From: Myxococcales bacterium | GTDB taxonomy: Bacteria; Myxococcota_A; Polyangia; Polyangiales; Houyiibacteriaceae | DNA: 64,000 bases | Assembly: GCA_024640845.1 (NCBI GenBank) | Contig: JAHEEE010000145.1 | Location: 456 to 64,455, forward strand | Direction of reading: 5' to 3' | In this document: piece after piece, positions 1 to 64,000 of the stretch | How the letters are laid out: each line of letters opens with the position of its first letter | Position numbering within the stretch: position 1 is the first letter of the stretch | The notes under the pieces: generated by a model | What the model was told of the DNA's origin: nothing | Databases searched by the model: none | The model's input: the letters and a program-made list of their open reading frames with translations, nothing else | Made by a program: the position numbers and the translations under genes

Positions 1-2572
1 TCAGCACGCGCGCCTGGTCTTCGTGGGCTTGGCCGTCCTTACCGTTGGTCTTGGTTCGGCGATTCCCTGGATCCAAGTCGATACCGACCCCGAGAACATG
101 CTCGCGGAGGACGACCCCGCCCGCGTCTTCCACAACGAGACCAAGGCGGAGTTCTCCCTCCACGACCTGATCGTCGTGGGCGTCGTGAACGAGTCCGACG
201 ACGAAGGGGTCTTCAATCCCGAGTCGCTGACCCGTATTCACCAGCTCAACGAGCACCTGAAGTCGATCGATGGCGTCATCGCGCGGGACGTGCTCGGGCC
301 ATCGACGATGGACAACATCGAGCAAGCGGGTCCCGGCACGATACGCTTCGAGTGGTTGATGGAGCAGCCGCCAAAGACCCCCGAAGAAGCGCTTGCGATC
401 AAGGAGGCCGCGCTTCGCCTTCCCATGTTGCGAGGCACCGTGGTCTCGGAGGACGGCAAGAGCGTCGCGCTTTACGTCCCGATTGAGAACAAGCACGAGA
501 GCCATCGCATCTCTGAAGAGATCGAATCCTTCATCGCCGGCCTTGGCGACAACAACGACGACTTCTACATCACGGGACTTCCCGTTGCTGAGGACACCTT
601 CGGCGTCGAGATGTTCACGCAGATGGCGGTCAGCGCGCCCCTCGCTGCGCTCGTCATCTTCCTTCTCATGTGGTGGTTCTTTCGGTCCTTTTCGCTGGTT
701 CTCTCTCCGATGATCGTTGCGATGACCACCGTGATAATGACGATGGGCGCACTGATTGCGAGCGGCTTTACCGTTCACATCATGAGCTCGATGATCCCGA
801 TCTTTCTGATGCCGATCGCAGTGGTCGACTCGGTGCACTTACTTTCGGAGTTCGTCGACATCTATCCGAAGTCCGGCGATCGCAAGAAGGCCATTCGCGA
901 AGTCGTGGGGCATCTCTTTGCGCCCATGCTCTATACCTCGCTCACGTCCGCGGCGGGCTTCCTTTCCCTGATGTTGACGCCGATTCCCCCGGTTCGGGTC
1001 TTCGGTGGCTTCGTCGCCCTTGGCATCGGCATTGCTTTCATCCTCACGATTCTCTTCGTTCCAGCGTACATCGCGGCTCTCCCAGAGAAGCGATTGGCAG
1101 CGCTGCTATCGAGCAAACCTGAAGCCAACGAGGGCGGCTTTCTCGGACGCATGGTCGAGGCCGTGGGCGCCAAGAGCCTTCGCTTCGCCAAGCCCATCCT
1201 CGTTCTGACCGTCGCGGTCATCGCGGTTAGTGGTTACGGAATCTCGCAGATCAACATCAACGACAACCCCGTCCGTTGGTTCAAGTCCTCTCACAAGATA
1301 CGCGTGGCGGACGAAGTCCTGAACCGGGAGCTGGCTGGCACCTACACCGCTTTCCTCATCATGAAACAGGACGTGGACGCGGAGCGCGCGATCGTCGCAG
1401 CCGGTGACGCCGCCGTCGAGGGAGCGAGCGACCCGATCCGCGCCAAGTGGAGCGAGCTCAAGACCGCGGCAGAAACCGCGAGCAACGAAGGGGTCACCAA
1501 CGTTTCCGATGCTCTCGTCGAGGCGACGTCGGACCTCGTGTTCGACACGGCTGGCGACGAGTCCGCGCAATGGCAGGCGGTACAGACCGCCCTCGAGGAA
1601 GCGCAGACGGCTTCCAAGACCTTCCAAAGCCCCGAGCACCTCGCCTACATCGAGCAGCTCCAAGAGAAGGCGGAGTCCCTGCCTCTCGTTGGCAAGACCA
1701 ACTCGATCGCGGATGTCGTGAAGACCGTTTACCGCGAGCTGATCAGCGGTGAGGAAGAGGACTACCGAATCCCCGATACGACCGAAGGCGTCGCGCAGAC
1801 GCTTCTTCAGTTCCAGTCGTCTCACCGGCCCGATGACCTCTGGCACCTCGTGAGCCCAGACTACCGCGAGAGCGCGGTTTGGATGCAGCTCAAGAGCGGT
1901 GACAACCAAGACATGCTCACGGTGAAGACGGAAATCGACGGGTTCCTCGCTGAAAACCCGCCACCCGAGGGCCTTCATGCCGAATGGGCCGGCCTCACCT
2001 ACATCAACGTGGTTTGGCAAGAGGAGATGGTCGGTGGGATGCTCGAGAGCCTGATGGGCGCGTTCGTCATCGTGTTTCTCATGATGATGATCCTGTTCCG
2101 GTCGCCGGTCTATGGCGTGCTCGCGATGGTGCCGCTCACGATCACCATCGTGTTCACCTACGGGCTCATCGGCCTCATCGGAAAGGATTACGACATGCCG
2201 GTCGCCGTGCTGTCATCACTGACGCTCGGCCTCTCGGTCGACTTCGCGATTCATTTCCTCGAGCGGGCGCGCTCGATCCAGGCCGAGACCGGCAGTTGGA
2301 GCGAAACGATGACGCTCATGTTCCAGGAGCCCGGTAGGGCGATCACCCGCAACGCGATCGTCATCGCCATTGGCTTCCTACCGCTCTTGGCGGCGCCACT
2401 CGTTCCCTACAACACCGTCGGCTTCCTGATGGCCGCCATCATGGCCGTCTCGAGCATCGTCACCGTGATGCTGCTGCCCGCGATCATGATCAACATCCAA
2501 AACCGGCTTCCCACCAAGAAAGAACAGGCCAGCGCCGACAACTCGGCGCAGCTGAAGGAGCAGACGACATGA
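1..2572 (+). CDS. MMPL/RND-superfamily membrane exporter (5' end runs off the window)
   Basis: 849-aa ORF whose frame stays open back to nt 2. Two blocks of hydrophobic helices are separated by large soluble regions, the typical MMPL/HpnN-like topology. The stop overlaps the next start (ATGA at 2569-2572). Confidence 0.85.
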   Translation, partial: QHARLVFVGLAVLTVGLGSAIPWIQVDTDPENMLAEDDPARVFHNETKAEFSLHDLIVVGVVNESDDEGVFNPESLTRIHQLNEHLKSIDGVIARDVLGPSTMDNIEQAGPGTIRFEWLMEQPPKTPEEALAIKEAALRLPMLRGTVVSEDGKSVALYVPIENKHESHRISEEIESFIAGLGDNNDDFYITGLPVAEDTFGVEMFTQMAVSAPLAALVIFLLMWWFFRSFSLVLSPMIVAMTTVIMTMGALIASGFTVHIMSSMIPIFLMPIAVVDSVHLLSEFVDIYPKSGDRKKAIREVVGHLFAPMLYTSLTSAAGFLSLMLTPIPPVRVFGGFVALGIGIAFILTILFVPAYIAALPEKRLAALLSSKPEANEGGFLGRMVEAVGAKSLRFAKPILVLTVAVIAVSGYGISQININDNPVRWFKSSHKIRVADEVLNRELAGTYTAFLIMKQDVDAERAIVAAGDAAVEGASDPIRAKWSELKTAAETASNEGVTNVSDALVEATSDLVFDTAGDESAQWQAVQTALEEAQTASKTFQSPEHLAYIEQLQEKAESLPLVGKTNSIADVVKTVYRELISGEEEDYRIPDTTEGVAQTLLQFQSSHRPDDLWHLVSPDYRESAVWMQLKSGDNQDMLTVKTEIDGFLAENPPPEGLHAEWAGLTYINVVWQEEMVGGMLESLMGAFVIVFLMMMILFRSPVYGVLAMVPLTITIVFTYGLIGLIGKDYDMPVAVLSSLTLGLSVDFAIHFLERARSIQAETGSWSETMTLMFQEPGRAITRNAIVIAIGFLPLLAAPLVPYNTVGFLMAAIMAVSSIVTVMLLPAIMINIQNRLPTKKEQASADNSAQLKEQTT

Positions 2573-3378
2573 AGACCGTAACCAAGACCTGGTTGGTGGC
2601 TCTCGCCGCCGCGATCCTCCTCTCGAGTCCCTCGGCACACGCCGAGGCGGGAGATCTCGCCAACGCGAGTGAGATCGTGAACCGAACCAACGCCGCTCAG
2701 TACTATGCGGCCAACGACGGACGGGCACTAGTCCGAATGAAGATCGTAGACAACAAGGGCCGCTCCCAACGCAGGCAGTTCGCTGTACTGCGACGAGACG
2801 TGAAAGACGGAGGCGATCAAAACTACCTCGTCGTCTTCGACCAGCCGGCCGATGTTCGCAACACCGCATTTCTCGTCAAGAAGCACACGGGCAAGGACGA
2901 CGACCGCTGGCTCTACCTGCCAGGGCTCGACTTGGTGAAGCGAATTGCCGCGAGCGACGAGCGCACGAGCTTCGTTGGCACGCACTTCTTCTATGAAGAC
3001 ATCTCGGGGCGGCATCCGTCGGAAGATACCCACCAGCTCGTCGAAACGACGGACACCGAGTACGTGGTGAAGAGCACGCCCAAGAGCGAAAAGGGCGTCG
3101 AGTTCGCGCACTACATGCTTCGGATCAACAAGAAAACCTTCTTGCCAAGCACGGTCGAGTACGTGAACGCGCAAGGGAAGGTCTACCGACGGATCGAGAC
3201 CGTCAAGGTCGACGACATTCAGGGCAAGCCCACCATCACGCGTCTCAAGGTCAGTGACCTCGAGTCGGGCGGCTACACGCTGAGCGACGTCAGCAACGTC
3301 GAGTACGACCTCGGCATCCCCGACGACATCTTCGTCGAGGGGTCTTTGCGCAACCCGCCCCAGAAGTGGCTTCGCTGA
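2569..3378 (+). CDS. LolA-like outer-membrane lipoprotein-sorting family protein
   Basis: Signal peptide MKTVTKTWLVALAAAILLSSPSAHA. About 270 aa, the size and sequence style of the LolA-fold proteins usually encoded next to MMPL exporters. Translationally coupled to the exporter. Confidence 0.65.
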   Translation: MKTVTKTWLVALAAAILLSSPSAHAEAGDLANASEIVNRTNAAQYYAANDGRALVRMKIVDNKGRSQRRQFAVLRRDVKDGGDQNYLVVFDQPADVRNTAFLVKKHTGKDDDRWLYLPGLDLVKRIAASDERTSFVGTHFFYEDISGRHPSEDTHQLVETTDTEYVVKSTPKSEKGVEFAHYMLRINKKTFLPSTVEYVNAQGKVYRRIETVKVDDIQGKPTITRLKVSDLESGGYTLSDVSNVEYDLGIPDDIFVEGSLRNPPQKWLR

Positions 3379-3386
3379 GTAGAACG

Positions 3387-5006
3387 ATGAAACCGACGAT
3401 CTGTAAGACGAAGCAGTGTCGAAGTGGCGTTCCGTCGCTCCGGTGCTTGGCCGTCGCTGCCCTGGTCTTTGCGGCTGTCGCCTTCGCGTCCGGCGCATTC
3501 GCACAGGATTCGGAGGCTACGGCCGCAAGCGTCGAGGAGGGCGTCGGCGAGCCCGACGCTGGACCAAGTACCGCCGCCGACGCTGAGGCGAAGGCCGAGC
3601 CGAGGGCAGAGGAGACACTGCAAGCGGAAGTCGAAGGTCCGGTGGATGCCGCCGAGAGCGCCAAGACGCCAGAGGAGCTCGCTGGTGACGCCGCCCAACA
3701 GACCGGCGACGACGACTGGGACGAGTTCGACGATTGGGTAGAGGAAGACAGCGGCGATGGAGGAGGCGCGAGCGGCAAGGCGTGGGGCTTTCAGCTCGGC
3801 GGCTTCGTCGAGGGTCTCGTCGCTCCGCGCGTGGTTCAAAGCAGCGCGAGCGCGAACGAGTTCGTTGCTGGCGAAGCGCGCTTTCGACTCAACCTCGACG
3901 CGACCCATGATGTTGCAAGCGCCCGCTTTCGCGGCGATGTCTTTGCCGATGCAGTCGAAAGTCGCATTTGGTTCGACATTCGAGATGCGTCGATCTTCGT
4001 GCGGGGCGGCGATTGGTTCAGCATGCGCTTCGGCCGCCAAGTGCTCACCTGGGGCACGGGCGACTTCCTCTTTCTGAACGACCTTTTCCCGAAGGACTTC
4101 AACTCCTTCTTCATCGGGCGCGCCGACGAGTACCTGAAGGCGCCGTCCAACTCGATTCAAACGACCTTCATGATGAAGAAGGTCGGCCTCGATCTCGTCT
4201 GGACGCCGATCTTCGAGCCGGACCGCTTCATCGACGGGGAGCGTCTGTCGTTCTTCAATCCGCTGACCGGCCAGATCCAGGGCGACCGCTCTCCCTTGAG
4301 CCCACTCGATCCGACCTTCCCCGAGAAGCGGCTTCGGAACGGCAGCGTTCATGGGCGGCTCTACGGGAGTGCCGGTCCGGTCGAGCTCGCGGCTTACGGT
4401 TACGTCGGGTTCTGGCCCCAGCCGACCGCCCTCAGCGGGCCGCTCGCTCCACCCCCCGACGCGCCGACCGCGGCTTTTGCAAGGCTTGCGGTGTACGGCG
4501 CCAGCGTTCGCGCGCCCCTCGGCGGCGGCCTCATGAACGTGGAAGGCGCCTTCTACGACTCGTTCGACGACCGCGCAGGCACCGATCCGACGATTCCCAA
4601 CTCGCAGTTCCGAGGTCTCGTCGGCTACGAACGCGAGCTCTTTCCGAAGTTCCAGATGGGGCTCCAGTACTACCTCGAGTACACGTTGAAGTATGACGAG
4701 CTGACGGCTCCGGGCGACCCACCAGGTTCATACTGGCCAGAGTATCTGCCGAACCGATTTCGCCAGTTGATCACGCTGCGACTAACCCAGCTTCTCCTGA
4801 TGGACAAGCTCGAGCTCTCGCTCTTCACCTTCTTCTCGCCTGACGAGCTCGACACCTACATCCGTCCGCGCGTCACCTACAAGATCATCGATCCGCTGGC
4901 CATCGTCGTGGGCGCGAACCTCATGTTCGGCCGCTATGACTACACGTTCTTCGGCCAGCTCAAAGAGAACACGAACGTGTACGTGAGAATGCGTTACTCG
5001 TTCTAG
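3387..5006 (+). CDS. Putative outer-membrane beta-barrel protein with acidic N-terminal linker
   Basis: ATG at 3387 followed by a signal peptide (...AFASGAFA/QD). Asp/Glu-rich low-complexity stretch, then alternating beta-strand-like sequence. C-terminal ...YVRMRYSF ends in an aromatic residue, as in Bam substrates. The ORF-track GTG at 3366 overlaps the upstream stop and is less likely. Confidence 0.6.
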   Translation: MKPTICKTKQCRSGVPSLRCLAVAALVFAAVAFASGAFAQDSEATAASVEEGVGEPDAGPSTAADAEAKAEPRAEETLQAEVEGPVDAAESAKTPEELAGDAAQQTGDDDWDEFDDWVEEDSGDGGGASGKAWGFQLGGFVEGLVAPRVVQSSASANEFVAGEARFRLNLDATHDVASARFRGDVFADAVESRIWFDIRDASIFVRGGDWFSMRFGRQVLTWGTGDFLFLNDLFPKDFNSFFIGRADEYLKAPSNSIQTTFMMKKVGLDLVWTPIFEPDRFIDGERLSFFNPLTGQIQGDRSPLSPLDPTFPEKRLRNGSVHGRLYGSAGPVELAAYGYVGFWPQPTALSGPLAPPPDAPTAAFARLAVYGASVRAPLGGGLMNVEGAFYDSFDDRAGTDPTIPNSQFRGLVGYERELFPKFQMGLQYYLEYTLKYDELTAPGDPPGSYWPEYLPNRFRQLITLRLTQLLLMDKLELSLFTFFSPDELDTYIRPRVTYKIIDPLAIVVGANLMFGRYDYTFFGQLKENTNVYVRMRYSF

Positions 5007-5032
5007 GGATTTGCAACGAAAGGAACACGAAA

Positions 5033-5233
5033 ATGAACATCGACAAACTGGTTTTTCGAGTCGCTGGGGTGATGATCATGACCGGCGTGGTACTTGCCTT
5101 CATTCACCACATCGGATGGCTCGCGCTTCCGGCGTTCGTCGGCCTCAACATGTTTCAGGCCTCCTTCACTGGCTTCTGCCCCATGGCGAGCATCGCAAAG
5201 CGCTTCGGCGTCGAGCAGGGAAGCGCGTTCTGA
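5033..5233 (+). CDS. DUF2892 (YgaP C-terminal-like) small membrane protein
   Basis: 66 aa with two hydrophobic helices and the characteristic ...FQASFTGFCP... motif. Confidence 0.6.
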   Translation: MNIDKLVFRVAGVMIMTGVVLAFIHHIGWLALPAFVGLNMFQASFTGFCPMASIAKRFGVEQGSAF

Positions 5234-5254
5234 GTGTGTGATCTTGCCGGGCTG

Positions 5255-7465
5255 CTAGTTTCGACCGTCGGCGTGGCAATCTAGGCAGAAGTTGGGGGGC
5301 GCAGGACCACTCGGGTAGTTGCGCACCTCTCTGTGCTTCGGATCCAACTCGCTTCGCGTGTGCTCGCCATCATGGCACCCGACACAGTCGGCGTTCTGGC
5401 CGCCGACCGGCGAGCCCAGTGCCACGTTGTGACAGGACGCGCAGTCGTTGCGGTATCGCGAGTGGGCTCCCGATTGAATCGGGAAAGCGCTTTCGGGATG
5501 GATGCCACCCGTGGCGGGAAGCCACGCCGACGTCGCATGGCAGCCCAGGCAGTCGCCCGTGCCTGGGTGTGTCGTAGTCGTCGGACGTTGTGATTCGTGA
5601 CAGTCGTAGCAGCGGGTCGGCGTCGGAGAATGTGCGAACGCTGACGGTGTCCAGACCGGATACGAGTGATGACAGCTCGCACACTCCGGGTCGTAGGTTT
5701 GCGTATGGAACGGGTTGTTCGAGCGGGGTTCGCTTCCATGGCAGCCGATACAGGTGGCCGGGAGGGGCGTATGAAGTGCCACCGGGTCGGCAAGTGTCCA
5801 GTCGGTGACGACGTGGCAGCCCGCGCAGTCACCGAGGCCCGCGGCAGATTGGTGCGTCGGCGTCGCGGGCCGCAGATCGCCATGGCAAGCGTTGCAGGCG
5901 CTCGGCACGGGTGCGTGAAGGAAGTCAGCCTGTGTCCAATCCGGATAGTTTCGGTGACAGCTGGCGCACTCTGTCTGCGAGACCTGCGTGTGGAAAATCG
6001 TGGGCTGCCGCGGCTCGTTCTGGTGACACGTCAGACAGGATGCCGGAAGCGGCGTGTGGAGAGTCGCCGGGTCCGCTGCGGCCCAGCTCGTGACGAGGTG
6101 GCACGATGCGCAATCGCCCTGGCCCGCCGCGGTTTGGTGTGTGGCAGTGTTTGGCCTCTTGTCCGAGTGGCAGTCTACACAAGTGCTCGGAGCGGGTGCA
6201 TGCGGGAAGTCCGCCAGCATCCAGTCTGGATAGTCGTAGTGGCAGCGGGCGCACTCGGGCTCTACCGACTGGATATGGTAGGTCGTGGGCTCTCGCGGCT
6301 CGGTTTGGTGACACGTCCTGCAAGACGCTGGGAGCGGCGCGTGGAGCGCGTCTGGGTCGGTGATTGTCCAGTCGTCGACGACGTGACAGCGGGCACAGTC
6401 GGCGAGCCCCGCGGCGGACTGATGGGTCGGTGTGCTGGGTCTCAGATCGCGATGACAGTCGCTACAGACGCTCGGCACCGGCAAATGCAGGAAGTCGGCG
6501 GGTATCCATTCCGGATAGGTCCGGTGACAGCGTGCGCACTCCGGTTCGAGGACCTGAGCGTGGAAGATCGTGTCGGGTTGCGAGTCGTTTTCGTGACACG
6601 TGAAGCACGACGCCGGAAGTGGTGTATGGATGGCCTCCGGGTCCGTCGTCGCCCAATCGTCTACGACGTGGCAACCGGCACAATCCGCGCGACCGGCAGT
6701 CGAGTCGTGCGTCGGATCCATGGGCCTCTCTTCGCTGTGGCAGTCGGTACAGGTGCTTGGCACGGGCGCATGAGCGAAGTCGGCGGGTACCCACTCCGGG
6801 TAAGTCTGGTGACAGCTCGCACACTCCGTCTCGACGGACTGAGTGTGGAAGACGGTCTCCGGTAGCGGGTCGTTCTGATGGCACGTGCTGCAAGACGCGG
6901 GCAGGGGAGTGTGAAGCTCCGCCGGGTCCGTGACGGCCCAATCGCTGACGATGTGGCAGGAGGCACAATCCGCCTGGCCTTGCGGCGCCTGGTGCGTCGG
7001 CGTGTCCGGTCTCCGGTCGGAGTGACAGTCCATGCAGACGCGTGTTGCTGGCGCGTGAAGGAAGTTTGCCTGCATCCAATCCGGATAGCTCCGGTGGCAG
7101 CCAGCGCACTCGGTCTCAAGATCCTGAGTGTGGAAGACGGTCTCTTGTCGGGTCTCGTCTGCATGGCAAGAGATGCACGATTCCGGAAGCGGCGTGTGGA
7201 TCGTCGTAGAGACTGCGGGCACCCACTCGCGCTCCGTGTGGCAGTCCTGACAGGTGGTGGGTAGCGTCTCGTGCGGTGGGCTCAGCGCGGCCTTGCGGTC
7301 CGCCTCATGGCAGGTGAAGCATTCGGCTTGGACGATGATGCCAGGCTCGTGAGACGGGGCGGCCGTACCGCTGCAGCCGGCACCGATCGAAGCCCCCGCG
7401 CTGACCGCGAGCACCACAGGCCACACGAGCCGCCGATGGCAACTAACCCCCATGGGTGATATCAT
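5255..7465 (-). CDS. 29-heme c-type cytochrome lipoprotein
   Basis: 736 aa. Signal peptide with lipobox (...SIGAG/C). I counted 29 CXXCH motifs, with extra His at regular spacing consistent with bis-His ligation. Confidence 0.9.
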   Translation of the reverse strand: MISPMGVSCHRRLVWPVVLAVSAGASIGAGCSGTAAPSHEPGIIVQAECFTCHEADRKAALSPPHETLPTTCQDCHTEREWVPAVSTTIHTPLPESCISCHADETRQETVFHTQDLETECAGCHRSYPDWMQANFLHAPATRVCMDCHSDRRPDTPTHQAPQGQADCASCHIVSDWAVTDPAELHTPLPASCSTCHQNDPLPETVFHTQSVETECASCHQTYPEWVPADFAHAPVPSTCTDCHSEERPMDPTHDSTAGRADCAGCHVVDDWATTDPEAIHTPLPASCFTCHENDSQPDTIFHAQVLEPECARCHRTYPEWIPADFLHLPVPSVCSDCHRDLRPSTPTHQSAAGLADCARCHVVDDWTITDPDALHAPLPASCRTCHQTEPREPTTYHIQSVEPECARCHYDYPDWMLADFPHAPAPSTCVDCHSDKRPNTATHQTAAGQGDCASCHLVTSWAAADPATLHTPLPASCLTCHQNEPRQPTIFHTQVSQTECASCHRNYPDWTQADFLHAPVPSACNACHGDLRPATPTHQSAAGLGDCAGCHVVTDWTLADPVALHTPLPATCIGCHGSEPRSNNPFHTQTYDPECASCHHSYPVWTPSAFAHSPTPTRCYDCHESQRPTTTTHPGTGDCLGCHATSAWLPATGGIHPESAFPIQSGAHSRYRNDCASCHNVALGSPVGGQNADCVGCHDGEHTRSELDPKHREVRNYPSGPAPPNFCLDCHADGRN
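5485..7198 (-). repeat. Six tandem ~95-aa tetraheme repeat units inside the 29-heme gene
   Basis: The unit HTPLPxSCxxCH..FHTQ..ExECAxCH..YPxW..A.F.HAP.PS.C..CH...RP..PTH....G..DCA.CH.V..W...DP..L recurs six times. Boundaries are approximate. Confidence 0.8.
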
Positions 7466-7477
7466 AGCCCGAACATG

Positions 7478-7497
7478 ATTAACCCGACTAGGTTAAT
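7478..7497. promoter_or_regulatory. Inverted repeat ATTAACC-N6-GGTTAAT upstream of the 29-heme gene
   Basis: Perfect 7-bp arms in a visibly AT-rich 94-bp gap, 13-32 bp upstream of the start codon at 7465. Confidence 0.3.
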
Positions 7498-7559
7498 TAA
7501 AAGTGCCCCTAGAATCAAAGCCTTACCTCGCTTCGGCCTTCGAAAGATGGAGAGTCTGC

Positions 7560-8345
7560 TCAATGACCGGCCAGGGCGGCGGCCGGCATCGCGAAGCGTG
7601 AGTCGTCGAGGGGCGGGTTGACTTCCACGGTCTCGACGGTGAGGGTGTGCATGTCACTCGATCCCTCGGTCCGCGTTTCCTGGCGGTGCGGGATGAGGAG
7701 ACCTCCCTCGGTCGGTTGCCAGTCTCGGTAGAAGGTTTCGACGCGCCGCTCGCGCCCACCGACCGTACGTAGGGCCTCGACCTTGAGCTCGAGACCGCTT
7801 TCCGGGTCGATGTACACCCAGCGCGCGGCACCCCTGGGCAAGGTCACCTCAAGCTTGACGGCATCCCGCCCCTCAACCGACTCCGTCCCCAGGTACTCCA
7901 CGTTGTGTCCACGGGGGCCGTAATCGAAGAGGAGGCCGTAGAGGTCGGCTGCGTCCGCCGTCTCACGCAGCTCCTTCTCGGTCATCGGCTCGGGTGCTGT
8001 CCGCCCCTGGAACGGCACGAGCTTCCACCCCTCTTTGCCGTCGGTGCACTGGATGGCGGTCTCCCCGTCGAAGACGAACTCGAGGCACATCTTGTCGGGC
8101 CGCTTCTGCTCGAGCACGTACGGCACCTTCATCCCCTTGCCCACGTCCATCTGGCCTGTGAGGCGAAGCGAGGAGACGGCGTCCCAGGAGTCGTCCCCGC
8201 CGCGCGCCTCGATGTTTTCGGCGACCAAGTTGCCTATGGCCCGTGCGCGTCCGAGCGGCGTCCCAGTCCAAGAAAACAAAAAGAGCGTCACCAGGCCGAG
8301 CCCGAGGGCCGCTGCGAGCACGGATATCAACGTACTTCGTTTCAT
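7560..8345 (-). CDS. Secreted LolA-fold-like (outer-membrane lipoprotein-sorting family) protein
   Basis: 261 aa with an N-terminal hydrophobic anchor or signal. Sequence style resembles the LolA-like/DUF4292-type lipoprotein carriers. Only 6 nt from the upstream gene. Confidence 0.5.
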   Translation of the reverse strand: MKRSTLISVLAAALGLGLVTLFLFSWTGTPLGRARAIGNLVAENIEARGGDDSWDAVSSLRLTGQMDVGKGMKVPYVLEQKRPDKMCLEFVFDGETAIQCTDGKEGWKLVPFQGRTAPEPMTEKELRETADAADLYGLLFDYGPRGHNVEYLGTESVEGRDAVKLEVTLPRGAARWVYIDPESGLELKVEALRTVGGRERRVETFYRDWQPTEGGLLIPHRQETRTEGSSDMHTLTVETVEVNPPLDDSRFAMPAAALAGH

Positions 8346-8351
8346 AGATCT

Positions 8352-8864
8352 CTACCTCACCACCAGCCCATCGACGCGGAACTCACCGATCTCGATGCTG
8401 ACTTGCTGGCCCGATTTCACTAGCTGGCCGGGGTTGGCAAAGAACATCCAGTAGGTGCGTCCCTCGATGGGCGCGTTCGAGTTGCGGAGCGCGCCGGTTT
8501 TGGCCGGCGTGGGCACGACGAGCGTTGCGCCCGTCTCCGTGTGGGTCAGCGCCGGCTTGGTCTGGCGCTCGAACAGCGCCTTCGCCTTCTCTGCGTCGAG
8601 CACGCGGTACCGAAACTCGAGCATGTAACCGGCCGCGGTTTGTCGCACGCCCATGAGCTCGACACCCCAGCGGCGCTTGATGTAGGTCTTGTCGCGGGGG
8701 TGGTGGGCCAGCTCGGCCGAGGCCGCTGTCGCAGGGGAGACGGTGGCCTGAGCCGATCCCTCGAGCGCTCGCACTTCGGGCGCGGGTCCAACGAGGGCAC
8801 CGGCGATGGCGAGGCCGACCGCGAGAAACCCTAGGAGCGACCGGGAGAAATGTAGATCCACCAC
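8352..8864 (-). CDS. Secreted hypothetical protein
   Basis: 170 aa with a signal-like N-terminus (LLGFLAVGLAIAGALVG). Coding-like composition. Sits 10 nt downstream of the giant gene. I recognise no motif. Confidence 0.55.
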   Translation of the reverse strand: MVDLHFSRSLLGFLAVGLAIAGALVGPAPEVRALEGSAQATVSPATAASAELAHHPRDKTYIKRRWGVELMGVRQTAAGYMLEFRYRVLDAEKAKALFERQTKPALTHTETGATLVVPTPAKTGALRNSNAPIEGRTYWMFFANPGQLVKSGQQVSIEIGEFRVDGLVVR

Positions 8865-8874
8865 CTAGCCCTCC

Positions 8875-11800
8875 CTAGGGGATCACGCAGGTGCCCTGGT
8901 TGACCGGGGGCCCTGAATTGGGCGGGCAGTCTGCGTCGACCGCGCAAGTCGCCCCAGCGTTATCTCCGAACTCACAGATTCCGGGTGCGTCCTCGTCGGC
9001 GCCGATGTCAAAGTCGCCTCCCAGCGGCCGGACATCGTTGTCGTAGTCCATGCTCGGCGCATTGGTCGCTGAGCCGGCGTCGATCGCCGATGAAGGCGCG
9101 GCGATGTGGTAGTTCCAGGGCGCGCTTCCGTCCGGCCAGGCCTGCGTCAGCGGACCGTAGCGCACGTCGATCCAGGCCGCGCCGCCCTCGTCCAGCGCGG
9201 GAAGCGCCAGCATCGGGCCAGGGGGGGTCTCAAGGGTGCGACCACCATTGCAGTAGGCGTTCACCAGCCCAGGGTCACCCGACGTATTGCTGGGGTCGTA
9301 GCCGCTTGCGTCGGTCAGCACCGAGGAGACCGGGTCGAGCATAAAGCCTCCGCCGAGGACCCCGAGATCCTGGTAGTTCGCGGGGGAGGGACACTCCCCG
9401 ACGATGCTCTGGCTGAGGACTGGCATGAGCCCGGCGCCCGCGGGCAGGGTGGCATCGTAGTGGAAGGAGCGGTTCTCCCACACGATGTTGTTCGACAGGA
9501 TCGGGTTCGAGAAGTCCCGGTAGTTGCCGGTGTTGTTTTGAACCGGGATGGCGGCGTTGAGCGCTGTGCTGTGGGGCTCCGAGGAGATGCCCGCCGGCTG
9601 GTTCGCGGAGACGTTTGGGTCCCCAGTCGTGAACGTGGCGGAGACCGTCGCCGTGCTGTCGTTGTGAGCGATCGTGTTGTTGACGATGAAGCTGCGCGCA
9701 GTGTCCTGCGTGGACACCCCGCCGCCCGACCAGCCCGCGACGTTGTTGACGATCATGTTGTTGTTGAGCGTCACGGCGTACCACATGCCAGGTCTGGCCC
9801 TCCCGTTATTGGGGTTGTTCGAGTTGGGGATGTCGCGGCCGTTGACGAACTGGGTGCGGACCCCGCCGCCGTGTCCCGCTCCGGCGTGGTTGCCCTGGAT
9901 GAGGTTGGCGTCCACGAGGACACTGCCCGAACCGCGGGTGAGGCCGTCGACCGCTGGCGGCTCTCCCGCAATGAACAACCCGCCCCCGGACCGCGTCGTC
10001 GCTTGAGCGAACGACTGGTTGAGGACGATCCGGTTGTCCTCGATCACGCCGTTGTTGCTGAGGCCCAGGTGCCCGATGCCGCCCCCATCGCCCGTCGTGA
10101 AGTTCCCGCAGACGAAGTTGTGGCTCACGACGTAGAAGTCGCTGCCGGTGCAGAGCGAAAGACCGCCGCCGGCCCCGCCGAGGCCACCGTTCTGGATGAT
10201 CGCGTTGTCGTGGATCTTCACGTGTGGGTTGAAGGCGAAGGGGCCCTCTCCGGTCAGCTCGAGGAACGGCCGGCCGACACGGATGCCGCCGTGGTACGAG
10301 CCGGCGTTGCCGAACACGCGGTTGTTGGCGATCTCGAGGCCGTGCGCGTACCCGTTGACGAAGATGCCGCCTCCGATGTCGCCACCTGTGATCGAGAAGC
10401 CGTCGATCCGAGACTCGAAGCTCCGGAAGGCGCTGGCCGGCGGCGGGCCCTCGCCGGAGTCGAACACGCCGAGCACCGTGATGGCGGCACCCTCCTCGGT
10501 CTCGACGCCGGCGGCCCCATCGGGCTGGGTGGGCAGGGCGTCCACTTCATCGGTGCAGCCCGCTCCGATCCCGAAAACGCAGTCCATTTTTGCCCGCCAC
10601 GCCGCCATCGTTTCCGCAGGGCGCTTTGCGGCATTGAGGAAGGTCGAACCGGCGCCCGCGCCCTGCAGGCGGACGGGCTTCCACATGATGACGAGCTCGT
10701 CGTACGCGCCCGGCTCCACGAGGATGAGCGCGCCCCGCGGCGCATTGTCGATGGCGTCTTGGATCGAGCCACCGGCCGCCACGCGGATCGGAATCTCATT
10801 GGACACGGTGACCGTCGCGGAGTGGACCGTGGAATTTCCATTGTCGCGCGTCACGACCAGCTCGCCGCTCATCTCCGTTGCCGGCGCCGTTGCCTCGATC
10901 GTGTCCGCATCCCAGCTGGTGATGGCAAGCGGCACGCCACCCACGGTGACGCTGCTGCCCGGTCCCTGAGCTCCGAACCCGAAGTCGCGCTGGATCGTTT
11001 TTTGCGCCGCGGCCCCGCTCGCGAGTGGTCCCTCGTAGGCCGGGTTCGGCACCTCGACCGAGCTGCCGAGGGAGTGGATCGTGAGGGTTCCGCCCGGGGC
11101 GACGAGAGGCCCCGCGCCCGTGCCGTCTACCTGGCGAACCGACGGCGTACCCGCAGGGAGCGCGCAATCCGGCGGGTTGTATCCGGAAGCGAAGGCCGAC
11201 ACTGGGAGCACCGGCGTATCGAGATACGTCGTCGTCCCCGGCATGTATTGGAACGTGTAGCAGAAGTTGCTGTACGCGGGGTTGTACTGGGGGTCGACGA
11301 TCGACTGACCGGGGTTGGCCGGGTCGGGGATCGGGCCCGGGTCGTTCATGCACGTGGTGAGCATCGCGGGTGAGTAGCCGCTCGGCGAGGGCATGTTCGC
11401 CGTGAACGTGGACGGCACGAGCCCGTTGATGCGCCCCCACTGGTCGGAGTAGATCCGCGAGATTTCCGCGCCCCGGTAGTCGCGGATCGAAACCGGCACG
11501 AAGGGGGGCGCCCACTTCTCACCGAACTGCGGCGAGAAGATGCTGAACTCCTGCGCCAGGTCGTCGAGAACCATGCCCGCGAAGTGGCCGGCGATCGGCG
11601 CTCCGGTGAAGAGGAAAAAGTCGGCGGCGGCTTGTCCCTGGTCGGAGAGGATGACCTCTTTGCGGTCGCAGAGCGGCCTCAAGTCGCCGGCGAACGGCGC
11701 CTCGATCATCTCGTCGGGGAAGAGGCTCAGGTACGGAGGCACCTCACGCATCTCGCCGACGCACCGCGGCTGGGCGAGCCCGGGCTCCGGGCCCATCGCC

Positions 11801-14800
11801 GCCAGTACGGTCGCTAGGTTGGGCATGATCATGACCATCGCGCCGCCGGGCATCATCATCGCCACCGGCGCCATGCCGAAAGCGTCCCCGAAGCCGACGT
11901 TGTTGTCTTCTTCCTTCAGAAGATCGTAGCCGGGCGGGGGCACCACCTCGACGACGTACTTGCCGGGCGGGATATCCATGAACGCGTAGCCGCCGTCAAA
12001 GACCGCTGGCCGAGCCTGGTTGAAGTTGCGGAGCCCGTCGTAGCATTTGTCTACGGGTCCACCCGTGAGGATCGCATCGCTCGGGTCGGCGCCGGGGCAG
12101 CCCGTCGGCAGGCTGTCGTCCCAGCTGTCGGTCGTGGTCTCCTCCACCAGGGCGAGGGCGGTCGTCAACGCGCCATTCGCATCGAAGTGCGCCTGGATCT
12201 GGGTCGCGGTCAGCGCAGATTCATAGATCGCCACTTCATCGATGGTGCCGTCAAAGATGTGGCCCCTCGCACCGACGGGGTCCGAGTCGGCGCCGATCGT
12301 GATCGGCAAAGCGTTGACGTTCGTCGTGGCCGTTCCGAGCGCAACGCGATCCACCTCGACACCGTCGACGTAGAGGATCGCGTCGGTGCCATCGAACACC
12401 CCAACGACGTGGAAGGTGGTCCCGGCGGGCGGCGTGGTCGGGGCTTCCGCGATCACCCAAGCCGTATCCGTGCTGTTCCGGACTTGGAAACGCAGCTTGC
12501 CCTGGTTGAGCCACAGCAGCCACGCTCCGGTCACACCGATCTCGTCCTTCACCACGATCCGATGCCCCTCCGTATCGATCGTGTTGGCGTTGACCCACGC
12601 CTCCACCGAGAACGCGCTATCCGACAGCGCGGTCACACCGGTGTCGACGAAGTCGGTGGTGGTCGTTCCGTCGAATCCTGCTGCCGTATTGGGGCTATTG
12701 CCGAGCAGTCCCGTCGCCGGCAGCGTCACCGTCGACCCATAGGTGCCATCACTGCCCCCGGTCTGATCGAGCGCTGGTCCCACGGTCGTTGATTCGCCCA
12801 GACGGTAGTAGTGGTTCGGCCCGTCGGCGAGAACGGTACTCGCGTAGGCGCTCGTCTCCACCTCCCGGTAGAGGCGGACCTTGACGCCCGGTATGCCCGG
12901 CTCCCAGGGCTCGCCGACGGCGAGCCGCGGGTCATTCTCGGCGCGGGTCGATGGATAGTAGACGATCCCCGAGATGCCGCCGTTTTCACCCGGTGCGTAG
13001 GGGGCCTTGCCCCATTCGAAGATGCTCGTCTGGCCGAGGAAGCCCTGGAAGCCCTCGGTGAGGACGGGGCCGAGCTCGGTGCGCGTCGTCGACATGCCGT
13101 CCGCCTGCACCTGCGGGTTGAGGACGTTGCCTGTCGCGCTCACGTCGCCCCCGCCGTCGACGGTCACGGTCAGGCCCGTCGCCTTGAAGCGCGTGAAATC
13201 GACCTCCAGCACCTGCCAGTGAAAGAAGGGGAATGTCTGGTCGAAGGGCACGAAGCCTTCGGTGTCGGTCGGGAAGGACTGATTGACCGTGCCGTCGCGC
13301 CAACGCAGGTTCACCGCCTGCTCGGCAACGGGCCCCTCGTCGGGATCACGAATGCCGTTCTGGTTCTCGTCCAGGAACACGTTGTGCTCGGTGCGCGCAA
13401 ACCATTGGAAGACGGGCACGTTGCCGACTGCTCCCCCACCGGGCAGCTCGACTCCGCGGTAGGCGATGATCTGATCGAGGTAGCTGTCCCAGACCACGAG
13501 CTGATAGCTGCCGTCGGGTACGTTGCTGATCGTGAAGTTGCCATCGGCGTCTGCCTGGACGGCGGCGATGTTGGGACCGAGGCCACCGGCGGAGTTGAGG
13601 CCGACCCAGGCTCGGGTGTGAGCCAGGGCGTCGTACGATTGGCTGTCCCAGAGCGTTTGGTCGGGCGGGCGGGACATGTGAAGGTTGGTGACGCGTCCCG
13701 TGACGGTGTTGGCGCCGCCTGGATTGACGAGGTTGTCGGGGTTGACGAAGCCGACGAACACGTGCCAGCCGGCGGGCCCGAACTCTTGGAAGAAGGGGGG
13801 CTCGCCCGCCTTCACCCAGGCGTCGATGACCTTGGTTCCTTCGATGGTCGAGGTCTGCGTCCAGGTTTCCGGGCCCGGGGGCGCGACGGCGATCACGCCG
13901 TACTTACCGGGGTAGAGGTTCTTGATGAGCGCCTGGCCCACCAGACCTGCCTCCTGGTTCGCCACGGTATTGGGGCAGGTGAGGATGACCCCCATGGGTG
14001 GCGGCGCATCCCCAAAGCAGTCGAGCGAGTTCTGCAGCGGATTGCCGAAGGCATCCTGCATCATCGTCCCGCCCGAGATGCCATAGCGTCCGCCGGCATC
14101 CTCGAGGGTGATCTGGAAGCCGCCGAGGCCGAGGCCCGCCTCGCCGCCGTCGACGGCGCCGTTGGTCGGGCTGCTGTCCTCGAAGACGTAGACACTGATC
14201 TGGGCCGAAGGCAACGGCTGCTTGTTTACGGTGACCGTCACCGCCGTGGCGGCGGGCGGAATCCGGGCGCCGCCTATGGTGTGGCCCGTACCGGTCGCCG
14301 CGTCGGCGGGCAGGACCGAGACGTAGTAGTGCTTCGTCGGGTCGAGCGCGAGCTGGGCGAACTCTGTGGCGCCGCTGCCCTGCGCCACGATCGGCATGTA
14401 GCTTTTGTGGAAGTTCGTTGCCAGCGTGTCCGTCGGGGGAGGCACGACGCTTGGGTCCGGCTGCCACATCGCGTCCTCTTCGACCACCCAGCGGTAGTCG
14501 GTGACGGCGACGTCGAGGGGGTCCTTCACAGTCAGCGCGATGTTGGCGACCGGGTTGATGTTTAGCGTCACCGTCGCGGGATTACTCAGCCCGCTGCCGT
14601 CGCTGGCGCGATAGGAGAAGGTCGCGGCGGTGCCGCCCGTGTACTCGAACGAGCCGTCGGCATGCAGCGTGAGTCCCGCGGGGGCGGTTCCCTCGATCAC
14701 CGCCCTGAGCGTATCGCCGTCCGGGTCCATGTCGTTGCCGAGGACGCCGGGGGCCGCGACTATGATGTCTGGCCCAATCCCGTTGACATAGGGTCCATCG

Positions 14801-16803
14801 TCGGCCGCTACTGGGAGGTCATTCTCGAAGGAGACGTTGAGGGCGACTTCGACGAGCGTTCCGTCGCCGGCCCTGTAGGTAAAACCATCGCTGCCCGAGA
14901 AGTTTTCGTACGGCGTGTAGGTGAATGAGCCGTCGCCGTTCAGTACGAGCATGCCGTTCGACGGTCCGCTCACCAAGGTTGCACCCGAAATCCCGCCGGG
15001 GGCGGCGCCGATCAGGGCGGTGTCTTCGATGGCGTCATAAGATGTGAGCACAGGATCCGGGGGCTGCGTCGGAGGCGGAGAACCGGTGCCTACTTTCAGG
15101 TACGCCAGCATCCCGCCGTCCGCCTGGTTGTCGCTGCTGAGATCGAGCATCCGGTCGAAGAGCGGGTACGTCGCATCGACGGCGGGCACGGCGACGAGGA
15201 CGTCGAGGGTCTTGCCCGCGGGCAGGAGCGACGATGCCTGGCGCCGCAGGAGTCCCGGATACGGATTGCCGTCTTCCGCGACCGGTCGCATGTCGAGGCC
15301 GACGATGGCCGGTGCGTGAGAGCGCAGCCCCGCGTTGAGGAAGCGCAAGAGGAGGTCTTTGCCCGGCATGCCCGCAGGTATCGCCGGGGGCGGCGACGCC
15401 GTGTCGTACGACTCAGCGTTGATCAGGAAGTAGGTCGGATTGTAGTCGACCGTGCAGGGATAGCCGACGTCGCCGACCGCGTATTCGGCCAGGTTGACGC
15501 ACGCATGGGTCAGCGGCAACGCCATCCCCGCTGCCTCGGCGACCCGCATGTTCTGCCACGGGTCGATCTCGCTGAAGAGCGCCACGGGCTCGGCGTTGTT
15601 CGCATCGAAGTGCGCCTGGATCTGTGTTGCGGTCAGCGCAGATTCATAGATCGCCACTTCATCGATGGTGCCGTCAAAGATGTGGCCTTTCGCACCGACG
15701 GTGTCCGAGTCGGCGCCGATCGTGATCGGCAAAGCGTTGGTGTTCGTCGTGGCCGTTCCGAGCGCAACGCGATCCACCTCGACACCGTCGACGTAGAGGA
15801 TCGCGTCGGTGCCATCGAACACCCCAGCGACGTGGAAGGTGGTCCCAGCGGGCGGCGTGGTCGGGGCTTCCGCGATCACCCAAGCCGTATTCGTGCTGTT
15901 CCGGACCTGGAAGCGAAGCTTGTCCTGGTTGAACCACAGGATCCACGCCCCGGTCACACCGATCTCGTCTTTGGCCACGATCCGATGTTGTCCATCCGTT
16001 GCGGCGGCGTTGACCCAGGCTTCCGCGGAGAACGCGCTAGCCGACGTGGACGTCACGCCGGTATCGACGAAGTCGGTGGCGGTCGTTCCGTCGAATCGAG
16101 CAGCGCTGTCGGTGCCGTAGCCCAGCAAGCCCTTCTTCACCGTCGACCCGTAGGTGCCGTTGGTGGCCCCCGACCCCAGATCGACGGCTGGATCCGCGTT
16201 TGTTGATTCTCCAAGACGGTAATAGTGGATCGGCCCGTCGGCGAGAACCGTACTGGCGTAACTTGGGGTGCTGGGATGCACGATCAAGGCGCCATAAAGG
16301 CCCATCGGCACCTGGATCGACGATTGAGTCCCGCTCTGGTAGAGGTAGGTGCCGGGGCGTAAGGGGCTCCAGGTGTAGTCGGCCGTGAGATCAGGCGCCG
16401 TCTCATGGGTGAACGACTGGACGCGCCGCCTCCCCTGACCGTCCGTGCTCCACTCCGGGTCACCACCGCCGGCCTGACCCGGGATCACGATGGAGACCGG
16501 CGTATCCAGCGTGTTCTTCAGATGAATCGTCAGCGTGTCGGTGTCCGAGAGATGGATCTGGGGCCCGGGCGCGTCGGTCTCGGACGGGAGATCACAGCTG
16601 GTGAAGGTCGCATCCGTGCATAGCGCGAAGCCCCACATGGGGACCGTGCCGCCCTCCCCGGACAGGACCTTGTCGAAGCCCTGCGCCTGAAGGTAGACGT
16701 CGTTGGCGGCGGCGACGGCGGGTGAGACGCTCGCGGCGAGGAGGAGGCCAGCGCATGCAAGCACGGCTGTCCTAAAAATGGCCTTCAGTAAGGTCGATCG
16801 CAT
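8875..16803 (-). CDS. Giant (2,642 aa) secreted multidomain protein. Domains: ligand-less MCO-like cupredoxin pair, 2x LamG, cadherin/VCBS-like, SdrD-B/CarboxypepD-like, IPT/TIG, right-handed beta-helix, Cys-rich tail.
   Basis: Start moved to the ATG at 16803 (MRSTLLKAIFRTAVLACAGLLLAASVSPAVAAA signal peptide, GGAGGAGAAG upstream, 17 nt after the upstream stop). Domain calls come from sequence style. Cupredoxin: PGPQIHL...LYGALIVH. LamG: FDGT..FV.....FS.EAWV...LYVDG. Cadherin-like: DGSFTYTP..F.G.DGFTY, GNDMDPDGD. TIG: SVTVGGVPL. Beta-helix: GG.FV.G....I.NN runs. Confidence 0.9.
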   Translation of the reverse strand: MRSTLLKAIFRTAVLACAGLLLAASVSPAVAAANDVYLQAQGFDKVLSGEGGTVPMWGFALCTDATFTSCDLPSETDAPGPQIHLSDTDTLTIHLKNTLDTPVSIVIPGQAGGGDPEWSTDGQGRRRVQSFTHETAPDLTADYTWSPLRPGTYLYQSGTQSSIQVPMGLYGALIVHPSTPSYASTVLADGPIHYYRLGESTNADPAVDLGSGATNGTYGSTVKKGLLGYGTDSAARFDGTTATDFVDTGVTSTSASAFSAEAWVNAAATDGQHRIVAKDEIGVTGAWILWFNQDKLRFQVRNSTNTAWVIAEAPTTPPAGTTFHVAGVFDGTDAILYVDGVEVDRVALGTATTNTNALPITIGADSDTVGAKGHIFDGTIDEVAIYESALTATQIQAHFDANNAEPVALFSEIDPWQNMRVAEAAGMALPLTHACVNLAEYAVGDVGYPCTVDYNPTYFLINAESYDTASPPPAIPAGMPGKDLLLRFLNAGLRSHAPAIVGLDMRPVAEDGNPYPGLLRRQASSLLPAGKTLDVLVAVPAVDATYPLFDRMLDLSSDNQADGGMLAYLKVGTGSPPPTQPPDPVLTSYDAIEDTALIGAAPGGISGATLVSGPSNGMLVLNGDGSFTYTPYENFSGSDGFTYRAGDGTLVEVALNVSFENDLPVAADDGPYVNGIGPDIIVAAPGVLGNDMDPDGDTLRAVIEGTAPAGLTLHADGSFEYTGGTAATFSYRASDGSGLSNPATVTLNINPVANIALTVKDPLDVAVTDYRWVVEEDAMWQPDPSVVPPPTDTLATNFHKSYMPIVAQGSGATEFAQLALDPTKHYYVSVLPADAATGTGHTIGGARIPPAATAVTVTVNKQPLPSAQISVYVFEDSSPTNGAVDGGEAGLGLGGFQITLEDAGGRYGISGGTMMQDAFGNPLQNSLDCFGDAPPPMGVILTCPNTVANQEAGLVGQALIKNLYPGKYGVIAVAPPGPETWTQTSTIEGTKVIDAWVKAGEPPFFQEFGPAGWHVFVGFVNPDNLVNPGGANTVTGRVTNLHMSRPPDQTLWDSQSYDALAHTRAWVGLNSAGGLGPNIAAVQADADGNFTISNVPDGSYQLVVWDSYLDQIIAYRGVELPGGGAVGNVPVFQWFARTEHNVFLDENQNGIRDPDEGPVAEQAVNLRWRDGTVNQSFPTDTEGFVPFDQTFPFFHWQVLEVDFTRFKATGLTVTVDGGGDVSATGNVLNPQVQADGMSTTRTELGPVLTEGFQGFLGQTSIFEWGKAPYAPGENGGISGIVYYPSTRAENDPRLAVGEPWEPGIPGVKVRLYREVETSAYASTVLADGPNHYYRLGESTTVGPALDQTGGSDGTYGSTVTLPATGLLGNSPNTAAGFDGTTTTDFVDTGVTALSDSAFSVEAWVNANTIDTEGHRIVVKDEIGVTGAWLLWLNQGKLRFQVRNSTDTAWVIAEAPTTPPAGTTFHVVGVFDGTDAILYVDGVEVDRVALGTATTNVNALPITIGADSDPVGARGHIFDGTIDEVAIYESALTATQIQAHFDANGALTTALALVEETTTDSWDDSLPTGCPGADPSDAILTGGPVDKCYDGLRNFNQARPAVFDGGYAFMDIPPGKYVVEVVPPPGYDLLKEEDNNVGFGDAFGMAPVAMMMPGGAMVMIMPNLATVLAAMGPEPGLAQPRCVGEMREVPPYLSLFPDEMIEAPFAGDLRPLCDRKEVILSDQGQAAADFFLFTGAPIAGHFAGMVLDDLAQEFSIFSPQFGEKWAPPFVPVSIRDYRGAEISRIYSDQWGRINGLVPSTFTANMPSPSGYSPAMLTTCMNDPGPIPDPANPGQSIVDPQYNPAYSNFCYTFQYMPGTTTYLDTPVLPVSAFASGYNPPDCALPAGTPSVRQVDGTGAGPLVAPGGTLTIHSLGSSVEVPNPAYEGPLASGAAAQKTIQRDFGFGAQGPGSSVTVGGVPLAITSWDADTIEATAPATEMSGELVVTRDNGNSTVHSATVTVSNEIPIRVAAGGSIQDAIDNAPRGALILVEPGAYDELVIMWKPVRLQGAGAGSTFLNAAKRPAETMAAWRAKMDCVFGIGAGCTDEVDALPTQPDGAAGVETEEGAAITVLGVFDSGEGPPPASAFRSFESRIDGFSITGGDIGGGIFVNGYAHGLEIANNRVFGNAGSYHGGIRVGRPFLELTGEGPFAFNPHVKIHDNAIIQNGGLGGAGGGLSLCTGSDFYVVSHNFVCGNFTTGDGGGIGHLGLSNNGVIEDNRIVLNQSFAQATTRSGGGLFIAGEPPAVDGLTRGSGSVLVDANLIQGNHAGAGHGGGVRTQFVNGRDIPNSNNPNNGRARPGMWYAVTLNNNMIVNNVAGWSGGGVSTQDTARSFIVNNTIAHNDSTATVSATFTTGDPNVSANQPAGISSEPHSTALNAAIPVQNNTGNYRDFSNPILSNNIVWENRSFHYDATLPAGAGLMPVLSQSIVGECPSPANYQDLGVLGGGFMLDPVSSVLTDASGYDPSNTSGDPGLVNAYCNGGRTLETPPGPMLALPALDEGGAAWIDVRYGPLTQAWPDGSAPWNYHIAAPSSAIDAGSATNAPSMDYDNDVRPLGGDFDIGADEDAPGICEFGDNAGATCAVDADCPPNSGPPVNQGTCVIP
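12176..12846 (-). repeat. LamG-domain DNA repeat, copy 2 (intragenic)
   Basis: Aligns with 15599-16260. Includes identical runs of 54 nt (12211-12264 = 15634-15687) and about 85 nt. Confidence 0.9.
15599..16260 (-). repeat. LamG-domain DNA repeat, copy 1 (intragenic)
   Basis: Partner of 12176-12846. Inserted between the two cupredoxin-like domains. Confidence 0.9.
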
Positions 16804-16820
16804 GGCTCTTCTCCTCTGCC

Positions 16821-18176
16821 TCACTCGACAATCTCGATCTGGGGGGCTTCGATGATCAGCATGGTCATCATCCCGCCGGGGAAAACGTCGTTGTTCACCA
16901 TCTCGCGCTCGGTGTGCGAGTGCCACATGTACGCAAAGCCTGCGTTTGGATTGAGACCGCCCTCGCCGGGGGGAAGGCCGCCGGCCGCTCCGAGATAGGG
17001 GCTGCCGCCGTAGAAGCCGCCGAAGGTCAGGACGCTCTGACCGGGCAGGGTCACGGGGATCGCCCGGTTGTGGTCGCCGCACCACTCGCGGTAGTTATCA
17101 TCGGTCGCGACACTGTGATATCCGTCCGCGTCGGGGGTGCACGCGCTGCCGTCGCCCGGAGTGTGACCGTACATGTCCCAGCCGAGGTCTTTGCCGGTCC
17201 ACTCGAAGATCGCGTCGACCGTTCCGCCCGGCGCCGACGGAATGGTGAAGAGCAGCGGGCCAGCGAGCTGATTGGCGTCGGTCGCGCTAACGAGCAGGCG
17301 GCCATCACGGGCGAGGACGCGCGCGTGGTTCCCGTGGTGGTGGAAGGGATGCATATGGTGACCCGCGCCCACCACTCGCATCAGCAGCCGCTCGCCAGGG
17401 TGCATGCGCGGCATGCAGTTGTAGGGCTGGCTCGGCAGCAGATCGCGGCCGGCCGCGGACATCGTGTCCGGCGCCGCGCGACCGTTGAGGAGCCAGTACT
17501 CCGGAACGTACGGCTCGGTGATGACGTCGATCGGTCCGGGTCCCGAGGCCTGTAGCTCCGCCGCCCGGTGGATGTCGATGTCCACCTCGCTCAGGAGGAA
17601 CAGGTACTCGCGGTCGAAGCAGGTGCCCGAGTGGCCGTAGGCGGAGGCGGTGCACCCGGCGGCGGGCCCCGCCGGCTCGACGATGAGCGCCCCGTAAAGG
17701 CCCATCTCGACCTGCAGATCCGGTCGCGTGCCGCTGTGATACTGGTAGGTTCCCGGTTCGCCGGCCGTGAAGGTGTAGGTGACGGACCCGCCGAGCGGGG
17801 CTTCCTGGGTCAGGAGGCCCGGCACGCCGTCCGTCGATGTCACTTCGTGACCAGGGAACAGGATCGACACGTTGCCCGCGGCTGCGGGAAGCGCGTTGTG
17901 GAGAGTGACCGTGACTGTCGCACCTTCCGTCACGATCAACGTCGGCCCGGGTAGCTGCATCGGGTCGGCGCCGTCGCTGTAGCCCCACGAGTAGATGGAC
18001 CCGCCGTCCGCGATGGAGATGTAGCCCGCGCTCGCCGTGAGCGAGAACGTTGGGCCGGCCACGCCGTCGATCCCGGCACGTGCGGCTTCAGGAGCCATCA
18101 GCAACACCAACGTGGCGGCGAATGAGAACAACCGGACCACCCGGAAATTTCGCTTCTTTGTCTCGAACCTAGTCAT
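16821..18176 (-). CDS. Two-domain multicopper-oxidase-like protein lacking the type-1 Cu site
   Basis: 451 aa with a signal peptide. Domain 1 motifs are degenerate (ILFPGHEV, YQYHSGT). Domain 2 has a canonical HPFHHHG (HxxHxH), but its last motif reads WHSHTEREM...GGMM where HCHxxxH is expected (Cys to Ser, His to Glu). Confidence 0.85.
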   Translation of the reverse strand: MTRFETKKRNFRVVRLFSFAATLVLLMAPEAARAGIDGVAGPTFSLTASAGYISIADGGSIYSWGYSDGADPMQLPGPTLIVTEGATVTVTLHNALPAAAGNVSILFPGHEVTSTDGVPGLLTQEAPLGGSVTYTFTAGEPGTYQYHSGTRPDLQVEMGLYGALIVEPAGPAAGCTASAYGHSGTCFDREYLFLLSEVDIDIHRAAELQASGPGPIDVITEPYVPEYWLLNGRAAPDTMSAAGRDLLPSQPYNCMPRMHPGERLLMRVVGAGHHMHPFHHHGNHARVLARDGRLLVSATDANQLAGPLLFTIPSAPGGTVDAIFEWTGKDLGWDMYGHTPGDGSACTPDADGYHSVATDDNYREWCGDHNRAIPVTLPGQSVLTFGGFYGGSPYLGAAGGLPPGEGGLNPNAGFAYMWHSHTEREMVNNDVFPGGMMTMLIIEAPQIEIVE

Positions 18177-18186
18177 TGCCGCTCTC

Positions 18187-19449
18187 CTAGTTGATCCGGA
18201 TCTCGGTCATCATTCCGCCGAAGTTTTCGGCGTCGTTTGCCAACTGGTGGAGGTTGGTGGTGTAGAGGAAGTAGGTGCTGCCCGGCGCCAGTCCTGCGGT
18301 GTCGAGGATCACGTCCGCGGACTGACCACCGCCGAGCGTCACCGAGTTGGTTTTGTAATAGAGGTTGTTGCCCCAGTCGTCGCGCAGCAGTCGCGCATCC
18401 AACGCGACCACCTCCATCGGGATCCCGTTCGTGCCCAGTGTGTTGAACTGGGTGACGTTGAGGTTGGAGATGCGGAGCAGAATGCGGTCGCCCGCGTTCG
18501 CCGTGATCAGGCTCGACACCGGTTGCGAGGGTCGGCCATCGGTGGAGAGGACGCCCGCGTTCACGGTGTCCGGGTAGCCACGGCCGTTCAGGAGGAAGTA
18601 GCGGTCCTTCATCCCGGCGAAGGGCAGTGGCTGCACGTTGAAACTGGCGTCGTGGAAGTCGGGGTCGAAGGAGCCGATTTGGATCGGCACTTCGACGTCG
18701 TACCGCGTGGAACCGTCGCCGTCGTTGTAGGCGTACGCGTCGCTCGGAGCGTGACCTACAGGGCAGACACTGCCAGGGACCGCGGGGTCGTCAGCTATGG
18801 TATCGCAGCGGTTCTGCCTCGGCCGCACGTACAGGTTGCCGAGCATCCCCATTTGCATGTGCTCGGTGGCCTCGACGTGGCAGTGGTACATGTACGTACC
18901 GGCGTCCTTGGCGTTGTAGTAGTAGGTGAAACTGGCCCCCATGTTGATCGAAACCGAGGCGTCGGGGACACCGTCGAAGATCGACGCCGCCTGCGGGAAG
19001 CCGTGCCAGTGGATGGTGTGGGGGTCGAACAGATCGGGCCGAAACGCCATCCCGACATTGGTGTTGGTCAGAAAGAGCTCGTCGTCTTCGTCGACCACAA
19101 TCGTCGGAGCCGGACTGTTCGCCGCGAGCATTCCCTGCTCCATGACCCATCCGGGATACTGTTCGGGCGGGACGGGGGCGTCGTCAGGGAGCGCGATCCG
19201 GGCAAAGCTGAAGATGTACTGCTGCTTCTGCGCATCATCGGCCATCGTCACCAGACCGTCGCCTGACGCGACGTGGTCGCACTTGATCCCCGCTTCTCGC
19301 GTCGTGTCGTCGCCGTCGGTGTTCGGGTGCAGGACCGTCTCGGTCGGGCATTGGACGTAGATGTTGCTTTCCTGAGCGCTTGCGGTGGCGGCCACGCACA
19401 GCACGGAGATCACGATGAGCGCCGGCCGGCGCGTGTTTCTCAAGACCAT
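18187..19449 (-). CDS. Two-domain multicopper oxidase with all Cu ligands in domain 1
   Basis: 420 aa. N-terminus ...NTRRPALIVISVLCVAATASA is a possible Tat or Sec signal. HTIHWHG and YHCHVEATEHMQMGM lie in the first cupredoxin domain. The second domain has no His motifs. Confidence 0.9.
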   Translation of the reverse strand: MVLRNTRRPALIVISVLCVAATASAQESNIYVQCPTETVLHPNTDGDDTTREAGIKCDHVASGDGLVTMADDAQKQQYIFSFARIALPDDAPVPPEQYPGWVMEQGMLAANSPAPTIVVDEDDELFLTNTNVGMAFRPDLFDPHTIHWHGFPQAASIFDGVPDASVSINMGASFTYYYNAKDAGTYMYHCHVEATEHMQMGMLGNLYVRPRQNRCDTIADDPAVPGSVCPVGHAPSDAYAYNDGDGSTRYDVEVPIQIGSFDPDFHDASFNVQPLPFAGMKDRYFLLNGRGYPDTVNAGVLSTDGRPSQPVSSLITANAGDRILLRISNLNVTQFNTLGTNGIPMEVVALDARLLRDDWGNNLYYKTNSVTLGGGQSADVILDTAGLAPGSTYFLYTTNLHQLANDAENFGGMMTEIRIN

Positions 19450-19530
19450 GTCACTCGCTCCTTCCCGAAGGAGAGACAGTGCCTGGTTGGCCAGTCTCGC
19501 GTCCCGGCAGGGGTTAAGGAAATCGCGTCA

Positions 19531-19546
19531 GATCTTGTGATCTTGT
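19531..19546. promoter_or_regulatory. Tandem direct repeat GATCTTGT x2 upstream of the MCO operon
   Basis: Perfect 8-bp repeat, 82-97 bp upstream of the MCO start (19449), in the 180-bp gap below the AraC-type gene. Confidence 0.25.
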
Positions 19547-19629
19547 GTACAGGCGGATGCGAAGCTGTGAGCTACCTCACGAGTCGCGGCGGCCCATCGC
19601 CCCTAGGTGATCCCCCGGCAGCAGGCGCT

Positions 19630-20130
19630 CTACAAGGCTGCATCATGAAGCGTCGGTGCGATCTCTTCCCACCGGGGCGGACGTCCTGTGGGGTTCTCAT
19701 GCCAATAGCGGTGCACGATCTTCTTACACTCGTATGGTGTGATTCCCGTGCATTTCTTGAAGGCTCGTTCGAAGGTCCTGAGATCTTTGAAGCCGACGGC
19801 TAACGCCAAGTCGACGATACCATGATCGTGGTTGCTCAGCAGGAGCAGCGCGCGATTGATCCGCTCGCGTGAGAGCCAGTCATGGAAAGAGATACCTACT
19901 TTCTCCCGGAACAACCTGCAGAAGTACGTCTTCTCGAGCGCGACGAGCTTGGCCGCGTCAGCCAGACTGAACGGTTCGTCGAAGTGTTCGTCGACGTGCC
20001 GCTTGATCTTCGCCAAACGCGGGCAGAAGACGAACATGTGCTCGTTGATTGGAGAATCCAGAAGTAGCTGCGCTGCAGACAAAACGGACGACCACCATGT
20101 CCTGAGCCATCCTCTTGGGGGTGGGCCCAC
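19630..20130 (-). CDS. Small AraC-family (MarA/SoxS-like, DNA-binding domain only) transcription factor
   Basis: Double HTH signature (...FSLADAAKLVALEKTYFCRLFREKVGISFHDWL...IVDLALAVGFKDLRTFERAFKK..G.TP). No room for a ligand domain. The start is uncertain: GTG at 20130 or ATG at 20037. Confidence 0.75.
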   Translation of the reverse strand: MGPPPRGWLRTWWSSVLSAAQLLLDSPINEHMFVFCPRLAKIKRHVDEHFDEPFSLADAAKLVALEKTYFCRLFREKVGISFHDWLSRERINRALLLLSNHDHGIVDLALAVGFKDLRTFERAFKKCTGITPYECKKIVHRYWHENPTGRPPRWEEIAPTLHDAAL

Positions 20131-20201
20131 CAGGCGTGGAGAAGCTCACCCGACTTCAAATAGCTGACGCGAAGGTCTTTTTTTTCTTGTTTGGTGTCAA
20201 T

Positions 20202-20217
20202 ACGTAATTGATTACGT
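20202..20217. promoter_or_regulatory. Palindrome ACGTAAT-TG-ATTACGT in an AT-rich divergent intergenic region
   Basis: Perfect 7-bp arms inside the conspicuously AT-rich stretch 20160-20377, between the AraC-type gene and the 8-heme gene. Confidence 0.3.
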
Positions 20218-20377
20218 TATTGTCGACTCGGAGCGATTTTAACTATCTGAATTTCCTTATGACTTCGCGTGTCTTAGGCTTTTTACACGTCTTCGGGGGT
20301 GCGCAGCCCAGCTACCTAAGTTAAGCCTAATGTGCTATTTTCTAAGAGTTCGAGTTTCTCTTATCTGGCGAGTGGCG

Positions 20378-21064
20378 ATGCGACTTATGTGGATCGGGGT
20401 CCTAGGCGCAGTGGTGCTGGCCGCGGCCTGCACGGGCAGCACACAGGACCACGCAAGATTGGAGGTTCGCAGCAGTGATTGCGTCGTGTGTCATGCGGAT
20501 GACGTACAGCACGCGCTCAACCCTCCGCACGAAGGCTTTCCCGACACCTGCGGCAGTTGCCACGGCAACGAGGCTTGGAGCCCGGCGGCGTTCCAGCACA
20601 ACTGGCCTCTCAACGGTGCGCACGCGATGCTCGAATGCGCCGCCTGCCATCTTGGGGACCCACCCGTCTATGCGGGAACGCCTACGTTGTGCGTCGGCTG
20701 CCACCAGGACGACTACGACAGCAGCCCCTTTCCGGGGCACGCCGAGTTTCCAACCACCTGTGAGAACTGCCACACCACGACGGCATGGAGCCCAGCCACG
20801 GGAGGCACCCATCCCGAGAATGCGTTTCCGATCCAAAGTGGGCCGCACTCACGATACCGGGACGACTGCGTCTCGTGTCACAATCCCGAGCTTGGCTCGC
20901 CCGTGGACGGTGAGAATGCTGATTGCGTCGGTTGTCATGATGGACAGCACACACGCGCACAGATGGATCCCAAACACATCGAGGTTGGTGGTTATCCGAG
21001 CGGTGCAGCCCCTCCGAACTTCTGCTTGGATTGCCACGCGGACGGCATCAACCGCGACGACTAA
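20378..21064 (+). CDS. 8-heme c-type cytochrome lipoprotein
   Basis: ATG at 20378 gives MRLMWIGVLGAVVLAAA/C, a lipobox. 8 CXXCH motifs. The C-terminal ~85 aa are homologous to the C-terminus of the 29-heme protein. Confidence 0.85.
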   Translation: MRLMWIGVLGAVVLAAACTGSTQDHARLEVRSSDCVVCHADDVQHALNPPHEGFPDTCGSCHGNEAWSPAAFQHNWPLNGAHAMLECAACHLGDPPVYAGTPTLCVGCHQDDYDSSPFPGHAEFPTTCENCHTTTAWSPATGGTHPENAFPIQSGPHSRYRDDCVSCHNPELGSPVDGENADCVGCHDGQHTRAQMDPKHIEVGGYPSGAAPPNFCLDCHADGINRDD

Positions 21065-22377
21065 GCTTCGCCATACTTGGTGACGATCTCGATGCCGACA
21101 TTCTGAAGCAAGTCGGTCGGAGCCGTACCACCGACTTGGACCACCACAGCGTCGTTGTCGATGGAGATCGGCTCTCGCGACGCGTTCCGAAGCGAGACTC
21201 GATCCTGGAAGATCTCCTCGATCTCGGTTCCCAAAAGCGCCGTCAGCCGGCCGCCCTCGATCTCGGCTTCGATGCGCTTGCGATTCGGTTGACGGCACCT
21301 TGCAAAGGTGTTTTTCCGGTAGCTGATGGTCACCGACGCGCATTTTCCCCCATCGATCAATGCGAACGCGGATTCTACCGCCGCATTGCCACCGCCGACC
21401 ACCAAAACGTGCTGGCCTTGGAATGCCTCCGGCTCGATCACTCGGTAGACCACTTTAGACTGCTCCTCGCCGGGCACGTCGAGCTTGCGCGGAGAGCCAC
21501 GGCGGCCGAGCGCCAACAAAACGTTTGCGGTCTTGAAGACGCCTCCGCTGGATGACACCAGCCAGCTATCATCTGGTCCGCGCTCGATGTGCTGCACGAG
21601 CTCTCCGACCGCGACCTGCAGCCCGGTCTTGTCTCGAATGTCCTCCCAGAGCGTCACCAGTTGCTCTTTGCTCATCTTTCTCTTGGATACGCGGCCGTAC
21701 ATCGGGAAGTCGAGCGCTCCGGTCATCACGACCTTCGCGCGCGGATAGTGCGTGATCGTGCCGCCAAAGGCTTCACGCTCGAGCAGCAGCACACGCAGCC
21801 CCGCCTCCATCAAGCGAAGTGTCGCGCTGGTTCCGGCGGGGCCGGCGCCGACCACGACCGCATCCAGGGACTCGCCTGCGCCCCTGCGATCGCCAGCGAC
21901 GATGTGGTCCGCGGCTTGCCGGCCCTGGGAGACCGCATTGCGAATGAGTCCCATGCCGCCAAGCTCGCCGACGATGTAGATGCCTGGCTGGTTCGTTTGA
22001 AAGTCGGGATCGACTTCGGGCAGCTCGAGACCGCGCTTGGCCGTCCCGAAGACGAGGGAGATGGCCTGGACCGGACAGGCCGATGCACAGGCGCCATGTC
22101 CGATACAACCGAGCGGGTTGGTCAGCACGCCTCTGCCGTTGACCACGGTGAGCACGCTCTTCTCCGGGCAAGCGTAGACGCACGCCCCTGAGCCAATGCA
22201 GCGGAGTGGGTCGATTAGCGGATGAATGCTGGCCGGGACGATGTCGCCCATCGCGCTGAGCGCCTCAAGATCTCGCCGGCCGGTCTCAGTGCGGAGCTGC
22301 TCTCGCTTTTGCAGGAAAAGGCTCAGAATCCACGCAAACGCGACCAAAAAGCCCAGTGCAATCCAGGTGCTGCTCAT
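21061..22377 (-). CDS. Membrane-anchored 2x[4Fe-4S] ferredoxin-domain / FAD-NAD(P) (thioredoxin-reductase-like) oxidoreductase
   Basis: N-terminal TM helix (WIALGFLVAFAWILSLFL). Two cluster motifs: CIGSGACVYACP and CIGHGACASACP. Dinucleotide folds VVVGAGPAG and LVVGGGNAA. Start taken at the ATG at 22377 (the ORF runs to 22407). Its stop overlaps the convergent 8-heme stop. Confidence 0.85.
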   Translation of the reverse strand: MSSTWIALGFLVAFAWILSLFLQKREQLRTETGRRDLEALSAMGDIVPASIHPLIDPLRCIGSGACVYACPEKSVLTVVNGRGVLTNPLGCIGHGACASACPVQAISLVFGTAKRGLELPEVDPDFQTNQPGIYIVGELGGMGLIRNAVSQGRQAADHIVAGDRRGAGESLDAVVVGAGPAGTSATLRLMEAGLRVLLLEREAFGGTITHYPRAKVVMTGALDFPMYGRVSKRKMSKEQLVTLWEDIRDKTGLQVAVGELVQHIERGPDDSWLVSSSGGVFKTANVLLALGRRGSPRKLDVPGEEQSKVVYRVIEPEAFQGQHVLVVGGGNAAVESAFALIDGGKCASVTISYRKNTFARCRQPNRKRIEAEIEGGRLTALLGTEIEEIFQDRVSLRNASREPISIDNDAVVVQVGGTAPTDLLQNVGIEIVTKYGEA

Positions 22378-22444
22378 GAGAAGTTGGCCCTTTTGTGTCA
22401 ATCCCACCCATTTTGGTATGCTGCAAGCGTAACATGCAGGGCGG

Positions 22445-23359
22445 GTGGGGACCCGCTTGCTGTGGGGTAGCGTGGGGACAGAGGCGAAGAGCGGTCGTAA
22501 GCGCCGCGCGGATCGGAGCGCCGTCTTGCTGGTGCTGCTGGGGCTTTGCGTCCTCGGCTACATGCTCTGGGATCTCGGCGAGGACTTCTACCTCTCCGAC
22601 CTTCAGTCGAGGGTCGAGCATGGCGACTACGAAGCACTCCGACCGGGAGGTCTCGTCGGACATGGATACGGCATCGTCGGGACGATCCTGATCCTCGCCA
22701 ATCTGCTCTATCTCGCGCGACGCCGCTTCGCTCGGTGGTCGCTCGGCTCGATGGCGACTTGGCTCAACCTGCACGTCTTCACGGGTCTCGTCGGCTCGCT
22801 CCTGATCCTCTTCCATTCCGCCTTTCAGTTTCGGACACCCATCGCGGTGGTTACCGCGATTAGTCTCGGCGTCGTCGTGGCCACCGGGATCGCAGGCCGG
22901 TATCTCTATGCGCTCACGCCGCGTCCTGACCGCCAGGCGCTCGAACAGGCCCTGGCGTCGTTGGACGAGCTAGCACCCGGATGCAGTGCCCGCGTGTATC
23001 ACGCACTGGCGATTCACAAGGTCACCCAGGTCGACACGCACCGCTGGTTGCTCGCCAAGCTCGCGGCGATCCCCAAGTGGGCGCGCGACGCACGCTCGCG
23101 CGGTTTCATCGTCAGCTACGTCATCGAGGATGCTCCCGTTGCGGACATCCTCCAACGCAAGGAGCGAAGACGCTTTCGGAAGGCAAAGCGGGTGGTCCGC
23201 AAGTACGCAACGCGTGAGGTAGTCGCCACCATGGCCTCGTCGCTGCTTCAGTCCTGGCGCGGGCTTCATAGGTTTCTTGCCTTGATTCTCATTCTGTTGG
23301 TCCCCGTCCACATCGCGGTGGCTTGGATCTACGGCTATCGCTGGATCTTCTCGCAATGA
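22445..23359 (+). CDS. Polytopic membrane protein with two H-x13-H helices (putative di-heme cytochrome b / quinol-interacting anchor)
   Basis: About 5 TM helices. HVFTGLVGSLLILFH and HRFLALILILLVPVH each space two His by 13 residues. GTG start. The stop overlaps the next start (ATGA at 23356-23359). Confidence 0.65.
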   Translation: MGTRLLWGSVGTEAKSGRKRRADRSAVLLVLLGLCVLGYMLWDLGEDFYLSDLQSRVEHGDYEALRPGGLVGHGYGIVGTILILANLLYLARRRFARWSLGSMATWLNLHVFTGLVGSLLILFHSAFQFRTPIAVVTAISLGVVVATGIAGRYLYALTPRPDRQALEQALASLDELAPGCSARVYHALAIHKVTQVDTHRWLLAKLAAIPKWARDARSRGFIVSYVIEDAPVADILQRKERRRFRKAKRVVRKYATREVVATMASSLLQSWRGLHRFLALILILLVPVHIAVAWIYGYRWIFSQ

Positions 23360-24996
23360 GCGGACGCGCCACCGCCTCGATCATCATCGGCGTCGCGATG
23401 CTCGCCGCGGTGGCTGCCGGGGCCTTCGTCCCGAGGAGAACGGGCGCCCAGTTTTTATCGCCAGGGAAGCTCAGCAGCGCGCATGCGGAGATCGATGGCG
23501 ACGCCAACTGTAGCGAGTGCCACTCGACCGGGAGACGACTCGATACCGACTCCTGTCTCGGATGTCACGACGATCTTCGTGCTCGCATCCGGCAAGGACA
23601 AGGGCTCCATAGTCGCCCAGACTATCAGCAGAAGGACTGTGGCGGTTGTCACGTCGAGCACCTCGGGAGAAACGCCAAGCTCGTTCGGTGGCCTGGGGGG
23701 AGCGAAGCGCGGTTCGACCACCGAATGTCCGGCTGGCCGCTCCGAGGCGCGCACGCATCGGTTCGCTGCGCGGAGTGTCACGACGTGCCCAATCGTCGAG
23801 GAAACGCGACATATTTGGGGCTGAGTCGCGATTGCGTCTCTTGTCATGAAGATCCTCACGAGGGCACGTTTGCCGGCGCAGAGTGCACATCGTGTCACAA
23901 CGAAACCGACTGGGCTCAGGTCGACAACGTCCGAGCCAACCATCCCGGTCTGAGCCTCGCCGCCGGGCACGCGAAAACCAAGTGCGAGGACTGCCACGAC
24001 CAGGGCAACGTCGCGCCCCCGAGCATGGGATCTTCCTGTGTCTCCTGTCACGCGCAGGTGCATGATGCTGCGTTTGGCGATCGCTGCGAAAACTGCCACG
24101 CCGGCATTCGTTGGTTGGGTCTTCCGCGCAAGATCGGGTTGCAGGCGCACCCGAAAACAGGGTTCCCGCTCGAGGGGCTGCATCGAGACGCTCCGTGTAA
24201 GGGCTGTCATTCGCCCAAACTCTCGCCGGAGCGTCGCTACCGGCAGCTCGAGTTCGATCAATGCAGCGACTGCCATCGCGACGCCCACCGCGGGACCCTA
24301 GGGAAAGTGGATTGTGCAACCTGTCACGACGAGCACGGGTTCTGGCCAACATTGTTTAGCATCGAGCAGCACGGCCGCACGCGATTCCCCTTGGAGGGGA
24401 AGCATCAGGCGGCGCCCTGCACGAGTTGTCATCAGGGCAAACGGCCCCGCGTCAACCTCGAGCTCGCTGCCAAGGCCTGCGTCGATTGCCATGACAATCC
24501 CCACGGAGCGCAGTTCGCCGATGAGATGCGTTCCGGTGGGTGCGCGACTTGCCATTCGGAACGGGGTTGGGAGTCGCCCCGCATCGACCACAGCACATGG
24601 CCGCTCACCGGGGCCCATTCCGAGGCCGCGTGTGACAGCTGTCACACCCCTTCCAAGCAGGATCGACTGAGCGGTCGCGGAGCGACGTATGCGGGGGCGC
24701 CGCGCGAGTGTTCGGGTTGCCATCGCGACGTTCACGCGGGGCAGTTCCGGCTCACTTCGCCGGAACGAGAATGCGACGCCTGTCACATCACCCAGGCGTT
24801 CGAGATCGATGCCTTCGACCATGCGGAGCTCGCGTCGTACCCGCTCGAAGGCGAGCACGCCGACCTCGAGTGCGTTGCCTGTCACAAGAAGGAGCGTCTG
24901 CGGAGCGGCGCGCGCCCGGTGCGATATCGGCTTGGATACAGCGAGTGCGCCGATTGTCACGCGAACCCGCACGCCCGGAGAAAGGGAGCACGATGA
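23356..24996 (+). CDS. 20-heme c-type cytochrome (periplasmic or membrane-tethered)
   Basis: 546 aa from the ATG at 23356, with an N-terminal hydrophobic segment and 20 CXXCH motifs. F.H.....PL.G.H....C..CH repeats of the c7/c3 style. Confidence 0.9.
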   Translation: MSGRATASIIIGVAMLAAVAAGAFVPRRTGAQFLSPGKLSSAHAEIDGDANCSECHSTGRRLDTDSCLGCHDDLRARIRQGQGLHSRPDYQQKDCGGCHVEHLGRNAKLVRWPGGSEARFDHRMSGWPLRGAHASVRCAECHDVPNRRGNATYLGLSRDCVSCHEDPHEGTFAGAECTSCHNETDWAQVDNVRANHPGLSLAAGHAKTKCEDCHDQGNVAPPSMGSSCVSCHAQVHDAAFGDRCENCHAGIRWLGLPRKIGLQAHPKTGFPLEGLHRDAPCKGCHSPKLSPERRYRQLEFDQCSDCHRDAHRGTLGKVDCATCHDEHGFWPTLFSIEQHGRTRFPLEGKHQAAPCTSCHQGKRPRVNLELAAKACVDCHDNPHGAQFADEMRSGGCATCHSERGWESPRIDHSTWPLTGAHSEAACDSCHTPSKQDRLSGRGATYAGAPRECSGCHRDVHAGQFRLTSPERECDACHITQAFEIDAFDHAELASYPLEGEHADLECVACHKKERLRSGARPVRYRLGYSECADCHANPHARRKGAR

Positions 24997-25910
24997 GGCG
25001 TCTCACAGGCATCCTGCTCTGCGTGACCACTCTCGCGGTGGTCACGGCGATGGCGGTCGCCAAGGAGCCCGGCGAGAAGATCGATCGCTCGAGCGCATCC
25101 CGTCACAACTCGATCACATTGGGCATGGATTGCGGAAACTGCCACACCCCAGATGGCTGGCACATGGCCGGAGGGAAGTCCGGGGAGCGCTTCGACCATT
25201 CTAGAACCGGGTTTCCTCTCTCGGGTCGACACGCATCTGCTGCGTGCAACCAATGTCACAGCGGTGAGCGGCGTGTCACTCGCGAATGCGAGAGTTGTCA
25301 TGAGGACCCGCACCAGTCGCGTTTGAACCGCCGATGCTCGAGCTGTCACTCGTCGCGCCGATGGAACGACATGGGGCCGTTCGAGCTCCATCGGCGGACC
25401 CGGTTCCCGCTCACCGGGATGCATGCGCTCGCCGACTGCACCGAGTGTCACATACGCAACAACGAAAGGCAGTGGACTACGATCCAGAGCGACTGCTTTT
25501 CCTGCCATGCGTCCGACTATCTCGATCCGAATGTTCACCCGAGCCACCGCGGGACGGCTACGTCGCCGCCGTTTCCGCAGGACTGTTCGCAGTGCCATGT
25601 CGCAAGCGCATGGAGTCCCGCGTTCATCGATCCCACCAATCTCGCCTCGCCGGCTGCCGCAGCAGTCAGCGCGAAGCTCGGCGGGATGCTCATCCCGGCC
25701 GACCACGACAGGTCCTTCCCGATTTCGCGCGGTCCGCATCGCGGCGCTCCTTGCAATGGCTGCCACACCTCTTCTCGCGCGCCGAGACTCGTTCTGTGCA
25801 CCGGATGCCACGCCCACAACCCCATCAAGCTCCAGACTCAGCACGGACGCCGGGTGTCTAGCAGTGGGGCCGCTTGCCTCGGATGTCACCCAGGAGGGAT
25901 CGCACGATGA
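24993..25910 (+). CDS. 10-heme c-type cytochrome, soluble periplasmic type
   Basis: ATG at 24993 overlaps the upstream stop (ATGA). Cleavable signal with no lipobox (LAVVTAMAVA/KE). 10 CXXCH motifs. Confidence 0.9.
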   Translation: MRRLTGILLCVTTLAVVTAMAVAKEPGEKIDRSSASRHNSITLGMDCGNCHTPDGWHMAGGKSGERFDHSRTGFPLSGRHASAACNQCHSGERRVTRECESCHEDPHQSRLNRRCSSCHSSRRWNDMGPFELHRRTRFPLTGMHALADCTECHIRNNERQWTTIQSDCFSCHASDYLDPNVHPSHRGTATSPPFPQDCSQCHVASAWSPAFIDPTNLASPAAAAVSAKLGGMLIPADHDRSFPISRGPHRGAPCNGCHTSSRAPRLVLCTGCHAHNPIKLQTQHGRRVSSSGAACLGCHPGGIAR

Positions 25911-27583
25911 CGCGATGGCTCCTGCTCGGATGGGCGGTCTTGGCTCTGCTGGTGTTCTCGCAGGGCGCTCGGGCCGCATCGCGGCAGAGCGTCACTGTGA
26001 AGGTCGTCGACGTCGCGGGTGGGCGAGCGTATCTACGACCCGGTGAGTCCGCCGGTATTGGCGTTGGTTCCGTCGTAACCGTTCGGGGTCGTCGGTACCG
26101 CGTTGCCGGCGCGACCGAACAACACATCGTCGTCGAGATGAAGGAACGCGAGCTCCGAATAGGGATGACCGGAGTGGCTACCGCGAAGCGCCCCGAGGCG
26201 GCACCAGCCGAGCTTCCGACTCCCGAGCCACTGAGCGCCTACGAGGACCAGTGGCCGGACGCCGTCCCCCCCGCAAACGGGCAGACCCCTGAGTACGTTC
26301 CGTTGGGAAACTGGTCCGACCGCCAAAGAGTGGACCTCGCGCTTTCGACGAACGTTGGCGGCGTCATCGGGCTCAAAGAAAGCGAGTCGTCATTCGGGCG
26401 GGCTTCATTGCGCACCCGCCTTCATGCCGAGCCGTTCGAACAGCCCGTCTTCTTCGACGTCGATTTCGCCCTGCAGTCCTGGTTCGGAGGGGGCATCAGC
26501 AACCGTCCGGGCGGCTCGTCGCGACCGCTCGTGCTGGTTCGCGACCTCCAGTTTGGGTACGGCACGGCGCAAAGCGCACAGGTAGGTTTGGGGCGCATGC
26601 CGTTCGTCGCGGTCGGCGTCGGCCAGCTCGACGGGGCGCGCGTGCGGTCCCCATCGTGGGCGGGATTCTCCATCGGCGCTTTCGGCGGCACCTTGCCTAA
26701 TCCCTTGGACAACCTGCCGAGTCTCGAGGCTACCCGTTTTGGCGGAGAGCTCGTCTATCAGAATCTGGCTCTCGACGCTCAGCCCTTCGTCGCGCTTTCT
26801 GCCCATGGCTCAGTCTTCATGGGCAACATCGACGAGCGCCGCGTCAACGCCGAGTTCAGCGTGTTCCCTGGCAACGGTAGTCTGGCCGGTCATTTCGAGC
26901 TCTCGGTTCACGACGAGAACAACATATGGCAAGCGCCAAGGGTTCAAGTCAGCGCCGCTGGTCTGGACGCCTCCGTTCGTATTGGGCTCTTTCAGATCTC
27001 GGGCCGCTTCGACATGCGCTACCCGGAGCGCTCCTTGTGGCTGACGAACTACCTGCCGCTAGGCTACCTGTGCAACACGGTTCCGGATCCGACATCGAGC
27101 AATGGCGACCAGCTGGTCTGCCAGAACAGTAGCGACGCCCGATACTTCGGCGGATTGGACATGAGCTTCTCGTTCTCGCGGCTCGTCCTGCATGCAGGAG
27201 GCAATCTCGTCCACAGCGAGACCGAGGATGAGTTCGAGCAGCTCGCCGGCTATCTCCAGGCGCGAATTCTGCGCATTGCCGAGATCGCCTGGATGGACTT
27301 GTCGGTCGCGGCATACGCACGCTCGTTCGTGTCCGACTACGCCGCCCGCCTCGCGGCGGGCGTCAACATCGGCCAGGCGGGCGAGATCTCCGCATACTAT
27401 CGGGTGTCTCTGAACCAATACAACGCCTCACCCGACAACTTCCTACAGCAGTCGGCCGGTGGGATTTTCTATTGGTCGATCCTGGACGACCTCGATCTTG
27501 GTCTTCGTGTCGACGGCATGTTCGGCGAAGACGTGAGCGTCCTCGTGCTCGGCTCAAATCTGACTTGGCGGCCGTCCTGGTGA
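25907..27583 (+). CDS. Putative outer-membrane beta-barrel (porin-like) protein with small N-terminal soluble domain
   Basis: ATG at 25907 overlaps the upstream stop (ATGA). Signal peptide ...FSQGARA/AS. Long alternating beta-strand-like sequence. C-terminal ...NLTWRPSW. Confidence 0.7.
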   Translation: MTRWLLLGWAVLALLVFSQGARAASRQSVTVKVVDVAGGRAYLRPGESAGIGVGSVVTVRGRRYRVAGATEQHIVVEMKERELRIGMTGVATAKRPEAAPAELPTPEPLSAYEDQWPDAVPPANGQTPEYVPLGNWSDRQRVDLALSTNVGGVIGLKESESSFGRASLRTRLHAEPFEQPVFFDVDFALQSWFGGGISNRPGGSSRPLVLVRDLQFGYGTAQSAQVGLGRMPFVAVGVGQLDGARVRSPSWAGFSIGAFGGTLPNPLDNLPSLEATRFGGELVYQNLALDAQPFVALSAHGSVFMGNIDERRVNAEFSVFPGNGSLAGHFELSVHDENNIWQAPRVQVSAAGLDASVRIGLFQISGRFDMRYPERSLWLTNYLPLGYLCNTVPDPTSSNGDQLVCQNSSDARYFGGLDMSFSFSRLVLHAGGNLVHSETEDEFEQLAGYLQARILRIAEIAWMDLSVAAYARSFVSDYAARLAAGVNIGQAGEISAYYRVSLNQYNASPDNFLQQSAGGIFYWSILDDLDLGLRVDGMFGEDVSVLVLGSNLTWRPSW

Positions 27584-27617
27584 CGTGAGATAAAGGCTTT
27601 TCGCCAAAGGAGGAGCT

Positions 27618-28736
27618 GTGGCGAAGACGATTGCAATCCTTACGAGCGGCGGCGATGCGCCGGGCATGAACGCTGCCGTTCGAGCGGCGACGATGGTCGC
27701 GTTGGCAAAGGGCCATCGCATGCTCGGTATACGCCACGGCTATCGCGGTCTTCTCGACGAGAAGATCGCCCCGCTCGAGGCGAACCGTGTCAATAGGATC
27801 TTGCGTGAGGGAGGAACGATTCTCCACTCGTCGCGCTGCAAGCGGTTCCACCACGTCGAGCATCGCGAGCGCGCGCGCGCGGCGCTCACCAAGCACGGCG
27901 TCGATGGCCTGGTCGCCATCGGAGGCAACGGCACGCTCACGGGGCTGACGCTTCTGAGCGATCCGGCCGAAGCCGGCGACTGGCCCGTCCAGTGCATCGG
28001 AATCCCCGCCTCGATCGACAACGACATCGCTCTCACGGGCTTGGCGATTGGGGTCGACACCGCGATGAATACGATCGTCGAGGCCTGCGATCGCATTGCA
28101 GACACGGCCACCGCCCACGGGCGCACCTTCATCATCGAGGTGATGGGACGCGACTGCGGCTACCTCTCGATGACTGCCGCGATTGCATCGGGAGCCAACA
28201 TGGTGTTGTTTCCGGAGGCTGCGCGCACTGAGGAAGAGCTCGTGGCGTCCATGGTGAAGACGATTCTGAGCGTGCGGGAGCATCATCCCGAGGACCAAAG
28301 AGTCGTCGCGATCAAGGCCGAAGGCGTTCCAACTCCTACGGAACGTCTCAAAGAGTTGGTCGATGCGAAGCTCGCCGAGGTCACTGGCGAGGAAGCGCCG
28401 CACGAGGACGACGACATCGAAACACGCGTGACGGTGCTCGGGCACGTGGTGCGCGGGGGAAGACCAAGCGCGTTCGACCGCCTGTTGGGCAGTCGCTTGG
28501 GAAACGTGGCGGTGCGCGCCGTTTTGGCAGGGGAGCACCGAAAGATGGTGTCGTGGCTGCCCCCGATGGATCTCCCCGAAGGCGTGGGCACTCGCTCGCC
28601 CGCGGATCCGTACTGTTACCTCGTCGATCTGCCCGCGGTTCTCGCTGCGACGAAGGCGCTTCTCGAAGGGCAAAGCCCGCTGGCGCGCTGGCGGGCGACG
28701 GCGTTCGACGACCTCGAGGACGTGTTTCTGTTATAA
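27618..28736 (+). CDS. pfkA: ATP-dependent 6-phosphofructokinase
   Basis: Canonical N-terminus IAILTSGGDAPGMNAA, plus IGGNGT and MGRDCGYL motifs. AGGAGG precedes the GTG start. Confidence 0.9.
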   Translation: MAKTIAILTSGGDAPGMNAAVRAATMVALAKGHRMLGIRHGYRGLLDEKIAPLEANRVNRILREGGTILHSSRCKRFHHVEHRERARAALTKHGVDGLVAIGGNGTLTGLTLLSDPAEAGDWPVQCIGIPASIDNDIALTGLAIGVDTAMNTIVEACDRIADTATAHGRTFIIEVMGRDCGYLSMTAAIASGANMVLFPEAARTEEELVASMVKTILSVREHHPEDQRVVAIKAEGVPTPTERLKELVDAKLAEVTGEEAPHEDDDIETRVTVLGHVVRGGRPSAFDRLLGSRLGNVAVRAVLAGEHRKMVSWLPPMDLPEGVGTRSPADPYCYLVDLPAVLAATKALLEGQSPLARWRATAFDDLEDVFLL

Positions 28737-28743
28737 AGAAGAG

Positions 28744-29313
28744 GTGATTCGGCTGTCTTGGGTGGGGTTGGCCTTCGTCGCGGAGGCGCTTGCGTTGCTC
28801 GTCTCACCCGGGGCGTTCGCTCAAGAGGAGCCCGCCGTCCAGATCATCACCGAGCCGCCCAAACCAAAGCTCGGCCAGCTGCGTGTCGCCGGCGGCATCG
28901 GGTTTGGCTTTGGTTCCAACACGCTCTCGTTCGGGGTGTCGCCGCAGCTTTCTTACATCTTCAAGAAGATCGTCGAGCCCGGTGTCGCGATTCGCTATGA
29001 GTACACCAAGGACCGCCTCGTCGTTCCGGAGGCCACCTGGAATACGTTCGGCAGCTCGCTTTTCGTCAGGCTCTACCCGATCCAATCGCTCTTCGTCCTC
29101 GTCGAGGGCGAGCTGATCAACACGGGCTTCAAGCAAGGTGGTTTCAATTCCGGCCGTGCGAACTATGGCAACCTGCTTCTCGGCGGCGGGTACCTCATGG
29201 GGGTTGGCCGGGGCGCATTCGTCATCGTCGCACTCAAGGTGAACGTCTTCCGCAACCCGTTCTACCCGAGCAACATCCCGATCATCGGCTTCGGCGCGGG
29301 CTTCGGCTTCTAG
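28744..29313 (+). CDS. Small outer-membrane beta-barrel protein
   Basis: 189 aa. Signal peptide ...SPGAFA/QE. Gly/aromatic-rich strands. Ends ...GFGAGFGF. Confidence 0.55.
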   Translation: MIRLSWVGLAFVAEALALLVSPGAFAQEEPAVQIITEPPKPKLGQLRVAGGIGFGFGSNTLSFGVSPQLSYIFKKIVEPGVAIRYEYTKDRLVVPEATWNTFGSSLFVRLYPIQSLFVLVEGELINTGFKQGGFNSGRANYGNLLLGGGYLMGVGRGAFVIVALKVNVFRNPFYPSNIPIIGFGAGFGF

Positions 29314-30446
29314 GGGGCGCCGTCGAACAGATCTTGAAAGCCGCTTGGTTCGTGGCGGCCGAAGACGATTGTCTCGAGAATGCCGATGCCGGTCTTATCG
29401 CCCATCCTCGCGCGAACGACGTTGTGCACGTGAATGCTGCAGTATTCGTCCGGCTCGACCTCGTCGAGCTTCCAGCTCTCATAGCCGATCTCGAGCTCGT
29501 CCCGCCAGACGGCGTGACCCCACTCTGGGTGCTGGTATCCGATGCCCATCATTTGGAAACGAAAGATTGGCTCGAGCTCGATCTCGAGCTTGGTGCCGTC
29601 CCGCTTTACGAACACGAGTGTGGCGCCCTTCGGCCAGCGGGTCCCGCTCTTCCAGCGGATCACGTTCGTCGCCGACGCCATCTTCTCTTCGTCTACTTGG
29701 ACGATCTCTTTTGGCAAGTCTTGTTCGTCGGGATAGGTCTTGACGATCGACGCCGCGATCTCCTCTGCATAGCCATCGGGCAGCTCACGCGTCAGGAAGT
29801 GCGTGCAAAACCCATCGAAGTGAATCGGCGACCAAATCCAATAGACCGCCGGATCGCTCGTGAGCTTACTAGGCGCTCCTTCTTCGTACTCCCCCACGGG
29901 GCGCATGCCCCAGGACTTGTCGCGATTGCCGATGACCTCGCCCCGCTTCACCTCGAAGCGACGCCCTTTGATGGAAAAGTAGCCCTCCCAGGTGCCGTAC
30001 TGCGTGAAGCGCTGCGCGTCCATGATGAGCCGACTGCCGTCCCACATGTGGTTCTTCGGCTCTTGCACCGGCGGCGCCTTCGCGTGGAACGTCAGGTCGC
30101 ATTCGATCTCGGTGTCGTTGGGGTCGATTGCCACGCGAATGCGGCGCATCGGCTCCAGCACCTCGACTCGCATCGGTCCCGCGCTCGAATCCAGGGGGTT
30201 GTCGGCGATGCGTCGCGATGCGTGGAAGGAATGCTGAACGCCATCGACTGCGACGCTGAAGTGCGCGTCTTGCACGAAGCGGTTCGGATACCGACCGAAG
30301 CCAGCCTCGAACAGGAAGGTGCCGGACCTGTCGAAGCCGTTGAACCAGTACCGGTCGTACGCGTTCCGGTTGACGATCCCCATCTGGTTGATGGGAAGGG
30401 CGGCCTGATGGATCAAGTAGTCATCGAAGTCGGTGATCATGCTCAT
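29310..30446 (-). CDS. Conserved hypothetical protein
   Basis: 378 aa with coding-like composition. Translationally coupled to the upstream CoA-transferase gene (ATGA at 30443-30446). I recognise no motif. Confidence 0.65.
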   Translation of the reverse strand: MSMITDFDDYLIHQAALPINQMGIVNRNAYDRYWFNGFDRSGTFLFEAGFGRYPNRFVQDAHFSVAVDGVQHSFHASRRIADNPLDSSAGPMRVEVLEPMRRIRVAIDPNDTEIECDLTFHAKAPPVQEPKNHMWDGSRLIMDAQRFTQYGTWEGYFSIKGRRFEVKRGEVIGNRDKSWGMRPVGEYEEGAPSKLTSDPAVYWIWSPIHFDGFCTHFLTRELPDGYAEEIAASIVKTYPDEQDLPKEIVQVDEEKMASATNVIRWKSGTRWPKGATLVFVKRDGTKLEIELEPIFRFQMMGIGYQHPEWGHAVWRDELEIGYESWKLDEVEPDEYCSIHVHNVVRARMGDKTGIGILETIVFGRHEPSGFQDLFDGAP

Positions 30447-31555
30447 TCTCCCGGGTCGGGGTAGGTGATACCGCAGGCCGCGAAGACCTCTTCGTTGTCG
30501 GCGCCGCGCTCCGCCGCTGGCTTGGGGTCGGCAGCCTTGGTTCGCGAGAAGCGTGGGGCGGCAACCGCATGTTTGATGCCGCCGATGTCGACGAACGAGC
30601 CCCGTGCCTTGTGGTGCTCGTGCTCGAAGACTTCGGCAGCGGCGAGGACAGGCGCGTAGCAGACATCACTGCCGTCGAAGACCTCGTCCCATTCGTCCCG
30701 AGTCTTGCTGAGGAAAATTTCCGTCAGCGTCGGTCGGAGCTCGTTCCATTTCGCTGGGTTCAGATGATCCATCGGCGCGGGTGCCTTACCGACGAGATCG
30801 AGCTTTTCGAGGAGCTCCTTGTAGAACTGCGGCTCGAGCGAGCCGATCGAGATGTACTTGCCGTCTTTGGTTTCGTAAACGTCATAGAACGCCGCGCCGC
30901 TGTCGAGCAGGTTCTCCCCGCGCTTGTCGGACCAAAATCCCTGTTGCATCCCCGCGTAGATGCTTGCCATGAGCGCCGCCACACCATCGACCATGGCGGC
31001 GTCCACCACCTGCCCTTTCCCCGACTTCTGCGCCTCGAGCAGCGCGGTGACGACCCCAAACGCGAGAAGCAGGCCGCCGCCACCGAAGTCGCCGACGAGG
31101 TTGAGCGGGACTGTCGGGCGCTGCCCTTTGTGGCCGATCGCATGAAGCGCGCCTGCAAGCGAGATGTAGTTGATGTCGTGGCCCGCGCGCTTCGCCCATG
31201 GGCCGTCCTGGCCCCAGCCGGTCATGCGTCCGAAAACGAGCTTCGGGTTCGCCTCGAGGCAAACGTCGGGCCCGATGCCGAGGCGCTCCATCACGCCGGG
31301 GCGGAAGCCTTCGATGAGCGCGTCGGCAAATTCGAGCATCTTGAGGAGTGCGGCCTTGCCGTCCGGCTTCTTCAGATCGAGCGTGACGCTTTTCTTGCCG
31401 CGGCTCATCACGTCGAAGCTTGCCTGCAGGAACGAAGGCTCCGGTCGTCCGACGCGAATGACTTCCGCGCCGAGGTCGGCAAGCAGCATCCCGCCGAAGG
31501 GGCAGGGGCCGATGCCCTCGATTTCGATGATTCTAAACCCGTCGAGTGGTCCCAT
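30443..31555 (-). CDS. Family III CoA-transferase (CaiB/BaiF; alpha-methylacyl-CoA racemase-like)
   Basis: N-terminus MGPLDGFRIIEIEGIGPCPFGGMLLADLGAEVIRV is the family hallmark. 370 aa. Confidence 0.85.
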   Translation of the reverse strand: MGPLDGFRIIEIEGIGPCPFGGMLLADLGAEVIRVGRPEPSFLQASFDVMSRGKKSVTLDLKKPDGKAALLKMLEFADALIEGFRPGVMERLGIGPDVCLEANPKLVFGRMTGWGQDGPWAKRAGHDINYISLAGALHAIGHKGQRPTVPLNLVGDFGGGGLLLAFGVVTALLEAQKSGKGQVVDAAMVDGVAALMASIYAGMQQGFWSDKRGENLLDSGAAFYDVYETKDGKYISIGSLEPQFYKELLEKLDLVGKAPAPMDHLNPAKWNELRPTLTEIFLSKTRDEWDEVFDGSDVCYAPVLAAAEVFEHEHHKARGSFVDIGGIKHAVAAPRFSRTKAADPKPAAERGADNEEVFAACGITYPDPGE

Positions 31556-31558
31556 GGT

Positions 31559-32635
31559 CTACAGCTCCGATAGCGCGCGGCGCAACGTGATCGACGCGAG
31601 GTTTTCGTAGTCGAACTCGTTTTCTTCGTCGATGATTTCAATCTTTTTCATGTACTGCCCGACGCGCGCCATGTTCATCGAGAACCGAGTGAGCGCCAGG
31701 ATAGTATAGTAGTCGAAGTGGGTGGCCTTGCGCCCCGTGGACTCTTCCCAGCGCGCAATCGTTTCTTCCTTGCTCGGAACGCCGGCGAGCCGTTCGAGCT
31801 CGAGGCCCTCCGAGAAGCAACGGTCTGACGCAAGCCACCACGCGAGGTCCTGCACGGGATCGCCGAGGCGCGCCATCTCCCAGTCGAGGACCGCGACGCA
31901 CTCGACACCGTCGAAGATCTGGTTTGCGAGACGCGAGTCACCCCAGCAGAGCGCCACCGGCTGGTCCGGAGGCTTGTTGCCCTCCAAGTACTCGAGCGCT
32001 TTGCTGATGTCAGGATGTCGGGACGCTTCCATTCCCCAACGAAAATACTCCTGCCAGTAGTCGAGCTGTTGATCGAGCGGATTGTCGCCTCGCTTCGGCT
32101 CCGCGAGAAAGTCAAAGCCGAGGGCCTTCCAATCGAGCCGGTGGACTTTGCACATCGCTTCGAGCCCGTTCCACCAAATCGCCTCGCGCTCGGCCTCGGT
32201 GGTCTCTTCGGCTAGCCATCCTTCGTCGTGCATCGGCGGGTTGTCGGTCGGGATCCGGCCCTCGACGCGCGTCATCACGTAGAACGGTACTCCGAGCACT
32301 GATTTGTCGGCTTCGAGCCACCGTACGGTCGGAACCGGGACGTCGGTGTGCTCGAGGAGCTGCAACGCCTTCGCCTGAGCCGCCACATCGTAGTACGGAA
32401 ACATCACGTACTCTTCGGGCTCGAGCCTTGCGACCAGCCCCTCGCGGTGTTCAGCGCCGCCCTTCGGGTAAACGAGGTCGAAGAGCAGGGTGTCACTCGA
32501 GAAACCCGTGCTCAGAGGCGCGTCGAGATCTTCGATGCTGATCTCTTCAGCCGGCACGGAAAGCTTGGGCGCGAGCCACGCTCTGAGTTGCGCGGCGGTC
32601 TGATCGAGATCCCTCTCTTCGTCTGCAAACGCCAT
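31559..32635 (-). CDS. APH-like phosphotransferase family protein
   Basis: ...CWGDSRLANQIF... and ...VLDWEMARLGDPVQDLAW... (Brenner and DxD motifs of aminoglycoside/choline-kinase-like enzymes). Confidence 0.8.
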   Translation of the reverse strand: MAFADEERDLDQTAAQLRAWLAPKLSVPAEEISIEDLDAPLSTGFSSDTLLFDLVYPKGGAEHREGLVARLEPEEYVMFPYYDVAAQAKALQLLEHTDVPVPTVRWLEADKSVLGVPFYVMTRVEGRIPTDNPPMHDEGWLAEETTEAEREAIWWNGLEAMCKVHRLDWKALGFDFLAEPKRGDNPLDQQLDYWQEYFRWGMEASRHPDISKALEYLEGNKPPDQPVALCWGDSRLANQIFDGVECVAVLDWEMARLGDPVQDLAWWLASDRCFSEGLELERLAGVPSKEETIARWEESTGRKATHFDYYTILALTRFSMNMARVGQYMKKIEIIDEENEFDYENLASITLRRALSEL

Positions 32636-32681
32636 TCACTTGCCTCGTCACGGCGCGCGCGCCGCGGCTTTGCCATTTAGC

Positions 32682-33479
32682 CTATTCTTGCTCGCGGGGC
32701 GACCAATCGTTGACCACTCGAAAGAGGCGCCCGGGTGGGAGCGCGAGGCGCAAGAGCCGAAACATTTTGCTCACGCCGATCCACACCTGTTCCTGCCCGC
32801 TCTCGATGCCCCGTACCATGCGACGCGCGCACTCGTCGGGGCTCATCTTCTTCCAATTCTTCTCGGCGAGCATCTCCGTATCGACCACCGGCGGAAACAC
32901 TTCGATCACGCGTATCTGACCTTGCACATGATAGCGGAGGCATTCCGCGTACGCGTGCAAGCCCGCTTTGCTGGTACTGTAGATCGGCGTGTTCGCCAGC
33001 GGACCGAGACCGGCGGGCGAGCCGACGATGACGATCACCGGGTCGGGCGCTTCACGCAGCCCGTCGAGCATGCGCTGCGTGAGCTCGATCGGTCCCCACA
33101 GGTTTGCGTCGATCATCTTCTTGGCAACGCCGAGGTCGAGGTCGTTCGAGAGGGACTCGAATCCGAGGATCGCCGCGTTGCTGATCAGCGTGTCGACGCG
33201 ATGCCCATCCCGGGCGATGGCGTCGAGCATGTCTTGTAAGTCTTGCGAGCTCGTTAGATCGCACCGGTACGGATGGATGAGGCTCGACACAGCCGCGGTG
33301 TCTTCCAGCAGCGGCAGTCGCCGCCCGCAAATGAGGACAGTGTTGCCCTTGCTGGCAAGCTGCCGCGCCAACGCCCGACCGATACCCGTGCCGCCACCCG
33401 TCAGAAGGACTGTCCGCTCGATGAGATCCATGGACGCGAAGTCTGTGTCACCTTGAGAAAACCGCCACCGCCAACTCAT
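32682..33479 (-). CDS. Short-chain dehydrogenase/reductase
   Basis: LTGGGTGIGRAL cofactor motif and YSTSKAGL catalytic YxxxK. The start may instead be the internal ATG at 33431. Confidence 0.85.
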   Translation of the reverse strand: MSWRWRFSQGDTDFASMDLIERTVLLTGGGTGIGRALARQLASKGNTVLICGRRLPLLEDTAAVSSLIHPYRCDLTSSQDLQDMLDAIARDGHRVDTLISNAAILGFESLSNDLDLGVAKKMIDANLWGPIELTQRMLDGLREAPDPVIVIVGSPAGLGPLANTPIYSTSKAGLHAYAECLRYHVQGQIRVIEVFPPVVDTEMLAEKNWKKMSPDECARRMVRGIESGQEQVWIGVSKMFRLLRLALPPGRLFRVVNDWSPREQE

Positions 33480-34213
33480 CGCGGGAGCAGGGTCGAGCCG
33501 ATCAGGTAGAACGCAAGTAAAGCAAGCACGAGCTGGAACCAGAATACGAAGCGCTCTTTGGAGACCCGGCTTAATAAGTGTTTACCAAAGTACGTACCGC
33601 CGATGACCGCCGCGACGAGGGCTGCGAGCATCCCGATGTACGGACTGTAGTCGAAGCTCAGCGCGAGGAAGGCGGGGATCTTCAGCAGGTGCAACCAGGT
33701 TTGGCAGACCGCCTTGGTAGCGATGACCTCCTCGTTGTCGAAGTCGTCGCGAAGAAAGAACGGCGCGAGAAAGGGTCCCGTGGCCCCGACGAAGATTGTG
33801 AGCAGACCCGCTGCGAGACCGAGCACCCCATATGACCAGACCGGCGGGTTCCGAAGCTTTGGCTTGTACTTCCGCCACACGAGGAAGGCCAAAATGAACG
33901 CGCCGATCCACGCCCTGAACCAAGTGAGCTCGAGGTCCGCCCAGATGTTCGCCGCGATCGCAATGCCGACGGCAGCCGGGATCATGAACGCAAAGAAGAT
34001 CGACCAGCGGACGTGCTTGCGAAACGCCCAGGTTCGCGTCCAGTTCGAGGCAAGTTGCACGATGCCGTGCAGCGGCACGACGACAGGAGCCGGGAGGAGG
34101 GCGGTCATCACGCCGAGCAGGGTGACGCCGCCTGCCATGCCAAGAATCCCCGAGATCGTGGCGGTCACGAAGCAAGCGACGACCAACACGATGACGGTGA
34201 CCATCTCGAACAT
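33476..34213 (-). CDS. TauE/SafE-family sulfite/anion exporter
   Basis: 245 aa, about 8 TM helices, N-terminal ...ISGILGMAGGV... motif typical of DUF81/TauE. Confidence 0.8.
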   Translation of the reverse strand: MFEMVTVIVLVVACFVTATISGILGMAGGVTLLGVMTALLPAPVVVPLHGIVQLASNWTRTWAFRKHVRWSIFFAFMIPAAVGIAIAANIWADLELTWFRAWIGAFILAFLVWRKYKPKLRNPPVWSYGVLGLAAGLLTIFVGATGPFLAPFFLRDDFDNEEVIATKAVCQTWLHLLKIPAFLALSFDYSPYIGMLAALVAAVIGGTYFGKHLLSRVSKERFVFWFQLVLALLAFYLIGSTLLPR

Positions 34214-34276
34214 GGGCGGAGGCTAGCACTCGTTTGGGCTTGTGCTTCGGTTCGGTCGTCGGTATTCACGACAGTG

Positions 34277-34924
34277 ATGCCGGAGCGATCTCTCACTTTC
34301 CACTTCGACTACATCTCGCCGTACAGTTATCTCGCGTGGCACCGCCTGAAGACTTTCGCCCCCGAGCACGAGCTCATCGTGCAGCCGAAGCCAACGGTCT
34401 TTGCCGGGTTCCTCAACGAGTATGGGCACAAGGGCCCCGGCGAGATCGAGCCCAAGCGCGTCTATATGTACAAGGACTGCGTGCGCGGGGCGGCCTTGCT
34501 CGGGATCCCATTCGAGCCTCCGGCAACGCATCCGTTCAACCCGCTGCCTTCGTTGCGCGCGACGCTGCTCGACATGTCCGACGACACCCGGAACGCGCTG
34601 ATCACTCGGTTGTACGCGGCAACCTGGGCGGAGAGTCGCGACGTCGCATCACCGGAAATCGTCGCGGAGCTTTGCGCCGAGGTTGGCGTCTTGGATGCGC
34701 TCGACCGCATCCAAGACCCCCGGATCAAGAAGCGCCTCCTAGACCTGGGCCGCGAGGCCATCGCGCAGGGCGTGTTCGGCGTTCCCACGATGATCGTCGA
34801 CGGCGAGCTCTTTTGGGGCACCGATAGCTTCCCGCATCTCGAGCGATACCTCGCCGGCGAAGATCCTGTACGACCGGAAGACGCGCAACGCTGGGCTGAG
34901 GTGCAAGTGTCCGCGAAGCGCTAG
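34277..34924 (+). CDS. DsbA-fold 2-hydroxychromene-2-carboxylate isomerase family protein
   Basis: ATG at 34277. FHFDYISPYSYLAW N-terminal signature, and ...GVFGVPTMIVDGELFWG... near the C-terminus. Confidence 0.8.
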   Translation: MPERSLTFHFDYISPYSYLAWHRLKTFAPEHELIVQPKPTVFAGFLNEYGHKGPGEIEPKRVYMYKDCVRGAALLGIPFEPPATHPFNPLPSLRATLLDMSDDTRNALITRLYAATWAESRDVASPEIVAELCAEVGVLDALDRIQDPRIKKRLLDLGREAIAQGVFGVPTMIVDGELFWGTDSFPHLERYLAGEDPVRPEDAQRWAEVQVSAKR

Positions 34925-35974
34925 CTACTGATTGTTCCAGGCAACCATGCCGCCGCGCATCGAAGCGATGCGCTTGAAGCCGAGCTTCTCCAGCTCGAGC
35001 GCAACTCGGCCGGAGCGCCGCCCGGAGCGGCAGATCGTGATGACTGGGATCTCCTTGTCCCAGGCCTTCGAGGCTTCATCCACGGTGCCCATCGGAACGA
35101 CGTCCACCCCGTCGATCTTCCCGTCGGACTCGGCTTCGTCGATCTCCCGCACGTCCACCATTCGGACGGCCCCCTTGTTCTCGGCCACCCAAGCGACAGA
35201 GACTTCCGGGATGCCCTCGGGGCTCCGCTCGATCGCGGCCCAACCGCGCTCAGGGAGCGGATCGCCGGACATCGAGCTCGGCGGCACTACGCCCGCGTGG
35301 AGATTGGCGGGCACCGCGATGCTGAGCTTCTTTGGTGCCGGCAGATGCAGATTGTCCATGATGCTAGCGAACTCTTCCTCGGTCTTTCCGTCACCGACCC
35401 GAGGGTTGTGCCGCTTCTCCTCGCCAACGGTCGATGACGTCATCCCACGGTAGTCGTGCGCGGGACAGATGATCGTGTCGTCGGGGAGAGTGAAGATCTT
35501 GTCATGGATGGAGCGGTAGAGCGTCTGTGCGCTGCCTTGCTGAAAGTCGGTTCGTCCGGTCCCACGAACGAACAATGCGTCGCCGGTGAACGCGTATTTG
35601 TGATCGCTCGTCACGAAGGTCACGCAACCATCGGTGTGGCCCGGCGTCGTCCGCACCTCGAGCTCGAGGTTACCGAACTTCAGTCGGTCCCCATCTTTCA
35701 CAGCGACATCCACGCCTTCCGCACCGGCGGCCGCGCTCATCACCACCTTGCAGCCGACGCGTTTTCGCAACATGCCAGCGCCCGTGATGTGATCTGCGTG
35801 AGCGTGTGTGTCGAGCGTGTAGACCAGCGTCAACCCCAGCTCGCTCAGAAGCTTGAGGTCGCGCTCGACTTGGTCGATGACGGGGTCGATCAGGACCGCC
35901 TCGCCCGTCTCCTCGTCGCCGAGGAGGTACGTGTAGGTCCATGTTTCGTGATCGAAGAGCTGACGAAGTAACAT
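34925..35974 (-). CDS. Persulfide dioxygenase (ETHE1-type metallo-beta-lactamase) fused to a rhodanese domain
   Basis: ATG at 35974 (MLLRQLFDHETWTYTYLL). THAHADH metal motif. C-terminal rhodanese loop CRSGRRS. Confidence 0.85.
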   Translation of the reverse strand: MLLRQLFDHETWTYTYLLGDEETGEAVLIDPVIDQVERDLKLLSELGLTLVYTLDTHAHADHITGAGMLRKRVGCKVVMSAAAGAEGVDVAVKDGDRLKFGNLELEVRTTPGHTDGCVTFVTSDHKYAFTGDALFVRGTGRTDFQQGSAQTLYRSIHDKIFTLPDDTIICPAHDYRGMTSSTVGEEKRHNPRVGDGKTEEEFASIMDNLHLPAPKKLSIAVPANLHAGVVPPSSMSGDPLPERGWAAIERSPEGIPEVSVAWVAENKGAVRMVDVREIDEAESDGKIDGVDVVPMGTVDEASKAWDKEIPVITICRSGRRSGRVALELEKLGFKRIASMRGGMVAWNNQ

Positions 35975-36104
35975 GAGTCGCCTCCCGGAGTGCTTGCCGG
36001 CGCCGCCTGCGCCCGGCCTAAGTCCCTGAAATAACAGCACTCATACGCCTCTGCAAACACCGCTCCGAGAAAGCACTGGCAGTCGGGCGCGCCTGCTGCT
36101 TTGT

Positions 36105-36545
36105 ATGGCCCTCATGGAGTCATTTACACCCATCGCGTCCACGCTTGGAGGCGTTTTGATCGGCATCGCGGCCGCGGGCTTGCTGATGTTCCACGGACGG
36201 ATCGCGGGCATTAGCGGAATCGCCGGCGGCATCTTTCGTCGCGAGCCAGGCGACATCTCGTGGCGCGTCATGTTCTTGGTCGGCCTGTTCGCCGCGGGCG
36301 TTGTCTGGAGCTACTTCCGACCGCTGGACTATGCATTCGAAATCGAGCGGTCGACCCTCGCGCTCGTGATCGCAGGCCTCGCCGTCGGAATAGGCACCCA
36401 GCTCGGCAGCGGCTGCACGAGTGGTCACGGGGTCTGCGGCATCGGGCGTCTTTCGAAGCGTTCCACCGTCGCGACGATCACGTTCATGGCGACTGCTGCC
36501 GCGACCGTATTCGTCGTCAACGAAGTGCTCGGAGGCGCGATATGA
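36105..36545 (+). CDS. YeeE/YedE-family sulfur-compound transporter, half 1
   Basis: [12 protein letters not shown] motif. 4 TM helices. Confidence 0.8.
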
Positions 36546-37015
36546 AGGTCAAGGTCGGCGCGTTCCTCGGAGGCCTGGTGTTTGGCATCGGTCTCGTGAT
36601 TTCCGGGATGACGCAGCCCGCGAAGATCGTGGGCTTCTTCGATTTCTTTGGCAGCTGGGACCCGAGCCTTGCGTTCGTCATGCTTGGCGCGACCGCGGTG
36701 TACACGCCTGTGTACCGTTGGGCGGTGCGCACCTGGCAACGACCGATTTGGGCCCCTGCGTTTTCGCTGCCGACACGCAAGGATATCGACTGGCGTCTGA
36801 TCAGCGGCTCGGCGGTATTCGGCGTTGGCTGGGGGCTCGGCGGATATTGCCCAGGACCCGCGTTCACATCGCTTGGCGCCGGGTCACGTGAGGCCTTCAC
36901 TTTTGGCGCCGCGATGTTAGTCGGCGTGGGTGCGTATCAGCTTTTCATGAAAGCTCGTGAGGGTCGCACCGGTGGACCGGTCGACCCGCAAGCCGCCGCC
37001 ATGATCGACGGATGA
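36542..37015 (+). CDS. YeeE/YedE-family transporter, half 2
   Basis: ATG at 36542 overlaps the upstream stop (ATGA). Hydrophobic, with ...[12 protein letters not shown]... motif. Confidence 0.75.
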
Positions 37016-37076
37016 GCCCCGTAGAGCAACTTCGTCGCCACGGGGCTTCGCCCCAACAGGGCGTAGGAGGGGTTCG

Positions 37077-38873
37077 GTGCTCCCGGTAGTCGATTGGGTG
37101 CGCGGCTATCAGCGCGCCGATCTTGGCCCCGACGTGATCGCTGGCCTCACGACGGCCGTCATGCTGGTACCGCAGGCGATGGGCTATGCGCTTCTTGCGG
37201 GGCTCCCGCCGATCGTCGGACTCTACGCCTCGGTTGCGCCCTTATTGTTATACGCGGGGTTGGGCACCTCGCGGCAGTTGGCAGTCGGCCCGGTCGCGAT
37301 GGATTCGATCCTCGTCGCGGGTGCGGTCGGCGCGATCGCGACCGTTGGCGTCGAGCAGTACGTTCTCATCGCTGCCGCGCTCGGGATGATGGTCGGCGTC
37401 GTGCAAGCGGGGCTGGGGTTCTTGCGCGCGGGTTTCTTGGTGAACTTCCTGTCGCGGCCCGTCGTTGCCGGCTTCACTGCCGCTGCCGCTTTGATCATCG
37501 CGGCGAGCCAGCTCGGACATTTACTGGGGGTCGAGGTTCCCAGGACCCATCATGTGCACCGCGTCGTCTGGGAAGCGCTTCGGAGCTTCCCCGATTGGTC
37601 GTGGCCGACGCTTGCCCTCGGCGCGGGCTCGGTGATCGCACTGGTGGTCTCGAAGAAACGCTGGCCGCGTTTGCCGGCTGCGCTGGCCGTCGTCGTCGTC
37701 GCCACCCTGGTCGTATGGTCGCTGGGTTTGTCCGGACGCGGCGTCGCAATCGTTGGAGACGTGCCCGCAGGTTTGCCCGGGTTCCGGATTCCCAAGGTCG
37801 ATAGGGCGATCTTGGTTGAGCTCATTCCGGCCGCTCTGACCATCGCCCTCGTCTCGTTCATGGAGGCGATTTCGGTTGGTCGGACATTCGCACAGCAATT
37901 CCGGTACGACATCGATCCAAACCGCGAGCTGGTCGCCCTCGGCTTCGCGAATTTGGCCGGCGGCGTCACAGGAGGTTATCCGATTGCGGGCGGCTTCTCG
38001 CGAACGGCCGTCAACGTCCGGGCGGGTGCTCGCACGCAGCTTGCGGCGCTCGTCACCTGCGCGGTCGTCATCATGACGCTGCTCTTTTTGACCCAGGCAT
38101 TCTTTTATCTTCCGAAGGCCGCCCTCAGCGCGATCATCGTCGCAGCGGTCGCGGGCTTGATCGACATCCAAGGCGCCCGGGAGGTCTACCACGTCAAACG
38201 CGCGGATTTCTATCTGCTCGTGCTGACGTTCTTCGCCACCCTCTCTCTCGGTATTCAGTGGGGCATTCTCGTCGGCGTCGGAGCATCCGTGCTTCTCTTC
38301 TTGGTCCGCACGACGCGCCCCCACTTCGCTGTGCTCGGCAGGGTTCCCGAATCGCAAACGTATCTCAACGTCGCCCGTCATCCGCACGCCGAAACGCTCG
38401 AAGGCATCATCCTCGTCCGCATCGATGCGCAGTTCTACTTCGGCAATGTGAGCTTCTTGAAAGAAACCGTGCGGAGGCTCGTCGACGAGTCGGAGGCGCC
38501 GGTTCGCTACTTCGTGCTCGAAGCGGCCGGCGTCAACGATCTAGACTCGGCCGCCGCGGCGACCCTGTCCGAGCTCGATGAAGAGCTCGCAGCCCGAAAC
38601 ATCAAGCTCGTCCTGACGCGGATCAAAGGCCCCGTCCGGGATGTGCTCCACCGAACCGGTCTGCTCGACAAAATGGCCCGGGAAGGCCGTCTTTACCTCT
38701 CCACCCACCGCGCCATCGAAGTGCTGCGCTCGGGAATGGCCCTCCCAGACCTCTCCCCCGAAGGCGACGACCCAAGAGAAGACGCCGACCAAATCGGCTG
38801 CGGCATGCTCAACCCGCAAAGCCCAGAGCCTGGCCAGGATTTCTTCGCGACGTTGCGCAAGCACAAGCCCTAG
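37077..38873 (+). CDS. SulP-family anion (sulfate) permease with C-terminal STAS domain
   Basis: 598 aa. N-terminal ...GLTTAVMLVPQAMGYALLAGLPP... signature. STAS-like tail. Confidence 0.9.
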   Translation: MLPVVDWVRGYQRADLGPDVIAGLTTAVMLVPQAMGYALLAGLPPIVGLYASVAPLLLYAGLGTSRQLAVGPVAMDSILVAGAVGAIATVGVEQYVLIAAALGMMVGVVQAGLGFLRAGFLVNFLSRPVVAGFTAAAALIIAASQLGHLLGVEVPRTHHVHRVVWEALRSFPDWSWPTLALGAGSVIALVVSKKRWPRLPAALAVVVVATLVVWSLGLSGRGVAIVGDVPAGLPGFRIPKVDRAILVELIPAALTIALVSFMEAISVGRTFAQQFRYDIDPNRELVALGFANLAGGVTGGYPIAGGFSRTAVNVRAGARTQLAALVTCAVVIMTLLFLTQAFFYLPKAALSAIIVAAVAGLIDIQGAREVYHVKRADFYLLVLTFFATLSLGIQWGILVGVGASVLLFLVRTTRPHFAVLGRVPESQTYLNVARHPHAETLEGIILVRIDAQFYFGNVSFLKETVRRLVDESEAPVRYFVLEAAGVNDLDSAAAATLSELDEELAARNIKLVLTRIKGPVRDVLHRTGLLDKMAREGRLYLSTHRAIEVLRSGMALPDLSPEGDDPREDADQIGCGMLNPQSPEPGQDFFATLRKHKP

Positions 38874-38880
38874 ACGACTT

Positions 38881-38904
38881 CAGCGCCAGCGCCAGCGCCA
38901 GCGA
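38881..38904. repeat. Hexanucleotide microsatellite (CAGCGC)x3 plus one imperfect unit
   Basis: cagcgccagcgccagcgccagcga lies between two convergent stops. Confidence 0.6.
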
Positions 38905-39774
38905 TTACGCGTCGACCGCGAGGTAGATCACGTCATCACCCACTTCGACCTCGTCGTTCGGCAACACGGCGTAGCAACGCCGACTCACGCGGATCTCTGT
39001 GACGCGATCGCGGCCAACGAGCGTACCCGGCTCTAGCTCCTGGAATCCGGTCCATGGCGAGCCGAAAGCAAAGTTCTCACTTGGCTTCGTGATCGTTTCG
39101 ACCACGTGGACGGCCTTGGCCTCGTTGCCGCTGGGCTCCTGCCCATCATCAATCGCCCCCGTCGTGCGTAGGAAGCTCAATCCGATGTTGTAGGCTTTGT
39201 TTGCGATCTCAGGGTCGCCGTGGGCGCCGCATTCGACTGAGATGGCAGGGATGCCGGCGAGCTTCATGAATCCAATGATCACCTTGTCGGCGAGTCCGTA
39301 CCAGGATTGCACCAGGTACGAAATGCCGATGCGTTGTGCGATCTGGTCGATCTGCGCTTCACCGTTGCTGACGCCGAAGGCGGGCGTTGCCGTTGTCGCG
39401 GAGTGGAGGTCCAAGAAGATGTCGAGGTCGCCGAGCAGCTCTTTGAGCTCGAGGACGCGATGGTGCTCGTAGGCCCACGCCTCCTTCCGCAGCGTGTCCA
39501 TGAATGCGAAGTCCCAGAGCCGGTTCAAATCCTCGCCTTCGGGGGTATGGCGGAGGCCGAGCGAGGTAGCCACGGGGTTCGCGTGGATCAGAAAGAGCGT
39601 GCCATTTGCAGGGGCCAGCGCGCGGCTTTCGAAGTCGCCCGCGAGCCTTTGAACCGCGAGCGCGCCGCACGGCTCGTTTCCGTGCACCGAGCCGCACACG
39701 CCGGTGTAGGGGTGGGGCCAATCGGCGGAGGCCGAGATCCGCAGTACGCCTGGTTTCACTTCTTCGAGGTACAC
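38905..39774 (-). CDS. Succinylglutamate desuccinylase/aspartoacylase (AstE/AspA) family Zn hydrolase
   Basis: GSVHGNEPCG and ...FLDLHS... motifs. Start set at the GTG at 39774, 2 nt after the upstream stop. The longer ORF (to 40302) would overlap the upstream gene. Confidence 0.7.
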   Translation of the reverse strand: MYLEEVKPGVLRISASADWPHPYTGVCGSVHGNEPCGALAVQRLAGDFESRALAPANGTLFLIHANPVATSLGLRHTPEGEDLNRLWDFAFMDTLRKEAWAYEHHRVLELKELLGDLDIFLDLHSATTATPAFGVSNGEAQIDQIAQRIGISYLVQSWYGLADKVIIGFMKLAGIPAISVECGAHGDPEIANKAYNIGLSFLRTTGAIDDGQEPSGNEAKAVHVVETITKPSENFAFGSPWTGFQELEPGTLVGRDRVTEIRVSRRCYAVLPNDEVEVGDDVIYLAVDA

Positions 39775-39776
39775 AG

Positions 39777-41306
39777 CTATCTCTTGGTTTCGCGGTCCAG
39801 GACTTGCCCGGTCGTCTCGAACCAGTGGTCCGCTTCGGCGGGGCTCTTGCCGACGGCCGTGATCCCGAGCTTCCCGTGTTCGCTGAGTGCGCCAGTGAAG
39901 TGGAAGAGCACGCCCGATTCCGACCAAGTTTGATAATGCAACCCGTCGACTGCGGCAATGTCGAACAGGTCTTCGACGAGCAATCCGCGGTAGCTCTCCG
40001 CTTGCATCGAGTCCGTTGCAACGTAGAACTGCGGCTCGCCCCGCGGCGTGAGGTAGAGGCCGGTCGACGGATCGTAGCGTCCGTCGGTCATCATACGCAG
40101 CAGCATCATAGGGTGCGTCGTGCCGCCCAGCCGCAGGTTGGTTTCGATGGCGTACTGTCGCCACACGCCATCGCCGGCACGGACGCAAATGAAGTCGACG
40201 GCGAGCCGACCGACTGCCCCCTCTGACTGCAAGACTTTGGCAACGCGCTGCGCATCCTCTTGAATCGTCATCCGATAGTCGGCGTCGGCTGGAAAACGGC
40301 ACCCGGCGTAGATCTGATCATCGATGCCTTCGACGAGCTGGTCGTGCGTCGAGATCAGATCGAGGCTTCCCGTCGGCGAAATGCGGAGCTGGCAGCTCGG
40401 AGCTCGTTTGTCCGAATCCTCTACGAAGGCCTCTACGATGCCTCCCTCACGCTCGAGCTTCTCCAAGAAGGTTGCCCAGGTCTGGCGGCCGTCGACGAAT
40501 CGCATCTTTGGAAGCGCGTCGGCCACGGCTTGCTCGCGCGACTCGCGGCTCGTTCCGTGGCCCGGCGCCACGGCGGCGAGAGTCTTCAAATCGAAGATCG
40601 CGTTGCCATGCCCGCTGAAGCCGGTGTTGTGCTTCACGACGACACGCTCGAGGCCTTCTGTCTCTTGCCAAAGTCCGTCGATCGCATGCACGAGGTCGGC
40701 TTCTGACTTCAGATCTTCGGCGCCCGGAAGCAATGGCACGCCTGCTTTTCGAAATGCCCAGCGCGAGCCGCTCTTGGTCCCGAGCCACTGCAAATCGGGG
40801 TCGACGCCGTAAAGGGGGACGCCAAGTGCGACCGCGAGGCGGCGTTCGAGCTCCGACACGGTGAAACAGGTCATCAGGCCGCACTCCGGCCGGATCAGAC
40901 TACGAAGGCGCGCGATGACCCGCGGCCGCTGCAAGATCTTTTGAGAGAGCGGCATTAGCGAGCTGTCGAAGAGCGAAAGCACGGTAAGCCGTCGACGCAT
41001 GTGCTCGTTGGGAATTCCGCTCACCAACGAGAGCATGTAGTCCACCGCAGCCGGGTGAATCGGCGCCGAGCTGATGTAGATCAAGCGAGCGCGCGGATGC
41101 CGAAGCAGATTCAGCGCGAATAACATGCGCTCTTCGTAATGAATCGCCCCATCGATCGCGATGGTGTCGATTCCGTCGAACGACAGCGAAGGCACCACCA
41201 CGATGTCGCGCGGTTCGGGTCCATCGCCGTCGGCCAATGCCCAACGCGGCCCAAGGTGGGATTGGAGCTCGCGAAATGCATTCATTTCGTCGGCATCGCC
41301 ACCCAT
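39777..41306 (-). CDS. ATP-grasp-like ligase family protein (pre-ATP-grasp N-domain type)
   Basis: ATG at 41306 preceded by AGGAG. 509 aa. The central region resembles an ATP-grasp fold (…VVKHNTGFSGHGN…). The call is tentative. Confidence 0.6.
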   Translation of the reverse strand: MGGDADEMNAFRELQSHLGPRWALADGDGPEPRDIVVVPSLSFDGIDTIAIDGAIHYEERMLFALNLLRHPRARLIYISSAPIHPAAVDYMLSLVSGIPNEHMRRRLTVLSLFDSSLMPLSQKILQRPRVIARLRSLIRPECGLMTCFTVSELERRLAVALGVPLYGVDPDLQWLGTKSGSRWAFRKAGVPLLPGAEDLKSEADLVHAIDGLWQETEGLERVVVKHNTGFSGHGNAIFDLKTLAAVAPGHGTSRESREQAVADALPKMRFVDGRQTWATFLEKLEREGGIVEAFVEDSDKRAPSCQLRISPTGSLDLISTHDQLVEGIDDQIYAGCRFPADADYRMTIQEDAQRVAKVLQSEGAVGRLAVDFICVRAGDGVWRQYAIETNLRLGGTTHPMMLLRMMTDGRYDPSTGLYLTPRGEPQFYVATDSMQAESYRGLLVEDLFDIAAVDGLHYQTWSESGVLFHFTGALSEHGKLGITAVGKSPAEADHWFETTGQVLDRETKR

Positions 41307-41375
41307 TGCTCCTGTATAGCACGGCGGTGCCGGATTTACTTGCGATGCGGCCGCGAGAAGTGCACAAGATCCCCC

Positions 41376-41642
41376 GTGGCTGTCGTCATCGAATTGCTCA
41401 TCCCTTTGGCCGTCGTGGGACTCATCGGTTGGGGGCTTTGGCTTTGGTACAGGCTCAAGCTCGCACGCGCTGAAGAGACCGAACGCATGCAGGAAGAGCT
41501 CACCGAGCTCCGAGCCTACAGGCGGGACACCGAGGCCCGCCTTCAGGCCCTGGAAACGATCGCGACACTCGGCGAGGGCAGGGTGCGCATCGACTACAAA
41601 GACGTGGGCGACGACGACGAGACCCGCAAGCGCCAAGGCTGA
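41376..41642 (+). CDS. Small TM + coiled-coil protein (PspB-like?)
   Basis: GTG at 41376. One TM (LLIPLAVVGLIGWGLWLWY), then a charged helix ...TEARLQALETIA... reminiscent of PspB. Ends 2 nt before the next gene. Confidence 0.35.
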   Translation: MAVVIELLIPLAVVGLIGWGLWLWYRLKLARAEETERMQEELTELRAYRRDTEARLQALETIATLGEGRVRIDYKDVGDDDETRKRQG

Positions 41643-41644
41643 CC

Positions 41645-42223
41645 ATGGCTGATATTCCGACAGACGATCGGGCGAGGGAGGGGCTGTTTGGCTTTCTCTC
41701 GCGCCGGCGGTTTTTGAAAGCGAGCCTCGTTGCCGGAGGTGCGATCCTCGGTGTGGGCGGCGGTGGATTGCTCGCGCTGAGGGGCCGTGCGCCATCGGTC
41801 GATGGCCTCCGAGTCCTCGACGATCATGAGTACCAAACGCTCGAGAGTCTGGTTCAGGTCATGCTTCCGGCGACTGACGAGATCCCCATCGATGCGGCAT
41901 CGATGGATCTTCCTCGCGCATTCGACGCGTTTCTCACTGGCGAGCCCGAGCACAACGTGAGGGATCTTCGCAAGGCGCTGGTGCTGGTCGAGTTCGGCCC
42001 TCTCGTGTTCGACAAGAAGATCACCACCTTCTCGCGCCTTCCGGTCGATGAGCGCACCGAGCATTGGAATAGCTGGGGAACGAGCGATCGCTTGCTTCAG
42101 CGGCAAGTCAGCATCGCGATGCGGAAGTTCTTCAATCTGGTGTACTTCGATCACGAGAGAGTGTGGCCCTATATCGGCTACCCCGGTCCGTCCCTGAAGC
42201 GCCAGCGAGGAGTTACCCCATGA
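41645..42223 (+). CDS. Tat-signal small subunit of a GMC-type dehydrogenase (gluconate 2-dehydrogenase subunit-3-like)
   Basis: Twin-arginine motif SRRRFLKASL. Translationally coupled to the GMC oxidoreductase gene (ATGA at 42220-42223). Confidence 0.7.
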   Translation: MADIPTDDRAREGLFGFLSRRRFLKASLVAGGAILGVGGGGLLALRGRAPSVDGLRVLDDHEYQTLESLVQVMLPATDEIPIDAASMDLPRAFDAFLTGEPEHNVRDLRKALVLVEFGPLVFDKKITTFSRLPVDERTEHWNSWGTSDRLLQRQVSIAMRKFFNLVYFDHERVWPYIGYPGPSLKRQRGVTP

Positions 42224-43749
42224 CAGGGGCGATTGTAGACCTGTCGCGCGAGTCGCTTCCCGAGTCCTTTGCGACGGAGATCTTGATCATCGGCTCCGGC
42301 TCGAGCGGGGCGACGGCCGCGCGCCTCCTCGGCGAAGCAGGCCACGAGGTGGTCGTCCTCGAAGAAGGGCGCGATCTGATCGGCGCCGAGCGGACGCAAC
42401 GCGATGCGGCCATGTACGACCAGCTTTACATGGACCGCGGCGGGCGCGCTTCGCACGATCTGTCCATCAGCGTCCTCCAAGGGAGAGTGCTCGGAGGCGG
42501 AGGGGTGATCAACACCTGCGACGTGGTTCCAATCCCGGAGGGTGTGCTGAATCACTGGGCGACCAAGTATCAGCTCGAGGACTTTGCGCCGGACAAATTC
42601 GAGCCCTTCGCACGGGGCGCGCTCGAGGATCTCTCGGCAAGCCGCATTCCTGAAGACCTCATCAACGTCGCGAATGCGAAGCTTCGTCAAGGCGCTGAAG
42701 GACTTGGTCTCCGCGGCGAAGTGATGATGCACAACCGAGTCAGCTGCCGCGGTCTCGGTACCTGTCTCATCGGGTGTCCGATTCACGCGAAGCGAAATCC
42801 GCGTATGGTTGCCATCCCCAAAGCGATCGCTGCCGGTGCTCGCGTTCTGACTCGAGCGCGCGCCGTCAAGATCAGCAAGGCGAATCAGGAGGTGAAAGAA
42901 GTCGAGGTTCGTGCGCTCGATCCGCGCGGCTATCACGAGCACGGGAAATTCACGATTCGCGCCAAGATCGTCATCGTCGCGGCCAACGCCATCGGATCGG
43001 CGCAATTGCTGCTCCGTTCCGGCGTTGGGAACGGGCACGTTGGAAAGAACCTGATCCTTCAACCTCAACTTCCCATCATCGGCCTCTTCGACGAGCGCAT
43101 CGCAGCGTTCGATGGGATACCTCAGGCGTACGCGATCACGGAGTTCGAGGAAGAGGACAACCCGGAGTTCGGGCTTTGGGGCTATCGAATCGAGGCGATC
43201 ATGGGCACGCCCGGCATCGTATCCACCATGCTGCCTTTTACCGGCGCGCCCGGAATGCACGGTATGGCCCAATACGATCGAATGGCAGCGTCGCTCCTTC
43301 TCGCACCGGACCGACCCTCGGGGCAGATCGAGGTTGCGCGCGACAGAAGGCTCACGATTCGGTACGAGCAACGCCCAGACCACCAACAGCGCCTGCGGGA
43401 CGCCGCGGAAAACGCCGCCAAGGTATATCTAGAGGCAGGGGCCCGCGAAGTACTGGTCCCGACGGTCCCAGCGGTCTTCATCCGGTCGGCCAAGGAAGCA
43501 AAAAAGGCCCAAGAGATCTCGTTCGCCCCGGCAACGGCCCCGATGATCAGCGCGCATCAGCAGGGCACCGTGCGCTTTGCCGCGTCGGAGCGAGACGGCG
43601 GCGCCGATCTCGACGGCCGAGTCTACGGCACCAAAGACATCTATGTATTCGACTCGTCGGGCTATCCAACGACCGCATCCAGTCACACGATGACCCCGAT
43701 CATTTCGTCATCGAGAATGTTGACCGCGAAACTCTTGACGCGGATCTAG
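42220..43749 (+). CDS. GMC-family FAD oxidoreductase
   Basis: ILIIGSGSSGATAA dinucleotide fold. C-terminal ...HQQGTVRF... and ...DSSGYPT... GMC signatures. Confidence 0.85.
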   Translation: MTGAIVDLSRESLPESFATEILIIGSGSSGATAARLLGEAGHEVVVLEEGRDLIGAERTQRDAAMYDQLYMDRGGRASHDLSISVLQGRVLGGGGVINTCDVVPIPEGVLNHWATKYQLEDFAPDKFEPFARGALEDLSASRIPEDLINVANAKLRQGAEGLGLRGEVMMHNRVSCRGLGTCLIGCPIHAKRNPRMVAIPKAIAAGARVLTRARAVKISKANQEVKEVEVRALDPRGYHEHGKFTIRAKIVIVAANAIGSAQLLLRSGVGNGHVGKNLILQPQLPIIGLFDERIAAFDGIPQAYAITEFEEEDNPEFGLWGYRIEAIMGTPGIVSTMLPFTGAPGMHGMAQYDRMAASLLLAPDRPSGQIEVARDRRLTIRYEQRPDHQQRLRDAAENAAKVYLEAGAREVLVPTVPAVFIRSAKEAKKAQEISFAPATAPMISAHQQGTVRFAASERDGGADLDGRVYGTKDIYVFDSSGYPTTASSHTMTPIISSSRMLTAKLLTRI

Positions 43750-43754
43750 TGGGG

Positions 43755-43949
43755 TTATTCTTCTTCTACCTGTATCGATTGCGTTGGACACATCATGCAA
43801 GCATCTCGTGCCTTGTCTTCTAGGTCGGGCGGGATGTCGTATGTTTGAATCCTGAGGCTTCCGTCCTCTGCGAACGAGAAGAGCTCGGGTGCCTCCTCGC
43901 AACAAACCCCGTAGTGGTTACAGGTGGCGGAGTTGTACATGATCTTCAT
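43755..43949 (-). CDS. Small single-cluster ferredoxin
   Basis: 64 aa. C-x5-C near the N-terminus and C..CP near the C-terminus. Start overlaps the upstream stop (ATGA). Confidence 0.75.
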   Translation of the reverse strand: MKIMYNSATCNHYGVCCEEAPELFSFAEDGSLRIQTYDIPPDLEDKARDACMMCPTQSIQVEEE

Positions 43950-44377
43950 GGCTTGCTCAGTAGCTCTTGCTCTTCGTGTTCCATGTCGTCGCGGATTGCG
44001 CGGGCCAGCTCGCGAACGCCCGTGACGAGCTTCGCGCCTACCTCGGTTTCATCCAAGTCGTGAATGATGCGATCGAAAAGCTCGCGCTGCCCCTTGTGCT
44101 CTTCGAGCATCCCTCCGACAACCGCATCCCCCTTGCCATCTGTTGCCAGTGACGGGAGTTGATACTCCTCGTAGTGTAGGTGCTCGAGCAGCACCTTTCC
44201 GAGGGTTTGTAGCTCGTCACGCAGCGCCAAGACCGCTTCGGCGTCTTCCTTGCCCACGCGCTCCGTCAGGGCTTCGACACGCGCGAGCAGTGCGGAGATC
44301 TGCGCATGCTCACTTCGGATACGCGATCTGACTTCGTCCGGCGTCTCCGGCGTTTGAATGTCCGAACCGCTGTTCAT
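43946..44377 (-). CDS. Hemerythrin-like (HHE cation-binding) domain protein
   Basis: 143 aa, helical, with H/E pairs (HLHYEE, EEHKGQ, DMEHEE). Confidence 0.65.
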   Translation of the reverse strand: MNSGSDIQTPETPDEVRSRIRSEHAQISALLARVEALTERVGKEDAEAVLALRDELQTLGKVLLEHLHYEEYQLPSLATDGKGDAVVGGMLEEHKGQRELFDRIIHDLDETEVGAKLVTGVRELARAIRDDMEHEEQELLSKP

Positions 44378-45421
44378 CTATGCTGCGGCAAGCCGCCGAC
44401 GTCGCTCGGCCAGTGTGAGCGGCTTGCTCACCTCCTTGACCCCATCATACTCGTCTTGCGCCTGCTTGTGGTACCAGTCCGGATAGAAGTGGGTGCACCA
44501 CTTGCGGAAATCGGCAATCGGGCCGTCGCCGTCACAAAGCATGGGCTGGTTGAAGAAGGCCTTGTTCTCCCAGACGGGCGCGTCCTCCTCGAGCTGCCGC
44601 GCGATCTCCCTCGTGAAGGCCCTGCCAACACCCTCCGTGATTTCCGCGCCGCCGATCTTCTTCACGGAAAACGAGAAGCGAACGTCGCAGTATTCATCGT
44701 CGATCGGCGTGACCGAGGCCATGTTGGTCGTCTCGACGATGCCTCGGAAACGGCTTACCGAGAAGCCAAAGCCGTGTACCTCGACGTCTAGCTCGCCGGT
44801 CACGTCGCCGCGCGGCGTGTTGTAGAGCGCGTCGGTGATCATCTTGATGTGCGGGTATTCGAGCTTGATCGTGTGCGGTTGCGGGACGATCTCCATGCCG
44901 TGAACGTACCGGAAGTGCGCCTTGTCGACGACGTTCTCGCACATGTCCTGGTTGTGCGTGCGTAGCTTCCAGCGCTGCTTCCAGTATGGCGTCCAAGCCT
45001 CGTTGTTCCATTCGGGGATCTCGGGAATGTCCCATTCGGGCTCTTTGCCTTCGATGTCGTGCCAAACCATGATGATGCCGTTGCGCTCGATCACTGGCCA
45101 TGCCGTGACACTGGCTTTGCGTGGGAGGTGTTTGGCATATGGCACTTTCGTGCACTTGCCCGTTCCATCGAACTTCCATGCGTGGAACGGACATACGATG
45201 CCGTCTCCCTCGACCTTGCCGCCGTGCCCGAGGTGAGCGCCCATATGCGGGCAGAACGCGTCGAGCACGCTGACTTCGCCGTCTTCCGTGCGGAACATGA
45301 CCATTTCGACGCCGAAGTACTTGAGTGGCACGACATCGCCGCTCTCGAGCTCGTCCGAGTACGCAACCTGGAACCATCCCCGTGGGTAGCGTGGAATCGG
45401 AAATCGCGGTCTCTTGCTCAT
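44378..45421 (-). CDS. Rieske [2Fe-2S] non-heme-iron oxygenase, KshA-like, paralog 1
   Basis: CPHMGAHLGHGG...CPFHAWKF Rieske motif. ATG at 45421 with AGGAGAA upstream. Confidence 0.85.
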   Translation of the reverse strand: MSKRPRFPIPRYPRGWFQVAYSDELESGDVVPLKYFGVEMVMFRTEDGEVSVLDAFCPHMGAHLGHGGKVEGDGIVCPFHAWKFDGTGKCTKVPYAKHLPRKASVTAWPVIERNGIIMVWHDIEGKEPEWDIPEIPEWNNEAWTPYWKQRWKLRTHNQDMCENVVDKAHFRYVHGMEIVPQPHTIKLEYPHIKMITDALYNTPRGDVTGELDVEVHGFGFSVSRFRGIVETTNMASVTPIDDEYCDVRFSFSVKKIGGAEITEGVGRAFTREIARQLEEDAPVWENKAFFNQPMLCDGDGPIADFRKWCTHFYPDWYHKQAQDEYDGVKEVSKPLTLAERRRRLAAA

Positions 45422-45434
45422 GGCTGTTCTCCTG

Positions 45435-46409
45435 TCATTCCGCCGCGTCCGCAGCCCTATTTCGCGGCGTGTAGAATTGCGAGTACCAGCGGCGGAATTC
45501 GCCAATCGGACCGTCGCCGTCGCACAGAATCGGCCGGTCTAGGTAGATCTTGTTTTCCCAGATCCGGACGTCTTGCAGATAGCCGTCCCGCATGTTGTCG
45601 ATGAAGTGGTCGATGAGATCGTCGGTCATTCCTTCGACCGCCTTCATCGAAACGCCGAAGCGAAGCATCACGTTTTCATCGTCGATGGGGGTGTGCGCGT
45701 TGATGATGATGCCGAGCCCTTTGCCGTACATCTTGGTTACCTGATACGCGGGCCCGTAGTATGTCGCGGTCGACTCGAACTCGTCCTTGCCGCCGTGCAC
45801 GGGGTAGGCGATGGCTTTGATTTTCTGTTGGCCGATGTGGTCGCTGTAGGTGTTGCTGAACGAGCCCGGTATCGGATGCGTGTTGTGCACCGGAATGAAG
45901 TGGCCCGCGTCCGCGAGGTTTTCCGCGATGGCGAGCGGCGGCGTCTTGATCTGGAGCTTCGCGTAGCGCCATGGAAGAAACTCGGGATCTTCCCACTCTT
46001 CAATCGCGGGGATCTCCCAATCAGGCTGGCTCTTCTCGCGGTCGTGCCAGACGAAGATCATTCCGTTGCGCTCCATCACCGGCCAACATGCGACGCTCGC
46101 TTTGGGAGGAATGCGTTTGGCGTAGGGGATCTCGATGCACTTGCCCGCGCCGTCAAACTTCCATGCATGGAACGGGCATACGATGCCCTCTCCTACGATC
46201 CTGCCCCCATGTCCGAGATGCGCGCCCATGTGCGGGCAGTACGCGTCCAACACTTTCGCTTCGCCTGACTCGGTACGAAAGACAACGAGCTCCTGGTCGA
46301 AGCGCTTCAACGGCACGACATCGCCGGGGTTCAGCTCTTCCGAGAACATGAGCATGAACCAGCCGCGGGCAAAACCCGCCCAAGGGTTCGTCATCCTGTC
46401 GTTGTCCAT
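45435..46409 (-). CDS. Rieske [2Fe-2S] non-heme-iron oxygenase, KshA-like, paralog 2
   Basis: CPHMGAHLGHGG...CPFHAWKF. AGGAG precedes the ATG at 46409. Confidence 0.85.
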   Translation of the reverse strand: MDNDRMTNPWAGFARGWFMLMFSEELNPGDVVPLKRFDQELVVFRTESGEAKVLDAYCPHMGAHLGHGGRIVGEGIVCPFHAWKFDGAGKCIEIPYAKRIPPKASVACWPVMERNGMIFVWHDREKSQPDWEIPAIEEWEDPEFLPWRYAKLQIKTPPLAIAENLADAGHFIPVHNTHPIPGSFSNTYSDHIGQQKIKAIAYPVHGGKDEFESTATYYGPAYQVTKMYGKGLGIIINAHTPIDDENVMLRFGVSMKAVEGMTDDLIDHFIDNMRDGYLQDVRIWENKIYLDRPILCDGDGPIGEFRRWYSQFYTPRNRAADAAE

Positions 46410-46425
46410 CGGAAGCTCCTGAAAG

Positions 46426-46454
46426 TAGAACGTGTTTCACTAGAACATGTTTCA
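46426..46454. promoter_or_regulatory. Two tandem KstR-type (TnnAACnnGTTnnA) operator-like boxes
   Basis: TAGAACGTGTTTCA (46426-46439) and TAGAACATGTTTCA (46441-46454). Both match all eight fixed positions of the motif. They lie 17-45 bp upstream of the Rieske operon start. Confidence 0.5.
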
Positions 46455-46553
46455 ATTTGGCGAGACAGGCAAGCCGGATTTCTCTCGTTCGACTCGCGAA
46501 AAAGGGTGTGTCCAGGCATTGACCCGGAAAACTTAGACACTAGTTAGACATAC

Positions 46554-47981
46554 ATGGGCGCGGCTCGAAAACAAAAGCTGGTGATTGCGGGTGCCTCGGG
46601 CTTCGTGGGCCAGGCGCTCGCGCCGGCGCTGGCGGCGCGTTTTCACGTGATTGGCTTGTCGCGCACAGCCCGTCAGCCGGGGGGCGGATTCGACGAATAC
46701 CGCGCCTGTGATCTCTTCTCGCTGAGCCAGACTGAGGAGGCGCTCGAAGGTGCCGAGTACGCGGTCTATCTCGTACACAACATGATGCCGTCCGCCCGGC
46801 TGACGCAGGGCGACTTCGAAGACCTCGACATCGTGTGTGCGGACAACTTCGCGCGTGCAGCGGCAGCCGCGGGCGTCAAACACATTGTCTACCTCAGCGG
46901 GCTTTGCCCCGATGGCACGGAGCTGTCGAAGCACCTCAGGAGCCGTTGCGAGGTCGAGCGGACTCTGGCCAGCTACGTGGTCCCTGTTACCACTCTGCGA
47001 GCCGGCCTAATTCTCGGTGGGCGAGGTTCATCGTTTCAGGTCATGGCGCGTCTGGTTCGGCGCTTGCCCCTGATGATCTGCCCCCGGTGGACGAACACGA
47101 AGACCCAGCCGATCGCGCTTCGTGACGTCGTTAGCTTGATTTCGGGCGTCGTCGGTCGCGAGGATTGCTACGACCAGGCGTTCGACATCGGAGCGCCGGA
47201 CGTTGTCACCTACAAACAGCTGATGTCGATGACGGCGACTGCCCTGGGCAAACGCCGATTGTTCATTCCCTCGCGCGTACTGTCGCCTGGGCTCTCGCGT
47301 TTGTGGATCACGTTGATCACCGGTGCTCCGAAAGCGCTGGTTGGACCGCTGGTCGAGAGCCTCCGCCACGAGATGGTGGCCAAGGAGGATGGACTCGCCG
47401 CGCGGCTTGGCGTCGCTCTCACCCCGACCGCCGAAGCGATTCACCAAGCTGTTGCCGAGTCCGACGACACAGCTCCTCATGCATTCCGAGGCGGCGCCTC
47501 GCGCACCGGCCCGTCGCTCGTGCGCTCCGTTCAAAGAATGGCACTGCCGGCCGGTTGGACGGCGAAGCGCGCTGCAACCGACTACCTCCTTTGGCTTCCG
47601 CGTATGTTGAGCGGCCTGCTTCGCGTCGACCTCGCGTCCGTCAACCGCTTCCGGTTCGTGTTCGCTCCATTCGATCTCACGCTACTCGAGCTCGAGCGAG
47701 CACCAGAGCGCAGCAGATTGGACCGTCAGCTCTTTTACGTGACTGGGGGCGCTCTGCGCGGCGCCCGCGGGAGACCGCGATTCGAGCTTCGCCAAGTGCT
47801 CGGGGGACGAACTTTGCTGACGGTCGTCCACGACTACGAGCCGCGGCTTCCTTGGCTGCTCTACGTGTCCACTCAAGCCATTTTTCACCGTTGGCTGATG
47901 GGCCGGTTCGGAGCGCATCTATCGCTCCACCGCCCTCGCAACACCCGCATCTCAAACTCAGCGAAGGCCTTGTCTTCGTAA
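46554..47981 (+). CDS. NAD(P)H-binding (NmrA/atypical SDR) protein with a large C-terminal domain (DUF2867-like)
   Basis: LVIAGASGFVGQAL Rossmann motif. 475 aa. Confidence 0.7.
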   Translation: MGAARKQKLVIAGASGFVGQALAPALAARFHVIGLSRTARQPGGGFDEYRACDLFSLSQTEEALEGAEYAVYLVHNMMPSARLTQGDFEDLDIVCADNFARAAAAAGVKHIVYLSGLCPDGTELSKHLRSRCEVERTLASYVVPVTTLRAGLILGGRGSSFQVMARLVRRLPLMICPRWTNTKTQPIALRDVVSLISGVVGREDCYDQAFDIGAPDVVTYKQLMSMTATALGKRRLFIPSRVLSPGLSRLWITLITGAPKALVGPLVESLRHEMVAKEDGLAARLGVALTPTAEAIHQAVAESDDTAPHAFRGGASRTGPSLVRSVQRMALPAGWTAKRAATDYLLWLPRMLSGLLRVDLASVNRFRFVFAPFDLTLLELERAPERSRLDRQLFYVTGGALRGARGRPRFELRQVLGGRTLLTVVHDYEPRLPWLLYVSTQAIFHRWLMGRFGAHLSLHRPRNTRISNSAKALSS

Positions 47982-48005
47982 ACGCTCATTTGGAGGAACA
48001 CAAAC

Positions 48006-48521
48006 ATGCGAACCGATAAACTACTACTCACTTCCTTCCTTGCTTTGGCCCTCGTCGGCTGTGCGAAGGACGTGCCCCAACCCTCGACGCCGGCCCAAGC
48101 GGTGACCCAGCCCAACATCGTGACCGTCGCCGCAGGAGCTGGTCAGTTCAACACGCTGGTTGCAGCCGTGAAGGCCGCCGATCTCGTCGATACCCTACAG
48201 AGCCCCGGCCCGTTCACGGTCTTCGCGCCTACTGACGAGGCGTTCGCGAAGCTCCCAGTCGGCACGGTCGACAGCCTCCTTCTTCCCGAGAACAAGGAAA
48301 AACTCACTGAGATTCTCAAGTACCACGTGGTCGCTGGCGAAGTTCTCGCTGCCGACGTCGTGAAGCTGACCTCCGCCGACACGGTGGAAGGTCAAGCGGT
48401 GATGATTACCGCATCCGATTCGGGCGTTCGCGTCAATGACGCCAACGTCATCCAGACCGACGTGATGGCATCTAACGGCGTCATTCACGTCATCGACACC
48501 GTTCTGATTCCCTCATCTTAA
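48006..48521 (+). CDS. Fasciclin (FAS1) domain lipoprotein
   Basis: Lipobox [17 protein letters not shown] and [14 protein letters not shown]1 motifs. Confidence 0.85.
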
Positions 48522-48566
48522 ACGAAACGCAATTCCCAACCTAATCCTATCCTCTTCCTACAACCC

Positions 48567-48599
48567 GAGGCTGCCCGCTCATGGTGGGCGGGCAGCCTC
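48567..48599 (+). terminator. Stem-loop terminator candidate
   Basis: Perfect 12-bp GC-rich stem GAGGCTGCCCGC / GCGGGCAGCCTC with a 9-nt loop, 46 nt after the fasciclin stop. There is no strong T-tract. Confidence 0.55.
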
Positions 48600-48737
48600 A
48601 CCTTCTCTGGCACCGGGGCGGGTACGCAGAGTAAGGAGCCGGCAAATGATGAATGTACTCACCACCACCCCATTCATCGTCAGGCGAACTGCCGGGTGTC
48701 CAACCACTGAGTGCTCGCCCTGTTGCGTCTTTTAATC

Positions 48738-49652
48738 ATGAACAGCACTGCACAAGAAACAAATGGCCTCTACCCGATGCGTGTGGTTTCACGCCTGACG
48801 GGGCTCACCGCAGACACCATTCGCGTTTGGGAGCGTCGCTACGGCGCGGTCGACCCCGAACGGACAGACGGTAACAAACGTCGCTACAATGGAAGCCATG
48901 TGCGTCGCCTGGTGTTGCTCAGGCGTGCGACCGAGCTTGGGCATTCAATCGGCCAAGTTGCCACTCTTCACGACGAGGAGCTCCGGCGCATCATTGGGGA
49001 GATCGGCCCTGACATCGACAGCCAGGTCTCGCTCTACGACGCTCTTGTCGAAGACTACCTGGGGGCGATTACCAGCTACGACGTGCAGCGCGCCGAGTCG
49101 ATACTTACTCGTACCGCAGCGATTCTGCCTCCCATGACCCTGACGCTCGAGGTCATCGTGCCGCTGATGCGACGTGTAGGCGAGGCGTGGATCGCGAAGC
49201 AGCTTCGTATCTCTCACGAACACATCATCTCGGGCCAGCTTCGAAGCTTGCTCGGCACGCTGATGCGTCACACGGACCCCCAGCCCGGTGCACCCCGGAT
49301 CATCGTTGCAACGCCCCCGAGTCACCTTCACGAGTTTGGCGCCATCATCGGCGCGTTCATGGCGGCGAGCCGGGGCTACGAGCCGATCTATCTCGGCACG
49401 CACATGCCTTTCGAGGAGATCGCTGACGCCGCTGACCAAGCCGGAGCATCGATTATCTTGTTGAGCATCGCGCGGAGCTGTGAGCCGGGTGAACATCTCG
49501 GCCTCGTGGCAGGAATCGAGCTCCTCGCGCGAGGGCACGAGGTCTGGCTCGGACTGCCGGAGGGGCACGAGCTCGGTCACAACAACCTTCCTGCCAAGCT
49601 CTTGTACCGATACGAGGATCTCGACGCCCTCATGACAAGCCAAATCGGATAG
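48738..49652 (+). CDS. MerR-family regulator with C-terminal cobalamin-binding domain (CarH/LitR-like)
   Basis: MerR HTH (RVVSRLTGLTADTIRVWERRYG). C-terminal Rossmann-like B12 module with ...PPSHLHEFGA... (xHxxG). Start could be the ATG at 48738 or the GTG at 48711. Confidence 0.8.
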   Translation: MNSTAQETNGLYPMRVVSRLTGLTADTIRVWERRYGAVDPERTDGNKRRYNGSHVRRLVLLRRATELGHSIGQVATLHDEELRRIIGEIGPDIDSQVSLYDALVEDYLGAITSYDVQRAESILTRTAAILPPMTLTLEVIVPLMRRVGEAWIAKQLRISHEHIISGQLRSLLGTLMRHTDPQPGAPRIIVATPPSHLHEFGAIIGAFMAASRGYEPIYLGTHMPFEEIADAADQAGASIILLSIARSCEPGEHLGLVAGIELLARGHEVWLGLPEGHELGHNNLPAKLLYRYEDLDALMTSQIG

Positions 49653-49663
49653 ACTTCGCCGCG

Positions 49664-50812
49664 ATGGCGAAGTGCATCTTGTGGTCGGCTTGTCTGTCGT
49701 TGCTTTCACTTGGTGGCTGTAGCTCCTCGGACTCGGGTTCTGCCGGCGCCGGCGGCACGGCTGGCGCTGGTGGCGACTCCGGCGCGCGCTTGGTCGTGAC
49801 CGCAGATTGGTTGAACCAGTCGCTCACGCTCCTCGACTACGACAAGCTCGTCGACGGGCAAAGCGATGCGGAGGCATCGATCATCGGAGAAATCGATCTC
49901 TCCGACTGGGGACCCGGCCCCGTCGAGGTGGAGATCACGCCGGACGGAAAGACCGCCGTCGTTTCGGTTGGCCCGGCATTCTTCGATACGCTGCCAGCGC
50001 TGGTCGGTAATCCCGAGATAACTCCCGGAGGCACCTTGCTCATCGTCGACCTCGAGTCAGGTCAGGCGGAACAAGTGCAAACCGAAGACGTGCCCCTCGG
50101 CATCGCGATTAGCCCTGACGGGACCACGGCGTACACGGCCAACTATGGGACCAGCGACGCGCGTGGCGACAGCCTTTCCATCATCGATATCGCCGGTCGC
50201 CGTGTGATCGAGGAGGTCAACGTCGGCAGTGGCCCTGAACAGGTCGCGTTGAGCGCCGATGGGAGCCTCGGTATCGTCAACGTCGTAAGCGGACGCGGCG
50301 TACGCCTCTTCGAAACCGCTGATGTTGCGGGGACTCTGTCGGACGTCGTCGAAACCGGTTCCGATCCATCTGACGTCTCGTTCCTCGACGGCAACGATCG
50401 GGCCGTGACGGCGAACAGCTTCAGTTTTGACGTCACGCTCCTCGATACGTCCAATCCCAGCAGTCCGACGGTGCTCAACCGTACGGCCCTCGGCACCGGC
50501 GTTCCCTATGGGGTCACGTACGTGCCGGCACGGGACGAGGTCCTCGCGCCGGCAGCCGCAACAGGCACCGATCTGCCCACGTATCTCGTCACATTCACTC
50601 GAGACGCTGATACGTTGAATCCGAGCCTGCCGCTCGAATTGCCGGGAGACAACTTCCCGCTGACGGCCACGGCCGACTCGTCCGGCGACTTCGCGTTTGT
50701 GGCTCACATCGTCGATCACAAGCTGACGATCATCGAGCTCGACACCGGCGACACACGGTCGATCGAATGGCTCACGGAGTCCGGTCCGTCCTACGTCGCA
50801 GTCCAACCCTGA
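49664..50812 (+). CDS. Beta-propeller (YVTN/lactonase-like repeat) lipoprotein
   Basis: Lipobox LSLGG/C with a Ser/Gly linker. Repeated ...P.G.A.SPDG..A.V.N... blades. Confidence 0.7.
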   Translation: MAKCILWSACLSLLSLGGCSSSDSGSAGAGGTAGAGGDSGARLVVTADWLNQSLTLLDYDKLVDGQSDAEASIIGEIDLSDWGPGPVEVEITPDGKTAVVSVGPAFFDTLPALVGNPEITPGGTLLIVDLESGQAEQVQTEDVPLGIAISPDGTTAYTANYGTSDARGDSLSIIDIAGRRVIEEVNVGSGPEQVALSADGSLGIVNVVSGRGVRLFETADVAGTLSDVVETGSDPSDVSFLDGNDRAVTANSFSFDVTLLDTSNPSSPTVLNRTALGTGVPYGVTYVPARDEVLAPAAATGTDLPTYLVTFTRDADTLNPSLPLELPGDNFPLTATADSSGDFAFVAHIVDHKLTIIELDTGDTRSIEWLTESGPSYVAVQP

Positions 50813-50894
50813 ACGAACGATCAAGCTTCGAGCCCCGTTCCGCTCACGACGGAACACGGGCTACCGCGCGCGGTACCTTCTATATTGAAAGACG

Positions 50895-50918
50895 GAAGAA
50901 GAGGGGGGTCTCTTCTTC
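50895..50918 (+). promoter_or_regulatory. 5' leader hairpin GAAGAAGAG-gggggt-CTCTTCTTC
   Basis: Perfect 9-bp stem 15 nt upstream of the ATG at 50933. The G-rich loop could be the SD sequence. Confidence 0.25.
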
Positions 50919-50932
50919 GTTGGGGGTACTAC

Positions 50933-51835
50933 ATGTCTTGTCTTCGAAAGTGGGGGGTCGTTGGTTTGTTGTTTGCCGCGGTGCTGTGGATGGCGCCCGG
51001 GCAAGCACGCGCATATCCCGAGGAGCCCTACAGTCTCGACGAAGGTCCGAAGGCGCACACGAAACGCTTTCACCTCCTCGGCGAGCTCGGCCTCTTCGCC
51101 GCCGGCAAGCTAGAGGGCGACCAACGTTCGATTGTACTGAGCCCGCTGTTCGAAATGCGTTTCCAGCTCGCGTATAACTTCCTGATGCAGGTCCAGTGGG
51201 GCTTCTCGTACGCGAATGTCAAACAGGAGGGCGCAGGTGCCGAGAACGCGTTTCGCGTTGGCAACCCGTACGTGGCATTTCACTACCAGGGCAAGAAGAA
51301 CCAGTTCTCGTATCGTATCGGCGCCGGCGTCGGGATCCCCGCCGCCACGCTCTCCGACGACGTCAACGATCGTGTGATTCAGGGCGAAGCGTACCGCCTT
51401 GCGGCCGCTTTGCGCGGAAACACCAACTTTTGGCTCTGGGATCCGCACACGGTGAGCGTCATCGTTCCGATCGCGTTCGAGCGCAGAAAGCCGAGTGGCT
51501 TCCTCTGGGGCGCCTATCTCGACACCGGCGCGCTCATCAAGCTCAACGACAAAAGCCCTCGCACTTCCAAGACCGATTTCATCATGCAAATGGCCGCGAT
51601 GATGGGCTACCAAGCCACCGATTGGCTCCGCGTTGGCTCACGATTCACCTTCGTCTTGATTCCAAAGTTCAACGAGCAAAAGACGCAGCTTGCCGTCGAG
51701 CCCTACCTTCGATTCGGCAACGAGAATGGATTTGGCGCGATTCGCTTGAACATCAACATCGACAACCCCAACGGGTTCTCCTTCGACAAACGACAGGTAT
51801 GGGGCCTTCGGCTGGGCGGTGGCGCTTCGTTCTAG
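50933..51835 (+). CDS. Putative outer-membrane beta-barrel protein
   Basis: ATG at 50933 gives a signal peptide (...LWMAPGQARA/YP). Alternating strands. Ends ...LGGGASF. Confidence 0.55.
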   Translation: MSCLRKWGVVGLLFAAVLWMAPGQARAYPEEPYSLDEGPKAHTKRFHLLGELGLFAAGKLEGDQRSIVLSPLFEMRFQLAYNFLMQVQWGFSYANVKQEGAGAENAFRVGNPYVAFHYQGKKNQFSYRIGAGVGIPAATLSDDVNDRVIQGEAYRLAAALRGNTNFWLWDPHTVSVIVPIAFERRKPSGFLWGAYLDTGALIKLNDKSPRTSKTDFIMQMAAMMGYQATDWLRVGSRFTFVLIPKFNEQKTQLAVEPYLRFGNENGFGAIRLNINIDNPNGFSFDKRQVWGLRLGGGASF

Positions 51836-51929
51836 CGGCCGAGCAGACCTCCGTTGCACGCGGGGCGCAAAGCGCATATCGTCGCGGCGCTCCGGACGCG
51901 TGGTTGGGTCCGGGCCTTGGTTGGATATC

Positions 51930-52301
51930 ATGTTTGTCGTGCTTGCCCTCGCGGTGGCACTCTTCGTCTTTGTAATGGGGGCGTGGGGTGTGTTCGCTCC
52001 AGGGTCCATCTTCGCGTTCCTCTCCGGCTGGAGCTCGAAGACGGGATTCTGGCTCGCCGTATTGCTGCGCCTATGCTTCGGCCTCGCGCTTTGGTTCGCC
52101 GCGCCTGACACCCGTTTGCCCGCTCTTCTGCGCGGCCTTGGCGCGCTGGCCATCGTCATGGCGGCGGCCCTGCCGGTGATCGGCTACGCTCGCTTCGAGC
52201 GTGTGATCGAGTGGTGGACGAGCCACACGCCCTTCGTCATGCGCTTGTGGTCCTTGGTCGCCGTGGCGATTGGCGGCGTGGTGCTCTGGTCGCTGACCTA
52301 G
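51930..52301 (+). CDS. Small hydrophobic membrane protein
   Basis: ATG at 51930. 123 aa, about 4 TM helices. No motif recognised. Confidence 0.45.
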   Translation: MFVVLALAVALFVFVMGAWGVFAPGSIFAFLSGWSSKTGFWLAVLLRLCFGLALWFAAPDTRLPALLRGLGALAIVMAAALPVIGYARFERVIEWWTSHTPFVMRLWSLVAVAIGGVVLWSLT

Positions 52302-53593
52302 ACGAAGATCGGTAGGTCCGAGCCGGCGAGCGGGAAGGCCGCCTTGTAGTCGTCGGGCACGCCTGCCAGGTCGCGGAGCGCGCGATGCACGTCCGCGATG
52401 CCGAGTCGGGCCCCCTGCGATTCGTCCGGACGGCCGGTCGGCTCCAGCGTGACCGGATCCACCAAGAACAGGTTGTGCCGATCGTCGGTGCCGCCGATCA
52501 CGCGGTTCCCCGGGATGCCCGGACCCATCATCATCATGCTGCTGATCGGCCAGTGGTCCTTGCCGTTGCCGTTGTTGTAGCCCGGCGTGCGGCCGAAGTC
52601 CGAACCCATCACGATGGCCACCTTGTCGGCGATGCCCATGCGCTCCGCTTCTTGCATCGCGAAGTTGGCGCCGTTCACGAAATCGATGAGGCGCGGCAAG
52701 TGGTTGTTGTCGTGGTTTCCGTGCGTATCGAAACCGCCCATGCTGACGCTCACGCTGACCGAAAGGCCAGCTTGATAAGCTGCGAGGGCAACCTGGATCT
52801 GCCGCTGGAGCCGATCATCCGCGAAGTTCTCGGGCAGCGATTCGGAGACGCGCTTGAGATCGTCCTGACCGAGACGCGCCAAGATGAGCTCGTCCTGGCC
52901 GTCCCAGATCCGTGGAAGGCGCTGCCGCCCTTGAAGCCTGAGAAGCCGGAGCTGTTGCTCTCGCTGGATGACATCGGGCACGTCCTTGTGCCCGAAATAG
53001 TTCTCCTCGGAGCCCGTGGGGTCGGGGCGAGCCGGGAACGCGAGATTGTGCAGCAATCCGCCATCGCCGAGTGGCACCGCATTGGTGACGCCTTGGGTGT
53101 CGAGGTAACCGCCGTAGCCAATGAGCGGCATCGGCAGCGTAGGGCCGTGCGTCGCCGCGATCAGCGCGCCAATCGGCGGATGACCCTCCGCCGTCCGCCC
53201 ACTCCACGTGCCGCGCGTGCCCTGGTCATGACCGTTCGTGCCGGTGTCCATCCCGTTGATGACGAGTAGGCGCTGGTAGTGCTCTTGAAAGAACGCGTCG
53301 AGTGCGGTGCCATCGTCGCCGAGCGGCGCGTACTCGATGTTGCCCGCGGTACGGATGTCGCTCTTCAGGAAGCGGCCCATCGGGTCGTTCTCGTTCTCGT
53401 TGGCGCGGCCTTTCGGGTCGCAAAGGTGTGTCGGGTCCCAGCCGCCACCGGCGTGCATGAAGATCCAATAGGTGCCGGTGTACCCGGACCCGGCAATGGA
53501 CTGCGCGCTACCGCGGAGTGGGTCCACGACGGATGGCAGGACACAGGTCAGTCCTGCCATGCTTGCCATTTTCAAGAAATCACGACGATCCAC
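52298..53593 (-). CDS. DUF1501 (sulfatase-fold) protein with Tat signal
   Basis: MDRRDFLKMASMAGL twin-arginine signal. HAGGGWD and GGFDTHGNH motifs. Confidence 0.85.
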   Translation of the reverse strand: MDRRDFLKMASMAGLTCVLPSVVDPLRGSAQSIAGSGYTGTYWIFMHAGGGWDPTHLCDPKGRANENENDPMGRFLKSDIRTAGNIEYAPLGDDGTALDAFFQEHYQRLLVINGMDTGTNGHDQGTRGTWSGRTAEGHPPIGALIAATHGPTLPMPLIGYGGYLDTQGVTNAVPLGDGGLLHNLAFPARPDPTGSEENYFGHKDVPDVIQREQQLRLLRLQGRQRLPRIWDGQDELILARLGQDDLKRVSESLPENFADDRLQRQIQVALAAYQAGLSVSVSVSMGGFDTHGNHDNNHLPRLIDFVNGANFAMQEAERMGIADKVAIVMGSDFGRTPGYNNGNGKDHWPISSMMMMGPGIPGNRVIGGTDDRHNLFLVDPVTLEPTGRPDESQGARLGIADVHRALRDLAGVPDDYKAAFPLAGSDLPIFV

Positions 53594-53606
53594 TGCTAGT
53601 CCTCCC

Positions 53607-55853
53607 TCACTCGTACAGGTACCGGTAGTCGGCCAGGAGATAACTCACCGCCGCCATCCATGCGCGGATGGTGTACTCGGAGTCTCGGTTGATGCGACGG
53701 TCTTGCGGAAGCTCGGCGTCGGTGTTGCGATCCCTGTTCAACCGACACTGGTTGACCAGTTCCTCGCTCACGGAGCCGTCGCTCAGGCCTTGCCGTCCCA
53801 AGCTGTAGGCTTCCATGAGAACGCCAATCGTGGCGTTCAGCTCTTCGTCGCTGACGTCCTCGCCAAGCAGGCGGGAGTGAAGATGGCGCACGTTGTCACG
53901 CACCTGATCCGACGACTCTGACAACAGCGTGTCGCGGTCGATGTAAGGGAACAGAATCCGTTGGTTCGGCGGCTTCGAGAAGTCGTACGGTACCGCCGAG
54001 CAGGCAACTTCGTACGCCATTCGCTGCGCGAGGCTAGCCATGACGCCGTTTGGCTCGGTCACGCGCTGCGTGACCAGATCCGAATCGATCCCCCCGTAGA
54101 AGATGCGGTACTGGTTGAGCAGGTAGTCGGGCCGGCCCGAACGCTGCCGCCAGCGGACGCCCGTCGTCGCCTCGATCTTGCGGGACAGATGCTCGGGAGT
54201 GAGAAGGCGCGCCGTCCCAAAGGTCGAGAGCTCCATTTCCATCTCCGCGGTCATCGGCGCCGAGTTCTTGGCGCGGAAGTACGGGCTCAGGATGATCTCT
54301 CGCACCATCAACTTGAAGTTGTAGTTGCTTTCGATGAAGCGCTGCTGAATCGCGCGGAGGATCTGCTGTTGTAGGTTGTGTGCTCGCTTCAACGCTTCGG
54401 GGACGTTCGGGTCGATGGGCGGATCCGGATCGGGAAGAGACGGCGGCTCGCTGCCACCCATGCCACCGACGCCCATGTCGCCACCCATGCCGCCGAGGCC
54501 CATGTCGCCGCCCATGCCGCCGAGGCCCATGCCGCCGCCCATGCCGCCAACGCCGAGGCCACCGGCGCCGCCCATACCGCCGCCGGCCTTCATCCCGATG
54601 TCCTGCATCGAGGTTTCCGCCATCTCCGGCGTCATGCCTAGGCTGATATCGAGAAGCTTCTGGCCGGTGAGGCCCTCGAAGACCGTCTTGACCGTCGCCT
54701 GTGCGAAGCGTGGGTTCTTGGCGACCCGTTGCGCGAACCACTGGAGCGCGCGCTTGCGATCGCTGTCCGGCAATATCTCTCCATTGAAGCCTGGCGGCAG
54801 AATGTAGTCGGGACCGAACCATTCGCCCTTGCCGCTGTACTCGCCGCTCTCGTTCCAGTTCATGAAGAGACCGGCGACCGGGTCCATCGTGACGTGGCAC
54901 ACCGTGCAATTCGGGTTTTCGAGCGTCGGGTTGTCCCCAAAGTCGGCGCTCGCGTCGACTGGACGGCTTCCGAACTGGTTGATGTCGATGTCGAGAAAGA
55001 ACCAGTACGCCATGCGCGAGCGATGGCGGTTGATGTTGGTGTCGCTGGTTGGAAAGCGGTTCAAGAACATCGCAGAGGTCAGGATGCCGGCGTGCGGGAT
55101 GCCCGGAATCTGGACCTCTTGGAAGCTCTCCGGGTTCTCACCGACCCCTAGCGGAACGTCTGGAAGGCCGACCAAGGAGAGCGCCGAGAAGCCGTTCGCC
55201 ATCGTGTAGTCGGCGGTGAGAATTTCGGTAAAAGGACGTTCCGTGCGAATCACGTGCGCAATGAGCTCGAGCGGCTCGCGCGCGAGCGAGTCGTTCGTCA
55301 TGGCGGCCTTCTCGTCGTTGCCGGGGTATTTGCGCTCGAACCACCGAAGGTTCGGGTAGACTTCCTCGTCGAGAAGCTCGATGGCGTTCTCGCGACCGAG
55401 ATACTTATCGGTCAGGAAGTGATCGTTGTAGAGCTCGATGATTCGCTGCGAGAACGCCTCGTCCCGCATGATTTCCGCGAGCGACGCTTCGAGGCCAAGC
55501 TGGCCGTGCTCCGCCGTGATCTGCACTTGCCGATCCGTTGGGAGCTTGCCGCTGAGCTCGAGGCTCGCCTTTCGGAGCGTTTCCGTCCAACTGAGAAGCT
55601 CGAGCTGCCCCGTGTAGGGGTTCACGAACCCCTCCGATTCGGGACACGCGCTCAGGTCTTGAGTTGAGCAACCTCCAAAAAGCGTCGCTTCCTCCTTGCA
55701 GCCGGGCGCCGCGAGAGCGACGCCCAGCAGCAGGGCCAAAAACCCAGCCTTTAGGTTACCGTTGATGAACCGTTGACTCAGCTGCACAACCGATAGCCTA
55801 ACATGCGGAAAAACACCCGACAGGACTAAAATAGGTCCTCTGTACACCAGCAT
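53607..55853 (-). CDS. Large lipoprotein of the DUF1588/DUF1592-type family (CxxCH..DP motif) with an internal Gly-Met repeat
   Basis: Lipobox LAAPG/C. CTVCHVTMDPVAGLF motif. 748 aa. The start may be the internal GTG (VQLSQRF...). Confidence 0.7.
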   Translation of the reverse strand: MLVYRGPILVLSGVFPHVRLSVVQLSQRFINGNLKAGFLALLLGVALAAPGCKEEATLFGGCSTQDLSACPESEGFVNPYTGQLELLSWTETLRKASLELSGKLPTDRQVQITAEHGQLGLEASLAEIMRDEAFSQRIIELYNDHFLTDKYLGRENAIELLDEEVYPNLRWFERKYPGNDEKAAMTNDSLAREPLELIAHVIRTERPFTEILTADYTMANGFSALSLVGLPDVPLGVGENPESFQEVQIPGIPHAGILTSAMFLNRFPTSDTNINRHRSRMAYWFFLDIDINQFGSRPVDASADFGDNPTLENPNCTVCHVTMDPVAGLFMNWNESGEYSGKGEWFGPDYILPPGFNGEILPDSDRKRALQWFAQRVAKNPRFAQATVKTVFEGLTGQKLLDISLGMTPEMAETSMQDIGMKAGGGMGGAGGLGVGGMGGGMGLGGMGGDMGLGGMGGDMGVGGMGGSEPPSLPDPDPPIDPNVPEALKRAHNLQQQILRAIQQRFIESNYNFKLMVREIILSPYFRAKNSAPMTAEMEMELSTFGTARLLTPEHLSRKIEATTGVRWRQRSGRPDYLLNQYRIFYGGIDSDLVTQRVTEPNGVMASLAQRMAYEVACSAVPYDFSKPPNQRILFPYIDRDTLLSESSDQVRDNVRHLHSRLLGEDVSDEELNATIGVLMEAYSLGRQGLSDGSVSEELVNQCRLNRDRNTDAELPQDRRINRDSEYTIRAWMAAVSYLLADYRYLYE
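54453..54590 (-). repeat. In-frame Gly/Met-rich tandem repeat (GGMGGDMGLGGMGG...)
   Basis: About 46 codons of G/M (plus D, L, V, A) built from ~27-nt units (cccatgccgccgaggcccatgtcgccg seen twice). Confidence 0.85.
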
Positions 55854-56033
55854 ACAGGGACAAAAATGAACCTTTAGGGTGAATTATTTTGCGATCACTC
55901 TTGCATCGGCTGTCTAGTCTGCCAAGATCGCTAGAGAAAATTGGGGAGTTCAAGTTTCTTTTGTGAGTGTTGAAGCGCACCCCATTGAGATCAATTAGAG
56001 AAAGAAATTTCCAACTTTAGTGATCGGAGAAAC

Positions 56034-56534
56034 ATGTCTTACACATCCTCGCCGCTCGCGGCCATCATCGTTGTCGTGACCGTCAGTTCATTACTCTCCG
56101 GGTGCGGAGAGAGCAGCACAGCAGCCGAGCCGCGTCTGCGGAACCTGGTGTACTGCGAGAACCCGAACGTCGGCACGCCCTCGTGCACGCTCTCGGGATA
56201 CAGCTTGACGGACGACTCGGAGCTCGGTGCGAAGCTCCAAACCTGTGCGGCTGGGGGATGCCACGGGGACTTTGCGGTCACGACCTGGTCACTCGACTTG
56301 TCGGGCAGCGTCGAGGAGGCGTTCGCACCGCTGACGACCGTGATCGGGGCAAGCGGCGACGACCTGATCGACAGCTTCGATCCGGATTGCAGCTACATGC
56401 TGACCAAAGTCACCGATCAGCCGGCGGGTGGCTCACAGATGCCGCTCTCGCCACCGTACTGGAGCTCCGCCGAGGTGGATTGCTTCCGCGCGTACCTACA
56501 CGAGCTCCACCCGGCGCCGGCTGTGGCCGAGTAA
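56034..56534 (+). CDS. Small lipoprotein with CAAGGCH (C-x4-CH) heme-like motif
   Basis: Lipobox LLSG/C. 166 aa, 8 Cys in total. Divergent from the DUF1588-type gene. Confidence 0.55.
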   Translation: MSYTSSPLAAIIVVVTVSSLLSGCGESSTAAEPRLRNLVYCENPNVGTPSCTLSGYSLTDDSELGAKLQTCAAGGCHGDFAVTTWSLDLSGSVEEAFAPLTTVIGASGDDLIDSFDPDCSYMLTKVTDQPAGGSQMPLSPPYWSSAEVDCFRAYLHELHPAPAVAE

Positions 56535-56543
56535 GGGACGAGG

Positions 56544-57575
56544 TCAGCCGCGCTCGGCGCGGCGAATGCCGAGGTTGACGATCTTCTGAAGCAAGTCGAC
56601 GTAGTCCATGCCCACCTCCTTCGCAGCGCTCGCGAATTCCTCTTCCTCGGCAATGTCCGGATTGGGGTTGGCTTCGAGGAAGTAAAGTTGGCCTTCGTCA
56701 TTGAGCCGGAAGTCGATTCGCACGCAGCCATCGGTGCCTAGGCCCCTGCAGATTCGCCGCGAAAGCCGCGCAATGCGCCGCTCCAAGTCTTCAGGAAGCC
56801 CCTTGGCCCGCCCGAGCCGTACGTCGTACTTCTCCTGGTACTCGAGGTCCCACTTCACCTTGCGTGTGGCGATCCTCGGAGCGTCCTCGGGGAGCTTATC
56901 GAGAAAGATCTCCCAGGTTGGGAGCACCTGCAAACGGTGGTTCCCCAGCACCGATACGTACAGCTCCCGACCGGGAATGTACTGCTCGACGACCGCATCG
57001 GTCCGGATCTTCTCGTGAATGAACGCGACCCGCTCCTCGAAGGCCTTTTCGCTGTTGACGAGTGAAGCCTGCGCGATTCCGTAGCTCCCTTCCTCGATCA
57101 AGGATTTGACGATCAGTGGGAACTCGAGCTGTTTCGGCCGCTTGATCTTCCGATACCGAGGGAACACGCGAAACTTGGGCACCAGGATCCGATGGTAAGC
57201 CAGCACCTTCTTCGAAAGTGCTTTGTCCCGAGCGAGCAAGAGTCCGCGTGGATTGCAGCCGGTGTACGCCGTTCGCTGGAGCTCGAGGTACCCGACGACG
57301 TGCGTGTCGAAGATCGCCTCGCCGCCGAACTCCTCGAGTAGGTTGAATACCACGTGCGGCTTGAAGTCCTCGATGGCCCTTCGGAGCGGCGCGAGCTCAT
57401 CACTCAAGCCCACCATGAGCACCTCGTGTCCGAGCGCGTTCAAGCCTTCGCGCACATCGAACTCCGTCTTGAACGGCTCAACCTCCTCGGGAGGGAGCTT
57501 GCTGATGTCCTCGGGAGGGATGAGGCTCTCGTGCACCAAAACGATGATTCGCCGGCGTTTCAGAGTGGATGCCAT
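56544..57575 (-). CDS. D-alanine--D-alanine ligase-family ATP-grasp enzyme
   Basis: 343 aa. N-terminal ...IIVLVHE... pre-ATP-grasp domain. ...LEANPNPD... C-terminal ATP-grasp motif. Confidence 0.8.
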   Translation of the reverse strand: MASTLKRRRIIVLVHESLIPPEDISKLPPEEVEPFKTEFDVREGLNALGHEVLMVGLSDELAPLRRAIEDFKPHVVFNLLEEFGGEAIFDTHVVGYLELQRTAYTGCNPRGLLLARDKALSKKVLAYHRILVPKFRVFPRYRKIKRPKQLEFPLIVKSLIEEGSYGIAQASLVNSEKAFEERVAFIHEKIRTDAVVEQYIPGRELYVSVLGNHRLQVLPTWEIFLDKLPEDAPRIATRKVKWDLEYQEKYDVRLGRAKGLPEDLERRIARLSRRICRGLGTDGCVRIDFRLNDEGQLYFLEANPNPDIAEEEEFASAAKEVGMDYVDLLQKIVNLGIRRAERG

Positions 57576-58582
57576 GTGTCCCGTCGGTGGAGTAGGTGCA
57601 CCGTGTGCACCGTCAGCATGATGGCAAAGTCGAGCTTCGTCTGACGTTCCCCTTTGATGAGACGCAGCCTCAGCTCACGACATCGGCCGATGATATCACG
57701 AAGCACCTGGTCGACGGTGAACTGATATTCGCCGGTGAAAAGCGAGATCTGTTCGCGAATTTGACGCCGATTGCGGCGCAAAAACGAGGCGGCGGTCTCG
57801 TTGTTCCGGTATCGATGCGAGTCGCTGAAGATCTTCCGCAGATCCCGGTCGTACTCGTCGCTGAAGCCGGGGCTGTAGTGTTCTTGGCGGCGTTCGTAGT
57901 GACGGCGAAGCGTGTATCGGAGCCGGGGAAGCGAGTACGGACGTGCGCGTGATGAGACTTGTGGCTTTTTGCTGGACAGCTCCTCGGCGAGCTCGTCGAC
58001 GTACTCGAGCTTCCCGAGCGCACTGGAGCCCGCATACCGCTCCCGCCAGTTCGACCGCGGCGCCAACCACACCGCAAAGGTCTCCGCGAAGTCTTCGACG
58101 GGGTGCGCCTGCGCGTACCATCCGTCCAGGTGCTCGACGAAGCCCTTGCTCAGCGGATTAGGTCGATAGAACTCGGGGTAGGGCTCGGAGGCACGCCCGA
58201 ACGCTCGCTGCCATTTCCTTCTCCGCTGCAAGTTGTACGCGTGTTGGAGCGCGTGCCCGGCTTCGTGGCGCAGCAGGCGCATGCATTCCGTCCGCGTTCC
58301 GCCTTCGACCTCGAACATCATCTGGCGCTCGAGCCGCATCAGCCTCGGATGCGCGAGGTAGAACGGAATGCCTACGCCGGGGATGCCGTCGGGGGAGCAC
58401 CATTCGTCGCTGAGCCAGGTGTGGATCCGAAATCTATGCAGGCCGGAGGCGTCGAGCTCTTCGCGCAGTCGCTCGACGCAATCCTCTAGCCAAGTGTCTT
58501 CCATGATCAGGCCGAGGTCGCACAGACGAACATCCAGCAGCTCTTCGGTCGGCAGGTCTTCCCAGTCGATCGGCACGGCCAC
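57560..58582 (-). CDS. Putative zinc metallopeptidase (HExxH)
   Basis: LLRHEAGHALQHAY. 340 aa. Overlaps the downstream ATP-grasp gene by 16 nt. Confidence 0.65.
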   Translation of the reverse strand: MAVPIDWEDLPTEELLDVRLCDLGLIMEDTWLEDCVERLREELDASGLHRFRIHTWLSDEWCSPDGIPGVGIPFYLAHPRLMRLERQMMFEVEGGTRTECMRLLRHEAGHALQHAYNLQRRRKWQRAFGRASEPYPEFYRPNPLSKGFVEHLDGWYAQAHPVEDFAETFAVWLAPRSNWRERYAGSSALGKLEYVDELAEELSSKKPQVSSRARPYSLPRLRYTLRRHYERRQEHYSPGFSDEYDRDLRKIFSDSHRYRNNETAASFLRRNRRQIREQISLFTGEYQFTVDQVLRDIIGRCRELRLRLIKGERQTKLDFAIMLTVHTVHLLHRRDTWHPL

Positions 58583-58641
58583 CGCAGCTTGACGGATCTA
58601 TACCGAAGCTACAACAGGGTCGCCGCGATGATTGCGCGTCT

Positions 58642-59298
58642 TCACCACGGCAGCCGCTCGCCGTTCGCGTGCCAGAAGCCACCCGAGCCCTCCGGCTGGA
58701 GTGCATCGATGCGCGCGATCAATCCCGCTGCGGACTCTTCGGTCGAGACACCCGCGAAGCCGGTCATGCGTGTTGCGACCAGTCCCGGATGGAGGATCGC
58801 GACTGAGGCACGGCCGCGGAAGTCGTGTGCGAGGTTGACACCGGCCATGTTGAGCGCGGCCTTCGCCATCCGATAGCCATAGTAGGCACCCGAGCCGTTG
58901 TCGCCGATCGAGCCCATGCGGCTCGTGATCAGGATGATCTTTGCGCCTTTCGTGAGTCGGCTTTGAAGGACGTGCGTGACGCGTAGAGCACCCAACGCGT
59001 TGACCTCGAAATTACGACGAATTTCATCGAAATCGAGGTCGCGAAAGGTCTCGTTGGAGAAGATGCCCGCGTTGTTGATCAGGATGTCCGCCCGGGTGTC
59101 GCCGAGCGCCTCCGCCGCTTTTTCGAGCGCGGCTGTATCCGTGACCTCGACTCCTTCGATGATGCGTACGCCGAGCGCACGGAGCTCCGGGCTTGCTTCT
59201 CTACAGAGGGCGGTCACCTCGTCGCCACGCTCTGTGAGCTGGTGGCTGAGCTCGAGCCCAATCCCTCTATTTGCGCCTGTGATCACTACGGTTGCCAT
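58642..59298 (-). CDS. Short-chain dehydrogenase/reductase (CsgA/C-factor-like subgroup)
   Basis: VITGANRGIGLEL and YRMAKAAL (YxxxK) motifs. 218 aa. Confidence 0.85.
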   Translation of the reverse strand: MATVVITGANRGIGLELSHQLTERGDEVTALCREASPELRALGVRIIEGVEVTDTAALEKAAEALGDTRADILINNAGIFSNETFRDLDFDEIRRNFEVNALGALRVTHVLQSRLTKGAKIILITSRMGSIGDNGSGAYYGYRMAKAALNMAGVNLAHDFRGRASVAILHPGLVATRMTGFAGVSTEESAAGLIARIDALQPEGSGGFWHANGERLPW

Positions 59299-59358
59299 GA
59301 AACCCCCCTCCGACGGCTATCATAGGGCGTCGACGCGATTGTCGAGTGCTGAGCTCTC

Positions 59359-59625
59359 TCAAATGCTGACGTGAACCTCGTGACCTTCGTAGGCCGCGAT
59401 GCCCTCGTCCACCTCCTCGCCAAGCTTTTGAGCGAGGACCAGCAGCGAGCGAGCGATCGCCAGCTCGTCGCCGATGAGCGGCCGATTCGGGTCATCCGGG
59501 TTGCGCCGCGCTTTCCCATGCCCAACGAACTCGTTGCCGGCAATACTCAGCCGTGCCTGTGCGTCCGTCGCGTGACCTTCCTCGACGACCTCGACGGTTA
59601 CCGTGAATGTCTTTGCCTTGCTCAT
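59359..59625 (-). CDS. DUF1876-like small protein
   Basis: ATG at 59625 preceded by GGAGG. 88 aa. ...GHGKARRNPDDP....GDELA.AR.L... signature. Confidence 0.65.
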   Translation of the reverse strand: MSKAKTFTVTVEVVEEGHATDAQARLSIAGNEFVGHGKARRNPDDPNRPLIGDELAIARSLLVLAQKLGEEVDEGIAAYEGHEVHVSI

Positions 59626-59955
59626 GAGACACCTCCTCGAGCGACGACTCAACATAGGGAATCCAAGGATTTTGGTCTAGTGGCATCTTAAGTCCTAACG
59701 AAGCCCGGACAAGCCTGTCATCGTCTATGTGGGCGCTTAATTGAGCGCTTGCCGCCTTGTCGCGACGGCCGAGCGGGGCACCCCGGCGCGAGCACGTGCG
59801 TCGCGACCGATTCTCCGGTCCCAGTATTGCGACCTCCACGCATCTGCAAGTCGCCCGTCCCGTGAAACCCCTCTCGCGTTTTTTCGAGACCCGTGCGCAC
59901 CTCGACGCCCGGGCGTGGTACGCGAGCACCTCGCGAGGGGCACTGAGGGGCTCCG

Positions 59956-61575
59956 CTATGGGGTCAGTGCCCTTGCGGCACGAAGGCCCGAGTACACGCA
60001 GTCCGCAATCGACAGCCCGCTGACATACTGACGCGAGCAGATCCCGACGGCATTGCGCCCGGCGGCGTAGAGGCCCGGCACCACTCCGCCGTCCTCGCTG
60101 AGGACTTGGCCTGTTTTCTCATCGACGGCCAAACCGCCGAGGGTCATCACGGCACACAGGTGCCGCTTCGAGCCGAGCGAGCAGTCGATCGCGTAGTACG
60201 GTCCCTCAGGCATGGGGTGAATGCTCTCGTTTGCTTTCTCGAACGGGTCGCGGAGCTCTCCACGCGCTGAGCGGCTGTAGTCATCGAGGGTCTTCTGCAA
60301 GGTGTCGCGCGGTACGCCGAGCATCTGCGCGAGCTCATCGACGTCGTCCGCCTTCTTGCAGTTGAGGTAGAGGTTCATCAGAGCCGCAGCGCGCTGAAAC
60401 CACTGCAGCTTGCCGGGCTTCGACTGGTCGTGCGCGAGCTTCTTGAGATTTTCGTCGATGATGAGGGTGGCCACTCCGTGGTTCTGTTCGACCATCGCTT
60501 CCCCGATCTTCGCTCCGTACCAGAACTCGTTCGCAAAGCGCTCGCCGTTGCCATTGATCAGCACACCTTGGGCGAACGCGTTCGGCGGATAGAGAAAGCG
60601 CCAAGCCGAGGCACGATGCATCTGGTCGACTTTGCCACCCACGCTTTGCCCCAGGCGAATTCCGAAACCGTCGTCGCCGTGGGTTCCAAGTGGCAGCCCG
60701 GGTAGGTACTCCGGAATGTGCTCGGCGACCATCTCGCGGTTGAAGACGAACCCGCCTGCAGACAGAACGAGACCGTTCCGACTGCGAATCCTCCGGCTGA
60801 CCGAGTGCTCTCGTTCGATGGCGTCACAGCCTCGGCGAAGCTTTAGCGCCAGGCGTGGAGCGACTTTGGCAATCGCCGTCTCTGAGCGGTGAAGGATCCG
60901 GTGAAGCCCGCGCCACAAGCTGGACGAAAGCTCTTGGGCCTCCACACCGACGACACGGCCCTCGAGGTCGACGACGAGCCGACTCACCCGGGTCTGGAGC
61001 TGAATTCGAACGCCCCTGGCGAGGGCCGTCTCACGCAACGGGTCCGTGATGCGCGCCCCGGGAAACGCGCCGCCATCTGGGCGGTGCCCGCGCTGCGCAG
61101 GCGTCGCTCGTTCGTTGTAGGGCGGGAACAACTCGTTGCCCGAGAAGTAGAGGTGATACTCGTTGGTCGGATAGGAGGTCTTGACCGGACAGAGGTTGGG
61201 CAGAAACGGGACTCCCCGGTCGGTCAGCCACTTTAGGTTTGCCGGGCTCCTCTCGCAGAAGTCGCGAAGGGTCTCTTCGCTCACAGCGTCTTGGACCTCC
61301 ATCGAGAGGTAGCGGTACATGTTGTCGACCGTGTCCTGGACACCGGCTGCCTCTTGGATGTGCGTTCCGCCGCCGGCGTAGTACACGCCGCCACTAATCG
61401 CAGTGGCGCCGCCTCCTTCGAACCGGTCGAGCACGAGCACGTCAGCGCCGCGCTCGCGCGACTCGATGGCCGCAGTGACGCCGGCTGCGCCGAGGCCTAC
61501 GACAACCACGTCGGCAGCGTCGTCCCAATGCGCGCCATTCACATCATCCAATACGAGGGGTGTCAGGCTGCTCAT
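59956..61575 (-). CDS. FAD-binding dehydrogenase of the fumarate-reductase / 3-ketosteroid-delta1-dehydrogenase (KstD-like) family
   Basis: VVVVGLGAAGVTAA FAD fold and C-terminal ...GLYAAG... motif. Start is the ATG at 61575 or the GTG at 61596. Confidence 0.8.
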   Translation of the reverse strand: MSSLTPLVLDDVNGAHWDDAADVVVVGLGAAGVTAAIESRERGADVLVLDRFEGGGATAISGGVYYAGGGTHIQEAAGVQDTVDNMYRYLSMEVQDAVSEETLRDFCERSPANLKWLTDRGVPFLPNLCPVKTSYPTNEYHLYFSGNELFPPYNERATPAQRGHRPDGGAFPGARITDPLRETALARGVRIQLQTRVSRLVVDLEGRVVGVEAQELSSSLWRGLHRILHRSETAIAKVAPRLALKLRRGCDAIEREHSVSRRIRSRNGLVLSAGGFVFNREMVAEHIPEYLPGLPLGTHGDDGFGIRLGQSVGGKVDQMHRASAWRFLYPPNAFAQGVLINGNGERFANEFWYGAKIGEAMVEQNHGVATLIIDENLKKLAHDQSKPGKLQWFQRAAALMNLYLNCKKADDVDELAQMLGVPRDTLQKTLDDYSRSARGELRDPFEKANESIHPMPEGPYYAIDCSLGSKRHLCAVMTLGGLAVDEKTGQVLSEDGGVVPGLYAAGRNAVGICSRQYVSGLSIADCVYSGLRAARALTP

Positions 61576-61621
61576 CTGGATTGCGCAAGCTAGCACGGTG
61601 CTTCAAGGTCCGCAGCGATTG

Positions 61622-62686
61622 ATGGAGCTTCCCGTGACCCCAGAAGGCGTCGGCCCAGTGTGCTTGGTGACCGGAGGAAACGGTTACGTCGGCAAGCACC
61701 TCGTCCGCAGGCTGCTAGAGCTCGGCTGCGAGGTGCGCGCGCTCGACCTCGCGCCGTTCGAAGGCGATTCCCGCGTCAGCAGCATCGTTGGGGACATCCG
61801 TCGCATGCGCGAAATCGGCCCGGCGTTCGAGGGTGTCGATACGGTCTTTCACACTGCCGCGATTATCAACACCTTGACACTCGCGCGGCCGAGCGTTCGT
61901 CGCAAGGTTTATGGCGTCAACGTGAGTGGTACAGAGAACGTGATTCGGGCCTGCAGAGCGGCTGGCGTAAGGCGGCTGGTCTTCACGAGCTCGATCACGG
62001 TGGCTGTCGACCGTCCGGTCCGCGGTGCGGACGAAACCGCGCCCTATGTCGGCACCGATGGGCTCCCGGATCTTTACTCGCAGACCAAGAGCCGAGCCGA
62101 GAAGCTGGTGCTCGAGGCCAACGACAGAGACGGGCTCCGCACCGCCGCAGTGCGCCCAGGAGGGGTGTGGGGCCCGGGGGAAGGCGCCATGATGGTTCAC
62201 GATTTCCTGGAGCACCTTGCGGCGGGCGACTTCAAGGCGATGATCGGAAGTGGTCAGTCCGTGACCGACAACGTGCACGTGGACTCGGTCGTCGACGTGC
62301 ACTTTCTCGTCGCTCAGAAGCTGACCGATGACCCCGACTTGGTTGGAGGCCAAGCGTATTTCGTGAGTGACGACGAGCCGACAAATCCGGTGCTCTGGTA
62401 CAAACCCATCGTCGAAGGCCTCGGCTATTCCTGGCCCAAGGTGCACATCCCACGACCTTTGGCGTACGCGATCGCGTACCTCGGGGAGGTCGCTCACTAC
62501 TTCGGTGGGCCTTTTCCTACCGTCACGCGGCGAGGCGTCCTCTCGATCTGCTGCGACGCCTCCTTCCGTGTCGACAAGGCCAGAGCCCACCTCGGCTACG
62601 AGCCGCGCACGAGCGCTGCCGAAGGGATTCCCAAACTGATGCACGAGTTCAAGGCAACCCACGATCGACTGAAGGCCGAACGATGA
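61622..62686 (+). CDS. 3-beta-hydroxysteroid dehydrogenase/isomerase-family NAD-dependent enzyme
   Basis: ATG at 61622. LVTGGNGYVGKHL and YSQTK (YxxxK) motifs. Confidence 0.85.
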   Translation: MELPVTPEGVGPVCLVTGGNGYVGKHLVRRLLELGCEVRALDLAPFEGDSRVSSIVGDIRRMREIGPAFEGVDTVFHTAAIINTLTLARPSVRRKVYGVNVSGTENVIRACRAAGVRRLVFTSSITVAVDRPVRGADETAPYVGTDGLPDLYSQTKSRAEKLVLEANDRDGLRTAAVRPGGVWGPGEGAMMVHDFLEHLAAGDFKAMIGSGQSVTDNVHVDSVVDVHFLVAQKLTDDPDLVGGQAYFVSDDEPTNPVLWYKPIVEGLGYSWPKVHIPRPLAYAIAYLGEVAHYFGGPFPTVTRRGVLSICCDASFRVDKARAHLGYEPRTSAAEGIPKLMHEFKATHDRLKAER

Positions 62687-63411
62687 TCAAGCTCATCTAT
62701 CTGCTCTGGCCCCGTCAAACGATGGCGCCTGTGGTTAGACGAACCACCCTACTGGAACGCTGCGCGCCGAGGCTCCTCGAATCGGGAGCCCGCTATCTCC
62801 TGATGAACATCGACGACGACTTCGTCACGGCGCCATCTCCGACCCCGACCACGAAGCGGAACAACCCCTTTGTAGCCGAGGTCAGCGTATGGGTCGACGA
62901 CATGAATACACGCGGGGCATTGGAGTCGATCCTCGGCGACGCGGGATTCGACGTGGCCGGCTATCGCGTTCGCGAGCACGTCTACACGGACTACGGCGGC
63001 AACCCGCACGGAGAGCGGCGGGATTGGCCGGACGGAGAGCGCTCGCCGTACGTGATCTCGGTGACTCCGCTCGAGCGCCCGAGACGAATTCCCAAGGACA
63101 AGTGGATGAAGCACTGGTTCCACCGTCAAGGCCCGATGTCTGAAAAGATGCAGCCGCGCGCTCGCTATGTCCGCAATGTCGTGGACGAGGTGCTGACCGA
63201 GGGGGCGGTTCCCTACGCGGGGATTGTCGAGGAATCCTGGCCGTCCGCGGCCCACATGACGGACCCCTACGTATTCTACGGCGCCCGCAACCGGCTCGAG
63301 CTCATCAAGAACATGGCGATCATGGCTCAAAGCGTGGCTGCCTTCTTGCCGATTTGGAAGATCGTCAGCGTGACGACGAGCGAGTACTACGTTCGAAGCC
63401 GTCACGGCTGA
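62683..63411 (+). CDS. Hypothetical protein (EthD-like N-terminus?)
   Basis: Start overlaps the upstream stop (ATGA). MIKLIYLLWPR... resembles EthD-type starts. Function unknown. Confidence 0.45.
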   Translation: MIKLIYLLWPRQTMAPVVRRTTLLERCAPRLLESGARYLLMNIDDDFVTAPSPTPTTKRNNPFVAEVSVWVDDMNTRGALESILGDAGFDVAGYRVREHVYTDYGGNPHGERRDWPDGERSPYVISVTPLERPRRIPKDKWMKHWFHRQGPMSEKMQPRARYVRNVVDEVLTEGAVPYAGIVEESWPSAAHMTDPYVFYGARNRLELIKNMAIMAQSVAAFLPIWKIVSVTTSEYYVRSRHG

Positions 63412-63465
63412 GGGCGCGGTTTTCGCTGGACGCCGAGCGCTGTTTTCGATGATTCTCACCATTCG

Positions 63466-64000
63466 ATGCAAACCGACAGACGTGATTTCTTGAAGGTGTC
63501 GATGGCGGGGGCCGCGGCGCTCTCCACCATGAGCGCAGGCGCGACGTTGTCTGGCTGCACCTCGAGTGGGCCAGCCTCCGGCATGAAGCACCTCCGCCCG
63601 GAAGACCTCGATTTGCTGCGCGCGATGACGCCCGCGGTCCTGAAAGGGAAGGTCGGACCAGGCGACACCGCCGCGATCGATCAAACGCTGCAATCCTTCG
63701 ACACGCTGATGGAGGATCTCTCCGCTCCAGTCGTTGCGGGCGTGCTGCAGGCTTTCGACGTTCTCAACTTCGGGCTGACGCGGGGGCTCACGACCGGTCA
63801 ATGGGCCTCGTGGTCGAAGGCGTCGCTCGAAGACGCCGAGAGCGCGCTCGCTCGCTTGCGAGATAGCGGCATCGGTCTGCTCAACGCCATCTACGCCGCC
63901 GTGATTCGTTTGATCATCAGCTCGTATTATCTGATTCCCGAGAACGCGGCCTCCGCCGGATTCATGCCGCCGCAGAAGGTGGCGAGCATTCCGGCGGCGG
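63466..64000 (+). CDS. Tat-signal protein, second GMC-dehydrogenase small-subunit-like gene (3' end runs off the window)
   Basis: Not in the ORF track because it has no stop within the window. ATG at 63466 gives MQTDRRDFLKVSMAGAAALS (twin-arginine). The frame is open to nt 64000. Same style as 41645-42223. Confidence 0.6.
   Translation, partial: MQTDRRDFLKVSMAGAAALSTMSAGATLSGCTSSGPASGMKHLRPEDLDLLRAMTPAVLKGKVGPGDTAAIDQTLQSFDTLMEDLSAPVVAGVLQAFDVLNFGLTRGLTTGQWASWSKASLEDAESALARLRDSGIGLLNAIYAAVIRLIISSYYLIPENAASAGFMPPQKVASIPAA

Follow-up and report, generated by a model that had tools for sequence, protein, structure and literature searches.

Two extracellular-redox modules side by side: a putative multi-haem conduit and an inserted copper oxidase cassette with divided copper ligands

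The 22-kb region considered here lies in a 64,000-nucleotide stretch of DNA (the window) and brings together multi-haem cytochromes, an outer-membrane barrel and MCO genes. This raises the question of whether the genes form one system or several. The first-pass annotation had read them as one extracellular metal-redox machine. Every feature that it listed is present at the coordinates given. Instead of one machine, however, the region seems to combine two extracellular-redox modules that are independent of each other, one a multi-haem conduit across the cell envelope and the other an inserted three-protein copper oxidase cassette. Taken as a whole, this explanation is held with moderate confidence.

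The putative multi-haem conduit

The first module is native to a Polyangiales-like lineage and is composed of cyt29 and, on its other side, cyt8 and the genes that follow:

5255..7465, minus strand: cyt29, native cytochrome of 736 aa with 29 CXXCH motifs and a Cys-containing signal peptide
20330..21064, plus strand: cyt8, cytochrome with 8 CXXCH motifs (likely start, the ATG at 20378)
21061..22407, minus strand: flavoprotein with two 4Fe-4S motifs, a Pyr_redox domain and a hydrophobic helix at its N-terminus; its gene diverges from that of the membrane protein
22445..23359, plus strand: membrane protein of 304 aa with two WX3HX13H motifs and five long helices, the fourth bearing TGxxGRY
23356..24996, plus strand: cyt20, cytochrome of 546 aa with 20 CXXCH motifs
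24993..25910, plus strand: cyt10, cytochrome of 305 aa with 10 CXXCH motifs, directly upstream of the barrel gene
25907..27583, plus strand: outer-membrane barrel of 558 aa with about 22 strands and a small N-terminal beta domain

Counting confirmed 67 CXXCH motifs (29 + 8 + 20 + 10) in the four cytochrome genes, at one haem per 25-31 aa, and found no CX3CH or CX4CH motifs in them. The tight packing described at first holds within the operons, where gaps are 6-17 nt or genes overlap by 4 nt. The exception is a 94-nt spacer between the LolA-like gene and cyt29, which contains a conserved palindrome.

Cyt29 resembles domains II/IV of MtrC/MtrF (Pfam Mtrc-MtrF_II-IV_dom, 60.9 bits, cut-off 30), and its Cys-containing signal peptide makes it a probable lipoprotein. 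Cyt8 is also a probable lipoprotein. In loci of relatives (L081, L087, L089, L090, L094 and L098), cyt29 orthologues with 74-76% identity are directly divergent from cyt8.

The two H-x13-H helices reported for the membrane protein read WLNLH-x13-H and WRGLH-x13-H. They are predicted to be bis-His haem b sites, and W106/H110/H124, G148/G151/R152 and W271/H275/H289 are invariant across homologues. The AF2 model (pLDDT 85.4) matched no PDB fold, so an analogy with NOX or ferric reductases stays at the level of motifs. The neighboring protein is, as proposed, a membrane-anchored 2x[4Fe-4S] flavoprotein with FAD/NAD(P)-binding features (Pyr_redox_3, E=1e-34, plus Fer4 families). Its gene adjoins that of the membrane protein in 72/80 loci from Myxococcota, Bacteroidota and Gemmatimonadota and in 33/38 from Proteobacteria. 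This conserved Fe-S flavoprotein points to cytoplasmic NAD(P)H at least as strongly as to the proposed wiring to the quinone pool.

Cyt20 is predicted to span the periplasm and shares 27-36% identity, over about 545 aa, with 20/21-haem cytochromes that adjoin membrane-protein genes elsewhere (L023, L026 and L034). Cyt10 is predicted to be a barrel-inserted or outer cytochrome; a PDB search returned no MtrA-like sequence match. The suspected barrel is a real one. Its AlphaFold2 model (pLDDT 84.3) has about 22 long strands at residues 142-554 behind the N-terminal domain, and every top Foldseek match in the PDB is an outer-membrane barrel. Its family is small (81 proteins, no Pfam domain, named members from Myxococcota), with no detectable sequence similarity to the barrels of proteobacterial clusters.

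The plus-strand operon is well read as a porin-cytochrome conduit, as first suggested, and the module fits the PCC3 type. PCC3 is a porin-cytochrome pattern known from the literature as an uncharacterised candidate (PMC5566968, PMC10734462). The module shares with it the membrane-protein motifs, the haem numbers (20 and 10) and the haem spacing, and the membrane protein itself fits a PCC3-type inner-membrane protein. The order membrane protein, periplasmic multihaem cytochrome, second multihaem cytochrome and porin is also that of Slit_1446-1449 (PMC11429942, table).

Insertion and separate conservation of the cassette

The second module occupies about 12.9 kb (about 7,500-20,370) between cyt29 and cyt8 and contains two MCO genes, a giant protein, two small secreted proteins and an AraC gene:

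7479..7496: palindrome TTAACC-N6-GGTTAA, just upstream of cyt29, at the left edge of the insertion
7560..8345, minus strand: LolA-like secreted protein of 261 aa, accessory to the class A MCO cassette
8352..8864, minus strand: sm170, small secreted protein
8875..16803, minus strand: giant protein of 2,642 aa, with Pfam Cu-oxidase_3 at residues 77-178
16821..18176, minus strand: mco451 (subunit B), two-domain MCO
18187..19449, minus strand: mco420 (subunit A), two-domain MCO
19630..20130, minus strand: AraC-family regulator
20131..20377: AT-rich control region and right insertion junction, with palindrome ACGTAAT-TG-ATTACGT at 20202-20217

Positions 1-7497 and 20375-27585 of the window are colinear with loci of six species at 72-77% nucleotide identity. 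In those relatives about 200 bp separate the two blocks, and with them cyt29 from cyt8, and the intergenic region lacks the cassette, so the cassette is an insertion in this window. It divided the intergenic region: the conserved palindrome stayed at the left end and the cyt8 leader at the right end; homology restarts at about 20,300-20,430. The left palindrome is a candidate operator. It is exact in the window, against a chance expectation of 0.34 at up to two mismatches, and is aligned upstream of cyt29 in L087, L094 and L098. The regulator consists of HTH domains alone (HTH_18/HTH_AraC), in agreement with its original description as domain-only. It has a homologue in 1/80 MCO loci and none in the syntenic relatives, and is part of the inserted segment rather than a regular member of either module.

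The two modules are also conserved independently. The conduit block occurs in about 55 Polyangiales/Sandaracinaceae genomes, and 80 loci found with the membrane protein contained cyt8 (75), the flavoprotein (72), cyt20 (77), cyt10 (74) and the barrel (49). Conversely, 160 loci found with mco420 homologues all contained mco451, and 157 contained subunit C, the three genes having the same order whenever they co-occurred. Multihaem cytochromes were near about 5/80 plus 1-2/80 of these loci, or about 7/160 within the fetched flanks, although the 10-kb flank of class A loci reaches no further than the LolA-like gene and cytochromes downstream of it could be missed. Several hundred species from different phyla have the cassette, and cytochromes hardly ever accompany it.

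These distributions bear on the original proposal, in which all 12-13 genes would be one obligate, co-inherited metal-redox machine with the MCOs as the catalytic head of the conduit. The tight packing and the shared control regions in the window agree with it, as do cassettes that adjoin membrane-protein/multihaem clusters (L023, L026 and L034) or large multihaem cytochromes (L051, L052 and L232). However, the 12 genes are not found together as one block: cassette genes were found in 0/80 of the membrane-protein loci, multihaem cytochromes are missing from the flanks of more than 90% of the 160 cassette loci, and the six syntenic relatives possess a complete conduit and no cassette. Elsewhere, the cassette is accompanied by a monohaem MofC-like protein instead. 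A single obligate machine is thus quite improbable. What stands of the proposal is the conduit, a dedicated multi-protein extracellular system formed by the MCO genes, and their adjacency. The cassette lies beside a membrane-protein, 20/21-haem and 23-28-haem cluster, in differing arrangements, in at least four lineages unrelated to one another: that of this window and those of Woeseiaceae, Kangiella and Vicinamibacteria MAGs. This recurrence beside PCC3-like genes suggests functional coupling but does not prove it.

Copper ligands divided between paralogues

Both MCO genes match Pfam Cu-oxidase families above threshold, as expected from the first-pass annotation. The best PDB relatives of mco451 are the type C 2dMCOs 3G5W and 2ZWN, and the nearest solved relatives of the cassette MCOs are homotrimeric. 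In 3G5W the TNC lies between two subunits. Aligned with 3G5W, domain 1 of mco420 retains the T1 site (H144, C190, H197 and M202) and TNC histidines H147, H149, H189 and H191, in the motifs HTIHWH and HCH...H....M. All eight positions are conserved in 79-80/80 homologues. The TNC motifs are gone from domain 2 of mco420, where H266 is the sole conserved His. Domain 2 of mco451 possesses the TNC histidines H276, H279, H281, H419 and H421 (conserved in 74-76/78 homologues), whereas its domain 1 has no copper ligands and no conserved His among the 78. The two families are paralogous over their full length (hhalign E=1e-52), with ligand motifs replaced column for column. The MCO called split is not one gene cut in two; its ligands are divided between two full-length two-domain paralogues.

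The MCO-like N-terminus noted in the giant protein is a third paralogue. Residues 1 to about 575 (subunit C) form a ligand-free two-domain MCO with a LamG insertion at 191-400, and no HxH motif occurs anywhere along the 2,642 aa. Similarity to mco451 is detected by BLASTP (E=4e-15 for domain 1, E=2e-4 for domain 2), and hhalign of the C and B families spans both domains (P=100%, E=2e-43). The remaining 2,000 or so residues are adhesin-like, with Laminin_G_3, Big_9, cadherin-like, SdrD_B and beta-helix domains. Judged by their sequences, the three cassette proteins are two-domain MCO paralogues whose copper ligands complement one another throughout the family, and this is the new point. In 2dMCO trimers the TNC is formed between two subunits (PMC11761707). 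Complementary retention of ligands in A and B, with none in C, predicts a heterotrimer with one active site, its A-B-C stoichiometry following from the ligand patterns and the gene co-occurrence.

Alternatively, mco420 and mco451 might share no site, each being degenerate and acting alone; mco420, for example, might carry electrons as a T1 cupredoxin-type protein, with mco451 and the giant N-terminus as non-catalytic structural domains. Cupredoxin folds that lack ligands often serve as structural domains, and the giant N-terminus is clearly non-catalytic. Nevertheless, in about 160 loci from many phyla, purifying selection keeps exactly four TNC histidines per protein, and the domains that hold them are those facing one another in 2dMCO trimers. 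The three genes are also invariably found together, arranged in one order. Selection would have no reason to preserve half-sites on their own, so a shared site is favoured and independent action appears highly doubtful.

Copper detoxification by a CueO/PcoA/CopA-type cuprous oxidase with accessory proteins is still harder to credit. The best NCBIfam match of both MCOs is indeed the copper-resistance CopA subfamily, but it scores 43-55 bits against a cut-off of 479. The architecture is two-domain, there is no Met-rich insert, and the window holds no cop/cus/cue neighbours. Such a function would also leave no role for the 2,000-aa adhesin fusion or the ligand-free third paralogue.

In class A loci one protein combines subunit C with the adhesin-like part, whereas class B loci encode subunit C by itself (330-650 aa) and have a gene of its own, upstream, for the adhesin-like protein. 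This Rosetta-stone pattern was counted in favour of a tether. Of the two small secreted proteins reported, both are present. Sm170, with about 115 aa conserved among homologues, directly follows the third cupredoxin gene in 61/80 MCO loci and is proposed to be a conserved accessory or subunit of the cassette. Its homologue alignment has no conserved His or Cys, and it has no match in Pfam, NCBIfam or the PDB. The LolA-like label is weakly supported: Pfam LolA_like is below the cut-off (E=0.0045) and matches 3/12 homologues, DUF620 also matches weakly, and a PDB profile match is to the lipoprotein-sorting protein 9tp6 (E=0.003). The gene follows sm170 in 19/80 MCO loci, most class A loci ending before that position.

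Related systems, substrate and proposed electron flow

The claim that this composition is undescribed was half right, since both modules have been published as uncharacterised candidates, the conduit as PCC3 and the cassette as the three tandem MCO/cupredoxin genes Slit_1816-1818 (PMC5566968, PMC11429942). The cassette matches the homologous-looking three-cupredoxin cluster Slit_1812-1818 of Sideroxydans lithotrophicus, though two kinds of gene in the ES-1 cluster, SCO1/SenC and MofC-like, are absent from the window. The links to PCC3 and Slit_1812-1818 rest on described features, gene order and homologues in Sideroxydans/Gallionellaceae MAGs; pattern-limited scans did not retrieve the ES-1 type loci (PCC3, Slit_1812-1818).

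The cassette might instead be a laccase-like oxidase of organic polymers (phenolics, humics, lignin-derived material or exopolymer cross-linking) that lies near cytochromes by coincidence. It is common in the soil heterotrophs Paraburkholderia, Acidobacteriota and Steroidobacteraceae, so an organic, laccase-type substrate fits as well as a metal. The LamG and beta-helix domains of the giant protein would bind carbohydrate; Laminin_G_3, polysaccharide-lyase-like fn3_3 and beta-helix domains speak for this reading, and the 2dMCOs SLAC and mgLAC, among the matches, are laccases. On the other hand, the cassette has a wide distribution among sulfur and iron lithotrophs too (Thiobacillus, Thiomicrorhabdus, Sideroxydans, Gallionellaceae and Sedimenticola), and it repeatedly adjoins EET cytochromes. 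Moreover, the S. lithotrophicus cluster was induced on magnetite, where it was more abundant than on Fe(II)-citrate (PMC11429942). An organic-polymer oxidase is accordingly considered rather unlikely.

Under the favoured two-module explanation, the conduit would include the membrane-anchored cytoplasmic flavoprotein and the five-helix inner-membrane protein with its two putative haem b sites. Cyt20 would serve as the periplasmic wire, cyt10 and the barrel would form the outer-membrane part, and cyt8 and cyt29 would probably be surface lipoproteins. In the cassette, domain 1 of mco420 would give the A-B-C ring its T1 copper and four TNC histidines and domain 2 of mco451 the other four. The ligand-free N-terminus of the giant protein would close the ring and tether it to the adhesin-like stalk, and sm170 and the LolA-like protein would be accessory or assembly factors. 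The T1 copper would take electrons from an insoluble or surface-bound reductant for the reduction of O2 to water. The most likely donor would be mineral or sorbed Fe(II)/Mn(II), and in this genome the surface multihaem cytochromes may be a further one.

Gene content and an insertion between two cytochrome genes

The window is GC-rich (60-67%), and every ORF listed in the first-pass annotation is present. Four of the genes encode cytochromes, which are named here by their number of CXXCH motifs:

5255-7465, minus strand: cyt29 cytochrome, 29 CXXCH
20330-21064, plus strand: cyt8 cytochrome, 8 CXXCH
23356-24996, plus strand: cyt20 cytochrome, 20 CXXCH, 546 aa
24993-25910, plus strand: cyt10 cytochrome, 10 CXXCH

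The total is the 67 haem-c motifs originally counted. The four proteins contain no CX3CH or CX4CH motifs, have 25-31 residues per haem and all match multihaem families in Pfam; cyt29 also matches MtrC/MtrF domain II/IV. Pfam further bore out the two multicopper oxidase (MCO) genes, with Cu-oxidase domains in the 451-aa and 420-aa proteins (mco451 and mco420), the MCO-like N-terminus of the 2,642-aa giant protein (Cu-oxidase domain at residues 77-178), the HTH-only AraC regulator, and a 448-aa flavoprotein with two 4Fe-4S motifs and a pyridine-nucleotide-disulfide oxidoreductase domain. The membrane protein with two H-x13-H helices is likewise as described, with 304 aa and the motifs WLNLH-x13-H and WRGLH-x13-H. 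The proposed outer-membrane (OM) barrel gene has no family match, and its AlphaFold2 model (37 homologues; pLDDT 84.3) consists of a small N-terminal beta domain followed by a barrel of ~22 strands, for which the top Foldseek PDB matches are all OM barrels. Assignment to MtrB or another specific barrel family was rejected, since Foldseek returned only generic OM barrels at TM 0.3-0.4. For the 261-aa protein the label 'LolA-like' is weakly supported, with one marginal match of the single protein to PDB sequences and a weak 9tp6 match of the alignment. Upstream of cyt29 (23-5006) lie genes for an 849-aa membrane protein, a 269-aa secreted protein and a 546-aa acidic secreted protein, which are syntenic in relatives.

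Window positions 1-7497 and 20375-27585 are colinear with the loci of six species at 72-77% nucleotide identity, and in four of these six species cyt29 and cyt8 are divergent neighbours ~200 bp apart. The extra DNA of the window (about 7,500-20,370) contains the LolA-like gene, the gene for a small secreted protein (sm170), the giant gene, mco451, mco420 and the AraC gene. Because the flanks are colinear with the loci of the six species, the window carries an insertion of ~12.9 kb, hereafter the cassette. The palindrome TTAACC-N6-GGTTAA upstream of cyt29 is retained at the left junction, and the cyt8 leader at the right. This perfect palindrome (7479-7496, TTAACCCGACTAGGTTAA) occurs at the same position in three related loci (L087, L094 and L098) and is probably an operator for a regulator. 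At the right insertion edge, between AraC and cyt8, an AT-rich stretch (20170-20340) holds a T-run and the inverted repeat ACGTAAT-TG-ATTACGT (20202-20217).

Among the matches listed, the closest relatives of the cassette come from Gammaproteobacteria, Holophagae and Vicinamibacteria, with 65-75% amino acid identity, which is consistent with horizontal acquisition. No direct or inverted repeats of at least 9 nt were found at the junctions, and no integrase, mobility genes or transposition hallmarks accompany the insertion. GC3 does not set the cassette apart (0.83-0.86, vs 0.78-0.84 for flanking genes and 0.69-0.78 for those of the cytochromes). Two of the comparison loci, L081 (4195-7937) and L089 (6386-7818), have 1.4-3.7 kb of duplicated flavoprotein/cyt8-like sequence between cyt29 and cyt8, and these extra segments indicate that the intergenic region is a rearrangement hotspot. 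Elsewhere, L081, L089 and L090 carry ~2.7 kb (about 15,100-17,900) between the barrel and phosphofructokinase-like genes, a segment that the window (27583-27619) lacks.

Copper ligands split between paralogues

The closest sequence relatives of mco420 and mco451 are the type C two-domain MCOs (2dMCOs) 3G5W from Nitrosomonas europaea and 2ZWN, the metagenomic mgLAC. Type C 2dMCOs are homotrimers in which domain 1 of each chain holds the T1 copper site and four His of the trinuclear centre (TNC), while domain 2 provides four His to the site of a neighbouring chain. Each trimer therefore has three complete sites, with the TNC at the interface between domain 1 and the neighbour's domain 2. The homotrimer requires both ligand sets on every chain, and family-wide this is not what the cassette proteins possess. 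In mco420, domain 1 carries HTIHWH (144-149) and HCH...H....M (189-202), and domain 2 has no TNC motif. In mco451, domain 2 carries HPFHHHG (276-282) and WHSH (418-421), and domain 1 has no copper ligands. The giant has no HxH, HCH or HxxHxH motif anywhere in its 2,642 aa.

This division is conserved. The eight ligand positions of mco420 are kept in 79-80 of 80 loci from many phyla and the five His of mco451 in 74-76 of 78 homologues, and the reciprocal domains (mco420 domain 2 and mco451 domain 1) show no conserved ligand among the 80 loci. Profile-profile alignment indicates full-length paralogy of mco451 and mco420 (E=1e-52), and aligns the family of the giant's N-terminus with the mco451 family over both cupredoxin domains (E=2e-43), between which the giant has a LamG insertion (residues 191-400). 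Across the paralogue alignments the ligand motifs are substituted column for column.

Judged from these motifs, the simplest reading would be a heterotrimeric A-B-C ring of mco420 (subunit A), mco451 (subunit B) and the N-terminus of the giant (subunit C), with a single T1/TNC site at the interface of mco451 domain 2 and mco420 domain 1; the third subunit, which has no ligands, would complete the ring. That the MCO paralogues act independently is improbable, as the conserved half-sites are hard to reconcile with separate enzymes. A NirK-type (T1+T2) enzyme was ruled out by the MCO-type HxxHxH and HCH motifs and the four His on the partner domain. No description of a heterotrimeric split-site 2dMCO was found in the searchable literature; the Nmar_1354 'heterotrimer' (9CCK) does not serve as a precedent, since its alpha-alpha-alpha' form results from proteolysis of a single gene product. 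As with the six-domain ceruloplasmin, the predicted ring would contain a single TNC, which would arise here by subunit specialization rather than by gene fusion.

Two genome scans for mco420 relatives returned 486 and at least 580 loci, possibly overlapping, and gene counts were taken from the best 160. The mco451 gene follows mco420 in all of these 160 loci and the subunit C gene follows mco451 in 157. One shared A-B-C site would account for the constant association of the three genes. An adhesin-like LamG/Big_9/beta-helix protein is encoded in ~136-140 of the 160 loci (70+70 matches to its middle segment and 70+66 to its C-terminal segment). In class A loci, which include the window, this protein and subunit C form one chain. 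In class B loci its gene is separate and lies upstream, and subunit C can consist of just two cupredoxin domains (331 aa). This pattern of fusion and splitting speaks for binding of the adhesin-like protein to subunit C. The gene for sm170 comes next in 61 of the first 80 loci; its family lacks conserved His and Cys residues and has no known relative, and searches of PDB sequences with sm170, like those with cyt20, gave no match.

The cassette occurs in Gammaproteobacteria (Woeseiaceae, Thiomicrorhabdus chilensis, Thiohalomonas) and in Thiobacillus, Sideroxydans, Gallionellaceae, Paraburkholderia, Steroidobacteraceae, Acidobacteriota, Desulfobulbaceae, Myxococcota and Planctomycetota. Since the cassette occurs in MAGs of Desulfobulbaceae, an involvement in the O2 reduction of cable bacteria came into consideration; it was set aside because the one paper found holds no gene-level evidence. 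Some genomes have two copies (L218/L220 on OY970381.1, L239/L240 on DATGVM010000006.1, L254/L262 in QIAU01 and L004/L241 in MAG RI_92), in some cases less than ~25 kb apart on the same contig. In Thiomicrorhabdus chilensis DSM 12352 (L007, 3161-8539), four minus-strand genes directly upstream of the cassette resemble a type II secretion set, a call that relies only on their sizes and N-terminal sequence: the N-terminus of one product is like that of a GspG pseudopilin (GFTLIELMVVVVILA), and the other ORFs are of 407, 491 and 707 aa. The OmpB protein of Geobacter requires a type II secretion system. After class B cassettes come a subtilase, fused in L047 to Big_9/cadherin repeats, and a MofC-like protein (Cytochrom_C plus periplasmic binding domain; seen in L045 and L047), as in Leptothrix mofABC and the cluster of Sideroxydans lithotrophicus ES-1.

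Subtilase and MofC-like genes after class B cassettes
L044: 15332-16906
L047: 14943-17183 and 17625-19529
L045: 17465-19291

Among known copper oxidases, the three-domain copper-resistance enzymes CueO, PcoA and CopA were ruled out, as the window MCOs score well under the NCBIfam cut-offs (55 and 43 bits vs 479 for TIGR01480, CopA; 32 and 21 vs 525 for CueO). With family scores this far below cut-off, a role in copper detoxification is highly improbable. OmpB and OmpC of Geobacter sulfurreducens, MofA of Leptothrix and the Mnx complex of Bacillus (MnxEFG) resemble the cassette as large secreted or surface MCO systems implicated in Fe/Mn redox, and Mnx is also a precedent for a multi-subunit MCO, although MnxE and MnxF are not MCO paralogues. 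In OmpB, MofA and MnxG one large polypeptide holds all the copper sites. The 2,642-aa protein does not have the four copper motifs on one large chain that characterize the OmpB/MofA type. As judged from its motifs, the giant instead lacks copper sites and catalysis would reside in the two small partners.

The closest published counterpart is in ES-1, where 'three tandem MCO genes' were noted (He et al. 2017; PMC5566968) and later described as Slit_1812-1818 (Keffer et al. 2025; PMC11429942). Slit_1817 and Slit_1818 have MCO motifs, while the large Slit_1816 lacks them and resembles an adhesin or polysaccharide lyase; the cluster also encodes small hypothetical proteins, SCO1/SenC and a cytochrome, and all its products reach higher abundance on magnetite than they do on Fe(II)-citrate (PMC11429942). 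Both clusters encode three adjacent secreted cupredoxin proteins, two with copper motifs and a third that is larger, motif-free and endowed with adhesin- and polysaccharide-lyase-like domains, next to small hypothetical proteins. The link rests on this organization, on taxonomic spread and on Sideroxydans MAG homologues: three MAG loci (L066, L199 and L200) have the gene order of the window cassette, and the spread reported for the ES-1 cluster (Burkholderiales, Paraburkholderia, Steroidobacteraceae and Myxococcota) matches the retrieved set. The ES-1 type loci themselves (PCC3 and Slit_1812-1818) are not among the genome-scan matches listed. Unlike the ES-1 cluster, the window has no SCO1/SenC gene and no MofC-like cytochrome gene (Cytochrom_C+Peripla_BP_6) in or beside the cassette, which is flanked by the 29-haem cytochrome and the AraC regulator. 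The published ES-1 descriptions list two 'canonical' MCOs and do not mention a ligand split.

A predicted PCC3-type conduit and its flavoprotein

The second module, a predicted conduit of membrane protein, Fe-S flavoprotein, cytochromes and barrel, resembles PCC3, a bioinformatically defined porin-cytochrome c gene cluster (PMC5566968; Hoover et al. 2023, PMC10734462). The defining features of PCC3 are a conserved inner-membrane protein of ~300 aa that has five TM helices and carries WX3HX13H on both TM3 and TM5 and SGXXG on TM4, and a periplasmic cytochrome of ~21 (21-27) haems with 22-39 aa per haem (He et al. 2017; PMC5566968). A second, 'extracellular' cytochrome of 10-35+ haems (10-35 in PMC10734462) is encoded in the operon, and porins of up to 42 strands have been reported. 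The window membrane protein (304 aa) has five long helices in its AlphaFold2 model, W106-x3-H110-x13-H124 and W271-x3-H275-x13-H289 are invariant in 40 homologues, and T147-G148-x-x-G151 occupies the SGXXG position. Cyt20 has 27.3 aa per haem, is one haem under the published range and is 27-36% identical over its full length to the 20/21-haem cytochromes of the Woeseiaceae, Kangiella and Vicinamibacteria loci L023, L026 and L034. Cyt10, with 10 haems, has the position of the second cytochrome and lies inside the 10-35 range, and the true extracellular partners could be cyt29 and cyt8. The barrel (~22 strands) is at the small end of the PCC3 porins.

The gene order of the window equals that of Slit_1446-1449, and the very low number of amino acids per haem is also shared. 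The window differs in its Myxococcota lineage, in a membrane protein only 22-27% identical to the proteobacterial ones fetched, in a barrel without sequence similarity to proteobacterial barrels and in two additional probable surface cytochromes (8 and 29 haems). All motif residues are invariant between the window protein and the proteobacterial membrane proteins retrieved with Kangiella and Woeseiaceae queries. S. lithotrophicus (Slit_1446-1449) and L. cholodnii SP-6 are absent from the listed matches of the pattern-based scans. In the proteobacterial clusters (L161-L198; e.g. L163 8928+, L183 8817+), ~29 of 38 have a cytochrome of exactly 21 CXXCH and ~520-550 aa directly after the membrane-protein gene, and the next cytochrome has 5 to 51 haems.

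Homologues of the membrane protein number 602, the nearest named ones being from Polyangiales, and Polyangiales-labelled relatives of the window proteins are 80-90% identical. In the 80 loci taken, cyt8, the Fe-S flavoprotein, cyt20 and cyt10 accompany the membrane protein in 72-77. The barrel does so in 49, all Myxococcota, and no barrel homologue is detectable in the variant found in Bacteroidota, Ignavibacteriota and Gemmatimonadota.

MtrCAB, MtoAB, PioAB and Geobacter Pcc likewise combine a periplasmic multihaem cytochrome, an OM barrel and surface lipoprotein cytochromes. The defining pair of MtrAB/MtoAB/PioAB, an MtrA/DmsE decahaem cytochrome with a ~26-strand MtrB barrel, is not what the window encodes. 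Neither cyt10 nor cyt20 gave an MtrA-family sequence match, with cyt10 searched against the PDB at E<=0.01, where its marginal match is the nine-haem cytochrome 1ofw (E=0.0067). Cyt29 and cyt20 score far under cut-off with the DmsE-family NCBIfam models, and MtrB is absent from the top 50 fold matches of the barrel. The inner-membrane partner also differs, being a predicted dihaem-b-type protein plus a flavoprotein rather than CymA or ImoA.

The gene for the membrane-anchored 2x[4Fe-4S] flavoprotein (21061-22407, minus strand) is divergent from the membrane-protein gene in 72/80 and 33/38 loci, and the pairing (L081-L198) spans Myxococcota, Bacteroidota, Gemmatimonadota and Proteobacteria. The PCC3 descriptions make no mention of an Fe-S flavoprotein component (PMC5566968, PMC10734462). 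The flavoprotein has an N-terminal anchor with a positive-inside flank, and these features together with the conserved adjacency suggest a NOX-like path, in which electrons would pass from NAD(P)H through FAD, the 2x[4Fe-4S] clusters and two haems b to the periplasmic wire. Transmembrane electron transfer of the NOX/ferric-reductase (FRD) kind uses two bis-His haem b sites (HX13H on two helices) fed by a cytoplasmic FAD/NAD(P)H module; of these features, the two motifs and an adjacent conserved Fe-S flavoprotein are seen here. The membrane protein has no Pfam Ferric_reduct match, and its AlphaFold2 model (pLDDT 85.4) has no PDB fold match in Foldseek below E=0.6, so the NOX-like path stays at motif level and a NOX/cytochrome-b561 fold was dropped.

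Relationship of the two modules and implications

The locus had been proposed to be one machine of undescribed composition. The co-occurrence data contradict a single obligate 12-gene machine, which is now a poor prospect: no cassette gene occurs in any of the 80 membrane-protein loci (0/80), and the block is a lineage-specific juxtaposition of two modules. As for novelty, the locus is real, but both modules were already known candidates. What is new is the conserved split of the TNC ligands, with a ligand-free third paralogue as putative tether, the Fe-S flavoprotein that conservedly accompanies the PCC3-type membrane protein, and the recurrent adjacency of both modules.

Multihaem neighbours are missing at most cassettes, within a 10-kb flank that in class A loci reaches no further than the LolA-like gene, so that any downstream cytochromes in the cyt29 position fall outside the view. 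The cassette stands beside a cluster of membrane protein, 20/21-haem and 23-28-haem cytochromes in Woeseiaceae (L023), Kangiella (L026) and Vicinamibacteria (L034), each time in a different orientation, and 24-38-haem cytochromes lie near it in L051, L052 and L232. Because both modules are rare, this repeated independent adjacency is suggestive of coupling.

The preferred model is an inserted, heterotrimeric, adhesin-tethered copper oxidase that would reduce O2 beside a native PCC3-type conduit. Its electrons would come from an insoluble reductant, for instance mineral Fe(II) or Mn(II), or possibly from the surface cytochromes. A laccase-like oxidase for organic polymers is an alternative of rather low probability. 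Equally tentative, and unlikely as it stands, is the full proposal that this is the first genetically heterotrimeric 2dMCO, with one T1/TNC site shared by two specialized paralogues and a third, ligand-free one fused to a giant adhesin, working with a PCC3-type conduit of NOX-like dihaem protein and Fe-S flavoprotein. If true, a continuous electron path would connect cytoplasmic NAD(P)H (or quinol) with O2 or minerals outside the cell, which in effect would make the system an extracellular terminal oxidase or mineral oxidase wired across the entire envelope.

In iron oxidizers, both modules count among the shortlisted extracellular-electron-transfer genes that are still unexplained. For the three-cupredoxin cluster, the ligand split provides a concrete biochemical model, with one active site per A-B-C heterotrimer and subunit C as the tether. 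If correct, this arrangement would bridge, as a natural intermediate, the symmetric trimers of 2dMCOs and the asymmetric oxidases with six domains, of which ceruloplasmin is an example. For the conduit, given a near-universal flavoprotein partner, the chemistry to be expected at the inner membrane is possibly linked to NAD(P)H instead of to quinone. Genomes such as this one, in which both modules are adjacent, are the natural setting for asking whether a cytochrome wire and a copper oxidase cooperate in mineral oxidation or in extracellular O2 reduction.

Follow-up and report, generated by a model that had tools for sequence, protein, structure and literature searches.

In the genome of an uncultured member of the Polyangiales, a gene for a cytochrome with 29 heme-binding motifs lies directly behind a string of multicopper oxidase (MCO) genes. 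Does this cytochrome exchange electrons with the copper enzymes, as an earlier note on the locus had proposed, or does it belong to another system? The window analysed here, a stretch of DNA of 64,000 nucleotides, also contains a group of further cytochrome genes on the far side of the oxidase genes, and the two possible contexts can be compared across related genomes.

Architecture and family of the 29-heme protein

The cytochrome gene contains the following features:

5255-7453, minus strand: coding sequence of the 29-heme c-type cytochrome lipoprotein; likely start ATG 7453, 732 aa; stop codon 5255-5257
7373-7453, minus strand: predicted signal peptide up to the lipobox IGAG/C (Cys31 in the numbering of the 736-aa form, Ser at +2), with a hydrophobic segment
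7217-7372, minus strand: N-terminal diheme half-unit, hemes 1-2, with His39 and His65
5507-7216, minus strand: six tandem 95-aa tetraheme units, delimited by identity matrix, consensus and positional orthology across 11 orthologues
6932-7216, 6647-6931, 6362-6646, 6077-6361, 5792-6076 and 5507-5791, minus strand: the individual units, in order
5258-5506, minus strand: C-terminal triheme module, residues 654-736, hemes 27-29, with four conserved extra His

The mechanically called reading frame (5255-7465, minus strand) begins at ATG 7465 and comprises 736 codons; the second ATG, at 7453, is the likely start, its CCATG context being kept in 16 orthologous upstream regions. Exactly 29 CXXCH motifs were counted in the 736 aa, the number given by the earlier note, and they are spaced 23/25/23/24 six times and then 20/36/19/33. 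The motifs take up 58 cysteines; just two more occur, C9 and the lipobox residue C31. In a six-frame count of the whole window, 67 of 73 CXXCH motifs fell within four cytochrome genes, and outside these genes, where the other 6 are found, the background is about 0.035 per 736 codons. A dN/dS ratio of 0.11-0.15, together with 11 orthologues of identical heme spacing, marks the gene as real. These orthologues, from Polyangiales MAGs or metagenome contigs, share 67-82% identity, and their units correspond position by position.

The six tetraheme repeats of about 95 aa recognised before proved to be six 95-aa units (residues 84-653, hemes 3-26). Each consists of a pair of diheme halves, and one more half of this kind is made up by hemes 1-2 at the N-terminus. 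Units 1-5 are 55-68% identical to one another at the protein level; unit 6, which carries a 2-residue deletion, is divergent and shares 40-46% identity with them. Unit-to-unit identity of the DNA is 63-73%, and TRF found no DNA-level tandem repeat in the gene. Several Pfam c3/c7 models match the protein above their cutoffs (PF14537, 106.4 bits with a cutoff of 25; PF14522, 90.4 bits with a cutoff of 24.8; PF02085, 86.8 bits with a cutoff of 22.9). By motifs and profile matches, the protein qualifies as a multiheme c-type cytochrome of the c3/c7 superfamily with predicted covalent heme attachment. The proposed lipobox GAG/C was also confirmed: I-G-A-G-C (...SIGAG/C) satisfies the relaxed lipoprotein rule, and its Cys is present in 12 of 12 orthologues and in at least 90% of 85 family members. 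The 29-heme protein is a probable lipoprotein, with predicted acylation and final location.

Judged by its sequence hallmarks, the protein is a member of an unnamed cytochrome family of the Myxococcota (class Polyangia). The hallmarks are the lipobox, an N-terminal diheme, a variable number of diheme/tetraheme repeats, and a fixed C-terminal triheme module, which has about 30 invariant columns among 8 members and the motif HP..F.I...H...C..CH..LG.P..G.N.DCVGCH.G.H....D..H....YP.G....FCL.CH. Among 1.84 billion representative proteins, this module was found in 215 clusters at E<=1e-3 and in 99 at E<=1e-10. An 8-heme type accounts for 148 clusters, every one labelled hypothetical, and those with a named organism all come from Myxococcales, Polyangiales or Sandaracinus. 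Our literature search on multiheme cytochromes of Sandaracinaceae or Polyangia found no account of this C-terminal-triheme family. When 269 proteins were searched with the 95-aa unit (hmmsearch), strong matches were confined to P0001, P0002 and P0127, and the rest scored at most 53 bits. Shorter relatives carry 17 hemes (P0002/L001) and 21 hemes (P0001), and thus the number of units varies, with 3, 4 or 6 among relatives; P0127 was not counted as a short variant because it is an N-terminally truncated fragment. In L019-L021, the slot of the 29-heme gene is held by a 14-heme paralog.

The earlier note had also pointed to four conserved extra His residues per repeat, enough for bis-His ligation of every heme. 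The motifs lHtPLP, fHtQ, F.HaP and pTH are indeed invariant in each unit, and of 32 His residues outside the heme motifs 31 lie in the mature part, sufficient for 29 hemes. The protein would then carry about 29 covalent c-type hemes, each with a candidate second His ligand, which suggests that it only carries electrons and has no evident catalytic heme. It might instead be a catalytic multiheme reductase or oxidase acting on a metal, sulfur or nitrogen compound, as some large multiheme proteins are enzymes and the C-terminal module has four His for three hemes, leaving one surplus. However, this role is very improbable: neither a CXXCK or other variant heme motif (motif scan) nor a non-heme domain (profile searches) was found in the protein, the candidate distal His is conserved for each heme, and a range of 3 to 6 units among relatives would be unexpected for a defined active site. 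With about 25 residues per heme, the chain of a pure electron carrier would be little more than a wrapping for a continuous heme stack, which argues for a single-polypeptide wire or store.

The copper-oxidase cassette and the region upstream of the cytochrome gene

Between the cytochrome gene and the other cytochromes lie the MCO string and a short intergenic region:

7560-20130, minus strand: accessory cassette of six genes, a self-contained module elsewhere
19630-20130, minus strand: AraC-type regulator
18187-19449, minus strand: MCO420
16821-18176, minus strand: MCO451
8875 to about 16803, minus strand: giant cadherin/Big_9/LamG protein
8352-8864, minus strand: 170-aa protein
7560-8345, minus strand: LolA-like 261-aa protein
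7478-7497, no strand: palindrome ATTAACC-N6-GGTTAAT, a single copy in the window (1 match, 0 expected)
7461-7466, minus strand: -10-like hexamer TATGAT, ending 7 nt before ATG 7453

The cytochrome could be the last gene of an MCO operon and exchange electrons with the copper oxidase complex, for example as the wiring between the cell and a surface machine that reduces O2 or oxidises metals outside it. Its position favours this explanation, because it follows the cassette directly on the same strand, as the earlier note had stated, and the gap contains no terminator-like site. The window layout is common only to one sub-lineage: L079 and L081 have the same adjacency, cytochrome included, and L090 shares the layout up to the end of its contig, which stops before the cytochrome's position. 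In L081, a SCO1 gene and a gene for a 491-aa CXXCH protein follow the cassette; both are missing from the window and L079, so that the cytochrome is conceivable as a local replacement partner. A local link favoured by selection could be the reason why the cassette has stayed immediately upstream, in the same orientation, in the window, L079 and L081.

Comparison with other genomes, however, renders the operon improbable. The description of the cytochrome as last in the MCO string holds for strand and order, but by co-occurrence it is not a member of the cassette. In tblastn searches with the six MCO-string genes, none of the 72 genome loci of orthologues and family members gave any match, and the suggested functional pairing is not supported. 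Orthologues do not always neighbour MCO genes either: 29-heme orthologues without the cassette occur in at least 8 species genomes (L007-L009, L011-L015), and it was unlinked genes of this kind that the earlier note had itself named as evidence against the pairing. L001, the nearest syntenic relative, aligns with the window on either side of the string, but about 12.8 kb in between (window 7.5-20.3 kb) are missing from it. The five-gene MCO cassette, in turn, was found in four other unrelated contexts (L085/L086, L087, L088 and L089), one of them a Gammaproteobacteria MAG, and in none of the four does a multiheme gene follow it. Within the cassette the intergenic gaps measure 6-17 nt, as against 106 nt before the cytochrome. 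The carriers do not form one clade: in a neighbour-joining tree of the cytochrome, without support values, L081 falls together with L012 and L015, which lack the cassette. Moreover, multicopper oxidases draw electrons from their own substrate, and a cytochrome partner is unnecessary.

On this distribution, the five genes of the MCO cassette form an independent unit that has spread horizontally; together with a lineage-specific regulator, they occupy a variable slot just upstream of the putative cytochrome promoter in one sub-lineage. Around the 12.8-kb insert, a search for marks of a mobile element found no tRNA, no Rfam match and no convincing flanking repeats. The MCO pair may resemble the iodide oxidase IoxA/IoxC.

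The conserved region directly upstream of the cytochrome also stands against a shared operon. The AT-rich gap and its inverted repeat, both mentioned in the earlier note, exist, the gap being 106 nt long from start 7453 rather than 94. The palindrome core TTAACC-N6-GGTTAA is kept upstream of 16 of 16 aligned orthologues with a varying spacer sequence; its probable role is that of an operator, which would overlap the -35 region of the putative promoter. In all 16 regions, the T, A and final T of a TAnnnT box are invariant and their distance to the ATG is constant. Both elements remain attached to the cytochrome in L081, although two extra genes part it from the cassette there. The conservation of palindrome and -10-like box upstream of these orthologues indicates that the cytochrome has its own putative promoter. 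With the box 7 nt from the ATG, transcription would probably yield a leaderless or nearly leaderless mRNA. Since the search for terminator-like sites gave none in the gap behind the LolA-like gene, read-through co-transcription may occur in this genome, and for the same reason the inverted repeat was ruled out as a terminator. Compared with shuffled versions, the intergenic RNA shows no gain in stability (z=+1.18), and its minimum-free-energy fold does not include the palindrome. A sigma-54 reading of TGGCA in the palindrome spacer was dropped on inspection because no TTGC lies at the required distance; the window's own spacer is devoid of TGGCA.

The conserved cytochrome cluster and a proposed function

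Beyond the cassette, the window contains genes that accompany the family in other genomes:

20330-21064, plus strand: 8-heme lipoprotein paralog, likely start 20378, a minimal family member
21061-27583, genes on both strands: conserved partner cluster, syntenic in close and distant relatives
21061-22407, minus strand: FeS-flavoprotein with an N-terminal TM helix
22445-23359, plus strand: 5-TM protein with four invariant His (di-heme-b-like membrane protein)
23323-24996, plus strand: 20-heme cytochrome
about 24993-25910, plus strand: 10-heme cytochrome
25874-27583, plus strand: 569-aa secreted protein with no family match (putative outer-membrane protein)

The 8-heme paralog is a conserved divergent neighbour of the 29-heme gene and consists of the N-terminal diheme, one repeat and the C-terminal module of the family. 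Its AlphaFold2 model, based on 85 sequences, reached a pLDDT of 72 (78-91 in the C-terminal module); as Foldseek found no match for it in the PDB at E<=10, no fold was assigned. Of 53 Myxococcota loci, 41 have FerPyr (the FeS-flavoprotein) at a distance of at most 10 kb and 35 have the 5-TM protein in this range, relatives of only about 30% identity being included. In the 5-TM protein, four His residues do not vary across 34-38 loci. The 569-aa protein, which begins with a signal peptide and ends in an aromatic residue, matched nothing in Pfam, NCBIfam or the PDB, and PDB sequence searches with the 569-aa, 546-aa and 304-aa neighbours returned nothing useful. Of the components expected in a porin-cytochrome conduit, the 20- and 10-heme and the two lipoprotein cytochromes are syntenic, and the barrel candidate is this protein without a family or PDB match. 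The best reading of the synteny is that the 29-heme gene belongs with this conserved cytochrome cluster rather than with the copper oxidases.

We consider it probable that the 29-heme protein is an outer-membrane-targeted lipoprotein, expressed from its own promoter, which acts as an electron wire or store and works with the neighbouring cluster, not with the copper oxidases. Its partners would be the FeS-flavoprotein, the di-heme-b-like protein, the 20- and 10-heme cytochromes, the putative outer-membrane protein and the 8-heme paralog, and its most likely place would be that of the distal, length-variable element of a trans-envelope conduit at the outer membrane. As the AlphaFold2 model of the full 736 aa, computed from an 8-sequence alignment, was unusable (pLDDT 33, pTM 0.19), shape and heme packing are those we infer: if extended like MtrA or GSU1996, the protein would measure about 23-29 nm.

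Alternatively, the same gene and family might encode a periplasm-facing protein on the inner leaflet of the outer membrane, serving as a capacitor or a periplasm-spanning bridge and not for extracellular contact. The monomeric 12- and 27-heme repeat cytochromes of Geobacter are periplasmic and are proposed capacitors (PMC10138318). The estimated length would be similar to the width of the periplasm, the sequence carries no sign of surface exposure, and a varying unit number suits a storage or spacer role. However, the lipid anchor and the presence of the 8-heme lipoprotein next to a putative porin-cytochrome set are reminiscent of the outer-surface cytochromes of known conduits, such as OmcB and MtrC, and a periplasmic location appears possible but doubtful.

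Within the preferred reading of a wire or store that works with the cluster, a more far-reaching version can be conceived, which is unlikely in its entirety. In this version, Polyangia would have an undescribed system for exporting electrons independently of quinones, with the 29-heme lipoprotein as its distal wire of tunable length. Electrons from the cytoplasm would enter through an NAD(P)H/FeS flavoprotein tethered to the membrane and a di-heme-b protein of the NOX/FRD-like type. These two would hand them directly to the 20- and 10-heme cytochromes, and the electrons would leave through the unclassified outer-membrane protein. In the window's sub-lineage, a captured MCO/adhesin cassette, a mobile surface module, would give the wire an extracellular O2-reducing or metal-oxidising terminus.

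Repeat-built multiheme cytochromes are an already known design for long-range electron transfer or storage. What is new here is an unannotated, Polyangia-specific family with a tetraheme unit present in 3, 4 or 6 copies in different relatives, which offers a natural set of variants for studying the use of different wire lengths. Polyangia are usually seen as aerobic predators and degraders. Many of their MAGs contain the conserved cluster with 67 hemes, a sign of electron transfer across the envelope or outside the cell, which is unstudied in this group. The attractive idea of a wire feeding a copper oxidase is now without support; the oxidase genes form a separate, widely spread cassette that is worth its own study.

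Comparison with known multiheme systems

GSU1996 and GSU0592 (12 hemes) and GSU2210 (27 hemes) of Geobacter sulfurreducens are single-chain tandem multiheme cytochromes with a proposed function as wire or capacitor (PMC10138318). Like these 'nanowire' cytochromes, the 29-heme protein is one polypeptide of tandem multiheme domains with about 25 residues per heme and, presumably, a linear heme chain (PMC10138318 for Geobacter). The Geobacter proteins, however, are soluble and periplasmic and consist of triheme domains of the c7 type, in each of which one heme is His-Met-ligated, whereas the 29-heme protein has 95-aa tetraheme units of two diheme halves, all-His candidate ligands, no conserved Met and a lipobox. 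It does not belong to the GSU1996-type c7 repeats, scoring 19.7 bits with the Geobacter c7 model NF043011 against a cutoff of 120.

The nearest solved structure by sequence is MtrA (PDB 6r2q_A, E=3e-7), and its family is also the nearest among the curated ones; the similarity is weak but consistent. Several successive CXXCH motifs align in register with the MtrA/DmsE/MtoA decaheme family, which forms a linear, all-bis-His wire. With 109.6 bits over six stretches, the protein stays below the cutoff of 192.2 for DmsE/MtrA (TIGR03508) and is therefore not a member of that family. MtrA is also a soluble 10-heme protein threaded through a porin, whereas the 29-heme protein is predicted to be lipid-anchored and has its own C-terminal module.

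As with OmcB/OmcC and ExtD of Geobacter and MtrC/OmcA of Shewanella, a lipoprotein cytochrome is here encoded beside periplasmic cytochromes and a candidate outer-membrane protein. The Pfam model for MtrC/MtrF domain II/IV (PF22113) matches residues 43-174 with 60.9 bits. This heme-domain model alone matches, and the protein falls outside the MtrC/OmcA class of two pentaheme and two beta-barrel domains: it is repeat-built, has many more hemes than MtrC and lacks the flavin-binding beta-barrel domains, for which a motif spacing of at most 36 residues leaves no room. In contrast to porin-cytochrome conduits, the 29-heme gene would be transcribed apart from the conduit genes, and the porin is a candidate.

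Modular 'grafting and pruning' of heme modules has been described (PMC11492766), and giant tandem-repeat multiheme cytochromes with 30 to over 100 hemes are encoded in MAGs of Bacteroidota, Acidobacteriota and Gemmatimonadota (PMC11495043). These giant proteins are distant matches of the 29-heme protein, with about 25% identity, and follow the same design principle, including a copy number that varies. Their unit, however, is a triheme of about 73 aa with a spacing of 25/32/16, and the C-terminal module distinguishes the Polyangia family from them.

Architecture and relatives of the 29-heme protein

The ORF at 5255-7465(-) translates into a 736-residue protein. CXXCH occurs exactly 29 times in it, variant motifs are absent, and the only cysteines outside the CXXCH motifs are C9 and C31. 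Motif spacing runs 23/25/23/24 six times and then 20/36/19/33. Cut at a period of 95 residues, the protein contains six units (residues 84-653); units 1-5 share 55-68% mutual identity, whereas unit 6 is 40-46% identical to these and has a two-residue deletion. Each tetraheme unit consists of two diheme halves and carries four invariant non-motif histidines (lHtPLP, fHtQ, F.HaP, and pTH). The two N-terminal hemes together with His39 and His65 make one additional diheme half, and the C-terminal 83 residues are a distinct triheme module. Motif count and unit comparison thus agree with the earlier note, which had described 29 CXXCH in 736 aa and six ~95-aa tetraheme units with four extra His each. 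Its proposal that the histidines suffice for bis-His ligation of all hemes also holds, because 31 His of the mature protein lie outside the motifs, against 29 hemes. Structure prediction and a fold search had no usable outcome. Across all six frames, the window contains 73 CXXCH motifs, 67 within four cytochrome genes and 6 elsewhere (~0.035 per 736 codons), and chance is excluded as the source of the 29 motifs. The units are 63-73% identical at the DNA level, Tandem Repeats Finder detected no repeat in the gene, and the repeats are old.

A scan of species-representative genomes yielded 72 loci, mostly labelled Myxococcota (Polyangiales, Polyangiaceae, Sandaracinaceae, Haliangium). Orthologues with identical 29-motif spacing occur at nine of them (L007-L015) and on two metagenome contigs (L079, L081). 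Orthologue identity to the window's protein ranges from 67% to 82%, and dN/dS of the gene, determined against six of the orthologues, is 0.11-0.15. Between species the units correspond by position, which is clear for units 1, 4, 5, and 6, so that the six-unit state is old and not a recent expansion. Shorter proteins are P0002 on contig L001 (three units, 17 hemes) and P0001 (four units, 21 hemes), and at three loci (L019-L021) the cytochrome's slot is taken by a 14-heme paralog whose repeat is different. In the MAG with locus L018 (10239-11827) the orthologue is broken, with a 325-aa ORF containing 11 CXXCH, and the adjoining 20-heme gene is fragmentary too, a state explained either by pseudogene formation or by faulty assembly. 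The lipobox reported earlier is upheld by its Cys, which all orthologues retain (consensus [IL]-G-x-G-C-S-G) and which is conserved to at least 90% among 85 members of the wider family.

The C-terminal module is the defining feature of this cytochrome family. A search for it among 1.84 billion representative proteins returned 215 clusters, 99 of them at E<=1e-10. The minimal member encoded in the window is the 8-heme protein (20330-21064(+)), whose type comprises 148 clusters; every named entry is labelled hypothetical protein, and the few entries with an organism name belong to Myxococcales, Polyangiales or Sandaracinus. Four giant proteins of 957-1987 aa (P0121, P0125, P0130, P0142) repeat the triheme module 11-25 times. 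No curated NCBIfam model reached its cutoff for the 29-heme protein (best: the DmsE/MtrA decaheme family, 109.6 vs 192.2 bits), and the closest relative of solved structure by sequence is MtrA (chain 6r2q_A, E=3e-7).

The cytochrome and the multicopper oxidase cassette

Five closely packed genes for two multicopper oxidase (MCO)-like and three other proteins lie upstream of the cytochrome on the same strand, and an AraC-type regulator is located farther out.

Genes flanking the cytochrome
23-5233 (+): HAE3/MMPL transporter, strong LolA_like protein, 546-aa protein, and 66-aa membrane protein; downstream, convergent with the cytochrome
upstream (-): LolA-like protein, 261 aa, weak match
upstream (-): 170-aa protein
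upstream (-): giant cadherin/Big_9/LamG protein, cupredoxin-like domain at the N-terminus
upstream (-): two MCO-like proteins, 451 aa and 420 aa
19630-20130 (-): AraC-type regulator, beyond the five-gene string

Synteny was assessed by tblastn of 17 window proteins against all loci. Close relatives keep the order 569-aa, 10-heme, 20-heme, 5-TM, FeS-flavoprotein, 8-heme paralog, cytochrome, 546-aa, LolA_like, and MMPL. Of 53 Myxococcota loci, 41 have the FeS-flavoprotein and 35 have the 5-TM protein at a distance of no more than 10 kb, including relatives only ~30% identical. Neither MCO, nor the giant, 170-aa or 261-aa LolA-like protein, nor the AraC regulator was found by tblastn at any of the 72 loci. 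In L001, home of the 17-heme orthologue, both flanks align with the window at 78-82% DNA identity (2-9680 with window 30106-20444; 10187-16539 with window 6350-1), and the distance from the orthologue to the divergent 8-heme gene is 148 bp, as opposed to 12.8 kb in the window. In the reverse direction, metagenomes searched with the LolA-like protein yielded L079 and L080/L081, all cassette carriers. A 29-heme orthologue follows the cassette in L079 and L081, and thus the juxtaposition is real in a sub-lineage; L080 has no cytochrome match within the stretch analysed. A search with MCO420 added contig L090, which has the cassette next to the 8-heme paralog and stops short of the cytochrome position. 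A neighbour-joining cytochrome tree without support values places L081 together with L012 and L015, both of which lack the cassette.

The same five-gene order recurs in four unrelated contexts (L085/L086, a Gammaproteobacteria MAG; L087; L088; L089), where it is followed by SCO1/SenC, ABC-F ATPase or MerR regulator genes and never by a multiheme gene; this makes the cassette a self-contained, apparently mobile module. MCO420 has more than 8000 relatives, the best 120 of which are all 66-95% identical and stem from several phyla, including Gammaproteobacteria MAGs. No NCBIfam model scored above cutoff for the cassette proteins. The position claimed for the cytochrome, directly after the MCO genes on the same strand, therefore stands for the window, L079, and, with two genes in between, L081, but does not extend to a general linkage: no MCO gene was detected near family members (0/72 loci), and the cassette occurs alone in four contexts. 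On this comparative evidence, the MCO link comes down to two independent gene sets that lie side by side in a restricted lineage, and a local functional link between cytochrome and MCO in that sub-lineage is quite improbable.

The slot upstream of the cytochrome, which separates it from the 8-heme gene, varies between genomes (window 7500-20330; L008 6230-10000; L081 10770-13240). Its cargo is the MCO cassette in the window, L079, L081, and probably L090. At L008 the slot instead contains genes for a 14-heme paralog, another FeS-flavoprotein, and a sensor-like protein of 321 aa; L081 has a SCO1-like gene and a 491-aa CXXCH protein between cassette and cytochrome. In L001 and at least eight others the slot is empty. 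The slot showed neither an integrase nor a tRNA nor flanking repeats.

The cassette (7560-19449(-)) is highly conserved in its components (MCO ~430, MCO-like ~450, giant cadherin/Big_9 2100-2700, ~110-170, and LolA-like ~262 aa). In other taxa a LuxR-type two-component pair precedes it and SCO1/SenC often follows. MCO420 contains HTIHWHG and HCHVEATEHMQM, and MCO451 contains HPFHHHG and HSH and lacks HCH, the motif whose Cys usually binds type-1 copper. For the giant protein, the mechanical ORF of 2736 aa overlaps MCO451 by 265 nt (16803-17085(-)); its true start is likely the ATG at 16803 (MRSTLLKAIF..., signal peptide), 17 nt past the MCO451 stop. In the convergent set at 23-5233(+), the MMPL transporter, LolA_like, and 546-aa genes overlap or abut. 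The LolA_like protein is TP_0789-type, the N-terminus of the 546-aa protein is acidic and of low complexity while its last residues are ...RYSF, and the L001 counterpart of the 66-aa protein is called YgaP-like_TM. This set is syntenic in close relatives only (17-19 loci), shows weak matches to HpnN and BstA, and may serve lipid or lipoprotein export.

The putative promoter region

The inverted repeat noticed earlier in the gap before the cytochrome was confirmed as ATTAACC-N6-GGTTAAT at 7478-7497. It is the single copy in the window, where none is expected by chance, and lies upstream of 16/16 aligned orthologues with a varying spacer sequence. A TAnnnT box follows 11-13 nt after the palindrome and ends 7 nt ahead of a conserved CCATG. 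This sets the start of translation to 7453 (732 aa) and suggests that the mRNA has little or no leader. In L081 the motif block remains attached to the cytochrome despite the two extra genes. Since the cassette-cytochrome gap contains no terminator-like site and the intergenic RNA does not exceed shuffled sequences in stability (z=+1.18), the palindrome is best read as a putative DNA operator. Transcription read-through from the cassette into the cytochrome is possible. A second conserved block, CCTTGATTTTAGGGGC-like, immediately upstream of the palindrome (7498-7523(-)), is common to the window, L079, L081, L009, and L016 and may serve as an additional binding site or as an UP-like element. 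Between the AraC-type and 8-heme genes, a second palindrome, ACGTAAT-CA-ATTACGT (~20195-20217), directly precedes TTGACA on the minus strand and may be the AraC-type regulator's own operator.

Electron path and known systems

The wire-like architecture read by the earlier note is supported: every heme takes up ~25 residues and has a candidate second His, no non-heme domain is present, and the unit number varies, all of which points to a protein that would act as an electron wire or store and not as an enzyme. In lipoprotein sorting, the residue at +2 after the lipobox Cys bears on membrane targeting, and the Ser at this position suggests outer-membrane targeting. By analogy with MtrA and GSU1996 (PMC10138318), the 29 hemes would span roughly 23-29 nm.

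The conserved partners would outline the electron path. The FeS-flavoprotein (21061-22407(-)) is tethered by a TM helix at its N-terminus and combines two [4Fe-4S] motifs with a FAD/NAD(P) oxidoreductase domain. In the 5-TM protein (22445-23359(+)), which has no Pfam, NCBIfam or PDB match, four His are invariant in 34-38 loci and form two H-x13-H pairs in two helices, an arrangement like that of di-heme-b ferric-reductase-type proteins. Together the two adjoining proteins resemble a split NOX/ferric-reductase-type transmembrane electron exporter. This pair would feed the membrane-anchored 20-heme and the 10-heme cytochromes, and the secreted 569-aa protein could be a candidate outer-membrane pore. 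Combined, the window's four cytochromes contain 67 hemes.

Conceptually nearest are GSU1996 and GSU2210, repeat cytochromes of Geobacter that are proposed periplasmic capacitors and are built of triheme c7 domains with one His-Met heme per domain (PMC10138318), along with MtrA/DmsE wires, the outer lipoprotein cytochromes found in porin-cytochrome conduits, and giant triheme-repeat cytochromes in other phyla (PMC11495043). Heme modules are known to be gained and lost in modular fashion (PMC11492766). The 29-heme protein, which scores below the curated cutoffs of named families, is set apart from these systems by its tetraheme unit, C-terminal module, lipid anchor, and taxon, and is an uncharacterised but conceptually familiar heme wire.

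Follow-up and report, generated by a model that had tools for sequence, protein, structure and literature searches.

The giant protein encoded in the window, that is, the whole stretch of 64,000 nucleotides analysed here, starts with two cupredoxin domains (aa 1–611) in the protomer arrangement of two-domain multicopper oxidases (2dMCOs), without copper ligands. The two 2dMCO paralogues encoded upstream, P3 and P2, carry complementary ligand sets, inferred to be the two parts of one shared site. On balance, and with reservations, we favour a heterotrimer of the three proteins in which the ligand-free module is the closing, tethering subunit. Homology, fold, ligand loss, complementary half-sites, synteny, gene fusions and conservation are shown; assembly, stoichiometry, location and substrate are inferred, and no complex was modelled or measured.

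The giant protein (2,642 aa) is the product of a minus-strand open reading frame at 8875–16803, which starts 18 nt beyond the stop codon of the upstream gene. We refer to its first ~580 residues as PSI (about aa 1–611 were compared). The features are listed below in the direction of transcription.

18187–19449, minus strand: P3, a 2dMCO paralogue (Pfam; alignment to domain 1 of 3g5w and 2zwn)
16821–18176, minus strand: P2, a 2dMCO paralogue (Pfam; alignment to domain 2 of 3g5w)
16717–16803, minus strand: start codon and Sec-type signal peptide of the giant protein, aa 1–29 (ATG with a GAGGAG ribosome-binding site before it; hydrophobic N-terminus ending in AVAAA; helix at aa 5–25 in the model)
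16264–16716, minus strand: pseudo-MCO cupredoxin domain 1, aa 30–180 (Cu-oxidase_3; similarity to P2; pLDDT >90; VSIVIPGQ and YLYQSGT...Q...L at the former ligand sites)
15592–16263, minus strand: LamG (Laminin_G_3) in the inter-domain linker, aa 181–404 (Pfam; nucleotide identity to the second LamG copy)
15064–15591, minus strand: pseudo-MCO cupredoxin domain 2, aa 405–580, cluster ligands replaced (BLASTP to domain 2 of P2 and P3; pLDDT 80–96; superposition on 3g5w and 2zwn)
14524–15036, minus strand: bacterial Ig/cadherin-like domains, aa ~590–760 (Pfam Big_9, Cadherin_5 and Cadherin_4)
8875–14523, minus strand: giant scaffold proper, aa ~760–2642 (Pfam and NCBIfam)
8352–8864, minus strand: o170, a secreted 170-aa protein of unknown family (conserved position in related loci)
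7560–8345, minus strand: o261, 261 aa, with an N-terminal signal or anchor (weak LolA_like match)

PSI has the fold of a two-domain multicopper oxidase protomer but no copper ligands

Residues 77–178 match Pfam Cu-oxidase_3 with 31.6 bits, against a curated cut-off of 21. BLASTP with aa 1–611 as query aligns aa 50–190 with P2 (35% identity, E=4e-15), aa 451–513 with domain 2 of P2 (E=2e-4) and aa 458–571 with domain 2 of P3 (E=1e-3). No Pfam Cu-oxidase model matches PSI domain 2 at E≤1; its assignment as a cupredoxin domain is based on the BLASTP matches to P2 and P3, on precomputed PF00394 matches in many homologues and on its fold. The AlphaFold2 model has pLDDT >90 at aa 30–180 and about 80–96 at aa 405–575. 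All top Foldseek matches of this model in the PDB are MCOs, and Factor VIII, a six-cupredoxin relative, is also found among the matches. Both domains superpose only on two-domain type-C enzymes (TM 0.68 for 3g5w and 0.69–0.72 for 2zwn), the three-domain MCOs reaching a TM of only about 0.25. PSI thus has the type-C protomer arrangement. Since 1,223 database proteins match PSI and 532 species genomes contain a relative, its homology is not due to chance.

Alignment to P3 and P2 shows that all 12 copper-ligand positions are replaced. In domain 1, P3 residues H144, H147 and H149 correspond to V103, V106 and P108 of PSI, the H189-C190-H191 triplet to Q156-S157-G158, H197 to Q164 and M202 to L169. 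The type-1 (T1) ligands His, Cys, His and Met are therefore absent, their places being taken by V103, S157, Q164 and L169. In domain 2, H279 and H281 of P2 correspond to A499 and V501, and the WHSH motif of P2 to F-D-R, so that none of the eight trinuclear-cluster histidines, four per domain, is present. PSI retains His496, conserved in 71 of 84 homologues, which aligns with P2 His276, the first histidine of HxxHxH, a position that we do not count among the trinuclear ligands of domain 2. Hence three claims of the initial annotation held: that the first ~600 aa of the giant protein are a ligand-free copy of the MCO fold, that every His/Cys ligand is replaced, and that a LamG domain is inserted between the two cupredoxin domains. 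The cupredoxin fold expected at aa 30–175 and 405–610 is predicted with confidence at aa 30–180 and 405–575.

The ligand-free state is common to 84 PSI sequences and, in the case of P2 domain 1, to 80. Neither HxH nor HCH occurs at a ligand position in the 40 tabulated PSI homologues. Three HxH motifs are found elsewhere, in homologues P0010, P0029 and P0032, all outside the ligand loops. S157 and L169 are invariant (84/84), and conservation is higher in the former ligand loops than in the remaining core (entropy of 1.19 versus 1.82 bits; 0 of 20,000 permutations). Positions 499 and 501, at the former ligand sites of domain 2, vary among homologues. Some residues are conserved although copper does not require them, among them H496, D550, R551, E412 and D414.

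The loss of every ligand could be taken to mean that PSI is a functionless relic of duplication at the N-terminus of the giant protein. This explanation is practically ruled out, since more than 500 species genomes from many phyla retain PSI, as does every cluster examined, and 27 diverse sequences share 23 invariant positions and about 40 that hardly vary.

The LamG insert and the scaffold

Laminin_G_3 occurs twice in the giant protein (181.8 bits in Pfam). The copy at aa ~181–404 shares 80% amino acid and 86% nucleotide identity with the second one (aa ~1317–1550). LamG occupies the identical insertion site in P0001, P0002 and the Kangiella locus L005, and P0080 and P0100 have another insert of ~190 aa there. 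The LamG insert is restricted to one small clade, whereas the PSI module and its fusion to the giant protein are widespread.

Ig/cadherin-like domains follow the pseudo-MCO in most members of the family, including stand-alone homologues of ~640 aa. The scaffold proper contains SdrD_B/CarboxypepD_reg-like domains, the second LamG (12184–12690), a TIG domain, a choice-of-anchor Q domain and a right-handed beta-helix region (8878–10803), the GGGI-type repeats of which are kept in 15 homologues. PDB profile and sequence searches gave no match for the beta-helix part or the middle of the protein, and no recognised anchor motif was found at the C-terminus. The designation of this scaffold as a cell-surface protein held only in part: the location is inferred from nothing more than the signal peptide and the adhesin-type domains, and the export route is unknown.

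P3 and P2 carry complementary half-sites

P3 domain 1 has a full T1 site (H144, C190, H197 and M202) and four cluster histidines (H147, H149, H189 and H191), and its domain 2 is devoid of ligands. In P2 the situation is reversed, with four cluster histidines in domain 2 (H279, H281, H419 and H421) and a dead domain 1. The best sequence matches of P3 and P2 are 3g5w, the blue copper oxidase of Nitrosomonas europaea, and 2zwn, the metagenomic mgLAC. Both have the layout of P3 and P2 taken together, with T1 and half of the cluster in domain 1 and the other half in domain 2. The T1 and cluster motifs of 3g5w domain 1 match P3 domain 1 residue for residue, and the HxH motifs of its domain 2 align with P2 domain 2.

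The division of ligands between P3 and P2 is invariant across 72–80 homologous loci. H-x2-H-x-H-G and H-C-H-x-E-A-x-E-H-M-Q-M-G-M are present in 72 of 72 P3 homologues; among the homologues of P2, H-x2-H-x-H-G is found in 80/80 and W-H-S-H in 79/79. Neither of the upstream "MCOs" is complete, and their ligand sets complement each other; that they jointly form one site is an inference. It follows from the complementarity, judging from sequence alone, that P3 and P2 are not expected to be active on their own. The description of these neighbours as an active MCO pair therefore failed. The reading frame of P2 differs from that of P3 and the giant protein.

Synteny, distribution and gene fusions

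PSI relatives are found in 532 species genomes, and a scan anchored on P3 gave at least 530. The carriers belong to many phyla; among them are oxidisers of iron and sulfur (Gallionellaceae, Sideroxydans, Thiobacillus, Thiomicrorhabdus), Geobacter, Desulfobulbaceae and Acidobacteriota. The order P3-P2-PSI is retained in all PSI-anchored loci with enough flank and in 68 of the 68 P3-anchored loci that have 3 kb or more of downstream sequence. The window and at least 150 related loci have three MCO-like genes in tandem, of which the last is motif-less and has adhesin/beta-helix-like domains. Ten P3-anchored loci that apparently lacked PSI all carry it, with scores just under an arbitrary threshold.

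A giant beta-helix/adhesin-like protein is present at every locus, either fused or separate. In 50 loci, as in the window, it is fused behind PSI; at least 65 loci encode it as a separate upstream gene, and in at least 20 database proteins it precedes P3 in a fused chain. At the only Giant::P3 junction inspected (L039), P3 has no signal peptide of its own. Nine "split" loci apparently without a giant protein turned out to be frameshifted fused genes or artefacts of overlapping ORFs. A concatenated P3+P2+PSI query and an inspection of all 240 listed homologues gave Giant::P3, PSI::Giant and unrelated fusions, whereas P3::P2, P2::PSI and six-domain chains were absent. This negative is weak, since candidates of the P3 type dominated the query. 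In the window itself, the three proteins are encoded by separate genes, and no single polypeptide carries all six cupredoxin domains.

After the PSI gene, o170 is present in nearly every locus with a long enough contig; it has no Pfam, NCBIfam or PDB match. The o261 gene was seen solely in clusters of the fused type, and the only match of its product in Pfam and NCBIfam, to LolA_like of Pfam, is below the cut-off (E=0.0045). In the window, o261 is adjoined by a gene for a 29-haem cytochrome, and large multihaem cytochromes flank the cluster. They were rejected as a defining feature, ORFs with at least four haem motifs being found near only 15 of 132 classified loci.

A similar cluster described in Sideroxydans

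A three-cupredoxin gene cluster has been described in Sideroxydans lithotrophicus ES-1 (Slit_1816–1818; He et al. 2017, PMC5566968; Keffer et al. 2025, PMC12016527). It consists of three tandem MCO-like genes: two have canonical motifs, and the third, motif-less and far larger, encodes adhesin- and polysaccharide-lyase-like domains. The three are followed by two small hypothetical genes, and the products are predicted to be extracellular (PMC5566968; PMC12016527). This description fits P3-P2-PSI::Giant-o170-o261 of the window, where the small genes o170 and o261 are likewise immediately downstream; the identity of the family rests on the published description and not on a sequence comparison. 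A search with a Sideroxydans homologue returned MAGs only, the ES-1 locus not being among the loci. The ES-1 type is marked by a SCO1/SenC copper chaperone gene and a cytochrome gene in adjacent position. No SCO1/SenC gene was found among the scanned ORFs of the window, where multihaem cytochromes are the flanking genes. Both papers left the function of the cluster open, and the sections that bear on it mention neither half-sites nor a heterotrimer. A cluster of three such genes, the last of them without motifs, was already known; the split-site heterotrimer was not found in the literature searched.

In ES-1 the three-cupredoxin cluster and its small neighbours are induced on magnetite, and the three proteins are unequal in the proteome (percentiles of about 79, 75 and 30), the motif-less member being the most abundant and most induced (PMC12016527). 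These data bear on the possibility that PSI acts only transiently, as an assembly factor or a regulatory decoy. It would use the old trimer interface to bind P3 or P2, for instance to keep a half-site accessible for copper loading or to keep the enzyme inactive until export, and would be absent from the mature enzyme. Dead paralogues often serve as chaperones or regulators, and genes for a copper chaperone (SCO1/SenC) and an S8 protease near the split-type Gallionellaceae locus L003 hint at a maturation pathway. We regard this explanation as unlikely: why a transient factor should be joined covalently to a scaffold of 2,000 residues in 50 loci is not obvious, and in ES-1 the motif-less protein exceeds the other two in abundance and induction.

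A putative heterotrimer with a single active site

Two-domain laccases are homotrimers in which the T2/T3 centre lies between domain 1 and domain 2 of adjacent molecules (PMC6650940). Given a cluster between adjacent subunits, one P3 and one P2 make exactly one cluster, and a three-fold ring is free of orphan half-sites only when its third protomer lacks ligands. Type-C 2dMCOs are obligate homotrimers of a complete protomer with three active sites, whereas here the ligands are divided over P3 and P2, with none in PSI, so that a trimer could have at most one.

We propose that P3, P2 and PSI form an obligate 1:1:1 heterotrimer, with PSI as the dead third protomer. The ring of six cupredoxin domains would have its sole type-1 copper in P3 domain 1 and one trinuclear cluster at the P3/P2 interface, to which P3 domain 1 and P2 domain 2 would contribute four histidines each. 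The interfaces between P2 domain 1 and PSI domain 2, and between PSI domain 1 and P3 domain 2, would be copper-free but conserved. PSI would close the ring, and its Ig/cadherin domains and the beta-helix scaffold would make the oxidase a covalent part of a very large protein, secreted or at the surface; elsewhere the tether would be non-covalent or would run through the Giant::P3 fusion. LamG, inserted in the inter-domain linker, should point outward. Electrons would enter at the T1 site of P3, probably from an extracellular metal or mineral, e.g. Fe(II) or Mn(II), or else from a neighbouring cytochrome, and the shared cluster would reduce O2 to water.

The fusion partner of the giant protein is P3 in some genomes and PSI in others, and this is most easily explained by P3 and PSI being in one particle. 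The initial annotation had suggested that the pseudo-MCO could occupy the third position of a 2dMCO-type trimer, as a tether to the scaffold, and all comparative tests that we ran support this; physical interaction remains an inference. Against the heterotrimer it can be said that shared synteny and co-inheritance are also expected of mere pathway partners, that no fusion between the paralogues was found among the 240 homologues, that PSI positions 499 and 501 are variable and that the abundances in ES-1 are unequal. Inter-protein covariation was ruled unsuitable because the available set of about 130 unique triples is too small and too phylogenetically structured.

Alternatively, PSI may be an autonomous non-catalytic module for binding or adhesion, for example to a mineral, metal ion or polymer, with P3 and P2 alone forming the oxidase, as a heterodimer or another oligomer, and with PSI sharing their pathway and operon but not their ring. 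This explanation is possible. In every case PSI is linked to Ig/cadherin domains of the adhesin type or to the giant protein, its conserved H496, D550, R551, E412 and D414 are not required for copper, and synteny by itself does not prove a complex. However, a P3-P2 pair cannot close the ring used by all solved two-domain relatives without an orphan half-site, PSI keeps the full 2dMCO protomer geometry, its strongest conservation is in the former inter-subunit ligand loops, and the giant protein is joined to P3 in one place and to PSI in another.

Returning to the heterotrimer that we favour, two known systems offer partial parallels. In MCOs of the ceruloplasmin type, a ring is formed by six cupredoxin domains, and one of its interfaces holds the only trinuclear cluster. 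The proposed architecture would be a functional analogue, but ceruloplasmin is one chain with several T1 sites, whereas the proposed complex would have three chains, one T1 site and one copper-free subunit. The Mnx complex of Bacillus, a multimeric MCO, is an extracellular metal oxidase that depends on subunits other than MCOs (cited in PMC12016527). There, MnxG has a complete active site, and MnxE and MnxF are small and unrelated to MCOs.

Implications

A bolder reading is that an obligate, scaffold-tethered heterotrimer with a split single site is a living intermediate on the way from 2dMCOs to six-domain oxidases, used by hundreds of species on solid or extracellular metals; for this reading the arguments on either side weigh much the same. 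In annotation, P3 and P2, although each is named "multicopper oxidase", would be half an enzyme apiece. With the subunit model, "three uncharacterised cupredoxins" become a candidate, open to testing, for an enzyme that oxidises minerals or metals outside the cell in some 530 or more species genomes. If it is correct, duplication of a homotrimer gene followed by complementary loss of ligands would have locked three paralogues into an obligate complex, which would represent an extant form of the long-postulated step between two-domain and six-domain multicopper oxidases.

Gene organization and fold of the pseudo-MCO module

Five genes are arranged head-to-tail on the minus strand of the window:

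18187-19449, minus strand: P3, two-domain multicopper oxidase (2dMCO) paralogue, 420 aa
16821-18176, minus strand: P2, second 2dMCO paralogue, 451 aa
8875-16803, minus strand: giant protein, 2,642 aa, with the pseudo-MCO module (PSI) at its N-terminus
8352-8864, minus strand: o170, small ORF, 170 aa
7560-8345, minus strand: o261, small ORF, 261 aa

The ATG at 16803 was chosen as the start of the giant gene because it has a GAGGAG ribosome-binding site ahead of it, sits 18 nt downstream of where P2 stops and marks the beginning of a typical signal peptide. A GTG at 17085 from the mechanical ORF list, 94 codons upstream and overlapping P2, was rejected. This extension and the long plus-strand antisense ORFs inside the giant gene (9106-11373 and 12811-14565) are attributed to a G+C content of 66% and not regarded as genes.

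The initial annotation placed a copper-ligand-free copy of the MCO fold at 14970-16803, which corresponds to residues 1-611 of the giant protein. Pfam recognizes Cu-oxidase_3 (aa 77-178; 31.6 bits, curated cut-off 21), as well as two Laminin_G_3 domains, bacterial Ig/cadherin domains (aa 610-750), SdrD_B and, weakly, a right-handed beta-helix; a choice-of-anchor Q domain is found near the C-terminus (NCBIfam). In BLASTP searches with aa 1-611, residues 50-190 match P2 with 35% identity (E=4e-15), a second match links aa 451-513 to P2 domain 2 (E=2e-4), and aa 458-571 match P3 domain 2 (E=1e-3). The AlphaFold2 model of PSI, based on 120 homologues, has pLDDT >90 at aa 30-180 and ~80-96 at aa 405-575; model quality is low in the LamG insert, since few homologues have it. 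All top PDB matches of the model in Foldseek are multicopper oxidases. Only two-domain type-C enzymes superpose on both domains, namely, the Nitrosomonas europaea blue copper oxidase (3g5w, TM 0.68) and metagenomic mgLAC (2zwn, TM 0.69-0.72), whereas three-domain MCOs reach TM ~0.25, that is, a single domain only. Thus, PSI consists of two cupredoxin domains, of predicted fold, in the arrangement of a 2dMCO protomer. Absence of such a fold from aa 30-175 and 405-610 would have refuted the initial annotation; it is predicted in both regions.

P3 and P2 carry complementary half-sites

Domain 1 of P3 can be matched position by position to the first domain of 3g5w and 2zwn (HTIHWHG with HTIHWHG, and YHCHVEATEHMQMGM with YHCHVNVNEHVTMRGM), and it therefore has a full type-1 copper (T1) site and four histidines of the trinuclear (T2/T3) cluster; P3 domain 2 has no ligands. 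P2 domain 1 is dead (SILFPGHE, YQYHSGT), and P2 domain 2 contributes the other four histidines, HPFHHHG aligning with HAIHTHG and WHSH with IHDH of 3g5w domain 2. This division is family-wide: T1 and cluster motifs are intact in all 72 P3 homologues, the P2 domain 2 histidines in 79-80 of 80, and none of the 80 sequences has ligands in P2 domain 1. Judged by its ligands, each neighbour is thus half an enzyme. This is the main addition to the initial annotation, whose "active MCO pair" has to be revised to two proteins with complementary halves of one site.

Two-domain laccases are homotrimers with the T2/T3 centre located where domain 1 of one molecule meets domain 2 of its neighbour (PMC6650940). 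Given this interface geometry, one P3 and one P2 would form exactly one complete cluster. For a threefold ring to have no orphan half-site, the third protomer must therefore contribute no cluster ligands, and PSI fits this requirement.

Loss and conservation of the former ligand loops in PSI

When aligned to P3, P2 and 3g5w, PSI has replacements at all four T1 and all eight trinuclear-cluster positions.

Copper-ligand positions of P3 and P2 and the corresponding PSI residues
P3 H144/H147/H149: PSI V103/V106/P108
P3 H189-C190-H191: PSI Q156-S157-G158
P3 H197: PSI Q164
P3 M202: PSI L169
P2 H279/H281: PSI A499/V501
P2 WHSH: PSI F-D-R

One histidine, H496, is kept (71 of 84 homologues) and corresponds to P2 H276, with which the HxxHxH motif begins; we take it not to be a ligand, as the domain lacks a T1 site. 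No copper ligands were found in the 84 PSI sequences, and no HxH or HCH motif occurs at a ligand position in the first 40 relatives. Alignment, fold model and family-wide ligand columns thus confirm the claim of a ligand-free MCO fold. PSI is nearer to P2 than to P3 (phmmer cross-scores of about 50-80 versus 25-35 bits), and both PSI and P2 contain the conserved dead motif S-[IV]-V-[FI]-P-G-Q ... Y-x-Y-[HQ]-S-G-T.

The four ex-ligand loops of PSI are significantly more conserved than the remaining cupredoxin core (mean column entropy 1.19 versus 1.82 bits), a value reached in none of 20,000 permutations. Q164 is found in 83 of 84 homologues, and S157 and L169 do not vary at all; in domain 2, both former ligand positions are variable. 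The possibility that PSI is a functionless relic is, in our assessment, virtually ruled out.

Distribution, synteny and scaffold attachment

A protein-collection search with aa 1-611 yielded 1,223 relatives; typical ones either stand alone at ~340 aa or are ~640 aa long and carry Ig/cadherin domains. When one genome per species was scanned, PSI relatives turned up in 532 genomes; the scan anchored on P3 gave at least 530. In the fetched loci (80 + 79), all ORFs were classified by phmmer. The order P3-P2-PSI-o170 is found in every PSI-anchored locus with sufficient flank, and both P2 and PSI are present in all 68 loci anchored on P3 whose downstream flank extends 3 kb or more. Ten of these, apparently without PSI, do contain it, scoring just below the initial threshold.

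The giant scaffold is a constant partner of the trio and is attached in three ways. In 50 loci, including the window, it is fused behind PSI; isolates of this type include Thiomicrorhabdus chilensis DSM 12352 and Thalassotalea sp. ND16A, and in an acidobacterial variant (L172, 7001-15935) the protein with the pseudo-MCO at its N-terminus has 3,109 aa. In at least 65 loci, e.g. in Geobacter sp. DSM 9736 and Gallionellaceae, the scaffold has a gene of its own (1,650-2,250 aa) directly upstream of P3. Finally, the scaffold is fused ahead of P3 in at least 20 database proteins (P0121-P0140, P0146, P0157, P0180, P0195); at the sole junction inspected (L039, 4873-9519), P3 has lost its own signal peptide. 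Fusion of one scaffold to two trio members at opposite ends is expected if all share one particle. A merely transient role of PSI in assembly or regulation seems highly unlikely. Nine apparent exceptions lacking the scaffold are frameshifted or overlapping ORFs.

Variants of the L172 type, acidobacterial or from Binatia, have a P3 with a ~270-aa N-terminal extension weakly repeating its own N-terminal region and a P2 of 551 aa; the ~640-aa members among proteins P0145-P0240 are grouped with this variant. P3-type half-MCOs also follow a PAP2 module (PF01569/PF22778) in ~800-aa proteins (P0133, P0142, P0144, P0147, P0148, P0150, P0155, P0168), and one such protein, P0141, has the alkaline-phosphatase domain PF00245 and lacks HCH and HxH motifs altogether. 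It seems that this half-site domain has been put to use in other contexts as well.

The LamG insert

The giant protein contains two LamG copies:

15592-16263, minus strand: LamG insert, giant aa ~181-404, in the linker between the cupredoxin domains
12184-12690, minus strand: second LamG, giant aa ~1317-1550

The copies are 80% identical in amino acids and 86% in nucleotides over 674 nt, and the insertion site is common to relatives with only 43-57% overall identity, which suggests recent intragenic copying, re-copying or gene conversion. The insert is restricted to a small clade (the window, a Kangiella MAG (L005), P0001, P0002 and P0027). In two other PSI homologues, P0080 and P0100, the same linker holds another insert, of ~190 aa, which did not match the window LamG; hence, the linker tolerates insertions and seems to be a hotspot of domain insertion.

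Small downstream genes and genomic neighbourhood

In almost all loci with a long enough contig, the next gene after the pseudo-MCO is o170. Its product is secreted and has a ~115-aa conserved domain (RWGVE...GYMLEFRYRVLD...FANPG...IGDF) with no relative in Pfam, NCBIfam or PDB and without the Cys/His/Met-rich motif typical of copper chaperones. Possible roles are those of a fourth subunit or of an assembly factor. In the loci examined, o261 (N-terminal signal or anchor; LolA-like match below the threshold) was seen only in clusters with the giant fused to the pseudo-MCO.

The following genes surround the cluster:

5255-7465, minus strand: haem-rich c-type cytochrome, 29 CXXCH motifs
19630-20130: AraC regulator
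20330-21064, plus strand: haem-rich c-type cytochrome, 8 CXXCH motifs
21061-22407: Fe-S/FAD oxidoreductase
22445-23359: cytochrome-b-like ORF
23323-24996, plus strand: haem-rich c-type cytochrome, 20 CXXCH motifs
24708-25910, plus strand: haem-rich c-type cytochrome, 10 CXXCH motifs

These surroundings may represent an extracellular electron-transfer neighbourhood. Multihaem genes are near the cluster in just 15 of 132 related loci, so cytochromes are not a defining part of the system. Far from the MCO cluster lie two adjacent Rieske/KshA-like oxygenase genes (44378-46409, minus strand), beside a GMC oxidoreductase (42163-43749) and other metabolic genes, apparently unrelated to it.

Proposed heterotrimer

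We propose that the oxidase is a 1:1:1 P3-P2-PSI heterotrimer with a single T1 copper, where electrons would enter at P3, and a single trinuclear cluster formed where P3 domain 1 meets P2 domain 2. PSI would close the ring via two copper-free yet conserved interfaces and couple it to an adhesin/beta-helix scaffold, which is predicted to be secreted or surface-exposed on the basis of its signal peptide and Ig/cadherin, SdrD_B, TIG and choice-of-anchor Q domains. We lean towards this model, if only slightly, and consider it unlikely that PSI is a binding module independent of its neighbours; assembly, stoichiometry, copper content, location and substrate are all inferred. The initial suggestion that the pseudo-MCO occupies the third position of a trimer, tethering it to the scaffold, is accordingly supported by strong but indirect evidence, physical assembly being an inference only.

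Sideroxydans lithotrophicus ES-1 has three tandem extracellular MCO genes for which no functional clue was available (He et al. 2017, PMC5566968). Slit_1812-1818 were later reported to respond to magnetite by induction; canonical MCO motifs are present in Slit_1817 and Slit_1818, and the larger Slit_1816 lacks them and has adhesin- and polysaccharide-lyase-like domains (Keffer et al. 2025, PMC12016527). Similar clusters occur elsewhere, their role being unknown according to the same authors. Judging from the published description, without sequence comparison, the ES-1 cluster fits the fused architecture of the window, down to the pair of small genes that follow. Induction on magnetite in ES-1, together with the very large multihaem cytochromes on either side of the cluster in the window, suggests extracellular metal or mineral oxidation or cytochrome coupling, the substrate being inferred. 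More speculatively, invariant glutamates by the T1 histidine (H-C-H-x-E-A-x-E-H) might point to a metal-cation substrate.

The motif-less third paralogue has thus already been published. We found nothing relevant on heteromeric or heterotrimeric two-domain MCOs in the literature searched, nor the split active site or the ring-closing role, which hence appear to be new. The cluster in the window is an ordinary member of a widespread family, so far described only superficially; what is new is not the locus but its mechanistic reading, as a variant on a known enzyme type.
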